Positions 1 to 64,000 of a stretch of DNA of 64,000 nt are shown one piece after another. The notes below the pieces were generated by a model that was not told where the DNA came from, searched no databases, and saw only the letters and a list, made by a program, of their open reading frames with translations. The stretch lies in the NCBI GenBank assembly GCA_965221025.1, contig CBDCRJ010000001.1, positions 197,850-261,849 on the forward strand. The letters are read 5' to 3'. How positions within the stretch are numbered: position 1 is the stretch's first letter; each line of letters starts with the position of its first letter. The position numbers were made by a program, and so were the translations under genes. The stretch is from Dehalococcoidia bacterium (GTDB taxonomy: Bacteria > Chloroflexota > Dehalococcoidia > Lucifugimonadales > UBA3495).

Positions 1-135
1 GCAGCATCTCCCGCTTTCTCGCCAGATGCCGATCCTTTGGTCGACATTGGGAGCGGTTACGATCTCCCGGACCCGTTCTATGGTCTGCCTGATGGTCTGC
101 CCAACGGTCTGGCTAACGGTCTGGTTGATGGTCAT
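1..135 (-). CDS. Hypothetical protein, N-terminal part (runs off the left edge)
   Basis: ATG at 135-133 overlaps the TGA of the radical-SAM gene (ATGA). Translation MTINQTVSQTVGQTIRQTIERVREIV... stays open to position 1. No family recognised. Confidence 0.35.
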   Translation of the reverse strand, partial: MTINQTVSQTVGQTIRQTIERVREIVTAPNVDQRIGIWRESGRCC

Positions 136-1112
136 TGGGTGGCTCCTATGGCGGAATATGGGTCGGGCTTGCGTCCCCTGGGGGCGTAATCCTCCCAGGA
201 GACGACTTCGTCGTACCTGCGGATGGCCCATCGTTGGAACGCCTTGAGCGTTTTGTTCCGGTTGTTGTAGACCATGGGGTACGGCTTACAGCCGGCCGAC
301 TTGAGGCGATGGAAGCGGTAGAGAATGTCTTCCATCGTCTCGTCGGGGCGGTAGCCGATGAGCATGTAGACCATGAGGTGTCGGGGCGGTATTCCGGCTT
401 CCCGGAGAATGTCCATGCCTTTGAAAAAGATCTTCTCCTGGCCGAGGTTGTCCCATGCGGTGTGAAGCCGGCGTACTTGGAACTGGTCGTCGTAGTAACG
501 GAGGGTGGAGAGTGCGTGGGCGATCTCCGGGGTGATGAGACGGATGTTGATACCCTGGTTGAAGTTGACTTGGAACCTGCCGTCCTGGATCTCTTGGATC
601 CTCGCTTTCCAATCGGTCTCCGGCTGCCCGAAGAAGTCGTTGTCCAGAAGGACGATGCACCTTCGGGTGTTGGGCCTCCAGATGTCGTGGATGGTGTTCA
701 ACGGTCTGGGCCGGCCCTCTTTCTGGGGTACGACGCAGAACCCGCAACTGAGGCGGCAGCCTCTCTGGGTGAAGCCGATGGAGAAGGGATAGTCGGGGTA
801 GATCGAGTAGTCGTAATTCTCGTAAACGTCGGTGTCGAGTGTGGCCTCCACAGTTTCGTCGGCGGGTCTTCCGCTGCCGGTGCCGCCGAGGATGGCCTCG
901 GGCCAAGTTCTCTGGAGTACCCGGGTCTCCGGTTGGGTCCATTGGAAAATGGCCGACCCGTAGACCCGGTCGTAGGAACCGTCGAAAAGGTCGGGCTGAG
1001 CGGTGCGGGATAGGATGACTTGGTCGCCTTGGCTCCGGTGCCAATGGGCGAGCTTCATGAGGGCTAGGTTCGGCAGCTTGCCGTCCAGGTGGGTGAGTCT
1101 GATTCTTGCCAT
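132..1112 (-). CDS. Radical SAM protein (phage-associated)
   Basis: CRLSCGFC matches the CxxxCxxC radical-SAM cluster motif. The N-terminus LPNLALMKLAHWHRSQGDQV resembles a B12-binding-like fold. I chose ATG 1112 (M75 of ORF 132..1334) because the upstream part is R/P/H-rich and overlaps the next gene. Confidence 0.8.
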   Translation of the reverse strand: MARIRLTHLDGKLPNLALMKLAHWHRSQGDQVILSRTAQPDLFDGSYDRVYGSAIFQWTQPETRVLQRTWPEAILGGTGSGRPADETVEATLDTDVYENYDYSIYPDYPFSIGFTQRGCRLSCGFCVVPQKEGRPRPLNTIHDIWRPNTRRCIVLLDNDFFGQPETDWKARIQEIQDGRFQVNFNQGINIRLITPEIAHALSTLRYYDDQFQVRRLHTAWDNLGQEKIFFKGMDILREAGIPPRHLMVYMLIGYRPDETMEDILYRFHRLKSAGCKPYPMVYNNRNKTLKAFQRWAIRRYDEVVSWEDYAPRGRKPDPYSAIGATQ

Positions 1113-1120
1113 GCGATTGC

Positions 1121-1414
1121 TCAGCGGGTCCTGGCGCCGGCCAGAATCCGGTAGATGGTGCGTTCGGTCAGTTGGAACTCGACGGCGGTCTCCCGGATGG
1201 TGAGCCCGTCCTGTTGGACGCGGGTCATGACGGCGGTGTCGTGAATTCCGCGTTTGTAGCGTCGGTACTCTGCGGGAGAGTCGTACTTGCACATGCTGAG
1301 GGGGCAGGTGAAGCAGGAGGACGAGATGTCGCATCCTGTGTCTTCGTACAAGGAGGTCCTGAGCGTATCCTGCTCTGCTGGCACGGTAGCCTGCTGATAG
1401 TTGCGCTTTCTCAT
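1121..1414 (-). CDS. Small Cys-rich protein with C-terminal HTH
   Basis: 97-aa ORF. Cys cluster CDISSSCFTCPLSMC, then GLTIRETAVEFQLTERTIYRIL, which is HTH-like. It overlaps the upstream gene's stop by 4 nt. Confidence 0.6.
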   Translation of the reverse strand: MRKRNYQQATVPAEQDTLRTSLYEDTGCDISSSCFTCPLSMCKYDSPAEYRRYKRGIHDTAVMTRVQQDGLTIRETAVEFQLTERTIYRILAGARTR

Positions 1415-1974
1415 GTCCGTCCTCGGCTGTTTTGGCTTTGGTTCTGTGTTTCTTTCTCCGTATTTCCGGTCGTTGTCAGGATGGTTGGTGGTGGTAGGGA
1501 GACTGTGTGGCAGTGGCCGATGGCGACGGCGTCTATGACGTTTTGGTCAGTATCGTCGACGTTCAGTTGGTGTCCGTAGAGGAGTCTGACGCCTAGCTTG
1601 ACGATCTCCTTGGAGCGGGCGCTGGCGTCCTTGGGGCGGACGGACGCCAGGACCCGGGACGGGTGGTGGTCGGTCCACTGCCACCTGCGGGGCCGCTGTC
1701 GGGCCCATTGGCGGAGGCGGCGGATGATGGTCTGGAGCTCGGGGGCGGGGCGTCGGCCCTCGATGGCGGCGGTCCGTTCGCAGGCGGCTTCCCGGATTTC
1801 GGGGTGGTGAACGGCCAGGTCCTCGAGCTGGGCTATGAGCTGAGCGATTCTGACCTCGGCCGGCTCTCGCGGGTCTGCCGTAAGGAGGTGGCAGGCGACG
1901 AGTTCGGGGCCGTCGAAGAGGGCGATTCCCATCAGGTGGGTGCCGGGGTCGATGGCGATGAGCCGGGCGGGCAT
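1411..1974 (-). CDS. RuvC-like Holliday junction resolvase
   Basis: Starts MPARLIAIDPGTHLMGIAL (catalytic Asp context). C-terminal DQNVIDAVAIGHCH matches the RuvC D.aDAlAia.cH motif. ATG 1974 overlaps the helicase stop (ATGA). Confidence 0.7.
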   Translation of the reverse strand: MPARLIAIDPGTHLMGIALFDGPELVACHLLTADPREPAEVRIAQLIAQLEDLAVHHPEIREAACERTAAIEGRRPAPELQTIIRRLRQWARQRPRRWQWTDHHPSRVLASVRPKDASARSKEIVKLGVRLLYGHQLNVDDTDQNVIDAVAIGHCHTVSLPPPTILTTTGNTEKETQNQSQNSRGRT

Positions 1975-3599
1975 CAGAGGTTTACCGGCCAGTCGTTGTC
2001 GGCGGCTTGGCAGATGATCAAACTTTCCCGGGCCCGGGTCATGGCGACGTAGAAGAGGCGGTGGACGGAGGCTTTGAGGTCGGCGTTCCCGGCCCATTCG
2101 CTCATACCGGCCTTGCTGAGGTCGGGGAAGAGGTACACGACGTCGGCCTCGGCGCCCTTGACGGAGTGGACGGTCCCCGGAGTGAGGAGGGGAGGATCCT
2201 TGAGCCGCTCGGGGCCGTGCTGGCGGACGACGGTGAGGGGGAATTCTGCGCCGGCTCGCTTGTCCTTTGCCAGGTGGTCTCGGTACCAGCTGAGGTCGCC
2301 GGCGAGGCCGGCTGAAATGGCTTCCTCGGTAAAATTGTCGTGGATGACGTCCCAGGAGAGGCCTTCTTCGTCGTCATCGAACAACTGCTTGACCCGGCTG
2401 CGGCCGCCCCTCTGGAGCACCTGCTCGGCTTGGAGGCCGGCGGTCCACTGGCGGGCGTCTTGGGCGGTCCACCAGCCTGTCTCGCTGAGGGCGAGCCAAG
2501 CTAGGAGCCGGTCGGCGGCGCTGACCGAGTTCTTGCGCTTCTGGAGCGGGTTCCACGCTCCGTTGGATCGCCGGTGTGGGTTGTGGAACGGGATGCCCTG
2601 CTTCCTAAGTGCTTGGACGAGCGGGGTGAGCATGTAGGCGCAGGTGGTGAGGAACATGACGCGTTTGCCTTGGGCCAGGTATTTCTCGGCGTCGGCGAGG
2701 GCTGGTTCGGGGTACTTGTAGGTGGCGGCGATGTGCCGGACCTCTCCCTCCTCGTCTCTGGGGTAGTACTCGACGGGTTCTCGGCCGTTGATTTGGTCGA
2801 TCCAACTGACGGCCCGCTGGTGGATTTGCCGGGGCACCCGGTAGCTCTGGGCCAGGACCCGGCGTTGTTCGGGAGCGATTTGGGGGGTGCTGAAAGCCCT
2901 GGGGTCGGAGCCGCGCCAGCGGTAGAGGCACTGGTCGGGATCGCCGACGATGACCAGGTAGCCGGCCGCCCGGCCCCACTTGCGGATGAGGGCCATCTCC
3001 AGGTAGTCGAGGTCTTGGGCCTCGTCGACGAACATGATGCTTGGGCTGTCGGGAGCTTCGGCGACAGTCTCGAGACAGACCTCGATGAGGTCCGTAAAAT
3101 CCATGATGCCTTGGTCTTGTTTCCACGCCGTCCAGGCGTCGGCGAAGTCCTTTAGGTCCGGCGGCATACGGTGTGTTTCCCGGCGGGCCCGGTGGATTTG
3201 GTGGCGTCCCATGAGGTCGTCGCCGGGTGATCCGCCGTGAGGGTCGAGGTTGTCCTCGTCGATGCTTCGGGTGCGTTCGCGGACGTTGAGCCGCCACTGA
3301 GGGTATTGCTCGTTCCATTCCTCGATCATGGCGGGGTCTTCGGCGATCTTCGGATGGCCCAGACTGCGGAAGCAGTGGGAGTGGAGTGTGCCGACGCTGT
3401 CGGTGGGAATCGGTACCTCCCGGCTTATGACTTCGGCGGCGGCGGTCTTGGTGAGAGAGCAGACCAAAACTTCGCGGCCCGAGGTCCAAGCGTGTTCGAC
3501 CTGGGCGCTGAGGTAGCTGGTCTTCCCGCAGCCCGGGGGTCCGAATATCCGGTATTCGTTTTCGGGTCCTTCGGTAATCACGGTGTGTCGGTCAGTCAA
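1974..3599 (-). CDS. UvrD/Rep-like superfamily 1 helicase
   Basis: Walker A FGPPGCGKTS, MFVDEAQDLD, QSYRVPRQI, VHSVKGAEADVVYL and YVAMTRARESLII motifs appear in canonical order. Confidence 0.85.
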   Translation of the reverse strand: MTDRHTVITEGPENEYRIFGPPGCGKTSYLSAQVEHAWTSGREVLVCSLTKTAAAEVISREVPIPTDSVGTLHSHCFRSLGHPKIAEDPAMIEEWNEQYPQWRLNVRERTRSIDEDNLDPHGGSPGDDLMGRHQIHRARRETHRMPPDLKDFADAWTAWKQDQGIMDFTDLIEVCLETVAEAPDSPSIMFVDEAQDLDYLEMALIRKWGRAAGYLVIVGDPDQCLYRWRGSDPRAFSTPQIAPEQRRVLAQSYRVPRQIHQRAVSWIDQINGREPVEYYPRDEEGEVRHIAATYKYPEPALADAEKYLAQGKRVMFLTTCAYMLTPLVQALRKQGIPFHNPHRRSNGAWNPLQKRKNSVSAADRLLAWLALSETGWWTAQDARQWTAGLQAEQVLQRGGRSRVKQLFDDDEEGLSWDVIHDNFTEEAISAGLAGDLSWYRDHLAKDKRAGAEFPLTVVRQHGPERLKDPPLLTPGTVHSVKGAEADVVYLFPDLSKAGMSEWAGNADLKASVHRLFYVAMTRARESLIICQAADNDWPVNL

Positions 3600-4246
3600 T
3601 CCAGCTGCTCCTGCCGGGGGCGCTCCGGTGCTGTTCGTGAAAGAATAGGCCCTTTAGTAATTGGGACTGTTTTGTCTTCTTCCCTCTGCTCGGATAAAAT
3701 CCGGCTGTTATAGGGGTGAATAGTCTGAATAGTTTCTCGGAGGGAGAAACTATTCACCTAAAAGTGGCTTTTCCAGATACGAAATAGGGGTAAATACGGG
3801 CAAGTGAATAGTGAATAGTCTCTTTTCAACTTTTTTTGTTTTCGTTGAATAAATTCCTTCCTATACATAAGGGAATATTCACCTGTCGTTTTTTGCGTCC
3901 GGTTTGCGAAGTGGCCGCAACTCCTCTGTCAATCCCTGTGATTTCTCCTTTCAGGGCTGATTTAGCTTTGAAAACCGGTTGCCGGGGCAAACCCCCGGCC
4001 ATGTTCAAGCAGTCATGTCGGCCCTCCGCAGGAGTCCGTGGGCGAATAGTCCTGAGGGTCGGAATAGACGCCTGAGTGCGATCTGAGGGGTCAAAACACC
4101 GGTTTGACCCCCGTCTGACCCCCATTTGGACACGCCTGAGTGGTGGTAAAGCGGTTTTTGCGGTGGTATTAGCCGGTTAAAGCAGTACTTTAGACCGGTT
4201 AAACGGTAGTCAGACCAGGTTTTTGGGCACTCAGGCGTTCGGGAAA
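3600..4246. promoter_or_regulatory. Iteron-rich non-coding block (candidate origin/operator region)
   Basis: GAATAGT occurs at 3718, 3727, 3806, 3813 and 4044, and inverted at 3749. A 13-bp perfect hairpin spans 3726-3756. ACGCCTGAGTG occurs at 4068 and 4132, and inverted at 4228. The region is locally AT-rich and only compositionally odd ORFs are present. Confidence 0.5.
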
Positions 4247-6067
4247 TCATTGGTCGAAACCGTCTGTTCCGGGGTTGTCGTCCGGGTTACGGCGGTGATT
4301 TGTGTTGGGGGTTGGACCGTCGCCGGAGGGCGTTTCTTCCGGACCGGAGAGTTCGGCGCCCCAACTGATGGGGAGCCGCCAGCAACCGCGGGTGGTGCGT
4401 CTGTCGGCGATCCACATGTTGACCGGTTCGGGATCGGCGAATAGGAGGCGCATCCGTATGCCGAGGGCCTGGGAGTTGAGTTTCTCCCCGGTGTTGATTT
4501 CGATCCATCGCCTGAAGGAGTCGGGGAATATGTAGACGTGGCCGTTTTTGACGAACGGTGCCTTGGTGGTGGGAGCGTGCTTGAGTTCCTCCTCGATCGA
4601 GGTGGTACTGAGATATTCTTCTAACCAGGCTGTGGTCTCCTGGCGGGGGCTGGAGGGTTCTCCGACACTCTCTTCCTCGCAGAGTTTCATGATCGCTTGG
4701 TAGCGTTTCTGCCAGACTCTTTCCTTGCACATGGGGATGACGATTCGGGTGGTGGTGGCGACGGCGTCGCGGAAGGTCTTCTGGTTGCTCAGCCGGTTGA
4801 CGTGGCCGATGGTGATCTCACCTTGAGGGGTCTCCATGCGGAATTGGGGCGGGTCTCCTTGATACATGACGACCCGGTTTATTTCGACGCCGAAGATTCT
4901 GGTGAGGCTGTCTCGGATGGTTTCCTTCTGGTCCGGACCGGTGCTGTCGGGGTGCTCCTCTTCCAGGGCCTGTTCGAGCCGTTCCTGGGCTTTCTGTTGT
5001 TCCAAGGGCTCTCGGGCCTTTGAGATGGTCTTACGGTAATAATCGACCCGGAGCTTCAGGTCGTGTTCATGGCGTCGGCGGCGGGCTATGAGAAGGTTGA
5101 CGATCTCTTGGTCGGTCCAATTGGCGGCGGCGGCGCTGCCGGCCATTGCCATGTCGTACCCGGAGGGGGAGGAGTCGTTCAGGTCGCGGCGGGTCTCGTC
5201 CCAGGACTTCTTGAACTTCGGATCGTTGGTGATGAGGGCGGTCAGCTTGGAGGCCGGAGGCTCGGCTTTGGGGTCTAGGACGAGTGAGCCGTCCTGTGCA
5301 TGGACCGGTTGTTGGTCGTCGGAACGGGGTTTGGTTCGAGAGGGCCTCTGCCGGTTGCGGTTTCTAGCCTCTTCGCGGCTCCGTTCTTGGGCGGCGGCGC
5401 CGAGTTCGTAGTACCGGTCGGGCATCCTGAGGATGAAGTCTGCTTTGGGGTAGCGTGGGCCGTCTTGGGCCAGGACGGTGACGGGGACGGGCTTCTGGGG
5501 GTCCTTGTGGTTGGTGGTGCCGGGCACTCTCATGAGGCGGCTGAGGTCGTGGGTGGAGTCGGTCTTCCAGCCGTTCTGCCGGAGGAATCCGGCGACTTGG
5601 TCGTGCCACCAGATGGTGAGGGCGTTGGCCTGATTCCGGTCGGTGTCGGGATCGTCGCCGAATATCCAAGGTGTGTCGAATAGCCACCAAGCCTGGAGTC
5701 CGTGGCCGGAGTTGACCAGGATGGTTGGCAGGTGAGGAAATTGAGCGAGGGTTGTCCGAGCTGTCTCGATGTCCGGAGGCAGCTCGGACTCCTTATGGAC
5801 TGGGTGGACGACGTCTATGTCGGCCCAGAGGCCGGGGATGCCGGCGGTCTCGTGGGCCTTGACCCGGTTTTTGGCCGGTATTCTGGCGCCGGGCGCACCC
5901 AGTCCGACCCCGGTATAGATCTCGCTGTCCGGGTAAGCGGTCAGGTCTTTGGTTACCCGGTGAAACCGGATGTAGAACACTGACCGCTTGTTTGGCGAGG
6001 TCCAGACCAGGACCTGACCCTCTGGGGGGTCGCCCCAGAGGGCGGTTAGGAACTCCTGCGGGTCCAT
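4247..6067 (-). CDS. Primase-polymerase (AEP superfamily) replication protein
   Basis: WADIDVV (DxD), SGHGLQAWWLF (sGxGxH-like) and MRVPGTTNHK motifs are typical of prim-pol domains. A long C-terminal extension has no recognised helicase motifs. Confidence 0.8.
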   Translation of the reverse strand: MDPQEFLTALWGDPPEGQVLVWTSPNKRSVFYIRFHRVTKDLTAYPDSEIYTGVGLGAPGARIPAKNRVKAHETAGIPGLWADIDVVHPVHKESELPPDIETARTTLAQFPHLPTILVNSGHGLQAWWLFDTPWIFGDDPDTDRNQANALTIWWHDQVAGFLRQNGWKTDSTHDLSRLMRVPGTTNHKDPQKPVPVTVLAQDGPRYPKADFILRMPDRYYELGAAAQERSREEARNRNRQRPSRTKPRSDDQQPVHAQDGSLVLDPKAEPPASKLTALITNDPKFKKSWDETRRDLNDSSPSGYDMAMAGSAAAANWTDQEIVNLLIARRRRHEHDLKLRVDYYRKTISKAREPLEQQKAQERLEQALEEEHPDSTGPDQKETIRDSLTRIFGVEINRVVMYQGDPPQFRMETPQGEITIGHVNRLSNQKTFRDAVATTTRIVIPMCKERVWQKRYQAIMKLCEEESVGEPSSPRQETTAWLEEYLSTTSIEEELKHAPTTKAPFVKNGHVYIFPDSFRRWIEINTGEKLNSQALGIRMRLLFADPEPVNMWIADRRTTRGCWRLPISWGAELSGPEETPSGDGPTPNTNHRRNPDDNPGTDGFDQ

Positions 6068-6077
6068 GCCGCCGGAC

Positions 6078-6833
6078 CTACTCGTCCTGTTGAAGGGCGA
6101 TGGCCTGGAGGCTGGGCATCAGGGCGTTCCGGTAGGCCTCGACGGCCTGCCGCTGGTCGTCCGGTACGATGGCCGAGGACTTGAGGACGATCCTGGAGTA
6201 GTCAAAGGGATTGGCCTCCACCTTTTCCAGGGTAAGCTGGGTGACGGTGTGGTAGAACTTGTTGGGCGGGTTGTGGCTGGCCAACCGCAGGAAGTGGTTT
6301 TTGACCTGCTGCAGGGAGGTACTGGGTACTTGGACTACCATGGGAAGGAGGTCGCTGGTCCGGAGGACGAACAGGATCTGCTTTTCCTTACAGGCCTTGC
6401 CGTTGCCGCGTTCGGCGGAGCCCCACTGGTTGAACGGGCAGGTGTGGCAGTCGCCTCCGGGGGTGCCGACGCCCTTGACGCCGTCGGGGCTGGCGCAATC
6501 GGGCGGGGCCTTGGAGCCGCTCTCGTCGAGGCTGGTTTCCCAGTAGGCGCGGGGGAAGGTCCGGTGGATGATGATCCCCTCGATGGTGTCCTGGTACTCG
6601 GATCCGTCGATGGTGGGGACCTCCCACTGGCGGGCGCCGCCGGCCGGGAGGACGACTCTTTCGAGGTCCCGGTCGGTGATACGTTCGCCGGCGAGGTTCT
6701 CCCGCATCACGTCGGCGAATTGCTCCCTTTCCTCAGGAGCGACGTTCAAGACGACGTAGTTGAACTCGTTGACGGGAGCCAGCGGGTTGTTCTCCTTGTT
6801 CTCGTTGTCTGGCTTGGACTTGGCCTTGGTCAT
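6078..6833 (-). CDS. Phage-associated hypothetical protein with Cys cluster
   Basis: 251-aa ORF of normal composition containing CASPDG...CHTCPFNQWG...GKACK. Family not recognised. Confidence 0.6.
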   Translation of the reverse strand: MTKAKSKPDNENKENNPLAPVNEFNYVVLNVAPEEREQFADVMRENLAGERITDRDLERVVLPAGGARQWEVPTIDGSEYQDTIEGIIIHRTFPRAYWETSLDESGSKAPPDCASPDGVKGVGTPGGDCHTCPFNQWGSAERGNGKACKEKQILFVLRTSDLLPMVVQVPSTSLQQVKNHFLRLASHNPPNKFYHTVTQLTLEKVEANPFDYSRIVLKSSAIVPDDQRQAVEAYRNALMPSLQAIALQQDE

Positions 6834-6914
6834 TTTGGTTTTCTCCTTGTTGCTAATTTTGGTTCGTTGCTCCTTGTGCCTTGTGCCTTGCTCCTTGTTC
6901 CTTGCTTCTGCTCC

Positions 6915-7364
6915 TTAGGTCCGGACCCGGATCCGGAACACTTCGGCTATGTTGATGTGGGGGATGAGCCCCTTGGGTATGGCGGTCCCGTTCTCGTCGA
7001 GCTCCCGGACGTAGGCCCGGAGGGACGATGAGTTGACCTGGTCCTTGACGAGGTACTTGAGGCCGGCCCTCTTGAGGGCGGTGTGGGCCTTCTTGTGAGA
7101 GCCGTCCTCGCCCATGACGAGGTTGGCGAAGAGCTCCCGGGACAGGTAGGCGAGGCCGCTCTTGGTCTTGACGTTCTGGAGGCCGTTCTCGGCGAAGTAT
7201 TCGGTGAGCCTCTGCTCCTCCTGTTCGAGTTGCGCTTTGATGTCCCGGAGCTTGGCCTCGAGGTCCCGTTTTTGCAGGTTCTTCTTGATGTAGTTATCGA
7301 TATCCTTGGTACCGATGCCCTTGACCTCGGTGGGCTGGGTCTTCTCTGCGGTGGCGGTGCTCAC
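6915..7364 (-). CDS. Coiled-coil phage protein
   Basis: GTG at 7364 lies 4 nt after AGGAGG and overlaps the SNF2 stop (GTGA). Heptad-like DIDNYIKKNLQKRDLEAKLRDIKAQLEQEEQRL. The part of ORF 6915..7652 upstream of this overlaps the SNF2 gene and looks non-coding. Confidence 0.6.
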   Translation of the reverse strand: MSTATAEKTQPTEVKGIGTKDIDNYIKKNLQKRDLEAKLRDIKAQLEQEEQRLTEYFAENGLQNVKTKSGLAYLSRELFANLVMGEDGSHKKAHTALKRAGLKYLVKDQVNSSSLRAYVRELDENGTAIPKGLIPHINIAEVFRIRVRT

Positions 7365-8854
7365 TTTTCCTCCTGAATATTTAAGGATTTTTCCCTGAGG
7401 ACTCGTTCGATGAGGTCCTCTTTCCGGTCGAGCGCCTTGACGACCAGTTCGTCGACGGTCCCGGTAGCGACCAGGTGGATGTACTGCACCGGCCCGGCCT
7501 GTCCGGGCCGGTGCAGTCTCGCCATGCTCTGAAGGTAGTCGCCTAGGCTGAACCCGGTGCTGTAGTAGACGCAGTAGCGGGCAAGAGTGAAGTCGAGCCC
7601 GATCCCGCCGGCTTGGATCTGGACGGCGAGGATGCCGCCGTTTTCCCGCCACTGGGTTAGTTGCTTGGTTTCACCGGAGAGCTCGTATACGGGACGGTCC
7701 TGACGTTTCGCGGCTTCGGCGATGGTGTTGAGGTCAGGCCGGAAGCGGGCGAACACGACCAAGGGTTCATCGGGGCCGAGATCATGGATGATGTCCTCGA
7801 GGGCTTGTCCCTTGTGGTCGTCGACCCTGACGATTGTTCCTTGCTGGTCGGGCGCATATCCGGAGGTGACCTGTTGGAGCCGCAGCAGCCGGGTGAGGGC
7901 GTTTTGGGCGGTGACGATTTTGCCGTTCTCTAGGTCGGCGTGGAGGGTCTTCTGCATCTGGAGGTAGATAGACTGAGCCTTGGGGCTGAGGGCGATGGGG
8001 TAATAGGACTTCATGGTTGGGGGGAGGTCGAGCACGTCCTTCGTCTCGACCCGAAAGGCTATGGAATAGAACTTTTGGTTGAGTTCGTCGAGGTTCTTGT
8101 AACCGATGATTCTCTTGACCGGTTCTTCCCGGCCGTCCTTGGTCTTTTGGCGGAGGCCGGTGTCTTCGATCTCGGCATACCGGTCGCGGAAGGATTGGTT
8201 GGAGGTACCGTAGACTCTCTTGTTGAGGGCCCGGTATTGGGCGTAGATGTCGAGAGGGGTGTTGGGCATGGGGGTACCGGTGAGGCCCAGGCGGCGGTTG
8301 ACCCGGTCGGAGAGCCGTGATACCCATCGAGAGGCCTGGCCTCGGGCGCTTTTGATCCGGTGGATCTCGTCGAGGACCAGGAGGTCCCAGGGTTGCCGGA
8401 TGAGCCAGGAGGCGAGGGGTTCCCGCCAGGCGGACTCGTAGTTGACGATCATGACTGCGGGGAAGGCGTTGCTCCGGCGCCAGGCTTGTTGCGCCTTCTT
8501 CAACTTGGCCTTGACGCTGGGAAGGGCGTCTCCGAGGGTGACCACTTGGGGGAGTTTGACTAGGTGGGTGCGGAGTTGGTCCGGCCAGACGTGGTCTACG
8601 ATGGAGAGGGGGGCCAGGATGAGAGTGCGCTGGCATTTGAGTTCGGCCATTAGGTTAATGGCCACGTAGGATTTACCCGTACCCATATCCATAGCCAGCA
8701 TGGCCCCGGGTTTGGGGCGGATGAAGTCCAGGGCGTCTTGCTGATGGGACCAGGGCGGAGTCCTGAGGTTCTTGGTTGTCGGGACGTCGGCTTGGGTGAT
8801 CATCTGTCTGTCTTTGATGGCTGATTTATCTGAAAGGAGTACGGATGTATTCAC
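7361..8854 (-). CDS. SNF2/RAD54-family helicase
   Basis: GTGKS, LVLDEIHRIKS (DEAH-type box), LTGTPMPN and QSMARLHRPGQ motifs. The listed start is GTG 8854; ATG 8803 is an alternative. Confidence 0.9.
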   Translation of the reverse strand: MNTSVLLSDKSAIKDRQMITQADVPTTKNLRTPPWSHQQDALDFIRPKPGAMLAMDMGTGKSYVAINLMAELKCQRTLILAPLSIVDHVWPDQLRTHLVKLPQVVTLGDALPSVKAKLKKAQQAWRRSNAFPAVMIVNYESAWREPLASWLIRQPWDLLVLDEIHRIKSARGQASRWVSRLSDRVNRRLGLTGTPMPNTPLDIYAQYRALNKRVYGTSNQSFRDRYAEIEDTGLRQKTKDGREEPVKRIIGYKNLDELNQKFYSIAFRVETKDVLDLPPTMKSYYPIALSPKAQSIYLQMQKTLHADLENGKIVTAQNALTRLLRLQQVTSGYAPDQQGTIVRVDDHKGQALEDIIHDLGPDEPLVVFARFRPDLNTIAEAAKRQDRPVYELSGETKQLTQWRENGGILAVQIQAGGIGLDFTLARYCVYYSTGFSLGDYLQSMARLHRPGQAGPVQYIHLVATGTVDELVVKALDRKEDLIERVLREKSLNIQEEK

Positions 8855-9056
8855 GGTGACCGGTCTGGTTCTTGGACCGGATGGTAGTGGGGCTGGTGGG
8901 CTCCCGAGGTGACCATCTTGATGAACCGGGTGAGTTTCCGGAGGGGGTCCCGGAGAGGGGGTATTGGACCTCTTTGGGAGGCTGGACGAGGTGGGCTCGG
9001 ACTTCGTCGAGCCACTGTTCGCATTCCTTGTTGGTCATGGCGTCGTCGTCAGGCAT
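8826..9056 (-). CDS. Small hypothetical protein
   Basis: 76-aa ORF in the operon orientation. The N-terminal half looks protein-like (MTNKECEQWLDEVRAHLV). No family recognised. Confidence 0.4.
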   Translation of the reverse strand: MPDDDAMTNKECEQWLDEVRAHLVQPPKEVQYPLSGTPSGNSPGSSRWSPREPTSPTTIRSKNQTGHREYIRTPFR

Positions 9057-9182
9057 TTGGGCGTCCTAGGTCTTGGACAAGCTGAACTTGGGTGTTGGGA
9101 TGGGCCGGGAATTGTCGGACGTTGGGCGGCGTCCGGTTGGAAGTGGTGACGGAATCGGTTAATATGTACATGAGGCGCCCTT

Positions 9183-9608
9183 CTACGCTCCTCCAGCTGG
9201 CTCGCCCGGTGGTAGTACGCCGGGCGGGCTCTTTTTTGTGTTTTTCCGGCGGCGGTTCGGGAACGCCGCCGCCGGGACATATGCTGTTGAGGCCCTAAGG
9301 CCTACGGTCGTTCTCTCTTCTGTACAGTCGGCCGGCGGGCTCTGGCCGGGATTTGGTTGTCGGGCCAGGTCTTCGGCTTCCAACTGTTGGATGGTGGGCA
9401 ATTGGGGCGGGCCGCCCCGCCTGCCTCTTTCGGACATACTGAGTTCTTTTGGGTCTAGGCTCTTCAGGTAGCTGGCGTTGCCTCCTTTCTTTGCTCTGGC
9501 GGTGACTGACTGGTTGACCGTGAGGCCGGAGCCTTTGCAATGGGGGCAGAGTGCAGTCGCTTCCTGCTGATAGCGCAGGCGAGCGGCTCTGCTTCCGGCT
9601 TCGGACAT
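9183..9608 (-). CDS. Hypothetical protein with CxxC knuckle
   Basis: 141-aa ORF with CPHCKGSG near the N-terminus. The C-terminal half is low-complexity P/G/R-rich, so the true extent is uncertain. Confidence 0.35.
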   Translation of the reverse strand: MSEAGSRAARLRYQQEATALCPHCKGSGLTVNQSVTARAKKGGNASYLKSLDPKELSMSERGRRGGPPQLPTIQQLEAEDLARQPNPGQSPPADCTEERTTVGLRASTAYVPAAAFPNRRRKNTKKSPPGVLPPGEPAGGA

Positions 9609-9629
9609 GAGTCGAGGACCGGCGGCGGT

Positions 9630-9863
9630 CTAGGGTGCGGCTGCGGCGGTTTCGGCGGTCTCGGCGAAGCGGTAAGGGTCGAGATTGACCTGGAACTCAC
9701 GGCACCACTGGTAGAAGGTTCCGCCGGTTATTCCCAGGTCGAGGGCCGCCAGCGTGACCAGCTGTTTCTGGCCGGTGTGGTTGGTCAGGGATTCCCGGAG
9801 GAGCTCCGGGATGGTCTTCCCCCTCTGGACTTCGAGTTTCTCCTGAGTTGGAGTTCGGTGCAT
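9630..9863 (-). CDS. Small HTH protein (Cro/excisionase-like)
   Basis: LVTLAALDLGITGGTFYQWCREF is HTH-like. It overlaps the tail of the XRE ORF by 167 nt in another frame, so one of the two extents is probably wrong. Confidence 0.45.
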   Translation of the reverse strand: MHRTPTQEKLEVQRGKTIPELLRESLTNHTGQKQLVTLAALDLGITGGTFYQWCREFQVNLDPYRFAETAETAAAAP

Positions 9864-10245
9864 TTGATTGCCCCCTGTGCGGGTTGAAGATGAATCGGAT
9901 GTACTCGGCGATGACCTTGATCCGGTCGTCGGACGGGTTGATCTCGTTGGCGAGGATCTGGACGAGTTCGCTATCGTCTGCGGCCAGGATTGCTTGTGTC
10001 GGGTCCTCCTTGAGGTGGGGTTCCTCTTTGTGCTGGAAGGGATCGTCGTCGCTCCAGAACCAGTCCACGGTCTTCCCGTATGCCTCGGCGAGCCGCCTCA
10101 GGTTGAGGGCGGAGGGGCTTCGTTGAGCTTTCTCATATCTTGAGATGGTGTTCCTTTCTAGGCCGACGAGTTCTGCGGCTTGGACCTGGGTCAGGTCGGC
10201 TTGGAGCCTGGCTATCTTCAATCGGCGGGCGATAGTTATGGGCAT
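9697..10245 (-). CDS. XRE-family HTH regulator (Cro/cI-like), first gene of the leftward operon
   Basis: IARRLKIARLQADLTQVQAAELVGLERNTISRYEKAQRSPS is a canonical HTH_3. An 8-bp inverted repeat GTCTTATG/CATAAGAC lies at 10246-10280, just upstream. The C-terminal third is P/G-rich and doubtful. Confidence 0.8.
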   Translation of the reverse strand: MPITIARRLKIARLQADLTQVQAAELVGLERNTISRYEKAQRSPSALNLRRLAEAYGKTVDWFWSDDDPFQHKEEPHLKEDPTQAILAADDSELVQILANEINPSDDRIKVIAEYIRFIFNPHRGQSNAPNSNSGETRSPEGEDHPGAPPGIPDQPHRPETAGHAGGPRPGNNRRNLLPVVP

Positions 10246-10698
10246 GTCTTATGTCCCGTTAGTATGTGTGGTCATAAGACGAATGTAGTCACCCAACCGG
10301 TAGAATGGGCGGCTGAATAATGCTATTCTTTGGTAGCAACAGCTAGGGAGCGGGGAGAACTGGAGGGGAAACGGGGGGTGGAGCTCGTCGGCCCATCTGG
10401 TCTTGGGTTGTCGTAAGAGCCGCGTCTTTTTCGACGGTGGACCGGGGCGGGGGCTGATTGACAGTCCCCGCCCCGGCCGAGCCTCTTGTGAGAGGCCTTG
10501 GGGGTGGTGAGGATTGGGAGGCAGGCGCGGTCCGGCTCAGGCGGTAGACGGGGTTTCTGCGCCTGTTGGGGTGTTGTCGAAGGATGGTCTATGGGGTCGA
10601 AGGGGGTCCGGATCGGACTCTGCCTATCTTGGAAAGAGGAGGGCTTCCGGGGCGGGATTCCTATCTGGAAAGGGGTGTTTTCGGTTGGTTACCGGCTC

Positions 10699-10748
10699 TT
10701 GCCCTGCGGAGGCAGAGGTCGTGGGTTCGAATCCCGCCAAGCGCGCCA
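10699..10748 (+). pseudogene. tRNA 3'-half fragment (anticodon arm GCG, T-arm, CCA); possible att remnant
   Basis: Anticodon stem ttgcc/ggcag with loop ctGCGga, T-arm gtggg-ttcgaat-cccgc, then caagcgc-g-cca. Upstream sequence gives only a poor acceptor (6/7 with 2 GU) and a non-canonical D-arm, so I do not call an intact tRNA. Confidence 0.45.
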
Positions 10749-10772
10749 TTCTATACCCATTAGACCTTCGCG

Positions 10773-11606
10773 TTATACCTTCACCAGTTTTTGGATTCTC
10801 TGATGGGCCACGTCCGCTCCGTAAATGTCGCCCCTCGAATCGGTATAGACTTGGTGGGCGTGCTCGAAGGTGCGTCCCCGGGCCAGCAGGTTGCCGTCCA
10901 GGTCCAGTATGCTGATCCTGGGGATCTGGTCGGTCACGTACACCGTTTGGTTGGCGTCGATGTGGACTCCCATCGGGGCCTTGAAGTCGGTCCACTGGTC
11001 CAAGAAATCCCCGTTCCTGGTGAACACCTGGACCCGGTTGTTCTCCCGGTCAGCAACGTATAGTCGGCCGTCGTTGGCGGCCCGGATGCTGTGGGGGACT
11101 AGGAATTGTCCCGGACCTCGGCCTGGACTGCCGAAGGAGCTTATGTAAACTCCGTTGGCCGAAAACCGGTGGATACAGGAGTTTCCGTAGCCGTCAGCTA
11201 CGTACATCTCGCCCGAAGGGGCCACGCAAATGTCGGCCGGGTGGTTGAAGGGCATCTGTAGCGCCGCCCGGTCCCGCTGGCCGATAGTGGCCACAGGTTC
11301 GCCCTCGGCGGTGTACTGCAGAATTTGATGGGCGTCCCGGTCCACCAAGTAAACTGCGTCGCCGGGCCCCACGTGAACGTGATGTGCGTCGGCAGGCTTT
11401 CCTTCCCGCCGTTCCCATGGCGTTAGGAAATGGCCCTCGCGGTCGAACACCAGCACCGGCGGTCCCTCCCGCTGGAACACGTACACCCGGTCGTGGGAGT
11501 CCACCGCCACTCCGCTGGGCCCCTGGAATGCGTGACCCGACGGCAGCTTGGCCCAGTCGGGTTGGTACTCGTACACGTAGTCCCCCATGCCTATCGTCGT
11601 AGTCAT
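10773..11606 (-). CDS. NHL-repeat six-bladed beta-propeller protein
   Basis: Repeated P.GvavD..g.vYVaD-type blades (VAVDSHDRVYVFQ, DICVAPSGEMYVADGYGN, RLYVADRENNRVQVF, TVYVTDQ). ATG 11606 is preceded by GGAGGAG. Confidence 0.8.
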   Translation of the reverse strand: MTTTIGMGDYVYEYQPDWAKLPSGHAFQGPSGVAVDSHDRVYVFQREGPPVLVFDREGHFLTPWERREGKPADAHHVHVGPGDAVYLVDRDAHQILQYTAEGEPVATIGQRDRAALQMPFNHPADICVAPSGEMYVADGYGNSCIHRFSANGVYISSFGSPGRGPGQFLVPHSIRAANDGRLYVADRENNRVQVFTRNGDFLDQWTDFKAPMGVHIDANQTVYVTDQIPRISILDLDGNLLARGRTFEHAHQVYTDSRGDIYGADVAHQRIQKLVKV

Positions 11607-11796
11607 GTCTCTCCTCCAATAGTGCTGCTTCATTCTAGCATTTGGAAGGAAGCGTTGGCTGGTTCGACCTCAGAGACGGGACCCGGGCCCATGCTATAAT
11701 CCGTTGGAATTCCAACCGACCGTTATTCACGGATCGACTTGTGCTTAAATCCGCCCGCATCCTTCTTGTGGCACCCGTTATGTCAAGGAGAGAGTC

Positions 11797-12573
11797 ATGG
11801 AGCTAGATGGTTCGGTGATCGTAGTTACCGGTTCGGCCACCGGGCTGGGAGCGGCCGTGGCCCGGCGGGCCTCCGCTAAAGGGGCGCGGGTGGTCGTCAA
11901 CTATACGAAAAGCGAGACCGAAGCCAGGGAGACGGTCCAAGCCTGCGAGGACTTAGGGGGCGAGGCCCTGCTTTGCCAGGGCGACGTCGCCGTCGACGAG
12001 GACTGTCGCCGGATCGCGGCCATGGCCGTGGACCGCTGGGGCCGCGTCGATGGGTTGGTCAACAATGCCGGGCAGTCGGTCTTCGCCAGCGCCGCCGACT
12101 TGGAGTCCCTCTCCGGCGATGATTTCCTCCGGATATACTCAGTCAACGTGGTGGGGGCCTATCAGATGGTCCGTGCAGTCGCCCCTCATTTGAAAGCCGG
12201 GGGCGACGGCGCCATCGTTAACGTTTCCTCGATTTCGGCCATTACGGGGGGTGGCAGTTCCATCGCCTACGCCTGCTCCAAGGCTGCCCTTAACGCCTTG
12301 ACGCTCGCACTAGCCCGGAGCCTGGCGCCACAGGTACGGGTCAACGCCATTTGTCCCGGCCCGATCCCAACCCGCTGGTGGGGCGACGGGCTTGGGGAAG
12401 AGGGCGCACGGACGCTTTTCCAAAAATTTGCAGAACAGGTCCCGCTTCAGGGCGCTCCCACCGCCGATAGCGTCGCTGGCACGGTGGTCTGGTTGCTGGA
12501 GGCGGCCGGCCACGTTACCGGCGAAACGATCATGGTCGACTCGGGCATGCATCTATTGGGTTTCAAACCGTAG
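11797..12573 (+). CDS. SDR-family oxidoreductase
   Basis: VTGSATGLG (TGxxxGxG), NNAG and YACSKAALN (YxxxK) motifs. Confidence 0.9.
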   Translation: MELDGSVIVVTGSATGLGAAVARRASAKGARVVVNYTKSETEARETVQACEDLGGEALLCQGDVAVDEDCRRIAAMAVDRWGRVDGLVNNAGQSVFASAADLESLSGDDFLRIYSVNVVGAYQMVRAVAPHLKAGGDGAIVNVSSISAITGGGSSIAYACSKAALNALTLALARSLAPQVRVNAICPGPIPTRWWGDGLGEEGARTLFQKFAEQVPLQGAPTADSVAGTVVWLLEAAGHVTGETIMVDSGMHLLGFKP

Positions 12574-12588
12574 GAGGATAGAGCGTTA

Positions 12589-13503
12589 GTGAGTATCGAG
12601 ACCTCTTCCAACGGCGGAGACAACGAGGACCATTTGGAGATTGCCAGGGGCAACACCGGCCCCCGGCTCGTGGACCACTTGCTCTACGAACCCGAGGATT
12701 CGGGTATCCTCTGGATCAAGTTCAACCGCCCGGAACGGATGAACGCCCTCATTGGCAATTCACAGGAGAACGGCACTGTGGCCAAGGTAGGTGAGTACAT
12801 GCGGGCCGGCGACGACGATCCCAACGTCCGGGTGATAGTCCTTACCGGCGTTGGCCGCGGCTTTTGCTCCGGGGCCGACATGCGCCGGGATACCGACCCT
12901 TCGGTAACCGGCGAAAACTTCATCGGTAACCGGGGTACCGAAGAGGGCCCAGACGCCGCCCGCCAGCACTTCTTCCACGGCTTCACCCATCTGCATCGGG
13001 ACATCTCCCTGATACGAAAACCCACCGTCGCCATGATCAACGGGCCGGCCGTCGGGTCGGGAATGGACATGGCGCTTCACTGCGACATTCGCGTCGGCTG
13101 CGAAAACACCCGGTTCATCGGATATCAGCAATTGGGCCAGATCATTGAAAACGGCGGCAGCTACTATTTGCCGAAGTTGGCCGGGCTAGGCAGGGCCTTG
13201 GAGTTTGCTTACACCGGGCACTTGGACGCGAAGCGGGCCCACGAGTGGGGACTCTTGAACTATCTCGTGGCCGCCGAGGAATTGGAGCAGACGACCCGCA
13301 GTCTTTGCGAGCGCATCATGCGCACCCCGCCGATGGTGCAGTGGATCAGCAAGCGGATCATGCGCAGCGTCATGGACACCAGCCTGGAAAACACGATGGT
13401 GTTGACCTCCAACGCCGGCGGGATCCTAAACGGCTCCGACGACGCCGAAGAAGCCCGCCGCGCGTTCCTGGAAAAAAGGGCGCCGTCATTCAAAGGGCGC
13501 TAG
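12589..13503 (+). CDS. Enoyl-CoA hydratase/isomerase (crotonase) family protein
   Basis: VIVLTGVGRGFCSGADM oxyanion-hole motif and PTVAMINGPAVGSGMDMAL. GTG start 10 nt after TAGGAGGA. Confidence 0.9.
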   Translation: MSIETSSNGGDNEDHLEIARGNTGPRLVDHLLYEPEDSGILWIKFNRPERMNALIGNSQENGTVAKVGEYMRAGDDDPNVRVIVLTGVGRGFCSGADMRRDTDPSVTGENFIGNRGTEEGPDAARQHFFHGFTHLHRDISLIRKPTVAMINGPAVGSGMDMALHCDIRVGCENTRFIGYQQLGQIIENGGSYYLPKLAGLGRALEFAYTGHLDAKRAHEWGLLNYLVAAEELEQTTRSLCERIMRTPPMVQWISKRIMRSVMDTSLENTMVLTSNAGGILNGSDDAEEARRAFLEKRAPSFKGR

Positions 13504-13608
13504 GGCCGGGCAACGGGCGCTAAAGGCAGGCAAGCTCGCTAGAGTTACCGGTAAACGTCGATATCCCGCCGGGCGACGGCTGGGTGCCGACGTAACGCCG
13601 TCAGGTCG

Positions 13609-14616
13609 TTAGTAACGGGCCACTGCAAGAGCCCCCACTGCTACCGAAGGCAGACTTACGGGCAGTTGGTCCCAAGACTCGCCACGGTCCTCGCTACAGA
13701 ACAGTTTGCCGCCGTCGGTGCCAGCATAGACCCGGTCCGGCGATTGAGGGTCCCACTCGAAGGCCACCGCCATGTCCGAGGCATTCTCACCGTGACCCAA
13801 CGCCTCTACCAATTGCCAATTCCGTCCGCCGTTGGTGGAACGGTAGAACTGAGGGTCTTTCCGCCCGGCGTTGGCGGACACCGTGACCAACACCAAGTCC
13901 GCGTCGTCGGGAGCGGCCGCCAAGTGCAGAGTATAGCGCCGTTCCAGGCCGCTGTTTATTGACTCCCAGTGGTCTCCCCCGTCGTCGCTACGGAAGGGCG
14001 AGCTTGCCGTGGCAACGTACACCCGGTTGGGGCGGTCGGCGCTCAGGTTCACGCAATGGATGTCGTCGTCGAGACCCGGTAGTTGCTGCCAAGTAGCCCC
14101 AGCGTCCCGGGAGCGGACCATACCCCCCACTTCGATACCGGCGTAGAGGTGATTTGGGTCGTGGGGTGACGCCCGCAGGTCGCGGACATGGGAGTCGCGA
14201 GTCTCCGAGTGGAAAAACCACTGACTCGCTTCGGGGACGGCCCGGAAACCGTCGCGCTCCCGCCAACTGATTCCGCCGTCGTCAGACTGGAAGACAGCGG
14301 CCGGCTCGCTTCCCGCATAGACCGTTTCCGGTTTCGAGGGATGGGCCAGCACACTGTGGGCGTAGTCGCTGGGGTACGAATCCAGACGCCTCCAGACCAA
14401 TCCGGCATCGTCCGTGCGGTAGACACCGGCCTCATAGGCCGCCAGATAGGCGCGTTCCGGGCTAACCGGGCTTGCCGTCAGCCTCGCCGCGGCATGGGGC
14501 AGGCGGGTGATGGGCCCCTGTTGCCAAGTCTTACCGTCGTCCTCACTGCTAACGGTACACACCCCATCGTGCATACCCACATGGATTCGGCGGTGGTTCT
14601 TGTGGTGTTGCGACAT
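13609..14616 (-). CDS. BNR/Asp-box repeat beta-propeller protein
   Basis: Seven SxDxGxxW boxes (SEDDGKTW, TDDAGLVW, SDDGGISW, SRDAGATW, SDDGGDHW, STNGGRNW, SEDRGESW). ATG 14616 chosen (M30 of ORF 13609..14703). Confidence 0.75.
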   Translation of the reverse strand: MSQHHKNHRRIHVGMHDGVCTVSSEDDGKTWQQGPITRLPHAAARLTASPVSPERAYLAAYEAGVYRTDDAGLVWRRLDSYPSDYAHSVLAHPSKPETVYAGSEPAAVFQSDDGGISWRERDGFRAVPEASQWFFHSETRDSHVRDLRASPHDPNHLYAGIEVGGMVRSRDAGATWQQLPGLDDDIHCVNLSADRPNRVYVATASSPFRSDDGGDHWESINSGLERRYTLHLAAAPDDADLVLVTVSANAGRKDPQFYRSTNGGRNWQLVEALGHGENASDMAVAFEWDPQSPDRVYAGTDGGKLFCSEDRGESWDQLPVSLPSVAVGALAVARY

Positions 14617-14825
14617 GATGTCCCTGCCTTCGTTATGTCGAGTTCGCGTAGTCTCATAACGATTATATTCCAAACCGCGCTGTTCGGTCAGGGCGCAGCC
14701 CACAGGTCGTGTACCATTGATAGCTCAGGAGGAATCGAGGGGCCTCCCAATGGCCGCCCGTTAGAAACAAAAGGAAGTTCGCTCCTTTACGGAGTTCCGA
14801 CGGCGGGACTATCATTACCTGGCAA

Positions 14826-14902
14826 GGGTGGTTAGCTCAGTTGGTTAGAGCGCCTGCTTTACACGCAGGAGGCCGCAGGTTCGAGTCCTGCACCGCCCAC
14901 CA
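14826..14902 (+). tRNA. tRNA-Val (anticodon TAC)
   Basis: Hand-folded cloverleaf: acceptor gggtggt/accgccc (one GU), D-arm gctc-agttggtta-gagc, anticodon arm cctgc-ttTACac-gcagg, T-arm gcagg-ttcgagt-cctgc, discriminator A, encoded CCA. Confidence 0.9.
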
Positions 14903-14953
14903 GACTTGACGAAATCAAGAACCTTCAGCTTGAGGTTTACGCTGGACCTGTAG
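14895..14953 (+). repeat. DR1: tRNA-Val 3' end plus flank, repeated at 23485 and 30379 (degenerate copy near 37725)
   Basis: gcccaccagacttgaYRaaatcaagaacYttca... About 37/42 nt are identical to the copies at 23485 and 30379. Homology continues with one gap for roughly 60 nt. Confidence 0.65.
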
Positions 14954-15095
14954 TTAGGTGTAGGTGACGTGCTCGCCCGAGGAAGTGCGAGTGAACTCGA
15001 TAAGCCGGCCTTTCAGTTGTTGTTCGCCTTGCCTAGAGTTTCGGCCGACAGGGCCGATGGGCTGACCAATTTGAGGGATAGGGCCAATTCCTGAC

Positions 15096-17180
15096 CTACC
15101 GCAGGGCCTTGTTGATTGTCTTGATGAATTCCTTCCACTGAGTTCGTTCTACCTCGGTGAGGTCTGCTGCTTCATGTTCTCGTGTCCAGCGAAGGAAGGC
15201 CTTGGCGAGCCGGTACTTCGAGAAGGTCTCTTTGCCGATCTCCTTTGTGAAGATGTCAACAACTGGCCGTGCTGGTTGCCGACCGGCAGTCTCTTCGATG
15301 TCCCAACCCAGATCGGTCTTCGCTACATCTATGAGTGTGTCCCTGAGTAGGTCTTCGATCTCCGGGCCTTTAACGACTCCCGTGCAGGCGTCAGCCGTTC
15401 GGAGGATGTTCTTGTTGCCTAGGGTGTGGATTAGGGTTTCGACTCTGGCAGCAGCTTCACCAGCCGCGTCCGAGTCCAGCAAGGCCGCCACCTTGAGGTT
15501 GTTCGCGTGAAGAATAGTGGCGAAGTAGACCACCTTGCCGGCGTTGTTAGCTGGGATTAGCGCAATCTTGTCGTTGAGATCTGCCTCTCCCGCCGCCTTG
15601 AGAAGGGCCGCGGTCGCCTCAATGTACCAATAGTCGGTCAGACCCTCGAGAACCAGATTGCGCTCCTGCATGAAGAGGCTCTGGGCAAGGTCATAGCCGA
15701 GTGCCTCCTGGAGGGGAAGAAGCGCGGTTGAGTCACCGGCAGTGATCGTGGTGTGGACCTTAGTGCCGGTCGTTCGCTCCTTCATCTCGACGACCCGCAC
15801 CAAGTCGAGCTCGTCTGGCCCCACCATGAACGGCGAGTGGGTCGTGTACAGGAGCTGGTTGGTCTCGCCTAGGCGAGAAACGGTGGTACGGAACTCGCGC
15901 TGCTTTAACCCATGGAGACTCAGCCCAGGTTCGTCAAGCAGCAAGACGGCATTCTGATGGCTGTCAGCTGCTTCGGCAAAGAAAACGACAAAGAACGAAA
16001 CAAGCCACTGGAAGCCTTCAGAGCGCTGGTCCAGCTCGACTTCCACACCTAGCTCGTCCTCGACGACGACCTTGAGATACTGCTGGTCGGCTTCGACACG
16101 CAGACGATCAGCCTCGGCCTTTTTCGGGTCGGGCTGCCAAACCCTGTTGATGCTCTTGGTTAGCTGAATGCTCGCGGCGTTGAGTCTGTAGCTGCGTCTG
16201 TCGAGTTGGTCTTGGTAAGCTTTAAGGCCACTCTGGTCGCCCGCCCCAGGCTCGGCGGCTTTGCCTAGGTTGGAGAGCTCGCGCGCTTCAAAGCCAAGGA
16301 GTTTGAGCAGACACTGGTTTCCCCTGTCATATTGGTCGTCGTCTAGGACGTTCTGTTCTAGGCGGTCAGCGAGAAGGCCCAAGTGGAGTCTAGGGCGAAC
16401 TCTGAAGTAATTCGAGAAATACACAAAGACCGGCAGACGTCCACGGAGCAGCTTCAGGGCCTTTTCTGTTTTTTCGGACATCCTAGCCGCATTGGTCAAC
16501 CTATCGAGGCGTTCTTCCTCAAGCTCATTCTCCTCGTCAACTAGAGGAGTGACGCCATTCAGCCACTCCATGAGTGTAGTGGCTCGTTCTCCCGAGAGGC
16601 TGGATTCGTCGCCCCATTCAGCAACCATCGCATCCAGCTCTTGACGGTGGGATGTCTCAGAAGCCTCCTCCGCACCCGCAGTGACCTGTGCATCAAGGTG
16701 TGAAGCCAGCCGTAAGAGGTCCTTACGGATATCACCATATCTTGGGACCACTGGGCCGCCATCGATTCTATGCCAGAACTTATTGTCAAGGCGACGCCCG
16801 AACACATAAGTGCAGCCAGTAAAGCGCTCGTCTATCTGCGTGACCGCCTCTAGTTCATCGTCGTCAAGTCCGAAGTGCGCCTCCACTACAGTCACTTTGT
16901 CGGGTGTGATAGTTCCGCCGCCCGTCTTATCGAGTCTAAGATCACTAAGCTCAGACCGTGGAAAGTCGCGGAGTGGGTCAAAGTTTGGCACGCCGTTTGG
17001 TGGGTTAATTTGCTCAAGCGCTCTGAGCAGCACCGTCTTGCCAGCCTCGTTGGGGCCGACGATGATCGTCTTCATAGATTCGACATCGAACCATCCGCTG
17101 TCTCGGATACCCCGATATTTCTGTACACGGGCTTTCTGTAATTTCATTAGGCCACCATCCAAACTAAGAGGATAATCCAT
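15096..17180 (-). CDS. OLD-family nuclease (ABC-type ATPase + C-terminal Toprim)
   Basis: Walker A GPNEAGKT, Walker B LLLDEPGLSLH, TTHSPF, then Toprim LVLEGLTDYWYIE and ALLDSDAAGE. The start could instead be ATG 17147 (MKLQKARVQKYRGI). Confidence 0.85.
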   Translation of the reverse strand: MDYPLSLDGGLMKLQKARVQKYRGIRDSGWFDVESMKTIIVGPNEAGKTVLLRALEQINPPNGVPNFDPLRDFPRSELSDLRLDKTGGGTITPDKVTVVEAHFGLDDDELEAVTQIDERFTGCTYVFGRRLDNKFWHRIDGGPVVPRYGDIRKDLLRLASHLDAQVTAGAEEASETSHRQELDAMVAEWGDESSLSGERATTLMEWLNGVTPLVDEENELEEERLDRLTNAARMSEKTEKALKLLRGRLPVFVYFSNYFRVRPRLHLGLLADRLEQNVLDDDQYDRGNQCLLKLLGFEARELSNLGKAAEPGAGDQSGLKAYQDQLDRRSYRLNAASIQLTKSINRVWQPDPKKAEADRLRVEADQQYLKVVVEDELGVEVELDQRSEGFQWLVSFFVVFFAEAADSHQNAVLLLDEPGLSLHGLKQREFRTTVSRLGETNQLLYTTHSPFMVGPDELDLVRVVEMKERTTGTKVHTTITAGDSTALLPLQEALGYDLAQSLFMQERNLVLEGLTDYWYIEATAALLKAAGEADLNDKIALIPANNAGKVVYFATILHANNLKVAALLDSDAAGEAAARVETLIHTLGNKNILRTADACTGVVKGPEIEDLLRDTLIDVAKTDLGWDIEETAGRQPARPVVDIFTKEIGKETFSKYRLAKAFLRWTREHEAADLTEVERTQWKEFIKTINKALR

Positions 17181-17418
17181 CTCTTGGGGAGCAGGTCATA
17201 ACCGTTGGGGCTTCCGGTCAGGTACCGTTAGCTTGCCTCTCATCGCTCCCTAAATCTCCTCCTGGTAAATCCAATCGGCCAGGGGAGGAACCGCAAGTCA
17301 AGCAGGTCGAAGGATGCACAATGCAACTCCTTGCAGAGAATCAGATGAAGACCCCGTCGCAAGCACCCGAGAGTTCCCAGCTTCAGACCGGATCATTGCT
17401 TAGCATATTGCGCAGTCG

Positions 17419-18183
17419 TCAGTCGTAGCCTACGTCGGACGGAAGGAGTGGGCGCACCTGCTTTTCCCGAACCTCGCTTAGGGCGTAGTCCTTTAATAGA
17501 CCTACATCTGGGACATTGACAAACCCTGAAAATCTCTCACTGTTCTCATCGCCGATACGAATCAGGTCAGAGGAGGTGAGGGTTGAAATGCCTCCGGCCA
17601 CGGCTGAGCGCGACATGGCCGTTAGGCGGACGATGTCTCGCTGCCGAAGGGTGATCTCGCGTTCGCAACCGTGATCCTCTCCTCTCAGGGCGAGGCGGGA
17701 AATCAGGGCGGCCGCAACCCTCTGCGCCGGACTCCCGCTGATAGCGAGGGTGATCCAGTAGTAGCGCGCCAAACGCCTCAGCAAGACAAGATACATCTCG
17801 GAACGTATCTGAGGGATCCTTTCAACTGCGAGCCTCATGGTGGCGACTGGGATGGCTACTACGGTCGCCGGCGTGGCGGCCGAATAGGAGGCCACCCAGC
17901 GCTTCGCACCCATCATGAATTCGTGGTCGCCGATGAGGAAGGGGGAGGACAGGTCCGAATATGGATACTGCCAGGTCACGATCATTCCGTGTTGAACGAA
18001 GTACAGGTACGTGAAGGGCTCCCCCGACCGAATGAGCGCGATGTCAGCCGAGGGCTCGATGAACAGCATCTCCAATGGCTCCTGTCCACGAGAGAGAGCG
18101 TCCTCAAGCTCGACAGCATCGACAGACTGAAAGGCCTGACACCGCGCCAGTGCCTGGGCGAAACCGCCGATTTCAATTGCCAT
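17419..18183 (-). CDS. CRP/FNR-family regulator (cNMP-binding domain + C-terminal HTH)
   Basis: Beta-roll-like region FTYLYFVQHGMIV...FLIGDHEFMMGAKRWVASYSAATPATVVAIP, then HTH ITLRQRDIVRLTAMSRSAVAGGISTLTSSDLI. ATG 18183 chosen (M61 of ORF 17419..18363). Transcribed divergently from cap4. Confidence 0.75.
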   Translation of the reverse strand: MAIEIGGFAQALARCQAFQSVDAVELEDALSRGQEPLEMLFIEPSADIALIRSGEPFTYLYFVQHGMIVTWQYPYSDLSSPFLIGDHEFMMGAKRWVASYSAATPATVVAIPVATMRLAVERIPQIRSEMYLVLLRRLARYYWITLAISGSPAQRVAAALISRLALRGEDHGCEREITLRQRDIVRLTAMSRSAVAGGISTLTSSDLIRIGDENSERFSGFVNVPDVGLLKDYALSEVREKQVRPLLPSDVGYD

Positions 18184-18256
18184 TGCGGCTAACTCCCATT
18201 CATGCTGCCGCCATCTTAGCATACCAACGGGCATTTGTGAAGATGTTGACACGGCA

Positions 18257-18285
18257 TTGACTTTGTCTGCCAGAAGACATATGCT
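18257..18285 (+). promoter_or_regulatory. Candidate sigma70-type promoter for cap4 with an embedded inverted repeat
   Basis: TTGACT (18257-18262), 17-nt spacer, TATGCT (18280-18285). The spacer contains TGTCT-N6-AGACA (18264-18279). ATG of cap4 is at 18329. Confidence 0.4.
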
Positions 18286-18328
18286 AGTCCCGTAGCGACA
18301 TGCACAAGATGGACGAAGGCGATAGACA

Positions 18329-19855
18329 ATGAGAGCGGTTTCTGCTCGGCAACAGGGGGACACATACCAGGGACGCGTGTTCTGGCTAGAGGCTTGCCGC
18401 CTGTTCCAACGTCACACGAAAGTTGCAGGCGTTGGGTGCGAGATCGATGATGTCCCCCATTTCGACGATGTCGCTGTCGTCTACTCTGAGCCAATCAGGG
18501 ACGCCCACGGCGAGTTGGTCTCCGCCGACTACTATCAAATCAAATGGCACGTTGACCATGGCGGGGCGCTCACTTGCGACGCCCTGACGGACCCGTCCTT
18601 TATCGGCTCCAAGAGCACCTCACTCCTCCAGCGGCTGCATGAGGCCGTCAAGACGACATCGGCGAGAAACGAGACTGCAAGGTTCAACTTCATGACCACC
18701 TGGAGCATCCCCGCCGATGACGTCCTGGCGAAGCTAGTGAGTGGACGCGATGGGGAGTTGAGGCTCGATGTCCTCTTTGGTCAGGACACATCCGCTCGGT
18801 TCTCTCGGGTCATAGAGCGGTGGTCGCACGACCTGGGGGTGGGCCACGAGGAATTGCGAAGCGTGTTGGCCCGCCTGCGAATCTGTGCCAACTCTTACAG
18901 CCTCGATCATCTGACCAGGACACTGAGTGAGCATTTGGCGAGGGCCGGCTTCCGCGCAGTTGACCATGGCAGCCGAGCGAATCCATACGACAGCCTGATC
19001 GAACGTCTGCTCTCCGAGGGGCGGAGCAAGTTCACGGCACTGGAGATCCAGACCATCTGCAGCGAGGAAGGACTATGGACGGGCCCGGAATCGGACTGCG
19101 AGGCTCCCCTCGTCGGCATCAGGAGTTTCCTCCGGTTTGCTGAGCACATGGAAGACGAAGTTGACCACCTGTTGGACCTAGCAGGTCTGTTCGATGGTAG
19201 GGAGATTGGTGCACCAGAATACTGGAACACCAAAGTCGGCCCCAAGATACATGAGTTCATGACGAGGTCGGTCGCCCCCCTCGGTCAGTGCAATCTGTAC
19301 CTCTCCGCGCACAGCTCCATCGCTTTTGCGGCCGGGTACGAACTGGACCCTAAGTCCGGCACACGCGTCTCACTCGTCCAGAACACCGCCGCCGGTAGAT
19401 CGATTTGGGACTCCTCCTCCGTGACGGCGAGTCCCGACTCCAATCCCTGGAGGGTCTCAGGTATCAGTACGCACCCGAACGGTCGTGAAGTCGGCATCGT
19501 CCTGTCGGTAACCCATGACGCAAGCTCTGAGGTTCTGGCGCATGTTCAGGAGCACATCCCACAACTGGGCCACCTGCTTACCTTCACCATTTCGCCCGAT
19601 ATAGGCCCGATGGCAGTAAGGGACGGGGACCACGCGTGGATACTGGCACAGGAGTTGGTGAAGACCGTTCGGGAGCGGCATCCGAGGCACACCCCTACGG
19701 GTCCTTTGCACATATTCAGCGCTGCCCCAAATGGACTGGTTTTCCTCGTGGGGAGGCTTGCCCGTAGCCTCGGGCCCATACAGTTGTACGAGCACGACTT
19801 TGAGTCCAACTGGCCCTCTAGGTATCGGAAATCGCTCTCACTACCTATCGGATAG
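18329..19855 (+). CDS. cap4: CBASS effector Cap4-like: N-terminal PD-(D/E)xK endonuclease (DUF4297-like) fused to SAVED
   Basis: N-terminus GDTYQGRVFWLEA...CEIDDVPHFDDVAVVY...DYYQIKWH (D...QxK nuclease signature). The C-terminus LHIFSAAPNGLVFLVGRLARSLGPIQLYEH is typical of the SAVED end. Confidence 0.8.
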   Translation: MRAVSARQQGDTYQGRVFWLEACRLFQRHTKVAGVGCEIDDVPHFDDVAVVYSEPIRDAHGELVSADYYQIKWHVDHGGALTCDALTDPSFIGSKSTSLLQRLHEAVKTTSARNETARFNFMTTWSIPADDVLAKLVSGRDGELRLDVLFGQDTSARFSRVIERWSHDLGVGHEELRSVLARLRICANSYSLDHLTRTLSEHLARAGFRAVDHGSRANPYDSLIERLLSEGRSKFTALEIQTICSEEGLWTGPESDCEAPLVGIRSFLRFAEHMEDEVDHLLDLAGLFDGREIGAPEYWNTKVGPKIHEFMTRSVAPLGQCNLYLSAHSSIAFAAGYELDPKSGTRVSLVQNTAAGRSIWDSSSVTASPDSNPWRVSGISTHPNGREVGIVLSVTHDASSEVLAHVQEHIPQLGHLLTFTISPDIGPMAVRDGDHAWILAQELVKTVRERHPRHTPTGPLHIFSAAPNGLVFLVGRLARSLGPIQLYEHDFESNWPSRYRKSLSLPIG

Positions 19856-19884
19856 GGAGCAAAACCCAACAAAGGAGCAGAAGG

Positions 19885-21006
19885 ATGGAATTGAACAGCT
19901 ACTTCACGGACTTTCTCAGCAAGATCAGGCCGACGGAGGCCCAGACCAAGGAATTGCAGGAGGCTCACACGCGCCTGCGAGAAAGACTGCTGGCCGACGA
20001 ATACCTCGGCCCCATGATCGTCAGCGTGTTCTTGCAGGGGAGCTATCGGAGGTCGACGTCCATTCGCCCTCAGGGGGACGACAAGCTGGACGTGGACTTG
20101 GTCGCCGTTACACGATTCCGCCGCCAAGACTACCCGGTGGCAGACGACGTGATGAAAGAGTTCGCTTCCTTCCTGAACAAGCACTACAAGGGCAAGTGGA
20201 AGAGGAAGGGACGGTCCATCGGCATAGAGATGTCCAAGGTGAAGCTCGATCTGGTGATCGCGGCGGCACCCTCGGAAGAAGAACCTTGGTCCTCCGATTT
20301 CATCCAGGGGCACTTCACGCCTGACGACTGGCCAATGGACTCTGATGCCTTGCCCAAGTATCTTGCTGATTTCTTCAAAGACCACCGCACGGGAGAACCA
20401 CAGTGGAAGCAGGAGCCTCTCTACATCCCTGACAGGGACACCCATGAATGGCAGCGCACCCATCCCCTGGAACAGTACGGGTGGACCACCAACAAGAACA
20501 GGCGCACGAACGGTCATTTCGTCAACATTGTGAGGTTGGTCAAGTGGTGGTGGAGAACGGCGCATCCCGAACTCGAATATCCGAAGAGCTATCCTCTGGA
20601 GCATTTGGTCGGCGACTGCTGCCCAGACAATGTTGAGAACCTGGCGCAGGGATTCACCCTTGTACTTGAGAAGATGGTCTCCACGTACTCGGCATACGCG
20701 GCTGCAGGGATGGTTCCGTTCGTTCCAGACCGAGGAGTTCCCGAGCACAACGTACTCAAGCGACTGTCTTCAAGTGACTTCTCAAAATTCGTTGACCGTG
20801 TCCAGAACGCCTCTGGTGTGGCGCGGAAGGCCTTGGAGTCGGGCGATTCGTCGGAGAGCGCGAACCTGTGGCAATCGCTTTTGGGTAAGAGGTTCCCGTC
20901 CCCTTCAGGTGGATCATCGGCAGCGGCGGCCGGAGCTGCAGCGGGGACTGCCGGGTTCACACCTCGCCGAGAGCCGACGCGCGTTGGAGGGGGAAGATTC
21001 GCCTAG
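19885..21006 (+). CDS. cdn: CD-NTase (SMODS-family cGAS/DncV-like nucleotidyltransferase)
   Basis: FLQGSYRRSTSIRP (GS motif), DVDLVAV (DxD) and KLDLVIAA (third Asp). Ala/Gly-rich tail ending GGGRFA. AAGGAG lies upstream of the ATG. Confidence 0.85.
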   Translation: MELNSYFTDFLSKIRPTEAQTKELQEAHTRLRERLLADEYLGPMIVSVFLQGSYRRSTSIRPQGDDKLDVDLVAVTRFRRQDYPVADDVMKEFASFLNKHYKGKWKRKGRSIGIEMSKVKLDLVIAAAPSEEEPWSSDFIQGHFTPDDWPMDSDALPKYLADFFKDHRTGEPQWKQEPLYIPDRDTHEWQRTHPLEQYGWTTNKNRRTNGHFVNIVRLVKWWWRTAHPELEYPKSYPLEHLVGDCCPDNVENLAQGFTLVLEKMVSTYSAYAAAGMVPFVPDRGVPEHNVLKRLSSSDFSKFVDRVQNASGVARKALESGDSSESANLWQSLLGKRFPSPSGGSSAAAAGAAAGTAGFTPRREPTRVGGGRFA

Positions 21007-21044
21007 CTTCTTGCCACGACCGATCGCTTACTGAGTCCCTCCGC

Positions 21045-22823
21045 GTGGGTCGCAGAGCCTTGGAGTCGGTGCCGGGCATAAAGATGCTGGGGGACTTCGC
21101 CTGGCACGAAGACCGAGCGCTCTGGGCTCTTCACTGCAGGATCGCCGCGGACGTTGAGTCGGGAGGTCTTATACCTCGTACAACCGACTGGTACATCCAT
21201 GTCCGCGATACATACCCGTTCGGTCAAGTCATCTTCTACCCGGCGAAGGTCGGGGGTGTAACGCACACGTTCTATCACCAGAATCACAATGGAGCCGGGC
21301 CCAACGAATTGCCGTGGAGATGTGGACGTCTGTGTGTCGACACAAGCCTTCGCACTCTGGGTCGGCGGTCCTACGATGTCGAGCCGTTCGATCCGGAATC
21401 CAGGCTCGCCTGGCATGTCCGCCGAGTACAGGAGTGGCTTGGCCTAGCGTCACGAGGCGAGCTGGTCCATCTTGGCAACCCCTTCGAGTTGCCACATATT
21501 CCCTTTTCCTCCGGTCCCAAGGTTATCTTCGCCGAGGGACCCGAGAATCTTTCCTTCTGGTTGGGGCGGCACCCGCGTAAGGGCACTGCGAGTGTCCGAA
21601 TCCTAGAGGAAGACCCACCAATTCTCGTGGTGGACGACCTGAACGTGGGCAAGTCTGGAGTAGATATCCAGGCCCCCTGGACCAAACCTCTCGGTAAGGA
21701 AAGCGATCTTGGCGTGGCGTGGATCTGGCTCGACCAGCTACCAGTAGTCGCTCCATGGGCGATACCAACAACATGGGGACAGCTCCGAATGTGCTGCAGG
21801 GCACAGGGGGTTGATCTTGACTCCTTGTTGAGGCCGTTATGCGGCAACCTCAGGGACGGGAAGAGGCATGTTCTGCTTGTTGGATTTCCCGTCCCGGCCA
21901 GAGTTCAGGAACCTGATGCCCAGGTTCACTGGCTCGCGCTCTGGCTCCCGCCCCTGACCTCACGGCCGTTACCTGGATTTCGCCCCACGGAGTCAGGCTA
22001 CTGGAGCCGAGACCGATCGCTGGCATTCGGAGACAGTGTGCCTCTGGAATGGCTTGAGACCGAGAATTGGCACCAGGATGAGATATCAGGCCGGGGGAGG
22101 GTGAATCCATCGGTACGGTCAAAGTCTATTGTGATCATCGGTGGTGGCGCGGTTGGCTCGGTGCTGGCCGAAATCTTAGTCCGCTCAGGCGTCCAGGATG
22201 TGACGATCATGGACCACGACCGCCTGAAAGTTGGCAACCTCGTCAGGCACACTCTTGGAGTTAGCCACCTGGATAAGCCGAAAGCTCGGAATTTGGCAGA
22301 CCGCCTCGATGATGCAGCGGTCCATTCCGTCGTAACTCCCATAGATGCTGCATTTCCCCCGACTGACCGCAAGGACATCAATCGTGTTCTGAACGCCGAT
22401 GTCGTCATCGACTGTACGGCAGACGACTCCGTTGCGGAGCATATGCGTAGGTTCGCTTGGGACGGACCCGTTACCTTCGTGTCGGTATCAGTTGGCTTGA
22501 AGGCGAGGCGAGCGTTCACCTACGTGGCGCACAGCAACACCTTCCCGGCCGACGACTTCGCAAATAGGCTGGATCCCTGGCTCCGATCTGAAATGGATGG
22601 ATACGATGAGGAGTTGCCGCGGGATGGCACAGGGTGTTGGCATGCGCTGATGCCGGCGCGGATCGATGACATCTGGATAATGACCGGGGCGGCTGTAAAG
22701 ACCATAGGATCCGCAATCGCCGAGCCTCCGAGTGAACCCACTCTGGTCGTATTTGAGCAGCAGTACGAGAATGGTGAATTCGTTGGGCTACGTAGAGTGT
22801 CCGCACCCGACGCCATCTCCTAA
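21045..22823 (+). CDS. cap2: Cap2 (E2-like + E1/ThiF-like fusion)
   Basis: E2-like HQNHNGAGPNELPWRCGRLCVDT (HxN...C), then E1 Rossmann IVIIGGGAVGSVLAEILVRSGVQDVTIMDHDRLKVGNLVRH. GTG 21045 or ATG 21084 as start. Confidence 0.85.
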   Translation: MGRRALESVPGIKMLGDFAWHEDRALWALHCRIAADVESGGLIPRTTDWYIHVRDTYPFGQVIFYPAKVGGVTHTFYHQNHNGAGPNELPWRCGRLCVDTSLRTLGRRSYDVEPFDPESRLAWHVRRVQEWLGLASRGELVHLGNPFELPHIPFSSGPKVIFAEGPENLSFWLGRHPRKGTASVRILEEDPPILVVDDLNVGKSGVDIQAPWTKPLGKESDLGVAWIWLDQLPVVAPWAIPTTWGQLRMCCRAQGVDLDSLLRPLCGNLRDGKRHVLLVGFPVPARVQEPDAQVHWLALWLPPLTSRPLPGFRPTESGYWSRDRSLAFGDSVPLEWLETENWHQDEISGRGRVNPSVRSKSIVIIGGGAVGSVLAEILVRSGVQDVTIMDHDRLKVGNLVRHTLGVSHLDKPKARNLADRLDDAAVHSVVTPIDAAFPPTDRKDINRVLNADVVIDCTADDSVAEHMRRFAWDGPVTFVSVSVGLKARRAFTYVAHSNTFPADDFANRLDPWLRSEMDGYDEELPRDGTGCWHALMPARIDDIWIMTGAAVKTIGSAIAEPPSEPTLVVFEQQYENGEFVGLRRVSAPDAIS

Positions 22824-22830
22824 CCTCACC

Positions 22831-23283
22831 ATGTGCTCCCCCGATGGGCGTTTTCGCGTCCAAGTTGGGTATCACCAGTTGGAGGCTCTATTGGATGTGT
22901 GCCGCGAGTCCGGCGACTTGGAGACCGGCGGGGTCCTCGTTGGTCGGTACAACGAGGCGCACGACACCGCGATAGTGACACGGGTATGGGGTCCGCCAGG
23001 AGACTCCGTCAGGAGGCGGACCAGCTTTTGGAGAGGAACCCAAGGCCTGCAACAGCAACTTGACGCCTTGTGGAAGTCCAGGGAATACTACCTTGGTGAA
23101 TGGCATTATCATCCCCGAGGAGCCGGTCAACCCAGCAATGGGGACAAACAGCAGATGGTCCGGATTGCCGAATCGCTTGATTACAACACTCCGGAGCCCG
23201 TGCTCATAGTGGTCGGTGGATCGGACTGGGAAGTGCTGGGCCACGTGTTCCCGCGGCACGGCACAGCCATTGGGCTTGTCTAA
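22831..23283 (+). CDS. cap3: Cap3 (JAB/JAMM isopeptidase)
   Basis: ETGGVLVG plus HYHPRGAGQPSNGD, an exact E...HxHx7Sx2D JAMM motif. ATG 22831 lies 8 nt after the cap2 stop. Confidence 0.85.
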   Translation: MCSPDGRFRVQVGYHQLEALLDVCRESGDLETGGVLVGRYNEAHDTAIVTRVWGPPGDSVRRRTSFWRGTQGLQQQLDALWKSREYYLGEWHYHPRGAGQPSNGDKQQMVRIAESLDYNTPEPVLIVVGGSDWEVLGHVFPRHGTAIGLV

Positions 23284-23621
23284 ACTTAAGCGAAGAATCC
23301 TCGGCAGGCCCTCACCCACCTCGCGTCGGCTACTGCGTGCTCAGCAACGAGCAACCATGAGGCCTTAGTGGGTTCAGAGGCTGCCGAACGACACCTGGAG
23401 GATGGTACCGTGTCTAGCGTCCTCAACCGACCTACAAAGCCCCAAGCCACAATTCGAAGACGGTTCTGTCTATCGTCAAAATAGGCCCACCAGACTTGAT
23501 AAAATCAAGAACTTTCACCCTGCGGGTCAGGTTGGCGCTGTAACCGACGCCTGCCTTGCCCCGGCGTCGGCCCGCCGGGAAACGGCAAATCAGGCCGACA
23601 GGTAACGTACCAAGCAGCGAC

Positions 23622-23658
23622 GAGGCCCCTGCTGTAACGGCGGGGGCCTCTGGTTTGT
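23622..23658 (+). terminator. Intrinsic-terminator-like hairpin (module A)
   Basis: gaggcccctgctg / cggcgggggcctc stem (about 13 bp with wobbles), followed by tggtttgt. Conserved in all three full modules. Confidence 0.5.
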
Positions 23659-23839
23659 CTCAGACCGCCGCTGCCATTTCGACGCTCGCGGCTACGTCCC
23701 GCGGGCTCCCCGCCATTCCCCGGCCGTCAGTCGATGGGAGTCCCGTTGAGCGCCCACGCCGCTTCCTGAACATGCTGGGCTAAGACCTGACGCGACATGG
23801 GCATAGGCGCCTGGTAGTCATTTGCCTATGCAATCACTG

Positions 23840-23874
23840 TAGACAAATGTCTAGTGCAAAATAGACATTTGCAC
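23840..23874. promoter_or_regulatory. Paired palindromes TAGACAAATGTCTA and GTGCAAA-ATAGACA-TTTGCAC (operator candidates)
   Basis: TAGACA-AA-TGTCTA at 23840-23853. A 7-bp inverted repeat around ATAGACA lies at 23854-23874. The same arrangement occurs in modules C and E, and a variant at 35571. Confidence 0.55.
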
Positions 23875-24157
23875 CTTACGTCCGGCTTGGAAGCTCACTA
23901 CGATTTACGTTGGCGAGGGCTGCTTTTCGAGCGGCCAGCCTTGTCATGGGCGCCGAAAACCCAGGCAATCATCCGACGTTGGGCGAGAGGAGCGATGACC
24001 AGTACCGATAGACGAGGAATCCCAATCCTCGACGGAGCAGAGACATCCGTCGCAGCAGCCCGCGTTGCCGTGGTCTCCGCGACCCGGTCCGCCCCCCATT
24101 CGATGAAAGGTCAACCGAAGAGGAGTTAGCAAGGTTCCACTTAGGGAAGTTAAGGAC

Positions 24158-27100
24158 GTGAAAGCAATGTCGAAGTCAATCATTGGTCTGGTGCTGAGCA
24201 TCGCGGTTCTCGCCATCCTGCTAATCGGGTGTTCCGATGAGCCAGAGCCCATTCCTTCAAACGGGGCCGATTCCAGCACCACCGCCCCATCGGAGCAGGG
24301 GGTCAATCCTGAGCCAACACATGCTCCCACATCGGCTGTGACAAACACCGACGCATCAGAAGCTGCAATTCCCACACCTGCCGCTCTCCCGACCGCCACT
24401 GCAACGCCCGCAGCCACGGCGACTCCGTTACCCACTGCCATGCCAAGGCCGCAGCCGACTCCCAAGCCCACGACGACACCGGCACCAACATCCGCCGCAT
24501 CAGAAGCTGCAATTCCCACACCTGCCGCTCTCCCGACCGCCACTGCAACGCCCGCAGCCACGGCGACTCCGTTACCCACTGCCATGCCAAGGCCGCAGCC
24601 GACTCCCAAGCCCACGACGACACCGGCACCAACATCCGCACCGACACCTACTCCTACACCAACGCCGACACTAACGCCAACGCCGGAACCCACTCCTGCG
24701 CCGACGCTCACACCAACGCCGACACTAACGCCAACGCCGGAACCCACTCCTGCGCCGACGCCCCTCCCAAGGGCCACGACGATTACGCTGACACCCGGAA
24801 TGGCGATGCTGGAGGCCCCGGACGAGACGGCTCACCTGGCGGTGGTGGTCCGCGACCAGAACGGCCGGGTCATGACCGGAGTACCGGTGACGTGGGCCAG
24901 CAGCGACGAGCGGACTGCTCAGGTGGATGCAGAGGGCCGGGTCATGGCCGTTGCCGGGGGGTCAGCGACGATCACCGCAAGGGCAGGCGAGGCGTCGGGG
25001 ACCTCCCAGGTCATGGTCGTTGACATGGATTGGGCCGCCGGTTTCGTAGCCCGCCAGCATGTGGTTGACGCTGTTACGGGCTTCTCCGGACGTGTTGACC
25101 CGGACTGCACGGCGGTGGACTGTGAACGTGCCCGGTTCCCGGGCGATGGTTCAGGCAACTTCGGGACCTTCAAGGCAGTCACCGGCATCGATCTGGCAGT
25201 GGACAGCACAGGCAGGAGTGGCCTGTCCGGGATGATCCGAAGGCGGGATGCGTTCGACTCCGGAAGGTATGCCAACGGCAAGGTGGTCCGAACCTACGCG
25301 GACATAGAGGCCGCGCACGCCGACGGCAAATTGGCCGTCATGTTCTATGTGCAGCGTCGGCCCGAGTCCTCCGACTGGCAACTGGACGGAGACGTCGCGA
25401 ACCTGCGGCGCTGGTACGACGAAGGCTTGAGAATTCTGCAGGTGTCATACGGCGATGGCCCCGAAAGGCCGGACGCGACCTCTCTCGACGAACGGCTTGG
25501 TTACGGAACTTACGGGCCCCATGAGGGGGAGGAAAAAGGAGTTACCGCTCTCGGCCGTGCCGCCATCGCCGAGATGAACGCCATGGGCATGATCGTCGAC
25601 TGCTCGCATTGCAGCAAGCAGACCACGCTGGATGCGGCAGCCCTGTCCACCAAGCCCGTTATTGCGACGCACGCCAACGCTGAGGCACTTACCCCGCGAA
25701 TACGGAACAAGGACGACGACGAGTTGCGTGCCATCGCCGGCACGGGAGGCGTAATCGGGGTTACGTGCATCCGGTGGATGCTCGACACGGACGGCGACGG
25801 GAAAGCGGGTATGTCCGACATGATCGCCCACATTGAGTACATAGCGGAACTCGTGGGCATAGACCACGTGGGAATCTCCTCCGACTCGGACGTGAATGGA
25901 TGGCCGCAGGAATCGGTGCACTATGCGGACGCCGACATTGCCGCTCCGGACCGCTGGGTGCGGCTCACCGCCCAACTCCGCGCTAGGGGTTGGAGCGAGG
26001 AGGACCTGGCAAAGCTGCTGGGCGGCAATTTCCTGAGGGTCTTCGCCGAGGTGCTCCCCACAAGAGGCGCGAAGGGCAGGGAACCGGAATCTATGCCCCC
26101 TAACTTCAAGGTAGCCTTCATTGGGGACCAGGGGCTAGGCCGTGGTTCTGGGGCGGTCTTGGAAATGATACGAGAGGAAGGGGCGGATATGGTGCTGCAC
26201 TCGGGCGATTTCGACTATGACGACGACCCCGACCGCTGGGACCAACAAATCAATGAAACCCTCGGTGATGACTTTCCTTACTTCGCTTCCATCGGCAATC
26301 ACGATGTTCCTGCCTGGGAAGGTTACCAGAGGAAGTTACAGGAGAGGTTGGCTCGAATCAGCGGGGCCCGTTGCACAGGCGATCTGGGAGTAAATTCCTT
26401 CTGCACATTTGAGGGGTTGTTCTTTGTGCTTTCCGGCGTAGGCACCATTGACTCGGGCCGCGTCTCCTTCATAAGTGAAGCCCTTGGGTCCGAGGAGGCA
26501 AAGGAGTCCCTCTGGCGAATCTGCTCATGGCACAAGAACCAGAGGCTGATGCAAGTCGGGGGAAAGAAAGATTCGGTCGGATGGGAGCCTTACGAAGAGT
26601 GCCGGAAGGGCGGGGCGATCATAGCTACGGGCCACGAGCATTCTTATTCACGCACACACCTAATGGATAGTTTTCGGACCCAGAGCATCGCTTCCAAGTC
26701 GGCCGTCTTGAACGTTGACAATGGAAAGAGCTTTGCCTTTGTCTCCGGTCTTGCGGGACGCAGCATCAGAGGTCAGGACGATCAGCTCGCCGCCAAACCC
26801 TGGTGGGCGGCGGTGCATACTTCGGCGCAGGGAGCAAATCATGGCGCGTTGTTTTGCGTCCTCAACCACGAAGGAGTTGAAAATCGAGGATATTGCTACT
26901 TCAAAGACTTGAATGAAGTCAATCCCGACGCGTTTGGGGTCATTGTGGGGCCGACTGCTGAAATTCCTGAGGCATCATCATTCGTGCCGACGGCGAGTCC
27001 GAAGCGGGAGGTGGAGTACGACTATATCATAGAGTTGCCGGACGACTGGATCCAGAAAGGCGAGGACAGGTACAGCAGCCCCTCGCCCCGAGTCTCGATA

Positions 27101-27466
27101 ATTATTACATCTCACAGGTTCGGAGGTGACATTGACCAGTACATCCAACAGGTGCAAGACAATCTGAAAGAGGACTGGGAGGACTGGTGGTTTACGACTT
27201 CACTATTCGAGACCACTTCCGTAGATAGGGAAATTACGGACGAACAGACGACAATCCGTATGCGGTACCGGGTGCAGGAGGCCGAATACTGTGTCCTTGA
27301 CGTTGTCGATGTCGTGCTGGTATCCCAAATCGTTCCGGGAGACCCGCAGGTATTTAGAATACGGGCGTGGATGTGCGAGCGAAACGTTGCCAGCCGTGGC
27401 CAGATGAGGGATGACGTACTGAACAGTTTTGAGGTGATAACTAGGCCCATAAACGGCGGAAGTTAA
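24158..27466 (+). CDS. Multidomain lipoprotein A: PT-rich linker, Big_2, M19 (renal-type) dipeptidase, metallophosphoesterase, C-terminal unknown domain
   Basis: Lipobox LLIGC. Big_2-like [46 protein letters not shown]. Dipeptidase [32 protein letters not shown]. Phosphoesterase [32 protein letters not shown] 24167 is the likelier start (AAGGA upstream). Confidence 0.85.
24353..24640 (+). repeat. Near-perfect 144-bp tandem duplication inside the PT linker
   Basis: Unit gcatcagaagctgcaattccc...aacatccgc at 24353 and 24497 (48 aa each). Only the last base differs by my reading. Confidence 0.9.
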
Positions 27467-27567
27467 TTTTTCCGTGCGGGCGGGTAGCCGCTGACATTGG
27501 GTGGACGCAAATTGGGCCACCCGCCGCCTTACGTAAGGCTGACTACCAGCAACGGCGGGTGAGACGG

Positions 27568-27639
27568 ATGTATCCGGTGGAACTGTACACACGGGCTCGT
27601 CGGGCAGTGATGGTGGAGGGGATGAGCCATCGGAAAGCG
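27568..27639 (+). pseudogene. Possible transposase N-terminal HTH remnant
   Basis: [24 protein letters not shown] resembles the Y..ElR.RAV..V.eG.S.RkaA start of IS630/IS3-type transposase HTH domains. No continuation of a transposase follows. Confidence 0.3.
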
Positions 27640-27765
27640 CACCGCAGCAGAGACATCCGTGGCAGCGGCCCGTGTTGCCGTGAGCTCCGCGCCCCGGTCC
27701 GCCTCCCATTCGACAAAGGTCAAGTGATGAGAGCTAGCAGGATTCAACTCAGGGAAGTTGAGGAC

Positions 27766-30069
27766 GTGAGGGCGATTTCGAAGTCAATCATTGGTCTGCT
27801 GGTGAGCGCCGCAGTGATCGCCATCCTGCTAACCGGGTGTTCCGATGAGCCAAGCCCCGCGCCTTCGGCCGGGATTCTTTCTGGCTCCACGGCCACACCG
27901 ACGCCCACTGCCGCGCCAACTCCTACACGCACGCTGACACCCACACCCGCATCTACGCCCGTTCCTACGGTAACACTCACCGCAACCCCAACACCGACGC
28001 CCACTGCCGTGCCAACTCCTACACGCACGCCGACACCCACACCCACACCCACAGTGGACCCCACCCCTACGCCAACGGTGACCATAACCCCCATCGGCCG
28101 CGGGATTTCCGTCACCTCAGAGGCCACACCGACGCCCACTGCCGCGCCAACTCCTACACGCACGCTGACACCCACAGCCGCACCGTTGACGCCTACGCCC
28201 ACTGCCGTGCCAACCCCAACGCCGATTCCCACTCCAACACCTGCACCGACGACCGCACCCGCGCTGACACCCACAGCCGCACCGTTGACGCCTACGCCCA
28301 CTGCCGTGCCAACCCCAACGCCGATTCCCACTCCAACACCCGCGCCGACGACGGTCGCGGTGGTGCCGGCCACGGCCGAACTGACCGCCCTGGGCGCGAC
28401 CGTGCAACTCAATGCCGAGGTGCGTGACCAAGACAGCAGGGCGATGGCGGGCGCCACGGTTTCCTGGTCGAGCAGCGCCGTCACCGTGGCAGCAGTGGAT
28501 GCGGCCGGTGTCGTGACAGTGGCGGGCAACGGCACGGCGACGATCACCGCTTCGGCCGGGTCGGCATCAGGGACCGCGGTGGTGACGGTGACGCAGGAGG
28601 TGGCCTCAGTGGAGGTGTCGCCGTCCGTGACCGAGCTGGCCGCGTGGGGCGAGACCGTTCAGCTGACGGCGGAGGCGCTCGACGCGAACGGGCATGCGGT
28701 GACGGGAACCGAATTCTCATGGCAGTCCTCTGACCCCCTGGTGGCGGAGGTGGATGCTCTTGGTGTGGTGTCCGGGATTAGCGAAGGGGTGGCGACGATC
28801 ACGGCGAGCGCGGGCGCTGCGTTGGGGTCTGCAGCAGTAACGGTGCCACCCACGTTCACTCTATCTGGCACAGTACGTGACAGCCGGGAAAACGGCCCAA
28901 ATTTGGTAGGCGCCGTCGTGCGCCTGGAAAACGGCAAACGGGAATCCGTGGTCATCGGCCCCGACGGGCGGTACAGCTTCCCGAGCGTCCGGGGGACGGT
29001 CACGGTTAGGGCCATCGCCGGGCCCACCCATGTAACCGAGACAGTTGAGATTACGGTGGACGAAGACCGCACGCTAGACTTCGATCTCGAACACACGGGC
29101 GAGCCGCCGTCTCGGGGAACAGCGTTAGACTATCCGCGAATCATCGAGCCTTCCGATCCCAGCACGTTGCAAAGCATTACGTATGCGGGTCGCGGCGAGC
29201 GTCTGGTCTATGATCGGCGGCCCGACATGTGGATTACTATCAATGCCTACCTGTTCGATGTACGGTACGAAGACGCGGAGCTTGAGTTTCAGGTCAACCC
29301 GGAATTCGGGAGCAGGGAGGCCGCGCGGACGGAAGTCGACACGTATGCGGCCGCGTTGGGCCAGTTGCCCGCAGTTCTCCTGTCGACAGTCCAAGAAGTG
29401 GAGATCAATGCTGGCTATGAGCTGTTCGGGGGCAACGGATCCGAAAGGAGTGTCAGCATCCACACAGATTACGGTAAGGAGTACATCCGTGACGGTGATT
29501 TGGAGGAGGTTCTCGTGCATGAAGCCACGCATGCCTCACTGGACCCGGCTCACAAGGACTCCCCCGGCTGGCGTGCGGCGCAGGCGGCCGACGGCGTATT
29601 CATTTCGACGTATGCCCGCGACTTTCCGGTCCGGGAGGATGTCGCAGAGAGCTTCCTGGTATGGTTCGCCGTGCGGTATCAGCCAGAGCGGCTGACCCGC
29701 TCAGAGCGAGCTGTGATTCTGAGGACAATGCCGAATCGCCTGATCTACTTTGACGAGCAGGGATTCGACATGTCGCCCTACACACCATCGGAGATCCAGG
29801 AGCCCTCCGGTGAAATCGTCACCATTCAGGGCAAGGTGATCGGGCCGAACAGCCAGCCGTTGGGAGGGATATTGCTGTGGGCATGGTCTGGAAGCGTTGA
29901 TAGCAGCGCACATACCACGACCGGGGAGGACGGCTCCTTTGCCATAGTAGTCCCCGATGGTTCCTACACCTTGGACGTATACGCCCCCGGCGAGGGATGC
30001 AATTTCGTAGGATGGCACGGCCAGGGGGATTCACCGCAGAACGGGGAGACGCAACCCGCATTGAGGTAG
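27766..30069 (+). CDS. Multidomain lipoprotein B: PT linkers, Big_2 domains, CarboxypepD_reg-like domains, HExxH metalloprotease-like domain
   Basis: GTG 27766 sits at the same position as the GTG of the paralogues. Lipobox LLTGC. At least two clear Big_2 repeats ([11 protein letters not shown]..., [11 protein letters not shown]...), plus [26 protein letters not shown] and [11 protein letters not shown]. The ORF-track start at 27559 would bury the signal peptide. Confidence 0.8.
28167..28364 (+). repeat. 99-bp tandem duplication in the PT linker of lipoprotein B
   Basis: gacacccacagccgcaccgttgacgcc... occurs at 28167 and 28266 (33 aa units, [27 protein letters not shown]). Confidence 0.85.
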
Positions 30070-30515
30070 ACGGTGGAAGTGTCTTAGACATCGTAATACG
30101 GCTTCCGGACCACCCGCAGGCCTTGCCTCGCATTGAGCATTGCGCCTGACCGAGTTTACTCGGCACCCGAGGCCACGTCTGCTGCGGAAGGTGGGACATG
30201 CAGTCTGTCTTGCTGTCCATGTTCTTCCGTCAACCACGAGTACAGGGCCTCGGTAGGCTCATAGACTCCCCACCCACAGTTCGAGGCGGGTTCTGTCAGA
30301 TCATTACTAGAGATAGTATCGTCGTTCGCAGAATGCCCAGCCACATCTCGAATATGGTGCCATCTACCGTCCACTCAGGCCCACCAGACTTGATAAAATC
30401 AAGAACTTTCACCCTGCGGGTCAGGTTGGTGCTGTAACCGACGCCTGCCTTGCCCCGGCGTCGGCCCGCCGGGAAACGGCAAATCAGGCCGACAGGTAAC
30501 GTACCAGGCAGCGAC

Positions 30516-30552
30516 GAGGCCCCTGCTGTAACCGCGGGGGCCTCTGGTTTGT
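30516..30552 (+). terminator. Intrinsic-terminator-like hairpin (module C)
   Basis: gaggcccc...ggggcctc followed by tggtttgt. Lies about 450 nt downstream of the lipoprotein B stop. Confidence 0.5.
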
Positions 30553-30733
30553 CTCAGACCGCCGCAGCCATTCCTACACTCACACCCACGCCCCACCCGC
30601 TCCCCGCCACTCCCCGACCGTCAGCCGATGGGAGTCCCGTCGAGCGTCCCAGTCGCTTCCTGAACACGCTGGGCTGAGACCTGCCGCGACATAGGCATAG
30701 GCGCTTTGTAGCCATTTACCCATGCAATTCCTG

Positions 30734-30778
30734 TAGACAAATGTCTAGATAAATGTCTAGTGCAATGTAGACGTTTGC
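30734..30778. promoter_or_regulatory. TAGACAAATGTCTA palindrome region (module C)
   Basis: tagacaaatgtcta at 30734-30747, then gataaatgtctag and tgcaatgtagacgtttgc. Confidence 0.5.
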
Positions 30779-31054
30779 TCCTTATATCCGGCCTGGAGGT
30801 TCACTACGATTTATATTGGCGAGGGTTGCTTTTCGGGCGGCAAGCCTTGTCATGGGCGCCGAGAAGTCCAGGCAATCATACGACGTTGGGTGAGAGGAGC
30901 GATGACTCGCACCGGTAGACGAGGAATCTCAATCCGCGACGGAATAGAGACAGCCGTGGCAGCGGCCACGAGGCCGCCCTCCACACGACGGGCACATCCG
31001 GTCTGTGACAGGTCACGGGATGGCGGGCTGACAAGTTTCGTTTAAGGAAGGGAC

Positions 31055-34051
31055 GTGAAAGCAATGTCGAAGTCCATCATTGGACTGCTGTTAGGCATCG
31101 CAGTACTCGCCGTACTGCTAACCGGGTGTTCTGATGAGCCAGATCCCATTCCTTCAAACGGGACCGATTCCAGTCCCACCACCTCATCGGAGCAGGGGGG
31201 CAATCCGGAGCCAACACATGCTCCCACATCGGCTCTGACAAACACCGACGCCTCAGAAGCGGCAACGCCCACACCTGCCGCTCTCCCAGCTACCTCGGCA
31301 ATGCCCACAGCCACGGCGACTGCCGCCGCACTGGGGAACGGGTCCGCCGGGGAGTTCGCCTCGGTCAGCGCCGGTGGGGCCCACAGCTGCGGGGTGAGGC
31401 GCGACGGCTCCGTCGAATGCTGGGGCTGGGACAAACATGGCCAGGCCACGCCGCCGTCCGGGGAGTTCGCCTCGGTCAGCGCCGGGTTTGGCCACAACTG
31501 CGGGGTGAGGACCGACGGCTCCGTCGAATGCTGGGGATTCAACAGAGATATTGGTATCGGTATCGAGGTTGGCGAGGCCGCCCTGCCGTCCGGGGAGTTC
31601 GCCTCGGTCAGCGCCGGGTACTACCACACCTGCGGGGTGAGGACCGGCGGCTCCGTCGAATGCTGGGGCAATGATGCCGCCGGCCGGGCTAGGCCGCCGG
31701 CCGGGAAGTTCGCCTCCGTCAGCGCCGGGGGGAACCACACCTGCGGAGTGAGGAGCGACGGCTCGGCCGCATGCTGGGGTTCCAACAAGGATGAGTACGG
31801 CGATGTTGTTGGCCAGGCCACGCCGCCGTCCGGGGAGTTCGCCTCAGTCAGCGCCGGAAGGTTCCACACCTGCGGGGTGAGGACCGACGGCGCCGTCGAA
31901 TGCTGGGGGCGGAATAAGGATGGCCAGGCCACGCCGCTGTCCGGGGAGTTCGCCTCGGTCAGCGCCGGAAGGTTCCACACCTGCGGGGTGAGGACCGACG
32001 GCTCTGTCCAATGCTGGGGGTCCAATGAAGGCGCCTTTGGAAGGGAGTTTGGCCAGGCCACGCCGCCGTCCGGGGAGTTCGCCTCCGTCAGCGCCGGGGG
32101 GCTCCACACCTGCGGGGTGAGGACCGACGGCTCCACGGTATGCTGGGGCGATGATGAATATGGCCAGGCCACGCCGCCCGGAGGTTCCTTCGCCTCGGTC
32201 AGCACCGGGTGGTTCCACACATGCGGGGTGAGGACCGATGGCGCCGTCGAATGCTGGGCCTCTGATTTCTCGGGTCAGGCCACGCCGCCGTCCGGGGAGT
32301 TCGCCTCGGTCAGCGCCGGGTATTTGCACACCTGCGGGGTGAGGACCGACGGCTCTGTCGAATGCTGGGGGTCCAACGAAGACCTTGATGGAAACGAGAT
32401 TGGCCAAGCCACGCCGCCCGGAGGTTCCTTCGCCTCGCTCAGCGCCGGAGGGTACCACACCTGCGGCGTGAAGCTCGATGGCTCTCTCGAATGCTGGGGC
32501 GCCAACGTAGATAGCCGTGGAAACGAGGTTGGCCAGGCAACACCCCCTGCCGGGGAGTTCGCCTCCGTCAGCGCCGGAGACGACCACACCTGCGGGGTGA
32601 GGACCGACGGCGCCGTCGAGTGCTGGGGCTCCAACGAGGATCCGGACGGCAATGTTCTTGGTCAGGCCACTCCACCGCCGGGGGAGTTCGCCTCAGTCAG
32701 CGCCGGAGGGTACCACAGCTGCGGGGTGAGGGCCGACGGCTCCGTCGAATGTTGGGGGGCCAACGAAGATCGCTACGGAAACGAGGTTGGCCAGGCAACA
32801 CCCCCTGCAGGGGAGTTCGCCTCGGTCAGCGCCGGAGGGTACCACACCTGCGGGATGAGGGCCGACGGCCCTGTCCAATGCTGGGGGTCCAACGAAGGCG
32901 CCTTTGGAAGGGAGTTTGGCCAGGCCACGCCGCCGTCCGGGGAGTTCGCCTCCGTCAGCGCCGGGTGGAACCACACCTGCGGGGTGAGGTGGGACGGCTC
33001 CGTCGCGTGCTGGGGTGAACAGGCCCGCGGGCTGACGGCTCAGCAAGTGGCCGAAGGTCATCCCACGGCCGAAGTTCAGCCGACCGCCGAACCGGAGAAA
33101 TTCGCCATCCCGACGGCCACGCCCACAGCCACAGCGACTGCCGCCGCACCAAAGACGAGGTCCGCCGGGGAGTTCGCCTCGGTCAGCGCCGAAGGATTCC
33201 ACACCTGCGGGGTGAGGACCGACGGCTCCGTCGAATGCTGGGGAGCCAATAATGTTGGTCAAGCCACCCCGCCGGCGGGGGAGTTCGCCTCGGTCAGCGC
33301 CGGGTTTGGCCACAACTGCGGGGTGAGGACCGACGGCTCCGTCGAATGCTGGGGACTCAACGAGGATCCGGACGGCAATGTTGTTGGTCAAGCCACCCCG
33401 CCGTCGGGGGAGTTCGCCTCGGTCAGCGCCGGGTTTATCCACACCTGCGGGGTGAGGGCCGACGGCTCTGCCGAATGCTGGGGATCCAACGAGGATTCGG
33501 ACGGCAATGTTGTTGGCCAGGCCACGCCGCCGTCCGGGGAGTTCGCCTTGATGAGCGCAGGGGGGTACCACACCTGCGGGGTGAGGCGAGACGGCTCCGC
33601 CGAATGCTGGGGATCCAACGAGGATTCGGACGGCAATGTTGTTGGCCAGGCCACGCCGCCATCCGGGGAGTTCGTCTCGGTCAGCGCCGGGACTCTCCAC
33701 ACATGCGGGGTGAGGCGAGACGGCGCCGTTGAGTGCTGGGGCTTCAACGAGGATGGGGGCGGCAATGTTCTTGGCCAGGCCACGCCGCCGTCTGGGGAGT
33801 TCGTCTCGGTCAGCGCCGGGACTCTCCACACCTGCGGGGTGAGGACCGACGGCGCCGTCGAATGCTGGGGCTCCAATGATGATTTTGGCGGCAATGTTGT
33901 TGGTCAAGCCACTCCACCGCCGGGGGAGTTCGCTTCGGTCAGCGCCGGGTGGCTCCACACCTGCGGGGTAAGGACCGACGGCGTCGTCGAATGCTGGGGG
34001 GCCAACGAGAGTTGGGCAGGCAGTAATGTTGGTCAGGCCACTCCGCCCTAG
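31055..34051 (+). CDS. Lipoprotein C with 21 RCC1-like blades (14 + linker + 7)
   Basis: Lipobox LLTGC. 21 units of the form GQATPPSGEFASVSAGxxHTCGVRxDGSVECWG. The internal PT linker follows CWGEQARGLTA. Ends exactly at a unit boundary (GQATPP*). Confidence 0.85.
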   Translation: MKAMSKSIIGLLLGIAVLAVLLTGCSDEPDPIPSNGTDSSPTTSSEQGGNPEPTHAPTSALTNTDASEAATPTPAALPATSAMPTATATAAALGNGSAGEFASVSAGGAHSCGVRRDGSVECWGWDKHGQATPPSGEFASVSAGFGHNCGVRTDGSVECWGFNRDIGIGIEVGEAALPSGEFASVSAGYYHTCGVRTGGSVECWGNDAAGRARPPAGKFASVSAGGNHTCGVRSDGSAACWGSNKDEYGDVVGQATPPSGEFASVSAGRFHTCGVRTDGAVECWGRNKDGQATPLSGEFASVSAGRFHTCGVRTDGSVQCWGSNEGAFGREFGQATPPSGEFASVSAGGLHTCGVRTDGSTVCWGDDEYGQATPPGGSFASVSTGWFHTCGVRTDGAVECWASDFSGQATPPSGEFASVSAGYLHTCGVRTDGSVECWGSNEDLDGNEIGQATPPGGSFASLSAGGYHTCGVKLDGSLECWGANVDSRGNEVGQATPPAGEFASVSAGDDHTCGVRTDGAVECWGSNEDPDGNVLGQATPPPGEFASVSAGGYHSCGVRADGSVECWGANEDRYGNEVGQATPPAGEFASVSAGGYHTCGMRADGPVQCWGSNEGAFGREFGQATPPSGEFASVSAGWNHTCGVRWDGSVACWGEQARGLTAQQVAEGHPTAEVQPTAEPEKFAIPTATPTATATAAAPKTRSAGEFASVSAEGFHTCGVRTDGSVECWGANNVGQATPPAGEFASVSAGFGHNCGVRTDGSVECWGLNEDPDGNVVGQATPPSGEFASVSAGFIHTCGVRADGSAECWGSNEDSDGNVVGQATPPSGEFALMSAGGYHTCGVRRDGSAECWGSNEDSDGNVVGQATPPSGEFVSVSAGTLHTCGVRRDGAVECWGFNEDGGGNVLGQATPPSGEFVSVSAGTLHTCGVRTDGAVECWGSNDDFGGNVVGQATPPPGEFASVSAGWLHTCGVRTDGVVECWGANESWAGSNVGQATPP

Positions 34052-34064
34052 CGGGAGGGCATAG

Positions 34065-35048
34065 ATGTCGAAGCCAGTTATTGGTCTTTTGGGTCTGTAC
34101 GCGGGACTACTTGCCATACTTGTCTCCGGATGTACGTCGTTTCCCTCTCCCGAAGGTTCGTCTTACGGTACTGAGGATCCAGCAGGGATCGTTTCAGGTC
34201 CCACCCGAACACCACCTTCCAGTCCACCCAGAAGGCCTCCCCACTCCATTTCAGTGGTCGACAGGACCTCTAGCTCGTTGACAGTCGCATGGGCTGCTCC
34301 TGCCCCTAGTGCGACCTTATACGAGTTGCATCGAAGCTCTTCCGAGCGTGGCGACTATTCCGTCGTGGCCTCTGACATAGCGTCTGCCAAATTTGTGGAC
34401 CAGAATCTCGAGCCGGAAAGCGTCTACTACTACGTGGTCAGAGCGTGTAACAAGCTCGGCTGTTCAGATGCGTCAGACGAGATAGCGGCCGGAGTCACGG
34501 AGTCCGCCAGTGCAGTCAATGCCCCAGAAACCCCGCCATTCATTGAATCCATGAGGAAAGGGTTAAGTTGGACGGGAGTGAAGGGAGCAACCTACTATGA
34601 AGTGTATGGAGGCGGGAACCTATTGGCCACGGTGAGTGCGCCTAAGACGCGTAGCGCGCATGGCGCGGGTCAAACTGACTTTCTGGGCCTTTTTGATCTT
34701 TCCGGGAGCAGCGGCGGTTACCAGGTTAGGGCCTGCAACAAGGCAGGGTGTTCTGCTGGGACCGAGACGTCTTACCGTAGCCCACTTGATATTTCATTAC
34801 CTGAGATGATGGCAGGTGTCTGCGAACACGGGCTGATACTGAAGCCAGGAGAGGCATGCCAGCTTAAGGACGACGACACTATCGCACACGTTAAGGCCGA
34901 CGCAAATGGCTTTGGCGAACACGCCATTTGCGTCGGAACAGTCTCTGAGCGCCTTCGGTGTGACAATTGGGGGGCGCAGATCAATGAAGGGCTGTTCGCG
35001 TCGCAATCGGAATCCGGGAAGGAGTGGGTGGTCATAAGAATCAGATAG
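34065..35048 (+). CDS. Lipoprotein with FN3-like domains
   Basis: Signal MSKPVIGLLGLYAGLLAILVSGC. SLTVAWAAP...YELHRSS...YYYVVRACNKLGCS and a second YQVRACNKAGCS are FN3-like. Confidence 0.7.
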   Translation: MSKPVIGLLGLYAGLLAILVSGCTSFPSPEGSSYGTEDPAGIVSGPTRTPPSSPPRRPPHSISVVDRTSSSLTVAWAAPAPSATLYELHRSSSERGDYSVVASDIASAKFVDQNLEPESVYYYVVRACNKLGCSDASDEIAAGVTESASAVNAPETPPFIESMRKGLSWTGVKGATYYEVYGGGNLLATVSAPKTRSAHGAGQTDFLGLFDLSGSSGGYQVRACNKAGCSAGTETSYRSPLDISLPEMMAGVCEHGLILKPGEACQLKDDDTIAHVKADANGFGEHAICVGTVSERLRCDNWGAQINEGLFASQSESGKEWVVIRIR

Positions 35049-35053
35049 GACGG

Positions 35054-35170
35054 GTTTCTCTCGCCTCGGTTGACGCTGGCCATTCGCACACCTGCGGGGT
35101 GAGGGGCGACGGCTCCGTCGCCTGTTGGGGTACATATGCCCGCGGGGTGACCGCACCGCCGGGGGGATGA
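35054..35170 (+). pseudogene. Orphan 3' fragment of an RCC1-repeat gene
   Basis: Translates to VSLASVDAGHSHTCGVRGDGSVACWGTYARGVTAPPGG*. This matches the propeller-terminating CWG.QARGLTA motif of genes C and E. There is no start codon or signal peptide. Confidence 0.55.
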
Positions 35171-35311
35171 CGGAGATGACCAATCCAAGTATCGTATTTG
35201 TCGTTTGCTCCGTACGATTTACGCTGGCGAGGGCTGCTTTTCGAGCGGCAAGCCTTGTCATGGGCGTCGATAATCCCAGGCAAACATACGACGTTGGGCG
35301 AGAGGTGCGAA

Positions 35312-35587
35312 ATGTCAAAGTCCATCGCAAGCAGTGTGCTGCTCGCGGGCGCGATATTCCTCGCCATACTCATGCCCGGATGTTCCGATGAGCCGACCCC
35401 TTCACCGGTGACCAAGATTCTTCCTAGCTCCACTGCCACACCTACACCCACTGCCGTACCAACACCAACGCCGACTGCCACTCTAACACCCGCGCCGACG
35501 ACGGTCGCGGTGGCGCCGGCCGTGGCCTCCATTATGAGCCGCAGACAGCCCCTCATGACAGGGCAAGGCATAGACAAATGCCTATAG
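35312..35587 (+). pseudogene. Truncated lipoprotein stub (signal peptide + PT linker only)
   Basis: MSKSIASSVLLAGAIFLAILMPGCSDEPTPSP...TTVAVAPAVAS is collinear with the 5' end of lipoprotein B up to the first Big_2 domain, then diverges and stops. A partial upstream module precedes it. Confidence 0.5.
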
Positions 35588-35590
35588 ACA
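35571..35590. promoter_or_regulatory. TAGACAAATGCCTA-TAGACA variant site
   Basis: One mismatch to the module palindrome. Lies between the stub and the histidine kinase gene. Confidence 0.4.
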
Positions 35591-35799
35591 CTATGGTTGA
35601 TACGCCCTTGCTGCCTTCTTCTCATTGGACTAAATTCTAAGCAAATAGATGAGCGCTGGACGGGTATTTCCACCTGGCCGGTTTGCCTACTTAGACCCTC
35701 TCATTTCGAGGCCGAGCCACCGCTCCGGGCAGAGGGGCATATCGCATTCCAGCCGCGATCTGCCGTAATCCAACCTGACGGAGACGAGTCCTGAATCCA

Positions 35800-37017
35800 G
35801 TGAGAACAGCGGCCCACGCGCTTCCAGCCTTCCTGCGGAGCTTCGACCTGCCGGAGCCGGGCGAGCTGCGCCGCGTGGCCAGGGTCTATGTCTGGGGACG
35901 CTGGTTCGTGTTGTCTATTGCCACCTTCGCCTGGCTGTACCCGCTCAATGTCGACGAGGTGGTGTACGCGCCGAACGTCGCCCTTGCAATCCTTCTGTTC
36001 GCCACCAACGGATACCTGCACTACCGGCTCGCCACGGAGAGGACCGTGTCCTGGCGGTGGATGCTCGCGCTGAGCGCCCTGGACCTGGCGATGCTGAGCG
36101 GCGGCGTTGCGGCCCACCGGGGGTACGAGTCCCCCTTCTTCGTGGGGTACTACCCGTCCCTCGCCATGTTCGCCGTGGTCTTCGGGTCGGTCAGGCTCAC
36201 CCTCGCCTGGGTCACGATGGCGGCGGCCGTCTACGCAGCGCTCTGCCTCGCGGTCGAGCCCGGGGTGGACTTCTCAGCCAATGACGAGGAGATACTGCTC
36301 ATAAGGGTTGCCGGGATGTACACGGTGGTGGTCGTCGTCAACCTGATCTCCAGGGTGGAGCGCATACGGAGGATGGAGGCGGTGGAGAGGGAGCGGGCGC
36401 TTCAGAGGGAGCGCATCGAGCTCTCCCACGCCATCCACAACACGATGGCCCAGTCCGCCTACCTGATCGGGGTGGGCATCGAGAGGGCGAAGGAGCTTGC
36501 CGACAGGTCGAACGAGGAGCTGATGTCCACGCTCGAAGAGACCTCGGCCCTGTCGAGGTCTGCGATGTGGGAGATGAGGCACCCGATGGAGATCGGGGAG
36601 ATCTTCGAGGGGATGGAGCTTGGCGGGGTGCTGGAGTCGCTGGCGGCGACCTTCTCGACCATCTCCTCCATACCCGCCGAGATGGTGCAGTCGGGCGTCG
36701 AGCCGCCCCTGCCAATCGCAACGCGGGGCGCGCTGTTCTCCATCGCCTTCAACGCCCTGACCAACGCGCTCCGCCACTCCCATGCGAGTCACGTCCGCGT
36801 CGGCCTGGACTTCGAGCGCGACGGCCTGCGGATGTCGATTGCCGACGACGGTACCGGCCTCCCCGACGACTACGCCACGCGCGGCCAGGGCTTCAGGAAC
36901 ATGAGGGAGGACGCCGAGCGTCTGGGCGGCAGGCTCGTCGTGGAGACGAGCGGGTCCGGGTGGAGCACCGCGGTGACCTGCGAGCTTCCCTACAGGCATA
37001 TGAGAGGAGGGAGCTGA
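35800..37017 (+). CDS. Sensor histidine kinase (HisKA_3/NarX-LiaS type), polytopic N-terminus
   Basis: About five hydrophobic segments, then RIELSHAIHNTMAQSAY (H-box), NALRHSHAS (N-box), DDGTGL and GQGFRNMREDAERLGGRL. GTG start. Confidence 0.85.
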   Translation: MRTAAHALPAFLRSFDLPEPGELRRVARVYVWGRWFVLSIATFAWLYPLNVDEVVYAPNVALAILLFATNGYLHYRLATERTVSWRWMLALSALDLAMLSGGVAAHRGYESPFFVGYYPSLAMFAVVFGSVRLTLAWVTMAAAVYAALCLAVEPGVDFSANDEEILLIRVAGMYTVVVVVNLISRVERIRRMEAVERERALQRERIELSHAIHNTMAQSAYLIGVGIERAKELADRSNEELMSTLEETSALSRSAMWEMRHPMEIGEIFEGMELGGVLESLAATFSTISSIPAEMVQSGVEPPLPIATRGALFSIAFNALTNALRHSHASHVRVGLDFERDGLRMSIADDGTGLPDDYATRGQGFRNMREDAERLGGRLVVETSGSGWSTAVTCELPYRHMRGGS

Positions 37018-37018
37018 A

Positions 37019-37684
37019 ATGGCTTCGACACCGACCAGAGTATTGCTGGTGGATGACCACCCGGTGATGCGCGACGGTCTCCAGCAGTTGCTGGAGCGGA
37101 CCGGCGAGTTCGAGGTGGTGGGACACGCCGGAGACGGCGAGGAGGCGGAGCGGGTGGCGAAGGAGGTTGTCCCGGACCTCATCATCATGGACGTGCTGAT
37201 GCCGGGCAGGGACGGGATAGATGCGTGCCGGGAGATCATAGACGCGCTGGAGGACGTCAGGGTGCTCATGCTGACCGCTTCCACCGAGAAGGACGCCGTC
37301 ATAGAGGCGGTGGCCGCCGGCGCCGACGGATACCTTCAGAAGTTCACCGGGACGGAGCAGCTGTTGGCCATGGTCAGGGACGTAGCCCGAGGCGAATACC
37401 GGATGCCGCGTGACGTGATGAGACGGGTGTTCAGGCGGCTGCGCCACCTGCCGGAGGATATCGATTCGCCACGGCGGAAGGAGCTGACATCGAGGGAGAA
37501 GGAGATACTCGCACAGTTCGCGCAGGGGATGTCGTACGCCGCCATCGCCGAGTCCAGGGGCAACCGCTCTTCGACGGTCCGCAACACCATCTACCACATA
37601 CAGGACAAGCTGGGATTCGGCAGCAAGCAGGAGATCGTCGTCTGGGCCGTGCGAAACGGGCTGGTGGACCGAGAGCTCGGCTGA
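37019..37684 (+). CDS. Response regulator, NarL/FixJ family (REC + LuxR-type HTH)
   Basis: VLLVDDHPVMRDGL, DLIIMDVLMPGRDG and LTSREKEILAQFAQGMSYAAIAESRGNRSSTVRNTIYHIQDKLG. Confidence 0.9.
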   Translation: MASTPTRVLLVDDHPVMRDGLQQLLERTGEFEVVGHAGDGEEAERVAKEVVPDLIIMDVLMPGRDGIDACREIIDALEDVRVLMLTASTEKDAVIEAVAAGADGYLQKFTGTEQLLAMVRDVARGEYRMPRDVMRRVFRRLRHLPEDIDSPRRKELTSREKEILAQFAQGMSYAAIAESRGNRSSTVRNTIYHIQDKLGFGSKQEIVVWAVRNGLVDRELG

Positions 37685-37854
37685 GTTTCTCCCGCACCAA
37701 CTCCCCATGACTCGATAGCGCCTCCACCGCCCGCCCAACGTCTCACGGCAAGGCAGACCCGCAGCGTTCGCGCCGCAATCCTCCTGCCTTGCCCCGCCGT
37801 CGGCCCGCCGGGAACCGACGGAGCAGGCCGACAGATAACGTACCTGGCATCTAC

Positions 37855-37891
37855 GAGGCCCCTGCTGTAACGGCGGGGGCCTCCGGCTTGT
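37855..37891 (+). terminator. Intrinsic-terminator-like hairpin (module E)
   Basis: gaggcccc...ggggcctc followed by cggcttgtt. Lies 170 nt downstream of the response regulator stop. Confidence 0.45.
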
Positions 37892-38070
37892 TCCAGACCG
37901 CCGCAGCGATTCCGACAGTCATTCCCACGTCCCGCGCGCTCCCGGCCATTTCCCGGCCTTCAGCCAATGGGAGTCCCGTTGAGCGTCCACGCCGCTTCCT
38001 GAACACGCTGGGCTGAGACCTGCCGCGACATGGGCATAGGCCCCTGAGGGCATTTGCCTACGAATCTCTA

Positions 38071-38116
38071 TAGACAAATGTCTAGATAAATGCCTAGAGC
38101 AAAATAGACATTTGCT
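38071..38116. promoter_or_regulatory. TAGACAAATGTCTA palindrome region (module E)
   Basis: tagacaaatgtcta at 38071-38084. agcaaa-atagaca-tttgct at 38098-38116 keeps the inverted repeat through paired changes relative to module A (gtgcaaa/tttgcac). Confidence 0.55.
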
Positions 38117-38402
38117 CCTTATATCCGGCTTGGAGGCTCGCTACGATTTATGTTGACGATGGCTGCTTTTCGGGCGGCAAGCCTTGTCATGGGCCACGAA
38201 AAATCCAGGCAAGCATGCGACGTTAGGAAAGAGGAGCAATGACCCGCACCGGTAGACGAGGAAGGCCAATCCTCGACGGAGCAGAGACGGCGGTCGCAGC
38301 GGCCCGTGTTGCCGTTAGCTCCGCGGCCCGGTCCGCTTTCCGTTACATGACAAGGTCAAGTGATGAGGAGCCAACAAGCATCAAGTTAGGGAAGTTAAGG
38401 AC

Positions 38403-40529
38403 GTGAAAGCAATGTCGAAGTCAATCATTGGTCTGGTGCTGAGCATCGCGGTTCTCGCCATCCTGCTAACCGGGTGTTCCGATGAGGCAGATCCCAATCC
38501 TTCGAACGGGACCGATTCTAGCACCACTACCTCATCGGAGCAGGGGGGCAATCCTGAGCCAACACATGCTCCCACATCGGCTGTGACAAACACCGCCGCA
38601 CCGGAAGCGGCAACTCCCACACCTGCCGCTCTCCCGACCGCCACGGCAACGCCCGCAGCCACGGCGACTGCCGCCGCACCGGAAGCGGCAACTCCCACAC
38701 CTGCCGCTCTCCCGACCGCCACTGCAACGCCCACAGCCACAGCGACTTCCGCCGCACCGGAAGCGGCAACTCCCACACCTGCCGCTCTCCCGACCGCCAC
38801 GGCAACGCCCGCAGCCACGGCGACTGCCGCCGCACCGGAAGCGGCAACTCCCACACCTGCCGCTCTCCCGACCGCCACTGCAACGCCCACAGCCACAGCG
38901 ACTTCCGCCGCACCAAAGACGAGGTCCGCCGAGGAATTCGCCTCGATCAGCGCCGGAAGGCTCCACACCTGCGGGATGAGGACCGACGGCTCCGTCGCCT
39001 GCTGGGGCGATGATGATGATGGCCAGGCCACGCCGCCGTCGGGAGAGTTCGCCTCGGTCAGTGCCGGGGGCTGGCACACCTGCGGGGTGAGGACCGACGG
39101 CTCCGTCGCCTGCTGGGGCCCTGACGGTCATGGCCAGGCCACGCCGCCGTCCGGGGAGTTCGCCTCGGTCAGCGCCGGATGGTTCCACACCTGCGGGGTG
39201 ATGATAGACGGCGCCGTCGAATGCTGGGGACTCAACGAGGATGGCCAGGCCACGCCGCCGTCCGGGGAGTTCGCCTCGGTCAGCGCCGGGGGGCGCCACA
39301 CCTGCGGGGTGAGGGCCGACGGCTCCGTCGAGTGTTGGGGCTCCAACATGGACAATATACAGGGCGGTGTTCTTGGTCAGGCCACGCCGCCGTCCGGGGA
39401 GTTCGCCTCGGTCAGCGCCGGATGGTTCCACACCTGCGGGGTGATGATAGACGGCGCCGTCGAATGCTGGGGACTCAACGAGGATGGCCAGGCCACGCCG
39501 CCGTCCGGGGAGTTCGCCTCGGTCAGCGCCGGGTATTGGCACACCTGCGGGGTGAGGCCCGACGGCGCCGTCGAATGCTGGGGCTTCAACGAGGATGAGG
39601 ACGGCAATGTTCTTGGTCAGGCCACGCCGCCGTCCGGGGAGTTCGCGTCGGTCAGCGCCGGAGGGGGCCACACCTGCGGGGTGAGGCCCGACGGCGCCGT
39701 CGAGTGCTGGGGCTATGATGACTATGGCCAGGCCACGCCGCCGTCCGGGGAGTTCGCGTCGGTCAGCGCCGGGGGCCGGCACACCTGCGGGGTGAGGACC
39801 GACGGCTCCGTCGCCTGCTGGGGATTCAACGAGGATGGCCAGGCCACCCCGCCGTCCGGAGAGTTCGCCTCGGTCAGCGCCGGAGGGGGCCACACTTGCG
39901 GCGTGAGGCGCGATAGCTCCGTAGCCTGTTGGGGCAGCGATAGGTTGGGCCAGGCCACGCCGCCGTCGGGAGAGTTCGCCTCGGTCAGCGCCGGAGAAAG
40001 GGCCCACGCTTGCGGCGTGAGGCGCGATAGCTCCGTAGCCTGTTGGGGCAATGATGATTATGGCCAGGCCACGCCGCCGTCGGGAGAGTTCGCCTCGGTC
40101 AGCGCCGGGGCGGTCCACACCTGCGGGGTGAGGACCGACGGCTCCGTCGCCTGCTGGGGATTCAACCGGGATGGCCAGGCCACCCCGCCGTCCGGGGAGT
40201 TCGCCTCGGTCAGCGCCGGAGGGACCCACACCTGCGGGGTGAGGACCGACGGAGCGGTCGTATGCTGGGGTAATGATGGCCGTGGCCAGGCCACGCCGCC
40301 GTCCGGGGAGTTCGCCTCGGTCAGCGCCGGGAGCACATACACCTGCGGGGTGAGGCGGGACGGCTCTGTAGCCTGCTGGGGCTATGATGATGATGGCCGG
40401 GCCACGCCGCCGTCGGGAGAGTTCGCCTCGGTCAGCGCCGGGTCTGGCCACACCTGCGGAGTGAAGGCCGACGGCGGCGTGGTCTGCTGGGGACGACAGG
40501 CCCGCGGGTTGACCGCACCTGCGGAGTGA
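38403..40529 (+). CDS. Lipoprotein E with 14 RCC1-like blades
   Basis: Signal peptide almost identical to A ([25 protein letters not shown]). A 4 x 78-bp PT/AT repeat lies at 38595-38906. 14 HTCGV...CWG blades. Ends CWGRQARGLTAPAE*. Confidence 0.85.
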   Translation: MKAMSKSIIGLVLSIAVLAILLTGCSDEADPNPSNGTDSSTTTSSEQGGNPEPTHAPTSAVTNTAAPEAATPTPAALPTATATPAATATAAAPEAATPTPAALPTATATPTATATSAAPEAATPTPAALPTATATPAATATAAAPEAATPTPAALPTATATPTATATSAAPKTRSAEEFASISAGRLHTCGMRTDGSVACWGDDDDGQATPPSGEFASVSAGGWHTCGVRTDGSVACWGPDGHGQATPPSGEFASVSAGWFHTCGVMIDGAVECWGLNEDGQATPPSGEFASVSAGGRHTCGVRADGSVECWGSNMDNIQGGVLGQATPPSGEFASVSAGWFHTCGVMIDGAVECWGLNEDGQATPPSGEFASVSAGYWHTCGVRPDGAVECWGFNEDEDGNVLGQATPPSGEFASVSAGGGHTCGVRPDGAVECWGYDDYGQATPPSGEFASVSAGGRHTCGVRTDGSVACWGFNEDGQATPPSGEFASVSAGGGHTCGVRRDSSVACWGSDRLGQATPPSGEFASVSAGERAHACGVRRDSSVACWGNDDYGQATPPSGEFASVSAGAVHTCGVRTDGSVACWGFNRDGQATPPSGEFASVSAGGTHTCGVRTDGAVVCWGNDGRGQATPPSGEFASVSAGSTYTCGVRRDGSVACWGYDDDGRATPPSGEFASVSAGSGHTCGVKADGGVVCWGRQARGLTAPAE
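38595..38906 (+). repeat. Four tandem 78-bp units (two alternating variants) in the linker of lipoprotein E
   Basis: gccgcaccggaagcggcaactcccacacctgccgctctcccgaccgcc... repeats with period 78. Confidence 0.85.
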
Positions 40530-41137
40530 AGGCCGAAGCAGTGCAAGTAGAGTTCATTTCGGTCAGCGCCGGGTGGCTCCACACCTGCGGGGTGAGGACC
40601 GACGGCTCCATAGCCTGCTGGGGCAGTGATTTCGGCGGCCTGGCCCGGCCGCCGTCCGGAGAGTTCGCCTCGGTCAGCGCCGGCGAGGAGCACACCTGCG
40701 GGGTGATGATAGACGGCGCCGTCGAATGCTGGGGTGATGATGAATACGGCAAGGCCACGCCGCCGTCCGGGGAGTTCGCCTCCGTCAGCGCCGGATACAG
40801 CCACACCTGCGGGGTGAGGACCGACGGCTCCGTCCAATGCTGGGGCTCCAACAAGGATTGGAGGGACGATGTTGTTGGTCAAGCCACGCCACCGTCGGGG
40901 GAGTTCGCCTCCGTCAGCGCCAGCGAAGAGCACACCTGCGGGGTGAGGACCGACGGCTCAGTAGAATGCTGGGGCAACAACCGTGATGGGCGGGGCATTT
41001 TTGTTGGCCAGGCCACGCCGCCGTCTGGGGAGTTCGCCTCGGTCAGTGTCGGGGTCAGACACACCTGCGGGGTAAGGACCGACGGCGTCGTCGAATGCTG
41101 GGGCAGTGATGGGTATGGCCAAGCCACGCCGCCCTAA
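40526..41137 (+). CDS. RCC1-like repeat protein (5 blades, no signal peptide); possibly the frameshifted continuation of gene E
   Basis: GTG 40526 overlaps the TGA of gene E (GTGA). A 20-nt duplication at the junction changes frame. Ends GQATPP* like gene C. Confidence 0.6.
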   Translation: MKAEAVQVEFISVSAGWLHTCGVRTDGSIACWGSDFGGLARPPSGEFASVSAGEEHTCGVMIDGAVECWGDDEYGKATPPSGEFASVSAGYSHTCGVRTDGSVQCWGSNKDWRDDVVGQATPPSGEFASVSASEEHTCGVRTDGSVECWGNNRDGRGIFVGQATPPSGEFASVSVGVRHTCGVRTDGVVECWGSDGYGQATPP

Positions 41138-41472
41138 AAGAGGAGGCCGGAGGTCTACTCTCCAATGATAGCGACGCAGGACACTCTTAGCCATCCGCGG
41201 CAGGAGTCGAGGACAACTACTTCTGGCTGGTCGAGCACGACGGGCTGGTGTTCGGCTCCGGCTGGCACCCTGACGAGTCGGGGAGCTAATCTCGCAAGGG
41301 CTTCAAACAGCTCTTCCGACAACGAAAAAGCCCCGCAGAGATGGGCAGACGTACGGCGGGAGCGCCAGTCCCCCCCGCGTGCTACGCCGCAACGCCCATC
41401 GGCCCTGGCCCTTGCCAAACGGACAACCCTGGTCAGGCTCAGCCTGTGACACCATGCTGGTAGTCTCAACAC

Positions 41473-43185
41473 ATGGCAATCTCAGAACGACAGCTGCTCG
41501 ACGCCCTCAGCCGGACGCCGTTCATCGACTCGGCGGAGCTGGCACGCATCCTGGGCGAGGCCCACGCGACCGTTCACCGAGCCCTGGCCGACCTGCTGGC
41601 AGATGGTATCGTCGGCAGGGTCAGCCACGGCACCGCACACCTGGCGTCGAGCCAGAGATACCACCTGACCGTCAACGGCATTCGCGAGACTGCCGGGTTT
41701 CTCGGCTTCGAGGCCCCCTCGGACTTCGTGCGGGCCTACCCCGCGTCCAGGGAGTGGCTGACGCTGCTCATCCGCAGGATGGACGCGGTGGCCGCCGTCT
41801 ACCGTCTCGCCGCGTCACTCTCCCCCGGCATCGACGGGCTCCGGTCGCACGTGGAGTTCCACCGCAGGGGGCGGTTCGACGCCACCATCACGCTCCACGA
41901 CGACCGCAGCTTCGGCGTGGTGCGCCAGGGCCTGGCCCTGCGTCGCCGGTCTCTCTACGACCGGTTGAGGGCCATAGCGCAGTACAGCCACGGGCGGCGT
42001 CCCGGCGCCGTCCTGATCCTTGTGCCCAGCGCATGGGAGCTTCGGCGGACGGCGAGGTTCTGCATCAACAACGACCTCCGTGACTGCTACGTTGCCGTGG
42101 AGTCCAGGGACGCCCTCGAAAGACGGGACCTGCGCATCTGGTGCGAACCCACGGGGCTGTTCGGACTCACGGACTACACGCTGGAGACGGTGAGCGCCTA
42201 CGCCAGCCGCGGCGGAGGGCCTGGAGCCCAGTCGCCGGAGCGGAAGCGTGCGTCGCTGCCCCGTCCCGAGCGCATGGCGCAGTCTGCGCCGGCCTTCGGC
42301 GTCAGCCTGTCGGAGAAGCGGACGCTGGACCTCATCACCGACCACCCGATGATCCCCCGTGAGCACCTGGCCGCCTGGCTCGGCGTCTCCGAGGGACGGG
42401 TCAGCCAGATGATGCGCAGCCTCGTCGATACCTGGGGCCTGGTCGAACAGAGAGGAAAGCGCGGAGCCGTTCGCTACACCCTGTCCGCCGAGGGCATTCG
42501 CTACGTCACCCACAGGGACCGCGCCCAACTCCCCACCACGCAGGGCATATGGAGCACGGCACTCACCACCGACAAACAGGGCCGCAGGCGTCACGTGGGC
42601 CACCGCATCGAGACGTGGGCGAGGCAGACGAAGCACGCCGACGGCATCACCTGGTTCCTGTCTCAGCTTCAGGCCGAGGCCAGGGCCGACCCCGACAGCG
42701 AGCTAGTGTGGTCCGTCCCCACCGCCCGGTCCGACCGAACCTACAACTGGGGCGATTCCGCCATCGCACCCGACGCCGTGGGGCAGATGACCGCCCAGGG
42801 CCTTCGGATATCCTTCTACTTCGAGCACGAGCTTCGCGCCCGCCACCCCAGGGGAGTCATTGCCCGTCTGAGTCCATACGAGGACTACTACTGGTCGCCC
42901 GAGCATAAGGACGACCAGCCGCCGTACCCCGTCACCCTGTTCGTCGTGGACACCGAGGAGGTCGAGGACACCTACGTGCGCACCGCCGCCCACATGAGCC
43001 GGATGTCGCTGCCCATCTTCGTGTCGTGCATACCCGCTCTGTCCACCGCAGGAATACTCGGAAAGTCATGGCGTCCACTGTGGGAACCGGAGTCTCCCCG
43101 ACTGCCCCTGTCCGCCCTTGCCAACTACCAGTGGGACAGTCTCTACCACCGGATGCGTCACCGTCCTGTAAGGGGGAATAGATAG
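41473..43185 (+). CDS. Tandem winged-helix protein, replication-relaxation (Replic_Relax)-like
   Basis: Two wHTH segments (LLDALSRTPFIDSAELARILGEAHATVHRALADLLADGIV and RTLDLITDHPMIPREHLAAWLGVSEGRVSQMMRSLVDTWGLV), each followed by a conserved-looking core (IAPDAVGQMT...ISFYFEHE). The family assignment is from memory of the motif pattern only. Confidence 0.5.
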   Translation: MAISERQLLDALSRTPFIDSAELARILGEAHATVHRALADLLADGIVGRVSHGTAHLASSQRYHLTVNGIRETAGFLGFEAPSDFVRAYPASREWLTLLIRRMDAVAAVYRLAASLSPGIDGLRSHVEFHRRGRFDATITLHDDRSFGVVRQGLALRRRSLYDRLRAIAQYSHGRRPGAVLILVPSAWELRRTARFCINNDLRDCYVAVESRDALERRDLRIWCEPTGLFGLTDYTLETVSAYASRGGGPGAQSPERKRASLPRPERMAQSAPAFGVSLSEKRTLDLITDHPMIPREHLAAWLGVSEGRVSQMMRSLVDTWGLVEQRGKRGAVRYTLSAEGIRYVTHRDRAQLPTTQGIWSTALTTDKQGRRRHVGHRIETWARQTKHADGITWFLSQLQAEARADPDSELVWSVPTARSDRTYNWGDSAIAPDAVGQMTAQGLRISFYFEHELRARHPRGVIARLSPYEDYYWSPEHKDDQPPYPVTLFVVDTEEVEDTYVRTAAHMSRMSLPIFVSCIPALSTAGILGKSWRPLWEPESPRLPLSALANYQWDSLYHRMRHRPVRGNR

Positions 43186-43428
43186 GGCCGATACGTCCCT
43201 ATCTGCCCTCCATGCTGGATGGGGGGTACAAAATGGCATCAGCGGCCCGATGTCCGGGGTCCACCGACCCCCAAATCACCCTGTTTTAGCTACGAAACGA
43301 GGGTGACGTGTCGTCTGACCGGTCAGGGTACAAAATGGGATGCCATGCTAAAATAGCTGGCGAGTCTGATGACAACTTGATTGCACTTTGGGAACCCTGA
43401 CGTGTCAGCCGATAGGGAGGGAGAAACG

Positions 43429-43890
43429 ATGGATGAGCACGTCCGCTGGGTGACGAAGGCGGAGGCTGCGGAGGAGCTGGAGGTCTCCCTCTCGACCCTG
43501 GACCGGAAGATCAGGCAGGGAGAGGTGGAGGTCCGCAGGGAGGGCCGCCGGGTGTTCGTGCGGATGGCGGGGGAGTACATCACCGACGAGGAGTTGCTGC
43601 GCCGGGCCGTCGCCAGGGAGCATGAGCTTGAGCGGACCGTGCGGGAGTTGGAGCAGAGCGTATCCGAGTTGAACATTCGGGCATCCGAGTTGGAGCGGGA
43701 GCGAGACGAGGCCAGGGAGGCCGCAGCCACCGCCAGAGGGCCGTATGTGAAGCTTGAGATGGCGCACCGGCAGGAGGTCTCCGACCACAAGGTGACGAAG
43801 GGCGTGCTCAACGTCGTCCACGCGATCGCCCTGGTGCTGCTCGTGCTGTTGATCGGCAGCGTTCTCCTGTGGTGGTTTGTGCTGAGGTAG
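43429..43890 (+). CDS. HTH (excisionase/MerR-like) protein with coiled coil and C-terminal TM helix
   Basis: ATG 43429 follows GGGAGGGAG. VTKAEAAEELEVSLSTLDRKIRQGEV is HTH-like, followed by an ELERTVRELEQSVSELN coiled coil. The C-terminal segment VVHAIALVLLVLLIGSVLLWWFVL is hydrophobic. Confidence 0.65.
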   Translation: MDEHVRWVTKAEAAEELEVSLSTLDRKIRQGEVEVRREGRRVFVRMAGEYITDEELLRRAVAREHELERTVRELEQSVSELNIRASELERERDEAREAAATARGPYVKLEMAHRQEVSDHKVTKGVLNVVHAIALVLLVLLIGSVLLWWFVLR

Positions 43891-43899
43891 AGGAAGCGC

Positions 43900-45900
43900 T
43901 GTCGGCCCGTCGACGTCCATGTTCCACTTTCCCCACTCGGTAGCTGAGGCTGCCCCTTGAGCGTGGAAGAACCCCCGAAACCAGTTGCTCGCCCCGGTGT
44001 AGCTGCCCCCGCAAGGTGGCCCCGTTGTGCATCGAGGGCCTCCGTTTGGCCGGAACCCGTCCTTTCAAAAAAGTGTTCACTGAAGTTGTCCGGCGCACCG
44101 CGAAATCATCCGGCGTGCGTAGCTGAGTGGCCCAGGATGTCCGCTTCTCCCCCAGGCCCCATTTTCGTGTACTCCCCCTCCACATCGACCGGCGGCCAAC
44201 CGGATGGGCCAAACGGGGCCGCCAGCTGCGCCGGTTCGGAGTTCAGAGAGACCGGCGTCGGGACCCCGATCCGCCGCCAACGGACCCCGCCGCGCGGGTG
44301 ACGTGTCACGGTGTCCACGACCCGGCCAGGGCTGCGTCAGCGCTCCTCACGAGGGACTGTGAGCGCCGTTTCCGCCGCGTCCTGCACCCCCACGTCCATC
44401 CCCTTCCGCGCCCCGTTTTCCGTCGCACCCGCCCTTTTGCTGCCGCGTCGTGCCCCCCACCATCCAACGAGTTTCGTTGGATTTGGCCTGAACGCACTCT
44501 TTCAACGAAGTGTTCACTTTTCCTCTCCTGTAGGGGGTGAATTGCCCCTGTTCCAGCTACGAAATCGCCCTTCCGTCACTTCCCTGTCAAACTCAATCTC
44601 CTGTACAGCCCCTTCACATGGTCCACACCGTTCCGTTTCGACGGAGCCTGGAAGGTGCATCACATGTAATGCACCCCACAGGAGATACGCGCTGGATCGC
44701 CAAGGGATGACCTGGGCATACTCCGTCGGGCCGTGTCCCCGGCATCCCGGCCGGGTGATCGCCAGCTCCGCCGGACCGTCACCCCGGTCTCCCGCCACGT
44801 TTTGGGGCACGTCATGCACCCCCACTTCAATCGCCTTTTCCGGGGCCAAATGTCATTGGGACGCCCCTCCCACGGTCCCGTAAATGTCATTCCCCACGTT
44901 TGGCGATGTCATTGCCGTCCGGAACGCGCCCTTTCTAAAAGTGTTCACTAGTTACGTCCTGTAGAGGGGCGATTTACCCCCGTTTCAGCTACGAAATCAC
45001 GACTCTGGCCGCTCTGTTGCAAAACTCAAACTCCTGTACACCCTCGCTACTGCGTGGAAGGGGCCTAAAAAAAGAGAGCCTATAGCACCCCGCATCCCTG
45101 CGCGACCCTACCGGGGAGCGGGCCTATAAGGGCGCGCATCCCTGCGCAACCTTATGAGAGGTCTTATTCCGCGTTGCGATTGTGCACACTCTCCTGCGAG
45201 AACAGCGACCCGAAGAGTCGCGGTAGACCATCGACCAATCGCCGGGCGACGGCACACTCCGCCGAGCAGCGGGAGGCAGTGCGGCGTGGGCTGCGGATCC
45301 TCGCCCGGGGGTGCATATATGGGCGGGGGACATACATGCACCCCCTCATGGGAGGTTCCGAACGGCCATCTCGCCGTTCACACTGGAGGGAGGACGCCGA
45401 AACACGACGGCTCCGAAGACCGCACGGTTGGCGTCGGGAACCACGACTGGGAGCGGAATGAGAAGGGCCAACGGACGGAACCCATCAAGAGACCAACGGG
45501 CGATGGCGTACACCGCCGAGCAGCAGGAGACGCTGCGGCGCGGTCTGCGCATCCTGGCCCGGATGATCGCCCGCGCCCACCTTCGGCGTCAGGCGGCCCG
45601 GTCCGTGACCGCGCCCAGACCGCCCGCGGAGGACGAAGACGGAGACTGAGCGGCTCACGGAACCGTCTTCCGACGCTCCCCATGTCAGTGTTCCACTTTC
45701 CCCACTTCGTAGCTACCGCTGTCCCATCGCCCCCGAAAACGCCATGTTCCACTTTCCCCATTTCGTAGCTGCGACTGCCCCATGACCGTGGAAGGAGCAC
45801 CGGAATCGGATTGCTCGCCCCGATTTAGCAGGCTGCCTCGTTCATCCCGATTCCAGCTACGGAACCGCCCGAGCTGCAACTTGCCGCCCCGTGCATTCTC
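43900..45900. repeat. Gene-poor field of dispersed and ~435-bp periodic repeats
   Basis: CTTTCnAnAAGTGTTCACT occurs at 44062, 44499 and 44931. CAGCTACGAAATC occurs at 44554 and 44986, with variants at 43287 and 45852. CATGTTCCACTTTCCCCA-led ~95-bp direct repeats start at 43918 and 45743, with a short copy at 45688. ATGTCATT x3 lies at 44848-44912. Confidence 0.6.
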
Positions 45901-46046
45901 CTGTACACGGGCATGACGCCGCCGACGTTCCCTCGAATCTCGCGCCCTGTGAGGGGGCTGTGCGCGTGCCCTGCTTGGCCCGTGTTCTCGCCGAAATCGG
46001 CCATTCCCCCTTGCGTTCTAGGTATCCTGTGGCCTACAATAGGGTG

Positions 46047-46337
46047 ATGGTCGAGATTCGCCAGACCGACGCCTATGCCCGCTGGTTCAGACGGCTTCGG
46101 GACAGGCAGGCCAGGGTGAGAATCGACAACCGCATCAGGCGGCTGTCACTGGGCAACCCCGGCGACGTGAGGCCGGTGGGCGAAGGGGTTTCGGAGATTC
46201 GAATCGACTACGGACCCGGCTACCGGGTGTACTTCGCGCAGATGGGGGAAGCCCTGGTCGTCCTTCTGGCCGGAGGCGACAAGGACAGCCAGGAGCGGGA
46301 CATACGAAGGGCGCTGGAGCTGGCGAGAGGACTGTAG
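46047..46337 (+). CDS. higB: RelE/ParE-superfamily toxin (HigB-like addiction module killer protein)
   Basis: MVEIRQTDAYARWFRRLRDRQARVRIDNRIRRLSLGNPGDVRPVGEGVSEIRIDYGPGYRVYF...LLAGGDKDSQERDIRRA matches the killer-protein pattern almost residue for residue. Confidence 0.85.
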   Translation: MVEIRQTDAYARWFRRLRDRQARVRIDNRIRRLSLGNPGDVRPVGEGVSEIRIDYGPGYRVYFAQMGEALVVLLAGGDKDSQERDIRRALELARGL

Positions 46338-46347
46338 GGAGGCAGCT

Positions 46348-46656
46348 ATGGCAAAGACGCAGACAAGGCCGTGGGACCCGGCGGAGCACCTTGAGACCGA
46401 GGAGGACATGGCGGCATACCTGAACGTCGCGCTGGAGGAGGGCGACCTTGGCCTTATCTTGGCGACCCTCGGAGACATCGCCCGCGCCAGGAGAATGGCG
46501 ATGGTGGCGCAGGAGACGGGGCTGGGCAGAGAGAGCCTGTACAAGTCTCTGTCCGCCGACGGGAACCCGGAGTTCGCCACCGTGCTGAAGGTGGTGCGCG
46601 CACTGGGACTCAGACTTCAGGCCGCCGCAGGGCCTGGAGCGAACGACGCCGCTTGA
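46348..46656 (+). CDS. higA: HigA-family antitoxin (HTH)
   Basis: PAEHLETEEDMAAYLNVALEEGD...LGDIARARRMAMVAQETGLGRESLYKSLSADGNPEFATVLKVVRALGLRL. Confidence 0.85.
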   Translation: MAKTQTRPWDPAEHLETEEDMAAYLNVALEEGDLGLILATLGDIARARRMAMVAQETGLGRESLYKSLSADGNPEFATVLKVVRALGLRLQAAAGPGANDAA

Positions 46657-46715
46657 GGGCGTCGCAGGATTGGACGACACGACCGAGAGACAGACGATTG
46701 CAGAGGAGGACAGCA

Positions 46716-48404
46716 ATGAAGAAGAATCACCTACAGCCGCTCACGCCGGCGGCGCTCTACGCCAGGGTGTCCAGCGACCGGCAGGACGTGGACCTGTCCG
46801 TGTCCGCACAGTTGCGGGCGCTCAAGGAGTACGCCAAGGCCAACGACTACTCCGTGGCCCGCGAGTACGTGGACGAGGCCGAGAGCGGCCGCGTCGCCGA
46901 CCGGCCCCAGTTCAGGGAGATGATCGAGGAGGGCGGCAAGCCGAAGGCCCCCTTCGACGTGATCCTCGTATGGAAATTCAGCCGCTTCACCCGCAAGCGC
47001 GAGCACGCCGTAGCGTTCAAGTCCCAGCTCCGGCGCAAGGGCATCCGCGTGGTGTCCATCACCGAGCAGGCCGAGGACAACGCCACCGGCAGGCTGCTTG
47101 AGGGCATCATCGAGAGCGTGGACGAATATTACAGCGAGAATCTTGCCCAGGAGGTCGTCCGGGGAATGAGGGAGGCCGCGTCGAGAGGCTTCTTCCTCGG
47201 CTCCAACGCCCCCTTCGGCTACAGGAAGATCAAGGTCAGCGACGGGGCGAAGGAGCGCCCCACCCTGGAGGTTGACCCGGCAACCGCCCCGGTGGTGAGG
47301 GAGCTATTCGAGAAGTCCCTGCGGGGCAGCGGCCTCAAGGAGATATGCAAGGAGCTGAACGACCGGGGCATCACCAACCGGGGCAAGCGCTGGTACAAGG
47401 GAACGCTCCACTACGTGCTGAGAAACGAGGCGTACACCGGAACCGCCGTCTGGGGGAAAGCCAGCAAGGGACAGGAGGCCGCAGACCCTGTAAGGGTCGA
47501 GGGAGCGTGGCCCGCCCTGGTGTCGAGGGAGCTGTTCGACGACGTGCAGCAGGCGATGAGCGACCGCGCCCCGAAGGTGCAGAGGCCCGGTAGAGTGGGG
47601 AGCAAGTTCCTGCTGAGCGGTCTGCTCAAGTGCGGGGTGTGCGGCAGGCCCTACTCGGCCCAGGGAGCCAAGAGCGGCCAGTTCGCCTACTACATCTGCG
47701 GCACCCTGTTCAGGGAGGGAGCGGGGACGTGTAGCGCCCGCTACCTGAACGCCCCCAGGCTGGAGACATTCGTGGTGGAGAAGATAAGGGAGCGGATACT
47801 GAACGAGGAGACCATCGTGGCGCTGGTGACGCTGGTGGCCGAGGAGATCGACGCGATGGCCGGGGAGCTGTCCGGCAGGCTGGAGGTCGTCGAGGCGGAG
47901 CTAGGGGACGTGAGGAAGCGTCTTGAGAAGCTCTACGAGGCCATTGAGACGAGCGAGTTGACCCTTGAGGTCCTGTCGCCCCGCATCATGTCTCTGAGGC
48001 ACCGTGAGGAGCAGCTGGAGGCTGCGAGAGAGGACGCCGAGACCCAGCTTGAGCAGAGGAGAGTGGAGCTGCCCAACACCGAGGAGATAGTGCGGTACGT
48101 TGCGGACTTCCGAAACTTCTTGCAGGAGGGGACGATCCCCGAGCGCAAGGCGCTCATCCGCAACTTCGTGGAGGGCATCGAGGTGATGGGAGACGAGGCG
48201 ACGCTGACGTACACGGTCCCCATGCCCAGCGACGGGGTGATGTCGGAATCGGCCTCGGTTCTTGATTTCGTCAAGTCCAGCCCACTTTTTGCGACCTTGC
48301 GGGAGACTGAATTCATAACTCTCCGGCCCGTATGGTCGTTGTTCATCGGTGGACGATTACGGCCAAGTGGACGAATCGTTACTTGTTCAGTGGAATGCGA
48401 ATAG
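46716..48404 (+). CDS. Large serine recombinase
   Basis: ALYARVSSDRQ catalytic Ser context, the FSRFTRK...ITEQ resolvase domain, the recombinase domain, the zinc ribbon CGVCGRPY...YYICG and a long coiled coil. ATG 46716 follows GAGGAGGA. Confidence 0.9.
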   Translation: MKKNHLQPLTPAALYARVSSDRQDVDLSVSAQLRALKEYAKANDYSVAREYVDEAESGRVADRPQFREMIEEGGKPKAPFDVILVWKFSRFTRKREHAVAFKSQLRRKGIRVVSITEQAEDNATGRLLEGIIESVDEYYSENLAQEVVRGMREAASRGFFLGSNAPFGYRKIKVSDGAKERPTLEVDPATAPVVRELFEKSLRGSGLKEICKELNDRGITNRGKRWYKGTLHYVLRNEAYTGTAVWGKASKGQEAADPVRVEGAWPALVSRELFDDVQQAMSDRAPKVQRPGRVGSKFLLSGLLKCGVCGRPYSAQGAKSGQFAYYICGTLFREGAGTCSARYLNAPRLETFVVEKIRERILNEETIVALVTLVAEEIDAMAGELSGRLEVVEAELGDVRKRLEKLYEAIETSELTLEVLSPRIMSLRHREEQLEAAREDAETQLEQRRVELPNTEEIVRYVADFRNFLQEGTIPERKALIRNFVEGIEVMGDEATLTYTVPMPSDGVMSESASVLDFVKSSPLFATLRETEFITLRPVWSLFIGGRLRPSGRIVTCSVECE

Positions 48405-49788
48405 TCACGGTGGTGCTATGTCTAGGCCCTTCGCTTTCTGCGGTTATCGTGCCGCCATGCGCCTCGACTATGGCGCGAGTTATGGCCAATCCCAGACCCG
48501 TGCCGCCTATCCCACGACTGCGAGCCTGGTCGGTACGATAGAAGCGGTCGAAGACATGGGGAAGGTCTTTGGCATGGATGCCGATCCCGTCGTCGGTGAC
48601 CGAGACAAACAGCGCCTCGTCAGTATCCAGCCCGACCCGAATGACGATGTTCCCGCCGGGCTCGGTGCAATTGATGGCGTTGCTGATAACGTTTCCCAAC
48701 GCCTGGTTCATGCGCATCCGGTCGAGGCCCATGTCCGGGAGGTCGTCGTATAACTCCAGCGAAAGTCCCACGTGTCGGGCCTGGGATTGCGGTTGCCAGC
48801 GGTCCACCTCCGCGGAGAGCATCTCGCGGACCGAGCAAGCTTCTTGGGTGAGACTAAACTCGCCGCTATCGGTCTCAGCAAGCCAGTCCAGGTCGGTCGC
48901 GAGGCTAGCTAGCCTGTCCACCTCCTGGATGATGTGATCGGAGGCGCTCTCGGGATTCTGGAGTCCATCGCGCAGCCCCTTCGCCTCCAGCTTGATGACA
49001 CTTAACGGCGTATTCAACTCGTGGGAGACATCGTTTATCAGAAGCCTGCGGAGCTCTCGCTGGGTTTCCAGGGCGGAGGTCATTCGGTTGAACGCCGCGG
49101 TCATCCGCCCCAACTCGTCCGAGGATCTGACCGGTAGCCGGGACGAGTCCCCCTGAGCGATCGCCTGGGTTGCCTCGGTCAATGCCTTCACGGGCGCTGT
49201 GATCCGCTTGGACAGCCAGGCGGCCAGCAGGATGGCGACGCCGGCAGTCAGCGCTCCGCCAATCAGGACGATGAAAAGGAGCGTCCTGAGAAACCCGTGG
49301 GACTCGGTGGACAGGAACTCTTGGTTCACGTCCACGTAGACGTGGCCCACAGTCCGGTTCGAAGCCAAATCCGATACGGTCTCGCGATGACCTTCCAAAT
49401 TGGGTGCTGTGGCTCCAGATAACAGCTCAGACAGGTTGTCCTTCACCACACGTCCATCGGCGCCGACTATGACGACTCGCACCTGGTCTTGGTGAAACGC
49501 CCCGGAGTGCTCTCCCTCGCCTTCTTCCGACCGCTCCCTCTCGGGGACTTCGTCGTAGGTGTATCCGGCCTCAGACAGCGCCCTGTCCACAGTCTGCCAG
49601 CCACCGGCATCCGTGTACTCCCGGCTCAGATTCCGGGCCACTTGGAGCGCCTCTTCACCCCCTATCCGGTCCACGAAAACGCCCAGGCGAGACTGGGTGG
49701 CGTAGTAGCCCACGCCGACACTGGTCAGGACAGTGAGTACGACGACGAGGACGGTCGATGCCATGATTCGCCAGCACAGTGACATCAA
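48379..49788 (-). CDS. Sensor histidine kinase (TM-HAMP-HisKA-HATPase_c)
   Basis: DVSHELNTPLS H-box, NVISNAINCT N-box, DDGIGI and GGTGLGLAI. Confidence 0.9.
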   Translation of the reverse strand: MMSLCWRIMASTVLVVVLTVLTSVGVGYYATQSRLGVFVDRIGGEEALQVARNLSREYTDAGGWQTVDRALSEAGYTYDEVPERERSEEGEGEHSGAFHQDQVRVVIVGADGRVVKDNLSELLSGATAPNLEGHRETVSDLASNRTVGHVYVDVNQEFLSTESHGFLRTLLFIVLIGGALTAGVAILLAAWLSKRITAPVKALTEATQAIAQGDSSRLPVRSSDELGRMTAAFNRMTSALETQRELRRLLINDVSHELNTPLSVIKLEAKGLRDGLQNPESASDHIIQEVDRLASLATDLDWLAETDSGEFSLTQEACSVREMLSAEVDRWQPQSQARHVGLSLELYDDLPDMGLDRMRMNQALGNVISNAINCTEPGGNIVIRVGLDTDEALFVSVTDDGIGIHAKDLPHVFDRFYRTDQARSRGIGGTGLGLAITRAIVEAHGGTITAESEGPRHSTTVTIRIPLNK

Positions 49789-50462
49789 ACGTCCTCCACC
49801 ACGAACCTGTATCCCGCGCCGTAGACCGTCTGAATGGGCTGTCTGCCGTTCCTGGTGATCTGCTTACGCAGGCGGGCTACCTGGTTGTCGATAGCGCGGT
49901 CGAACCCGTCGAATTCGTCGTTGAGGGTCAACGAGATGAGTTGGTCGCGGCTGAGCACCTGGTTGGGGTGATGCATGAACGTCGACAGCAGACCGATCTG
50001 GGCCTGAGTCAACGCTATCGGCTCTTCATCGACCGTCACCATTGCTGTGGTCTCATTCAATGTGATGTTGCCGTGTGTCAGCACCTGCTGGATTCTGCCC
50101 TTGACGCGGCGCAGCACGGCCTCGGCACGCGCAATGAGCTCATCCGGGTCGAAGGGCTTGACGACGTAATCATCGGCTCCGCTGTCTAGGCCCATGACCC
50201 GCTCGGCGGGGGCTTCCTTGGCCGTCAACATGATTATCGGAACGTCCGACTCCCGGCGCAGGATTCTGCACAGCTCCACGCCGTCGAGACGGGGAAGCAT
50301 CAGGTCGAGGATTATCAGGTCCGGGTCCAGGTTACGGGCCAGGGCCAGACCGGACTCGCCGTCATGGGCAACCTCGGCGGGGAATCCGGCGCGCTCGAAG
50401 TACACCTTCACCCAGTTTGCGATCCTAGTATCGTCTTCGATTATCAATACTGTGCGGCTCAT
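49785..50462 (-). CDS. OmpR/PhoB-family response regulator
   Basis: VLIIEDDTRI, DLIILDLMLPRLDG and the winged-helix end IQTVYGAGYRF. Overlaps the kinase start by 4 nt. Confidence 0.9.
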   Translation of the reverse strand: MSRTVLIIEDDTRIANWVKVYFERAGFPAEVAHDGESGLALARNLDPDLIILDLMLPRLDGVELCRILRRESDVPIIMLTAKEAPAERVMGLDSGADDYVVKPFDPDELIARAEAVLRRVKGRIQQVLTHGNITLNETTAMVTVDEEPIALTQAQIGLLSTFMHHPNQVLSRDQLISLTLNDEFDGFDRAIDNQVARLRKQITRNGRQPIQTVYGAGYRFVVEDV

Positions 50463-50599
50463 CGCCAGCCCTCTAAGGAGATAACTCTAGAGGCAGTGCC
50501 CTTGTGAGGCACCGCCTCTATTCCCGGTTACGACACTGGTCGGATTATCTCACCTGGAGCCAGGTTTCGGCATCTCCCATCGGTCGATTCCGATTGGCT

Positions 50600-52156
50600 C
50601 TAGCCGCCGCCCCGGCGCTCGCCGCCGCTGCCGTGTTCGCCACCGGACTCGCCGCCACCTTCACCACCGCTTCCGCCGTGCTCGCCGGACTCCCCTCCGC
50701 TACTGCCATTCTCACCACCACCTTCGCCGCCCGACTGGCTCCCTTCGCTACCGGAACCAACCTCGGCGTGGGCCACCCATCCGGTGAACGACGCCTGCGT
50801 CGCAGGGAGGGTGACCGTCACGATTTCGCCGGGAGCCAGGGCCTGCGGAGTCGTCGGACCAAGCTCCGCACCGTTGGAGAGGTGCACTTCGATCCGCACC
50901 CGGTCCAGGACGCCGTTGGTCGTGTTCTCCACCGTGCCCTTGAAGGAGTTGCTCGGAGCGTCGTAGCTCAGGATCAGCCGGGCGCCGCCGCGAACCGCAT
51001 CGAAGGTCTCGTCCGGCGCCAGCATATTCACTGCGCCGCTGCCTTCTTCGCTGCCCCCGCTGGACTCGCTGCCGGACTCGGCGCCGCTTTCGCCGCTGCC
51101 GGATTCAGTGCTCGCTCCTCCTGTGTGAGGTACGGGGCCGGAGCCGGCGCAGTCGAACACTTCCAGGTGAACTACGTATCCGTCGAACGAAACTCCGGCA
51201 AGATTCGGTTCACTGGCCACTGACACGCTGGACGTTGCTTCCTGTCCGGGGCTCAGATGCCCCAGAACGTCGGGACCAAGCTCCCCAACCGTCGTCGTTC
51301 CCGACTTCAGGTGGGGTTCGGCCTGCACGTAGCAGAGAACCTGCGGGAGCGTGTTCTGCACCGTTGACTGGACGGACTGCGTTGCCGCATCGTACCGGGC
51401 GGAGACGGCCAGCCCGCCCAGAACGCCGTTCCACGTCTGGTCGAGGGGCGTGATGGGGCTGGACATGGCGGCTTCCATCGCGGCTTCATTGCTGGCTCCG
51501 CCACTCTCGGCGCCTTCGGGACCGTCGGGGCCGCTTTCGCCGCTCCCTGCACCGCTCCTTGCACCGCCTGCCTGGCCCGCCTCGCCTCCACCAACCTCGG
51601 CATGAGGCGTCCATCCGGTGAACGATGCCGCCGTCGCAGGCATGTCTATCGATACCACCTCGCCGGGGGCCATGTCTATGGGGGTCGTCGGTCCCAGCTC
51701 CACTCCGTTGGAGAGGTGCACTTCGATCCTGACCTGGCGCAGGATGTTGGTTGTCGTGTTCTCCACCGTGCCCTTGAAGGAGTTGCTCGGGGCGTCGTAG
51801 CCCAGGATCAGCCGGGCGCCGCCGCGCACCATGTCGAAGGTCTCGTCCGTCGCCAGCATGTTGGTGCTGGCCTCTTCACCGCCGCCGGAGCCTTCACTAC
51901 CGCTCTCACCGCCGCCTCGAGCGCCCTCTCCCCCGGATTCGCTGCCTTCGCCTCCGCTGCCGTGCTCACCCCCGGATTCGCCGCCACCTCCCTCGGAGAC
52001 GCTCTGGCTGGCCGTGGGGCGTTCACCATCGCGGCTGCCTTCGGTTCCCGTGTTGTCGGTGCACCCGATGACGAGCGCTGCGGAGAGCAAGGCCCCCACG
52101 AGCGCCCCCACCAGAAACGTCTTGGTCATCAGCTTCTTGAGCTTCCTGCGTATCAT
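50600..52156 (-). CDS. Lipoprotein with three related beta-rich domains and Gly/Ser/Glu/His-rich linkers
   Basis: Lipobox LVIGC. Domains 1 and 3 are near-identical (ETFD.VRGGARLIL.YDAPSNSFKGTVENTT...RIEVHLSNG.ELGPTTP). Linkers such as GGGESGGEHGSGGEG recur, including at the C-terminus. Confidence 0.7.
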   Translation of the reverse strand: MIRRKLKKLMTKTFLVGALVGALLSAALVIGCTDNTGTEGSRDGERPTASQSVSEGGGGESGGEHGSGGEGSESGGEGARGGGESGSEGSGGGEEASTNMLATDETFDMVRGGARLILGYDAPSNSFKGTVENTTTNILRQVRIEVHLSNGVELGPTTPIDMAPGEVVSIDMPATAASFTGWTPHAEVGGGEAGQAGGARSGAGSGESGPDGPEGAESGGASNEAAMEAAMSSPITPLDQTWNGVLGGLAVSARYDAATQSVQSTVQNTLPQVLCYVQAEPHLKSGTTTVGELGPDVLGHLSPGQEATSSVSVASEPNLAGVSFDGYVVHLEVFDCAGSGPVPHTGGASTESGSGESGAESGSESSGGSEEGSGAVNMLAPDETFDAVRGGARLILSYDAPSNSFKGTVENTTNGVLDRVRIEVHLSNGAELGPTTPQALAPGEIVTVTLPATQASFTGWVAHAEVGSGSEGSQSGGEGGGENGSSGGESGEHGGSGGEGGGESGGEHGSGGERRGGG

Positions 52157-52281
52157 CGTTTCACCTCCTTGTGAGTGTTCCTGACGCTACCCACGATAGC
52201 GGTGAAATGTCGCAGAAATATGTCATCGGTGGCCGTAGAGTACAATCGTCCTGATGAAGGCGAAAAACAGAAGAGGGGACG

Positions 52282-52512
52282 ATGACCTACTGGGTATATG
52301 AGGACGGTCCCACCAACAGGGCGCGTGTCCACAGGGCGACGTGCAACCGCTGCAACGATGGCAAGGGAGTGAAGGGCTCGCGTCTTCCCGACAATCGGTG
52401 GCACGGCCCATTCGGAACAGAACAGGAAGCCATTGACCGTGCCCTGAGCACAGGCCGTCTGGACGCCAGGGGGTGCTGGTTCTGTCTTCGAGGCATGGGA
52501 AGTCTTCGATAG
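52282..52512 (+). CDS. Small Cys-containing hypothetical protein
   Basis: MTYWVYEDGPTNRARVHRATCNRCNDGKG...WHGPF...CWFC has two CxxC-type pairs and a protein-like composition. Confidence 0.5.
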   Translation: MTYWVYEDGPTNRARVHRATCNRCNDGKGVKGSRLPDNRWHGPFGTEQEAIDRALSTGRLDARGCWFCLRGMGSLR

Positions 52513-52896
52513 CGGCCCAGCCCATCATCACGCCGCCGGATTCCACTTGCCCCTATAGGGGCGCAACGAAGATAATGGGGCCTGGTGTTGGGGCGTAGTG
52601 GCAGAGTTGAGGATGGCGGGCTGCGCCGGTCTTGCCTTACAAAGAACGAGCCTCCAACCCAGGTGGGCCGGAGGCTCGTGGGGCTAGGCCGGGGGGTTCT
52701 CGACCTGCTCCTTATATCAGGACCTCCCAGCGGAAAGTTCGCAATTCGGTACGTGCAGGCCCACCAACTTTCTTTTCTGTTATGAAATCATCCTCAGAAT
52801 TTTTGGGTATTGATGCGGTGCTTGGTGGGGTATTTGCAAAAATGCCGTCCAGACCCCAATATGTGACCAGGCGTTACCGGTAGGAGGTGTCGTGGC

Positions 52897-54177
52897 ATGA
52901 AACTAGAGTTGCGGCGGCAAGCAAAATCCCACTCGCAAAAGGATTCAACCACAAAAGGTCGTGTCACGGCCGCCGAAATGTACCAAGTGCAAGATTCGTA
53001 CGTTCGGTTCAATCAGAGAGACCATATGGGCTCGCAGATGGTTTGGGATGCCCAGGTCAAAGCCGAACGAGACAAACTCAAGGTCAAGCAGCGTCAGCTT
53101 ACCGAGAAGGGACGCGCCGGATTCGAGGCCACTGCGTGGGGCCTTGACGCCGCAGCGGATTCCCTGCTGACTGTTATGAACTTCTCAAAGAATCAGGCGG
53201 ATACGAGAGCTACCGCCTGGCAAACCAAAGTGGAGCCCGCGCCGACCGGCCGGCCGACAACTACCCCTAAAGAGGCCTCCCAGATTGTGCGCAAGGCCGC
53301 CCAAGTGTTGGGAGCGGACCAAGTTGGCTTTGCTGAGTTGGACCGTCGCTGGGTGTATTCCCATTACTTCGATGAGGAGACGAAGAAGGACTACCCCATC
53401 AAGTTCTCCGATGACCCCGGTTACGAGCAGTACGACCAGCCCATTCGCCTTGACGATGGGACGCGGGTCATCCCGAAAGAGATGAAATACGTGGTGGTGT
53501 TGCTCCACGAGTGGGGTAAGGATATCGATGGCACGGAGCACGCGCCGGCCCTTCTTACTGAGGGACTAAGTACGCTGGCATATGCCCGAATGGCCCCGAC
53601 CCTGTGGATGGTGGCTGAGTTTATACGAGGGCTGGGGTACAACGCCATCCCCGCGGCCAATGACACAGCCCTGAGCATCCCGTTGGCTGTCGACGCGGGC
53701 CTCGGTCAGCTGGGTAGACACGGACTGTTGATCAACCCCAAGGTGGGTGCGCGCTGCCGTATTTCCAAGATATTCACCGACCTCCCGCTGGAGGCCGCTG
53801 GCGCCGTCGACTCCGGCATCACTGAGTTCTGCAACGCATGTCTGAAATGTGTCCCGAAGTGCGGTACGGGAGCCATCACCAAGGGCGACCGGAGTTTCGA
53901 GCCCTTGGGCCAGAGTAATTCACCGGCGGTACTTTCGTGGAAGGTGGATGCAACGAAGTGCATGACCTTCCAGAACCGCGTCGGGACCACCTGTAGCACC
54001 TGCGTCCGCAGGTGCGCTTGGACGAAGCCGCCCCACAAAGCATATGCGATACCGCGCTTCTTTATCAGGAACTTCCGGTGGCGGTGGTTAAACAAGTCCT
54101 GGGTGTGGCTCGACGATCGTGCGGGAAATGGAAAGTTTGACAAGAAGGCTAATGACTTCTGGCTGGGGGACCGTTAA
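52897..54177 (+). CDS. Reductive dehalogenase-like Fe-S protein (RdhA/QueG superfamily), no Tat signal seen
   Basis: LGADQVGFAELDRRWVYSH, IPLAVDAGLGQLGRHGLLINPKVGARCRISKIFTDLPL, CNACLKCVPKC (CxxCxxCxxxC) and CSTCVRRC. TAGGAGG lies 9 nt upstream of the ATG. Confidence 0.75.
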   Translation: MKLELRRQAKSHSQKDSTTKGRVTAAEMYQVQDSYVRFNQRDHMGSQMVWDAQVKAERDKLKVKQRQLTEKGRAGFEATAWGLDAAADSLLTVMNFSKNQADTRATAWQTKVEPAPTGRPTTTPKEASQIVRKAAQVLGADQVGFAELDRRWVYSHYFDEETKKDYPIKFSDDPGYEQYDQPIRLDDGTRVIPKEMKYVVVLLHEWGKDIDGTEHAPALLTEGLSTLAYARMAPTLWMVAEFIRGLGYNAIPAANDTALSIPLAVDAGLGQLGRHGLLINPKVGARCRISKIFTDLPLEAAGAVDSGITEFCNACLKCVPKCGTGAITKGDRSFEPLGQSNSPAVLSWKVDATKCMTFQNRVGTTCSTCVRRCAWTKPPHKAYAIPRFFIRNFRWRWLNKSWVWLDDRAGNGKFDKKANDFWLGDR

Positions 54178-54275
54178 CAGTTCCACCGCACGCTGAGGAG
54201 CAACCTGCGCGTCCGTAGCACACCGCTAGCTCGCGTTTTAGATATCGATCAACTCTCCACCACCCGCAAAATAGA

Positions 54276-54300
54276 CACCCCGGCTCAGAGAGCCGGGGTG
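54276..54300. terminator. Hairpin between convergent genes (bidirectional terminator candidate)
   Basis: caccccggctc-aga-gagccggggtg, an 11-bp perfect stem. Lies between the rdhA-like stop (54177) and the amidohydrolase stop (54499). Confidence 0.6.
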
Positions 54301-54498
54301 CCTTGCATTTGACACTCGCACTATTGTTACGAATCACTTGAATGTGTGAGGAAATTGCCAAATAGGGGTGGGGCTGACCCTTTAGACGATATCAACATTC
54401 GCCGTACAGTCCCCTTGAGCCCACCCTTGACGGCCTGCGTGTCTGTTAGGCAGAGCCGCGACACGGAGACCGGGTCCCGGCTCCGCCCAATTGCCGGG

Positions 54499-55359
54499 CT
54501 ACTCGCTCGTGCCAGGCGACCAGTTGTATATCTTCTGGAGTGTTCCGCCCATGAGTTCGGACCGCTCCGCGTCCGAGAGTTGGTCGGTAACCCGGAATGC
54601 CTCAACCCCCTGCTCGAAGTTCAACAGCCTCACCGCCCGGGTCCAGTCGGTACCCCACATACATCGGTCGAAGCCGAACGCGTCGAATACCTGCCCTAGC
54701 GGCTCCCAGATGTCCGGGTAAGGAAAGGGCTGATGGGACAGGGTGCAGGCCCCGGAAATCTTGATGGCCACGTTGTCGCATTCTGCCAGCGAGAGCACGT
54801 TGGCCAGATCGGCAAACGGTTCCGGCGGCGCCGGCGGCTGGAAGGGCTGAGCAAGACCCACGTGATCGATCACCACCTGGGTGTCCGGATGGCGGCGGGC
54901 CAGCTCACGTAAAAGAGGCAGCTTGCCCGAAGCCATGACATTTACCGGAACGCCGGCTTGGGCGCCAGCGGCGAGTATCGCATTAAGACCCGGGTCGTCC
55001 GCTTCGAATGGCTGGGCCACAAGCATGACGCGGGCTCCGACGACACCCGGCGTCCCAGTCCACTCAGCCATGTCGTCAGCGATCGTTTCCGACTGGGGAT
55101 CAAACGGCCTGATCAGTCCGAACCGGCCCGGATGTTGCGCGTATACCTCTAGGGCATAGCTGGCATCGTAGCCATACAAAGAGAACGGCGAAATCAGCAA
55201 AGCGCCGTCGACCCCGACTGCGTCCATCGCTGCCACCATATCGTCGCCCGTGACCTCATCAGGACCTTCCAAAAACGCTCTCCAAGGACGTTCAGGATGG
55301 TTTCGCTCGTAGGCATGTACTTGTACGTCAATTGTGGGAGTCCGAATAGCCATCGTCAT
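54499..55359 (-). CDS. Amidohydrolase-2 (TIM-barrel metal-dependent hydrolase) family protein
   Basis: IDVQVHAYE near the N-terminus, VVIDHVGLAQP and CMWGTDWTRA near the C-terminus. Confidence 0.85.
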   Translation of the reverse strand: MTMAIRTPTIDVQVHAYERNHPERPWRAFLEGPDEVTGDDMVAAMDAVGVDGALLISPFSLYGYDASYALEVYAQHPGRFGLIRPFDPQSETIADDMAEWTGTPGVVGARVMLVAQPFEADDPGLNAILAAGAQAGVPVNVMASGKLPLLRELARRHPDTQVVIDHVGLAQPFQPPAPPEPFADLANVLSLAECDNVAIKISGACTLSHQPFPYPDIWEPLGQVFDAFGFDRCMWGTDWTRAVRLLNFEQGVEAFRVTDQLSDAERSELMGGTLQKIYNWSPGTSE

Positions 55360-55580
55360 TCTCCTTGTTTACCTGCTTCCGGTAGTTGTACCATCAGTTA
55401 TGTAACTCCGACAAGCTCCTGGACCTGGTTATCGGGCGACATGTCCGCCGGCGGCACTATCGGCGGTGCCGCCCTCCTCAGTAACCAGCTTACGTATGTA
55501 TTCCAAACCCTGTCTCTGTCGCGACAGGTTTTCCCTAAATGGCCCGCAGGCCGTGTCCCAATCGAAGGGTTGAAGGGTAG

Positions 55581-56540
55581 ATGATGGAACCTATCGATTT
55601 TGGCGCAATTTTCCCCAACGGGCTGAATATAGATGATGCTTTTGATTTGCTGTGGCCTGCGGCGACCTATGTCCTCGGCATCGCCGTGTACGCCCTTTTT
55701 GTTTTCAAGTTCTATCGGTTCGTTGCCTCCCGGGACATGTTCGAGTTGGACCTGTCCAAGTATGAAGAGTCGCGCCACCAGTGGGTGCGGGGCTTCCTCC
55801 AGGTCGTCATGTACGGCGCGAAATACGTTATCTTATTTCCGGCGTTCGCCTTTTTCTGGTTCGCAGTCCTCACGTTAATCTTGACTTTCCTCTCGAGAGG
55901 CCAGCCGTTTGCGGATATTCTGCTGATAGCCTTGGCCACGGTCAGCGCCATTCGTGTGACCGCATACTACAACGAAGACCTGTCCCGGGACCTAGCCAAG
56001 ATTCTGCCCTTCGCGGTACTGGCGATTTTCCTGATTGATGCGTCCTTCTTCAAGATTGACGAGTCCATAGAGGTACTGAAGGAGGCCAATGACAACCGGG
56101 AGGGCATCTTCTACTATTTACTGCTTCTCATCGCGGTGGAGTTTGTGTTGCGGTTCATCTTGGCGGTTGTTGCGTTCCTCGTTTCACTGAGAAAACGCAT
56201 CTTCAACGGTCGTTCAGCCGGCGGCGACGATGATGCGCCCCAGGCCCCGCCGGACGGAGAACCATCGCCAGAAGAAGAGGACCAAGCCCCGCCGGAAGGA
56301 GGACCGTCGCAAGAAGAAACAGACCAAGCCGACGACGCCGATGATGCGCCCCCGTCCTCGCCGGAAGGAGAACCGTCGCAAGAAGAAGCGGACCAAGCCG
56401 ACGACGCCGATGATGCGCCCCCGTCCTCGCCGGAAGGAGAACCGTCGCAAGAAGAAGCGGACCAAGCCGACGGCGACGATGATGAGCCCCCACCATCCGA
56501 GGAAGGGGACCTAGACGCTGCGGATTCAACCCATCACTGA
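55581..56540 (+). CDS. Polytopic membrane protein with an acidic repetitive C-terminal tail
   Basis: Several hydrophobic helices. The tail carries DQADDADDAPPSSPEGEPSQEEA repeats, including a 69-bp unit repeated twice at about 56321-56458. Confidence 0.7.
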   Translation: MMEPIDFGAIFPNGLNIDDAFDLLWPAATYVLGIAVYALFVFKFYRFVASRDMFELDLSKYEESRHQWVRGFLQVVMYGAKYVILFPAFAFFWFAVLTLILTFLSRGQPFADILLIALATVSAIRVTAYYNEDLSRDLAKILPFAVLAIFLIDASFFKIDESIEVLKEANDNREGIFYYLLLLIAVEFVLRFILAVVAFLVSLRKRIFNGRSAGGDDDAPQAPPDGEPSPEEEDQAPPEGGPSQEETDQADDADDAPPSSPEGEPSQEEADQADDADDAPPSSPEGEPSQEEADQADGDDDEPPPSEEGDLDAADSTHH

Positions 56541-56770
56541 CGTTACGCCCCGTGATGCCGGCCATGATTAAGTCGCCGCTTGGAGAATTATTCACCCCAA
56601 CACTGCATTGCGATCATCCATTTGTTCACACAGTAAGCGAGGCGACCACTACGTATTATAAAAATCTCCGCGCTCTCTGCGGTTAATCTAACTCCGGTTA
56701 TGTTGACATCAAGATTGCCGTCCGGCACAATCGCCGGTATCCGTAGCAATGTCCCGATAGGAGTTCAGTT

Positions 56771-58054
56771 ATGTTGAAAACGGGCCACGTCGTGGTGCGG
56801 CCGGGCCGCAGATACGGAGACGACCCGGTGGAAATACCGGTGCCGGAGGAATTGGAAACCGTTCCCGGCATCCCAATGGTCAGAAAGGACATCGATTTTT
56901 ACAGCCGCGAGTACCCTCTGCAACGCCAACAGGTGGAACACGCCGCCGACACCGAGTGGGCGCCCGACGTGGGCACCGAAGCCATGAAGGCCTACAAGGT
57001 CGAGCACGACACGGTTATGGAGGAGTTCTATCCGCTGATGAACCGCACCGGCGAACTTGAGCCCACGGGCGTTTCCACCGGCAAGGACGTTACCGAGTTG
57101 GTCCGTCAGCGGGCCCGGGAGATGGGCTACCTCGAGGTCGGTTTCACCGCTCACGATCTCCGATATGTCTACGAGGACCGCCGGGCCCACGTGAAATACC
57201 CCAACGCCATATGTCTGGCCTTGGAACAGGACTTCGAGGAAACCCAGTCCGCCCCCAGCATGGCTGCCGAGCACGGCCACTACGGCACCTACGAGATCCA
57301 GGCTCCGATGGGCTTGGAGTTATGCGATTACATCCGCTCCTTGGGTTACCATGCCCAAGTCCACGGCCCCAGCAACCACAGCGCGGCCACCATTCCGATG
57401 TTCGTCGCCGCCGGGCTGGGCCAGTTGGGCGCCAACGGCCAGTTACTCACCCCCCACGCCGGGGCCCGATGCCGCCTCCAGATCATTACCACCGATGCCC
57501 CGGTCACATTCGACGAGCCAGTGGACTACGGCTTCCACGCCTTCTGCCAAGTCTGCCAGGTGTGCGTCAACCGGTGCCCCGGCCGCGCGTTGATGCGGGA
57601 GAAGATATGGTGGCGCGGCGTGGAAAAAAACAAACTCGTGTACAAGCGCTGTCGTCCGGTTATGTCAAGGTACGAGGGCTGCGCCATTTGCATGAAGGTC
57701 TGCCCCATCAACAAGTACGGCGCCAAGTCCGTGATGGAGCACTACATCCAGACCGGTCTGGTCTTGGGCAAAGGGACCCATGACCTGGAAGGCTATACTC
57801 TCAACGAAGAGAGCACCGGCTCCTACGCCACCGGCTACTTCGGCCCCGGCGAGTTGCCAACCTTCAACGCCGAGTTCTTCAAGATTCCCACCGGGACCCG
57901 GGAGGCGGCGGCCCTGGACGGGTTCATCGACTACATTAAGGAAAACAAGGACGTGCTCGACCGGCCAGAGGACGACCAAGCCCTGTTCGATTTCCGCGAC
58001 CGGATGCGGAAGATCGTCTGGGGCGTTGACGTTAGCGACAGCACGATGTTCTAA
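56771..58054 (+). CDS. Reductive dehalogenase-like Fe-S protein (second paralogue)
   Basis: IPMFVAAGLGQLGANGQLLTPHAGARCRLQIITTDAPV, CQVCQVCVNRCP (CxxCxxCxxxCP) and CAICMKVCP. AGGAG lies 7 nt upstream. Confidence 0.8.
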   Translation: MLKTGHVVVRPGRRYGDDPVEIPVPEELETVPGIPMVRKDIDFYSREYPLQRQQVEHAADTEWAPDVGTEAMKAYKVEHDTVMEEFYPLMNRTGELEPTGVSTGKDVTELVRQRAREMGYLEVGFTAHDLRYVYEDRRAHVKYPNAICLALEQDFEETQSAPSMAAEHGHYGTYEIQAPMGLELCDYIRSLGYHAQVHGPSNHSAATIPMFVAAGLGQLGANGQLLTPHAGARCRLQIITTDAPVTFDEPVDYGFHAFCQVCQVCVNRCPGRALMREKIWWRGVEKNKLVYKRCRPVMSRYEGCAICMKVCPINKYGAKSVMEHYIQTGLVLGKGTHDLEGYTLNEESTGSYATGYFGPGELPTFNAEFFKIPTGTREAAALDGFIDYIKENKDVLDRPEDDQALFDFRDRMRKIVWGVDVSDSTMF

Positions 58055-58080
58055 ACTTAACCCGGAGTTGGCAACCGGAG

Positions 58081-58112
58081 CGAGGGAGCAAGACGGCGAT
58101 CTTGCTCCCTCG
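58081..58112 (+). terminator. Intrinsic-terminator-like hairpin after the second rdhA-like gene
   Basis: cgagggagcaag-acggcgat-cttgctccctcg (12-bp stem), followed by tttcat. Confidence 0.55.
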
Positions 58113-58131
58113 TTTCATAACTGAGCCAAGT

Positions 58132-58782
58132 ATGGAAAAGACCGACAAACCGCACGACAAACGACCCGATAGCCAGACTTGGTGGGCTGAGGGAGACCTG
58201 TTCGAAGGGTGCAACTGCAACCTGCTGTGTCCCTGCCACGTTACCTTTCGCCAGCCCCCCACCAATCCCTATTGCGAGGCTATCTGGGGCCTCACCATAG
58301 AACGGGGCCGGTTCGGGAATACCGGTCTGGCCGGCCTGAGCGCCGTGGTGTTCGTACACTCCCCGGGGCCGACCATGGCCGATGGCGACTGGACGGCGGT
58401 GCTGTACATCGACGACCAAGCCAACGAAGAACAATTCGACGCCCTCCAATCAATATTCAACGGAGAGGCCGGCGGCCCTTGGGGGCGATTGGCCCAGTTC
58501 TTTCATGGCGGGCGTTATGCCGAGATCGGCCGGAAACCGCTGGAAATTACCATCGACGCCAGATCGCGTTCTCTCAAGGTGTCGGAGCAGCTATTCCTAG
58601 AGGTGGAAGCGATCCGGGGCGGCGACCGGGAAGGCGTGGCAACGATCACCAACCTGCGCAACGTGGTCCACGGTCCGGAGCACGTTTTGGCCCGCTCCAA
58701 CCAGAACGTGACTGGCGGCGGCCTGAACTGGGTGGCCGAGGGCAAGCACGGGCTCTACAGCCGCTTCTACTGGCAGGGATAG
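58132..58782 (+). CDS. DUF1326-like protein
   Basis: WWAEGDLFEGCNCNLLCPCH is the characteristic N-terminal Cys motif. ATG 58132 chosen (M11 of the ORF). Confidence 0.7.
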   Translation: MEKTDKPHDKRPDSQTWWAEGDLFEGCNCNLLCPCHVTFRQPPTNPYCEAIWGLTIERGRFGNTGLAGLSAVVFVHSPGPTMADGDWTAVLYIDDQANEEQFDALQSIFNGEAGGPWGRLAQFFHGGRYAEIGRKPLEITIDARSRSLKVSEQLFLEVEAIRGGDREGVATITNLRNVVHGPEHVLARSNQNVTGGGLNWVAEGKHGLYSRFYWQG

Positions 58783-58845
58783 GACGTTCACCGCGGAGAA
58801 CGTGGAGTTTTTTTGGCGCATGGCAGACGCTATCGAGGTGGTTTC

Positions 58846-60081
58846 TTAGGCGGCTCCGGCCAAGGAATCGTGATAGACCTGTCCCTCTTTTATCACCAAC
58901 TGGATCCGGTGATTATCTTGGAGAATGGTGATGTCGGCCTGAGGGTCGCCGTCCACCACCACCAGGTCGGCCAGTTTGCCAGTCTCGATTGTGCCCAGTT
59001 CGGAGCCAAGCCCCAGGCAGCCGGCGGCCCAACTGGTCCCGGCTATCAGGGACTGCATAGGAGTCATTCCGGCAGCCACCAGCAACTCCAGCTCTTGGGC
59101 GTTGTTACCGTGGACCCAGCCCCCGGCGTCGGTGCCGGCCACTACCTTGACCCCGGCGTCGAGCGCTTTTTGCACCGTCTCCACATGATGGTGTTTGAAG
59201 GCCGCAGACTCCGCTTGGGCTACAGGGTTGCCCCTTGTCTCGTGAAAGGTGAACACGGCCAGGGTGGGCACCAAGTAGATATCCTGGTCGGCCATCATCT
59301 TCAACAGGTCAGGCTCTAGGTCGAGGTAGCACCCGTGCTCAATGGAATCGACCCCGGCTTCGACGGCGGTGCGCAGTCCTGGGCCGCCGATGGCGTGGCA
59401 GGCCACCTTGCGGCCTTGGGCGTGGGACTCCTCCACCAAGGCGCGCAACTCCTCCAGACTGTAGGCGGCGGTGGAGTCGCGATGTATCGCGTTGCCGAAA
59501 CCGGTCTGGAAAACCTTGGTCACGTCGGCGCCCGCCCGCGCGTTTTCCCGCACGGCGGCCCGGACTCCGTCTACGCCGTCGGCGATGCCGTTGGGTATGT
59601 TTGGGTCGGGCGTGTCAGTCCGCCGGTAGCCCGATGGTGCGGGACGGTCAGCCACTCCGTGGGTCGGCGCCAAGGGTCCCGCGGCTACCAACAGCCGGGG
59701 CCCGGCTATCAATCCCTGTTCCACGGCTACCCGGAACCCGGCGTCCAGCCAGCCGCAGTCCCGGACCGTGGTGTAGCCGGTGCGAAGTGTGTCTTCCAAC
59801 GCCCGGGCAATGCGCACGGTGCGGGTGCTGCGCGGCTCCGACAGCCCCCAACGGCTCGCCATGTCGTAGGTGAAGGAGGCAAGATGGTCATGGCAATCGA
59901 TCAATCCGGGCAGGAGGGTCTTGCCGGTTATGTCCACTTGGGTATAGCCGTCCGGGACTGGGACGGCGGCCCGGGGCCCGACAGCCTCGATGCGATGTTG
60001 GTCACCAACCAAAACTGTGGAGTCGGGTATGGGGTTGCGGCCGGCGCCGTCGATCAGCGTTCCACCAACTAACGCTAACAT
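58846..60081 (-). CDS. Amidohydrolase family protein (metal-dependent, Xaa-Pro dipeptidase/imidazolonepropionase-like)
   Basis: LLPGLIDCHDHL (HxH-type site), VACHAIG and GTDAGG, with the C-terminal TGKLADLVVVDGDP. Confidence 0.85.
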   Translation of the reverse strand: MLALVGGTLIDGAGRNPIPDSTVLVGDQHRIEAVGPRAAVPVPDGYTQVDITGKTLLPGLIDCHDHLASFTYDMASRWGLSEPRSTRTVRIARALEDTLRTGYTTVRDCGWLDAGFRVAVEQGLIAGPRLLVAAGPLAPTHGVADRPAPSGYRRTDTPDPNIPNGIADGVDGVRAAVRENARAGADVTKVFQTGFGNAIHRDSTAAYSLEELRALVEESHAQGRKVACHAIGGPGLRTAVEAGVDSIEHGCYLDLEPDLLKMMADQDIYLVPTLAVFTFHETRGNPVAQAESAAFKHHHVETVQKALDAGVKVVAGTDAGGWVHGNNAQELELLVAAGMTPMQSLIAGTSWAAGCLGLGSELGTIETGKLADLVVVDGDPQADITILQDNHRIQLVIKEGQVYHDSLAGAA

Positions 60082-60225
60082 TCACTTACCTCCAAGAGCG
60101 GCCAACCCTGAGGGGCCCGACTGGCGGGGCCGTCGGGACTGCCGGACTAAAGTTGGGTATTAGTTGCTATCATATCCCAGACCGGCGATATGCTAAAGCC
60201 GGTATATTCGCCAAGGAGTTTGCCC

Positions 60226-60618
60226 ATGACCCGCCAATTTATCAACCCGCCGGACTTGGCCGCCCCTCCTGCCCAGCTTTACAACCATGTTGTCAAGGTT
60301 GGCAAAACCGTCTATATCGCGGGACAGTTGTCCCGCGGCTTGGACGGCAAGACTTTGTATCCCGGCGATCCCGCGGCCCAGATACGCCAAGTGTGGGCGA
60401 ACCTGGAAATCGCCGTGAGGGCGGCCGGCGGAACCCTGCAGGACATCGTCAAGACCAACACCTACGTGGTTGGCGCCGAGAACTTGGCCCCAATCCGCGA
60501 GGTGCGCCAATCGTTGCTGCCCGCCGAGGGGCGCCCCACCAGCACCACGGTGGTGGTGGCCGGCTTGGCCGACCCAGCCTGCTTGGTAGAGGTTGAAGCG
60601 GTGGCTGAATTGCGCTGA
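60226..60618 (+). CDS. RidA/YjgF-family protein
   Basis: YNHVVKVGKTVYIAGQLS, VKTNTYV and LVEVEAVA. AAGGAG lies 7 nt upstream of ATG 60226. Confidence 0.85.
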   Translation: MTRQFINPPDLAAPPAQLYNHVVKVGKTVYIAGQLSRGLDGKTLYPGDPAAQIRQVWANLEIAVRAAGGTLQDIVKTNTYVVGAENLAPIREVRQSLLPAEGRPTSTTVVVAGLADPACLVEVEAVAELR

Positions 60619-60674
60619 CGGGACCCGGTCTTGGACGCTTCCGGTGTTCCGGGGTTCTTGGTGGGCTGGCCGCT

Positions 60675-61589
60675 TCATGCGGGCCGTTCGGGGTTCTGCA
60701 GCCTCACTTCCACCCCGGAGCGCTCTTCTTGCAACGTGAGAACGATGGAACTGTCCCGGTCTCCCCAACCGCGCTCCATGGCTTGGATGTAGAGATCGCG
60801 GCACACTTCAGCCAGAGGCATGGGCACACCGAATGCATCGGCCAGCTCGGCGCCGAGCCCCAGGTCTTTCTGAGCAATGCGAAGCGCAAACCGGGGGTTG
60901 AAATCGCCGCGGAAGAAAGTGTCGGGCAGCCGCGTGCTCAGATTGCTCATCCGGCCGATGGCGCCGTTTCGGAACACATCGACTATGGTATCGGGCGGCA
61001 CCCCCGATTTTATCGCCAGCGTCCAACATTCGTTCATGGCCATATCGGCGCAAAACACGGCGGTGTTGTGCATGATCTTGCAAATGCAGCCATTGCCGAT
61101 GCCTCCGGTGTGCTTGACCCGTTCCCCGATTGCTTCCAAGACCGGGAGGCATCGTTGGAACGTTTCTTCGTCGCCGCCGACCATGACCAGCAGATCGCGG
61201 ACCATGGCTCCCTCGACTCCTCCGCTGACCGGGGCGTCCAGCATGGCCACACTCTTCTCCGCGAATGCTTGGTGGACCCGCCGGACCAAGAGGGGTGAGT
61301 TGGTGGTGTGGTCGATGTAGACCGATCCCTCCTTAGCCCCTTCCAGGATGCCGCCGGGGCCGAGGGTCACCGGTTCCATTTCCGCCGGTCCAGGCAGACA
61401 GGAGCAAATTACGCCGCACTGGGCGGCCAACTCTTGGGGCGAATCGGCCCAATGAGCGCCTTGGCCGATTAGCGGTTCGGCCTTTTCTTTGACAATGTCA
61501 TGGACCACCAGCTCGAACCCGGCGTTGAGGATGTTGGCGGCCATGGGGGCGCCGATGTTGCCGGTGCCAATAAACCCGACGCGCATCAC
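60675..61589 (-). CDS. NAD(P)-binding 3-hydroxyisobutyrate/6-phosphogluconate dehydrogenase-like oxidoreductase
   Basis: RVGFIGTGNIGAPMAANI Rossmann start, DAPVSGG and GNGCICKIMHN. Confidence 0.85.
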   Translation of the reverse strand: MMRVGFIGTGNIGAPMAANILNAGFELVVHDIVKEKAEPLIGQGAHWADSPQELAAQCGVICSCLPGPAEMEPVTLGPGGILEGAKEGSVYIDHTTNSPLLVRRVHQAFAEKSVAMLDAPVSGGVEGAMVRDLLVMVGGDEETFQRCLPVLEAIGERVKHTGGIGNGCICKIMHNTAVFCADMAMNECWTLAIKSGVPPDTIVDVFRNGAIGRMSNLSTRLPDTFFRGDFNPRFALRIAQKDLGLGAELADAFGVPMPLAEVCRDLYIQAMERGWGDRDSSIVLTLQEERSGVEVRLQNPERPA

Positions 61590-61699
61590 TTTCCTCCGGC
61601 GGTAATGTGAAGGTGGAGAATACGTAGGGAGGCAAAGACGGGATCGGTCCGCTCTTTGCCTCCCTCTTGTTCCGCGGCGGCCGCAGCGTTTGATCTATT

Positions 61700-62827
61700 T
61701 CAGGCTAGCTGATACAGCCTGGCGGGGTTATCCCAGAGAATGCGGCGCTTGCTTTCGTCGGAAAGGGGCAGCTTCAGGAAAGTATCGATGGTGTGAGGGT
61801 ATTTGGCGTCGCCGTGGGGATAGTCGCTGGTGGTGAGCAGGCGCTCGTCGCCGGCCGCTTCCACCACATGGGAGACGAACGCCTCTTCGCACTCGACGGC
61901 GGCGTAGCCCTGCCGGTTAAAGTACTCGGACGGCAGCATCTTCAGCTGCTCCATTTCTCCGTAAGGGCTTCTCCACTCGTAGTGTTCATCCATGCGGCCC
62001 AGCCAGAAAGGCAGCCAACCGCATTGGCCTTCCAGGAAGGCGAACTGCAACCGTGGGAATCGTTCCATTACGCCGCCCATGATGATGTCCATGCAGCACA
62101 TCATCTGCTCAATGGAGTGGGTGGCGATGTGAGCGATGCCCAGGTCGTCGGGGAACCGGTCGGCGCCGGCGGCGGGCATACGGGAGCCAGTGGTCTCGTG
62201 GAAGCCGACCGGAACGCCCAAGTCTTGCACGGTGGCCCACAGCGGATCGTAATGAGGGTCGTGCCAGGAACGCCCGTTGTACATGTTTGGCCGCAGGAAC
62301 ACTGCCTTGAAGCCGAGGTCCCGGACGCAGCGTTGGGCTTCGAGAACAGCCGTTTCCACGTCGTGGGGCGAGAGGGCCGCCACGCCGAACATCCGGCTGG
62401 GGCCACCCTCCTGGATGTAATCGTAGAGCCAATTGTTGTAGGCTCGGCAGGCGGCTTCGGCGAAGCGGGGGTCCATTCCGTTACGGGCGGTGATGTACAT
62501 GCCAGACGTGGGGTAAAGCACCGCTAGATCCAGCCCCTCCCTGTCCATCGCTCGAATCTGAGAAGCCGGGTCAAAGTTGACGGCGATTTCTTCGGCGTAC
62601 CGCTCCGCCAGGGTGTCTTCCTCCTCGTTGCTTCGGGCCGGCCAGTTGTAGTCGCTCATGCTGGCCATCACGTCGCCTTCGACGACGGTGCGTATGTCCC
62701 AGCGACGTTCGTTGAGCCGACGGGGAGCCCGGTCTTTGAACTCCGGGTCAATGTATTTCTCCCACAGGTCCACTGGTTCCATAACGTGTAGTTCGGCGTC
62801 GATTATCTTGAACCCATTCTTGGCCAT
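61700..62827 (-). CDS. Amidohydrolase-2 family protein (ACMSD-like)
   Basis: IIDAELHVMEP, VGFHETTG and SDYPHGD metal-ligand contexts. Confidence 0.85.
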   Translation of the reverse strand: MAKNGFKIIDAELHVMEPVDLWEKYIDPEFKDRAPRRLNERRWDIRTVVEGDVMASMSDYNWPARSNEEEDTLAERYAEEIAVNFDPASQIRAMDREGLDLAVLYPTSGMYITARNGMDPRFAEAACRAYNNWLYDYIQEGGPSRMFGVAALSPHDVETAVLEAQRCVRDLGFKAVFLRPNMYNGRSWHDPHYDPLWATVQDLGVPVGFHETTGSRMPAAGADRFPDDLGIAHIATHSIEQMMCCMDIIMGGVMERFPRLQFAFLEGQCGWLPFWLGRMDEHYEWRSPYGEMEQLKMLPSEYFNRQGYAAVECEEAFVSHVVEAAGDERLLTTSDYPHGDAKYPHTIDTFLKLPLSDESKRRILWDNPARLYQLA

Positions 62828-62838
62828 GATTAATACTC

Positions 62839-63672
62839 CTACAGCGCTTGCCAGTAACGGCGATTTTCGGTACGGACGATCCGGCCGAACCCGGGGGCGG
62901 CCATGTGGACGGCGGCGACTGGGATGCCGTCTCGCTCCAAGCGGTCCATTATGTCGCGGCGGGTGATGCGGGTCTGCTCGGGGTCGATGTCGGCCCGGGA
63001 AACCCAGTCTGTGTTCTCGATCTGGACGGTGTTGTGAAGCACGTCGCCCAACACCAACCCCTGCTCACCCTGGGAGGCAATCATCAGGCTCATGTGCCCC
63101 GGCGTGTGGCCCGGCGTGGGGAGAGTGGTGATTTCGCCGGTCAGTTGGGTTTCACCATCCATGAGCTCCAACACCCCCAGCCCCTCCAAGGGCCAGACAC
63201 AATCTGGGGCGTTGGGGAAGCGGGCCTCGATGAGCTCCGGGTCGTGGCACGCCTCCCAATCGAGGGCGCTCACGTAGTAACGGGCGTTGGGGAAGGTGGG
63301 CGCATAACCCCCGTCCAGTGATGTCAGATTCCAACCAATGTGGTCCCGGTGGGCATGGGTCATCACCACCATGTCCACCTCCTCCGGGGCTACCCCTTGA
63401 GCAGCAAAGTTATCCAGCAGTTCGCCCCAAGGCGTCTCCGGCCCCTGCTTGGGGCCCATGCCGGTGTCCACGGCGATGGTGCGGCCCTCGGACCTGATCA
63501 AGAAGCAGGCCAAGTTGAAGCGGACGTTGCCCTCCGCGGTCAAATGGTGTTCGTGGCCATGCCAGTCCTCGCTGGGAATGGCAGGAAAAAAGTTGCAGAG
63601 GTCGAACTCCAAGAGCCCGTCGGACAATGAGGTGATTTCAACGTTGCCGATATTGAGTTTATCTCCAGGCAA
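62839..63672 (-). CDS. MBL-fold metallo-hydrolase
   Basis: VVMTHAHRDHIG (HxHxDH), TPGHTPGH and LGDVLH. Confidence 0.85.
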   Translation of the reverse strand: MPGDKLNIGNVEITSLSDGLLEFDLCNFFPAIPSEDWHGHEHHLTAEGNVRFNLACFLIRSEGRTIAVDTGMGPKQGPETPWGELLDNFAAQGVAPEEVDMVVMTHAHRDHIGWNLTSLDGGYAPTFPNARYYVSALDWEACHDPELIEARFPNAPDCVWPLEGLGVLELMDGETQLTGEITTLPTPGHTPGHMSLMIASQGEQGLVLGDVLHNTVQIENTDWVSRADIDPEQTRITRRDIMDRLERDGIPVAAVHMAAPGFGRIVRTENRRYWQAL

Positions 63673-63876
63673 AACTGGCCTCCTTCAGTGGCGAGCGCCG
63701 GCGGGTCAGGCTCATGCCGATCCCAGTTGTTGGCGCCAGTATAAAACGCGGATTAGAGGCTGGCAAACCGGCTCGTCTGGTCCCCACCGGGCATCTGCCG
63801 CCACTTTGGGCCCGCTTCAGGCGATTTCGGACGGTAATATCAGGTCGTGGCCACTAAACGTGGGTACTCGTGGGTA

Positions 63877-64000
63877 CTATAGAGGGCGGTGGTCAGCTAC
63901 CAGCCGCCCCTCTTTGAATACCAGCAGCAGTTGGCGGAGGTTCTGAATATCGTCCAAGGGATTGGCGCCGACCACGATGAGGTCGGCCAGCTTGCCGGTT
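63877..64000 (-). CDS. Amidohydrolase family protein, C-terminal fragment (gene enters from the right edge)
   Basis: The reverse translation TGKLADLIVVGANPLDDIQNLRQLLLVFKEGRLVADHRPL* parallels the C-terminus of the 58846-60081 protein. Confidence 0.6.
   Translation of the reverse strand, partial: TGKLADLIVVGANPLDDIQNLRQLLLVFKEGRLVADHRPL

Follow-up and report, generated by a model that had tools for sequence, protein, structure and literature searches.

We have analyzed a window of 64,000 nucleotides from an uncultured member of the Dehalococcoidia. Between 14.9 and 52.8 kb the window consists of a 38-kb tandem chain of modules, each bounded by att sites, which is inserted at a tRNA-Val gene and carries defence systems besides a set of lipoprotein genes. 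The features of the chain are listed in Table 1. Several of the small ORFs at 43.3-46.6 kb, which are not listed individually, have no Pfam or PADLOC match.

Table 1. Features of the tandem chain at tRNA-Val, by position in the window (two values before the dash are alternative starts)
Feature	Position	Strand	Description
tRNA-Val(TAC)	14826-14902	+	integration target (ARAGORN, Rfam)
attL core	14895-14902	+	tRNA-Val 3' end, GCCCAC(CA)
P' half-site	14903-14923	+	GACTTGACGAAATCAAGAACC; left arm of the integrated composite element
Module M1	14903-23484		OLD-family gene, 314-aa ORF, type II CBASS; recombinase 3' remnant at right end (Pfam, PADLOC)
OLD-family ATPase/nuclease	15096-17180	-	in M1
Type II CBASS	18329-23283		in M1 (PADLOC)
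Module M2			genes A and B
Internal att junction 1	23485-23543	+	core 23485-23490, P' arm, end of lost-recombinase tail, ...GPPDLIKSRTFTLRVRLAL then stop
Unit A	23485-24166	+	conserved leader
75-codon ORF	23556-23783		in unit A
Terminator-like hairpin	23622-23650		in unit A
AAATGTCTA repeats	~23838-23875		in unit A
uORF	start 23994		in unit A
Gene A	24158/24167-27466	+	type 1 head, PT-rich linker with tandem repeats, Big_2, Peptidase_M19, Metallophos (Pfam)
Gene B	27766-30069	+	two Big_2, CarboxypepD_reg, HExxH (Pfam)
Module M3			gene C through to the recombinase
Internal att junction 2	30379-30437	+	core 30379-30384, P' arm, recombinase tail remnant, ...GPPDLIKSRTFTLRVRLVL then stop
Unit C	30379-31063	+
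Gene C	31055/31064-34051	+	type 1 head, 21 RCC1_2 matches (14 blades, linker, 7 blades)
fn3 lipoprotein	34065-35048	+	different head; conserved M3 backbone (Pfam)
Orphan C-terminal RCC1 blade	~35050-35170	+
Unit fragment and type 2 head stub	35207-35587	+	fragment 35207-35310 (unit positions 453-555), stub 35312-35587
HisKA_3 histidine kinase and LuxR/GerE response regulator	35800-37684	+	conserved M3 backbone
Unit E	37783-38411	+	lacks the att part
Gene E	38403/38412-40529	+	type 1 head, 78-nt linker repeats, 14 RCC1_2 matches (Pfam)
E'	40526-41137	+	5 RCC1 blades, in another frame than E
MarR-like HTH and Replic_Relax protein	41473-43185	+	mobile-element backbone gene of M3 (Pfam)
Large serine recombinase	46653-48404	+	Resolvase, Recombinase, Zn_ribbon_recom
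Module M5	48286-52764		HAMP/HisKA kinase, response regulator, 518-aa ORF; ends at last att core, 52759-52764

Inspection of the translations found a lipobox (LLTGC, LVSGC or LMPGC) in all six lipoprotein ORFs, that is genes A, B, C and E, the fn3 gene and the stub: it reads LL-TGC in B, LV-SGC in the fn3 protein and LM-PGC in the stub, where the P at -2 is atypical. The signal peptides fit the SPase II pattern, in which a positively charged n-region precedes a hydrophobic core and a lipobox [LVI][ASTVI][GAS]C. All six are predicted to be membrane-anchored lipoproteins built from an SPase II signal, a PT-rich linker of variable length, which is probably extended, and a folded payload, and they may be displayed at the cell surface. 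A first-pass annotation had assigned a single shared head to the six ORFs. This holds for A, C and E, whose heads are 87-93% identical in nucleotide sequence and 80-86% in amino acid sequence over the first 243 nt (93% in nucleotides for A and E). Gene B has only about the first 30 residues in common with them (73% amino acid identity), corresponding to the signal peptide and lipobox, while the signal peptides of the fn3 gene and the stub, at 45-56% amino acid identity, belong to other head classes; the type 2 head of the stub is widespread among relatives. Head matches have E-values of ~1e-40, and a 28-nt att motif occurs three times in the window against none expected, so that neither the heads nor the att motif can be put down to chance. 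The ORFs and payload domains described in the first-pass annotation for A, B, C, the fn3 gene, the stub and E agree with the Pfam assignments, and the orphan fragments it mentioned are present as the RCC1 blade, the unit fragment and two recombinase remnants ending at 23543 and 30437.

The payloads are diverse. In gene A, Big_2 is followed by an M19 dipeptidase and a metallophosphoesterase, and the stub ends where the Big_2 domain of B would begin. The RCC1_2 stretches of C, E and E' have Pfam E-values of 1e-42 to 1e-142. C and E plus E' are whole-gene paralogues, in which 14 blades and a linker are followed by 7 (C) or 5 (E') blades. Many database proteins that carry the head are short, with frame-shifted blades at their end.

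The similarity of A, C and E extends well beyond the coding sequence. BLAST reveals a repeated DNA unit of ~1 kb (23441-24427, 30336-31325 and 37783-38829; 83-84% identical), of which ~680 nt lie upstream of the start codon and the coding end is the shared head. From 5' to 3' the unit comprises an att site (the tRNA 3' end GCCCAC(CA) and a 21-nt half-site), the last ~18 codons and the stop of a large serine recombinase ORF that runs across att, a terminator-like hairpin, a conserved leader of ~500 nt with AAATGTCTA repeats and a short uORF, and finally the signal peptide with the first stretch of linker. Beginning as it does with an att site and recombinase tail, the unit is the att-proximal arm in a family of integrative modules. 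Relatives contain 33 non-identical copies, among which unit positions 100-460 form a conserved core. Many of these copies lack the att part, as does unit E, so this part is dispensable for spread of the unit. Unit E contains a recombination breakpoint at ~38066-38126, where a conversion tract ends. A search of unit A for a sigma-70-like promoter found none, and for an RNA structure in the leader there was neither covariation support nor an Rfam match. The unit may supply the promoter and regulation of the genes behind it, and the HisKA_3 kinase and LuxR/GerE regulator are candidate regulators. The upstream extent of the similarity, the paralogy of C with E plus E' and the att site at the start of the unit had all been missed in the first-pass annotation.

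The att sites have the architecture of large serine recombinase elements, with inverted half-sites flanking a short core and a hybrid site at each end of the inserted DNA. The half-site at 14903-14923 is the perfect reverse complement of 48257-48277, which lies, together with the att core 48280-48285, within the 3' end of the recombinase gene. The core GCCCAC occurs at 14895, 23485, 30379, 48280 and 52759, and the P' motif recurs at 23490 and 30384; intact P arms are absent at the internal sites, where they are degenerate. The recombinase, with its Resolvase, Recombinase and Zn_ribbon_recom domains, stands at one end of its element. In L020, one of the contigs from relatives (designated by L numbers), an intact recombinase reads across the att site, and the window retains remnants of the same tail; L025 also encodes an intact relative of the enzyme. 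Relatives are polymorphic for presence and absence of the elements, with breakpoints exactly at the core. Neither an excised circle nor a strictly empty tRNA-Val site was found among the relatives compared; in L024 the site holds a different occupant. The recombinase may still be active today; the degenerate internal P arms and the lack of a recombinase in M1, M2 and M5 call for caution about present-day mobility.

The modules are 7-18 kb in size, and M1, M2 and M5 have no recombinase of their own. M1 is found in three different contexts: it is 99.9% identical from core to core in L029, where its left neighbour differs, and has a different right neighbour in L028. M3 is located at a tRNA-Lys gene in another strain (L022), in which a real tRNA-Lys stands at the start of the unit, equivalent to the window junction at 30379. 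Beyond M5 the host DNA resumes with CAACTTTC, and this flank, which adjoins the core at 52759, is also the one found in L024.

Comparison with relatives located the breakpoints precisely. Similarity between the window and L012 begins at 23484. At the second internal junction the two are 100% identical up to 30382 and ~76% identical beyond. L024 and L025 agree with the window as far as 14900/14902 and then diverge. Much of the swapping is an exchange of entire modules that takes place precisely at the att core. Other junctions lie within genes. Gene A is 99.3-99.6% identical to its L012 counterpart except for one copy of a linker repeat. Gene B is a chimera of the head of L012 gene B1 and the body of L012 gene B2 (Big_2 x2, CarboxypepD_reg, HExxH), joined in the PT linker at 27948-28228. 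Gene C corresponds to a 1532-aa protein of L020, L021 and L023 from which the first propeller is missing, with the junction at 31296. The E/E' position is a variable slot in relatives: after the response regulator, five alternative payloads are found on a backbone that is 96-99% identical. The exact fn3 protein of this backbone was found on 13 contigs from 3 samples, and sample ERZ25072076 contains several variants of the fn3 backbone (L019 and L020). The payloads behind the same head include RCC1, Big_2/M19, ankyrin, LRR, CARDB and DUF3472 as well as HExxH proteins without a Pfam match. Across species, bodies are often far more alike than heads and upstream regions, reaching 98-99% identity where the upstream units are 84-93% identical; examples are L004/L009 (body 97.8%, upstream 84.3%) and L012/L017 (body 99.4%, head 96.3%). 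Several of the comparison contigs have a coverage of 2-11x (L028 2x, L029 3x, L018 and L019 4x), at which repeats can mislead assemblers; coverage is better for contigs L024 and L002 (21x and 22x), and OZ244824.1 is a chromosome-level MAG. Many ORFs of L028 are broken.

The first-pass annotation had proposed repeated joining of heads to payloads in a modular surface-protein locus. Recombination is borne out: in close relatives the same head, or a similar one, is followed by other payloads, the mapped head-payload breakpoints include two direct chimeras (B and C), and a static, vertically inherited set with proportional divergence of heads and bodies fails against the relatives. An array of self-contained head-plus-payload cassettes is, on the other hand, an incomplete picture, and the comparison supports a more specific mechanism than had been proposed. 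We consider it probable (roughly 0.7) that head-sharing lipoproteins are carried on att-bounded modules and diversified by both site-specific and homologous recombination. What the sequences show directly is how the modules are built, where the att sites and exact breakpoints lie, which genes are chimeric, and how identity is distributed as a mosaic in related strains and species. Modules would pile up in tandem at tRNA-Val, or at tRNA-Lys in another strain. At one level, site-specific recombination at GCCCAC would insert, remove or replace whole modules, whether these encode lipoproteins or defence (OLD and CBASS); since most modules have lost their own recombinase, they would depend on the enzyme encoded at 46653-48404, or on its relatives, acting in trans. 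At a second level, homologous recombination among the ~1-kb direct repeats, the PT linkers and the RCC1 repeats, which tandem modules bring side by side and so make available as adjacent substrates, would delete, fuse and convert genes. Heads would thereby be joined to other bodies, with stubs and orphan fragments left over.

A simpler account would be an ordinary paralogous lipoprotein family, grown by duplication and domain accretion, whose heads remain alike through functional constraint and which calls for no special recombination. The common blade layout of C and E plus E' is what such a family would produce, and the upstream parts of the three window units are about equally diverged from one another (78-81% identity in global alignment), which gives no hint of very recent conversion in this genome. 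We nevertheless regard simple paralogy as very unlikely, since similarity reaches ~680 nt into non-coding sequence, different bodies and modules with sharp breakpoints are seen in strains whose flanks are 99-100% identical, body identity exceeds that of heads and upstream regions across species, and several genomic contexts are seen for M1, M3 and the fn3 backbone. False chimeras and module neighbours created during metagenome assembly by the units, PT linkers and RCC1 repeats must also be considered, given the low coverage of L028, L029, L018 and L019, the broken ORFs of L028 and the short database proteins with frame-shifted blades. However, the junctions fall at a 6-nt core with unrelated DNA on one side, which repeat misjoins would not give; independent assemblies from different samples have identical structures, including the E/E' split (L019 and L022, and the window); the same features are found in MAG OZ244824.1 and in the 21x and 22x contigs; and the att architecture is biologically coherent, with its inverted half-sites, its tRNA end and the ORF that runs across it. 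Assembly artefact is thus a highly improbable source of the pattern.

Two further alternatives are suggested by known systems. In programmed phase or antigenic variation a dedicated recombinase acts at high frequency within a clone, so that one body is expressed from a shared 5' region. As in M. bovis vsp, M. agalactiae vpma and M. pulmonis vsa, the window contains a lipoprotein multigene family with a conserved 5' untranslated region and signal peptide, unrelated or repeat-rich mature parts and recombination sites in the 5' region, and the locus includes a recombinase gene (PMC2268961); the fn3-backbone variants co-occurring in one sample could be taken for switched forms. In the Mycoplasma loci, however, inversions by a tyrosine recombinase (Xer1, Mbr or HvsR) move one promoter between genes. 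The window has a large serine integrase, and its sites bound 7-18-kb modules, not single genes; neither inverted sites nor tyrosine-recombinase inversions were found. Its units and heads all lie in direct orientation, which makes switching by inversion impossible. Each complete gene has a leader of its own, and variation is seen between strains only, as whole modules or deletion fusions. The co-occurring variants differ in their outer flanks too and so stand for distinct strains or locations rather than for flipped states of a single locus. Phase variation of this kind is accordingly unlikely. Polymorphic toxin, Rhs and CDI systems (Zhang et al. 2012, PMC3482391) resemble the window in having a conserved N-terminal trafficking part, swappable C-termini, orphan fragments that would serve as replacement cassettes, and recombination at the joint, and some payloads here are hydrolases (M19 dipeptidase, metallophosphoesterase, HExxH). 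That the head delivers variable effectors is nonetheless extremely unlikely: Pfam recognised no toxin domains, no small immunity genes follow the payloads, the head is a lipoprotein anchor that keeps the protein on its producer, and the payloads are mostly interaction repeats (RCC1, ankyrin, LRR, fn3).

The att-bounded chain has a precedent in the same class, the ssrA-specific genomic islands (ssrA-GIs) of Dehalococcoides with their DsiB serine recombinase (McMurdie et al. 2011, PMC3146451). The islands of both systems stand in tandem and have the 3' end of a small stable-RNA gene directly repeated at their boundaries; some lack an integrase and are read as cis-mobilisable elements gathered by accretion (PMC3146451). 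In both, the ORF of a ~540-aa large serine recombinase overlaps att, and its stop codon therefore depends on the neighbouring DNA. The target here is the 3' end of tRNA-Val or tRNA-Lys, in contrast to the tmRNA gene ssrA with its 20-bp direct repeat; there is no tmRNA within the window, and integration is thus not at ssrA. The cargo consists of surface lipoproteins and anti-phage systems, as against reductive dehalogenases. Near the element ends only the large serine recombinase and Replic_Relax were recognised (Pfam, PADLOC), compared with the six-gene integration module next to attL in the ssrA-GIs (DsiB, DsiA, RecF-like, ParB, Mom and an embedded tRNA-like sequence). A leader of ~0.6 kb and a lipoprotein head after att are undescribed for the ssrA-GIs. 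Accretion-mobilisation arrays of integrative elements and cis-mobilisable elements (CIMEs), a process also discussed for the ssrA-GIs, are similar in that one recombinase serves an att-bounded chain at a single chromosomal site and segments occur in different orders and neighbourhoods across strains. The likeness to integrons is loose: the window has no IntI-type tyrosine integrase, attI or attC, a scan of the ORFs gave no tyrosine integrase of any kind, the sites derive from tRNAs and have the layout of serine-recombinase sites, and the segments are multi-gene with their own leaders.

The payloads in relatives are mostly eukaryote-like repeats (RCC1, ankyrin, LRR, fn3) together with hydrolases, which may point to a role of these proteins in interaction with a host or the environment; the first-pass annotation had named surface enzymes, adhesins and phage-receptor decoys as possible functions. 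The naming of contigs and MAGs and the description of the pipeline are what lead us to suspect a sponge or another aquatic host. Sponge symbionts are reported to be enriched in eukaryote-like repeat proteins such as those with ankyrin, LRR or fn3 repeats, and the ankyrin, LRR, fn3 and RCC1 propeller payloads behind these heads resemble the repeat proteins of sponge and other host-associated symbionts; in the literature searched here, no description was found of such proteins sharing a mobile leader and lipoprotein head, or as cargo of att-bounded modules. Tentatively, and with considerable doubt, the unit might be seen as a portable adaptor for expression and display (promoter/operator, leader, lipoprotein signal and stalk) coupled to a serine-recombinase att site, by which related and probably host-associated Dehalococcoidia would exchange, stack and re-fuse surface-display cassettes at a docking site common with anti-phage modules; the embedded two-component system might act via the AAATGTCTA repeats. 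If this were true, cell-surface proteins would have at their disposal a platform comparable to an integron, with a serine integrase and a tRNA-derived site as its basis.

The six lipoprotein ORFs described in the first-pass annotation, with their payload domains, were all found by ORF and domain analysis of the window. All begin with a lipobox-containing lipoprotein signal; a PT-rich linker with tandem DNA repeats comes next. The coordinates are collected in the table below. The proposal that a single head is common to all six holds for A, C and E, which share a type 1 head (87-93% nucleotide identity over 243 nt; A and E, 93%), but not for the other three. B has only about the first 30 residues in common with this head, and the heads of the fn3 gene and the stub, which represents type 2, are unlike it. 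B probably starts at a GTG codon, since the canonical ATG reads ATT in the window. The 3' end of B (~30000-30069) differs by a frame change from its counterpart (~17250-17357) in L012, the related contig OZ244824.1; in another frame of the window, the longer ending of the L012 type can still be read. C and E plus E' are full-length paralogues, with 14 blades, a linker, and then 7 (C) or 5 (E') blades. The frame change between E and E' (40526-40529, in the inter-propeller linker) is real rather than a sequencing error, because it is identical in two independent assemblies of relatives (L019 and L022); at the matching position of C the linker is uninterrupted. The linker of A is 66 aa longer in the window than in the 99.5% identical gene of L012, so stalk length varies among strains. 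From the lipobox and the long PT linkers, the proteins may be anchored in the membrane with the payload held at a distance, and the payload spectrum might reflect binding and degradation of external partners.

Features of the locus, in window coordinates
Feature	Coordinates	Content
tRNA-Val	14826-14902	+ strand; 3' end carries the att core GCCCAC
M1	15096-23283 (genes)	OLD + type II CBASS
M2		unit A, A, B
M3		unit C, C, fn3 gene, fragments, histidine kinase + response regulator, unit E, E, E', Replic_Relax, recombinase
M5		second two-component system + 518-aa ORF
A	24167-27466 (alternative GTG start 24158)	Big_2 + Peptidase_M19 + Metallophos
B	27766 (probable GTG start)-30069	Big_2 x2, CarboxypepD_reg, HExxH region
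C	31064-34051	21 RCC1 blades
fn3 lipoprotein	34065-35048	
Stub	35312-35587	91 codons
E	38412-40529	14 RCC1 blades
E'	40526-41137	5 RCC1 blades; frame differs from E
Large serine recombinase	46653-48404	
75-codon ORF	23556-23783, 30450-30677, 37789-38016	in every unit; LPRRRPAGKRQIRPTGNVP...FLNTLG*
uORF	23994-24129	~44 codons; also in units C and E
PT-linker tandem repeats (near-perfect)	24341-24639	~143-nt period
	28157-28352	~97-nt period
	38593-38914	~78-nt period

The last 8 nt of the tRNA-Val gene and the adjoining flank (14895-14927) are repeated at 23485 and 30379, where the chance expectation is 0. In a related locus (L022) a genuine tRNA-Lys occupies this att position, directly 5' of the unit and gene C. 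In another (L020), an intact large serine recombinase ORF crosses the att motif, terminating in ...VKSGPPDLIKSRTFTLRVRLVL*; 5' of units A and C, the window retains only this tail of such a gene. Inside the recombinase of the window, GGTTCTTGATTTCGTCAAGTC (48257-48277) is a perfect reverse complement of 14903-14923, with the core GCCCAC after it. A fifth core, at 52759, abuts CAACTTTC..., and the same host flank follows a different island in L024. On the basis of the att repeats, the inverted half-site and this fifth core with its host flank, the region of 14.9-52.8 kb is a chain of GCCCAC-bounded modules. Among these, M1 is a discrete att-bounded module that encodes an OLD-family ATPase/nuclease and a complete CBASS, consisting of a SAVED-endonuclease effector, cyclase, E1-E2 and JAB proteins. 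The 518-aa ORF of M5 contains an internal repeat (50756-51025 and 51590-51859, 83% identical), and a tandem repeat of ~69 nt lies to the right of M5 (56287-56491).

Related loci differ in the modules that occupy these sites. L012 and the window are 99.3-99.6% identical over M2; left of 23484, L012 has methyltransferase, Vsr and Dcm genes while the window has CBASS. On the other side, identity is 100% through 30382 and ~76% from 30383, and there L012 has a half-site of another variant, a unit of type 2 and, in place of C, an LRR/HExxH/CARDB gene. Two further contigs, L024 and L025, share the host flank with the window as far as the tRNA end, beyond which they carry other islands. At the tRNA-Val site L024 carries a 3.4-kb SIR2 + DUF87 (HerA-like) module (13116-16488), and L025 (5324-13040) an opposite-strand serine recombinase, an M78 peptidase/HTH pair, Replic_Relax and a TraG-like coupling protein. 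M1 itself is found in L029 (99.9% identical) preceded by a recombinase remnant, not a tRNA, and in L028 with yet another module as its right neighbour. Because unrelated DNA lies on one side of each core junction, these are site-specific and not homologous events. Homologous recombination at unit position ~555 was considered as the source of the difference between the window and L012 at C and was rejected, because the breakpoint seen in the identity profile falls on the att core.

Inside the modules, heads and payloads are exchanged in another manner. At the position of B, L012 has two genes: B1, which joins the B head to a different HEIGH protein, and B2, which has its own distinct signal peptide and the Big_2...HExxH body. 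The B gene of the window is the B1 head joined to the B2 body, with the junction within the PT linker. C is likewise a chimera. The RCC1 gene 5' of fn3 encodes 1532 aa in three related loci (L020, L021 and L023) and is split into 381 and 1152 aa in L018; in all four, the long gene is preceded by genes for a 142-aa membrane protein and a 348-aa RCC1 lipoprotein. C corresponds to the distal two propellers of the 1532-aa protein, joined to the head at 31296 via an ATATAAA linker. The exact fn3 protein occurs on 13 contigs from three samples. The backbone of 31296-37759 is 96-99% identical among relatives, and the slot after the response regulator is variable, with five alternative contents: E and E', an RCC1 gene with an ankyrin/fn3 protein gene, an LRR/HExxH protein, another LRR protein, or a stub with a transposase. 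An att site between the response regulator and unit E was sought; only a weak resemblance was seen, and exchange there is by homologous recombination. From ~38126 on, L019 and L022 are 100% identical to the window, but over the distal portion of unit E identity is only 75-93%; unit E thus holds a conversion or crossover boundary. Across species, bodies can reach 94-99% identity where heads have 85-97% and the units upstream of them 84-93%. A static, inherited set with head divergence proportional to that of the body, which the first-pass annotation gave as the result that would refute it, is contrary to this pattern: close relatives carry different payloads, and bodies can be closer than heads or units. 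The two chimeras, the variable slot, the boundary in unit E and the higher identity of bodies support the head-to-payload recombination proposed in the first-pass annotation. Its observation is partly confirmed.

A profile search with the head identified 15 loci in 13 species-representative genomes named 'MAG: Dehalococcoidia bacterium', and head-bearing proteins are also encoded on long ENA metagenome contigs. The type 1 head most often precedes RCC1 propellers, but also ankyrin repeats, an HExxH + LRR protein, DUF3472, a domain without a Pfam match and the Big_2/M19 body of A; the type 2 head precedes HExxH, LRR and CARDB proteins. A database search with the head protein returned 17 proteins of 57-153 aa (P0001-P0017) and missed long ones, including those of the window, so it is not a census. 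Many head-bearing ORFs of relatives (among these 17, and in L001 and L002) are short stubs that hold just one or two RCC1 blades; the stubs have a common frame-shifted ...TPAG* end, are often beside transposases and toxin-antitoxin genes, and may in part reflect real pseudogenisation. Exact-protein look-ups gave no result for the response regulator (37019-37684), the ORF at 49785-50462 and A from 24167.

The conserved unit of ~1 kb, which has the integrase site at its start and comprises leader and signal peptide, is present in three copies (23441-24427, 30336-31325 and 37783-38829) that are 83-84% identical in a self-comparison of the window; ~680 nt of each lies 5' of the gene start. B and the stub are preceded by shorter pieces (27643-27857 and 35207-35310, respectively). 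The upstream part is kept in 33 non-identical copies among relatives, with a core at unit positions 100-460. A terminator-like hairpin (23622-23650) lies 3' of the stop codon of the recombinase tail. RNAalifold and counts of compensatory changes over 22 unit copies found an invariant hairpin and almost no covariation, and a structured RNA is therefore without support; Rfam searches with the whole window at the gathering threshold and with 23284-24200 at E <= 5 matched the tRNA and nothing else. A sigma-70 promoter scan of unit A returned zero sites. The 75-codon ORF is intact in 21 of the 33 copies and broken in 12; it exhibits a third-position excess and pN/pS of ~0.6, the complementary frame scores equally, and its coding signal appears only weak. 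The uORF has a strong Shine-Dalgarno sequence and a start that coincides exactly with the type 2 gene start. It is kept across several species (L002, L003, L005, L008 and L019) and in L018 (14227) is fused in frame to a lipoprotein head. Within the stretch of the unit with the highest conservation there are direct and inverted AAATGTCTA repeats (23838-23875; TAGACAAATGTCTAG...AATAGACATTTGC), with further copies at the equivalent place in units C and E. These look like a putative operator or iteron; candidates for binding them are the LuxR-type regulator and the Replic_Relax/MarR protein.

A mechanism with two levels probably accounts for this organization. Whole modules accrete and are replaced at the tRNA through the serine recombinase, swapping at the 6-nt core, and homologous recombination between copies of the leaders, linkers and blades produces the head-to-body fusions. 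A mobile leader-plus-lipoprotein head tied to an integrase site may in this way renew the cell surface of an uncultured lineage. A diversity-generating retroelement, a CRISPR and a MITE were dropped as candidates, reverse transcriptase being absent and the repeats being ~1 kb and gene-linked. Among known systems, two come closest: the Dehalococcoides ssrA islands (PMC3146451), for their mechanism and context, and the Mycoplasma vsp/vpma loci (PMC2268961). Like the former, the chain of the window has tandem islands and a serine recombinase gene that overlaps att; like the latter, the locus has a conserved 5' UTR and signal peptide. The locus is a member of neither.

These results provide a concrete, testable mechanism for surface renewal in an uncultured lineage. 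They also show surface-protein and defence modules (CBASS, OLD, SIR2-HerA, restriction-modification) in competition for one tRNA docking site. They extend the island accretion by serine recombinases known from organohalide-respiring Dehalococcoides to other Dehalococcoidia, targets and cargo. The att sites and recombinase could be developed into a tool for genetics in this group, which lacks one. The only pointers to the habitat are a pipeline description and the naming style: contig names of the metaMDBG type and MAGs named by UUID are like those of a sponge genome project in which Dehalococcoidia MAGs are reported, whereas a literature search for the sample and accession numbers gave no match. 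Should the organisms prove to be sponge symbionts, differences between strains in their eukaryote-like repeat proteins would be explained by this mechanism.
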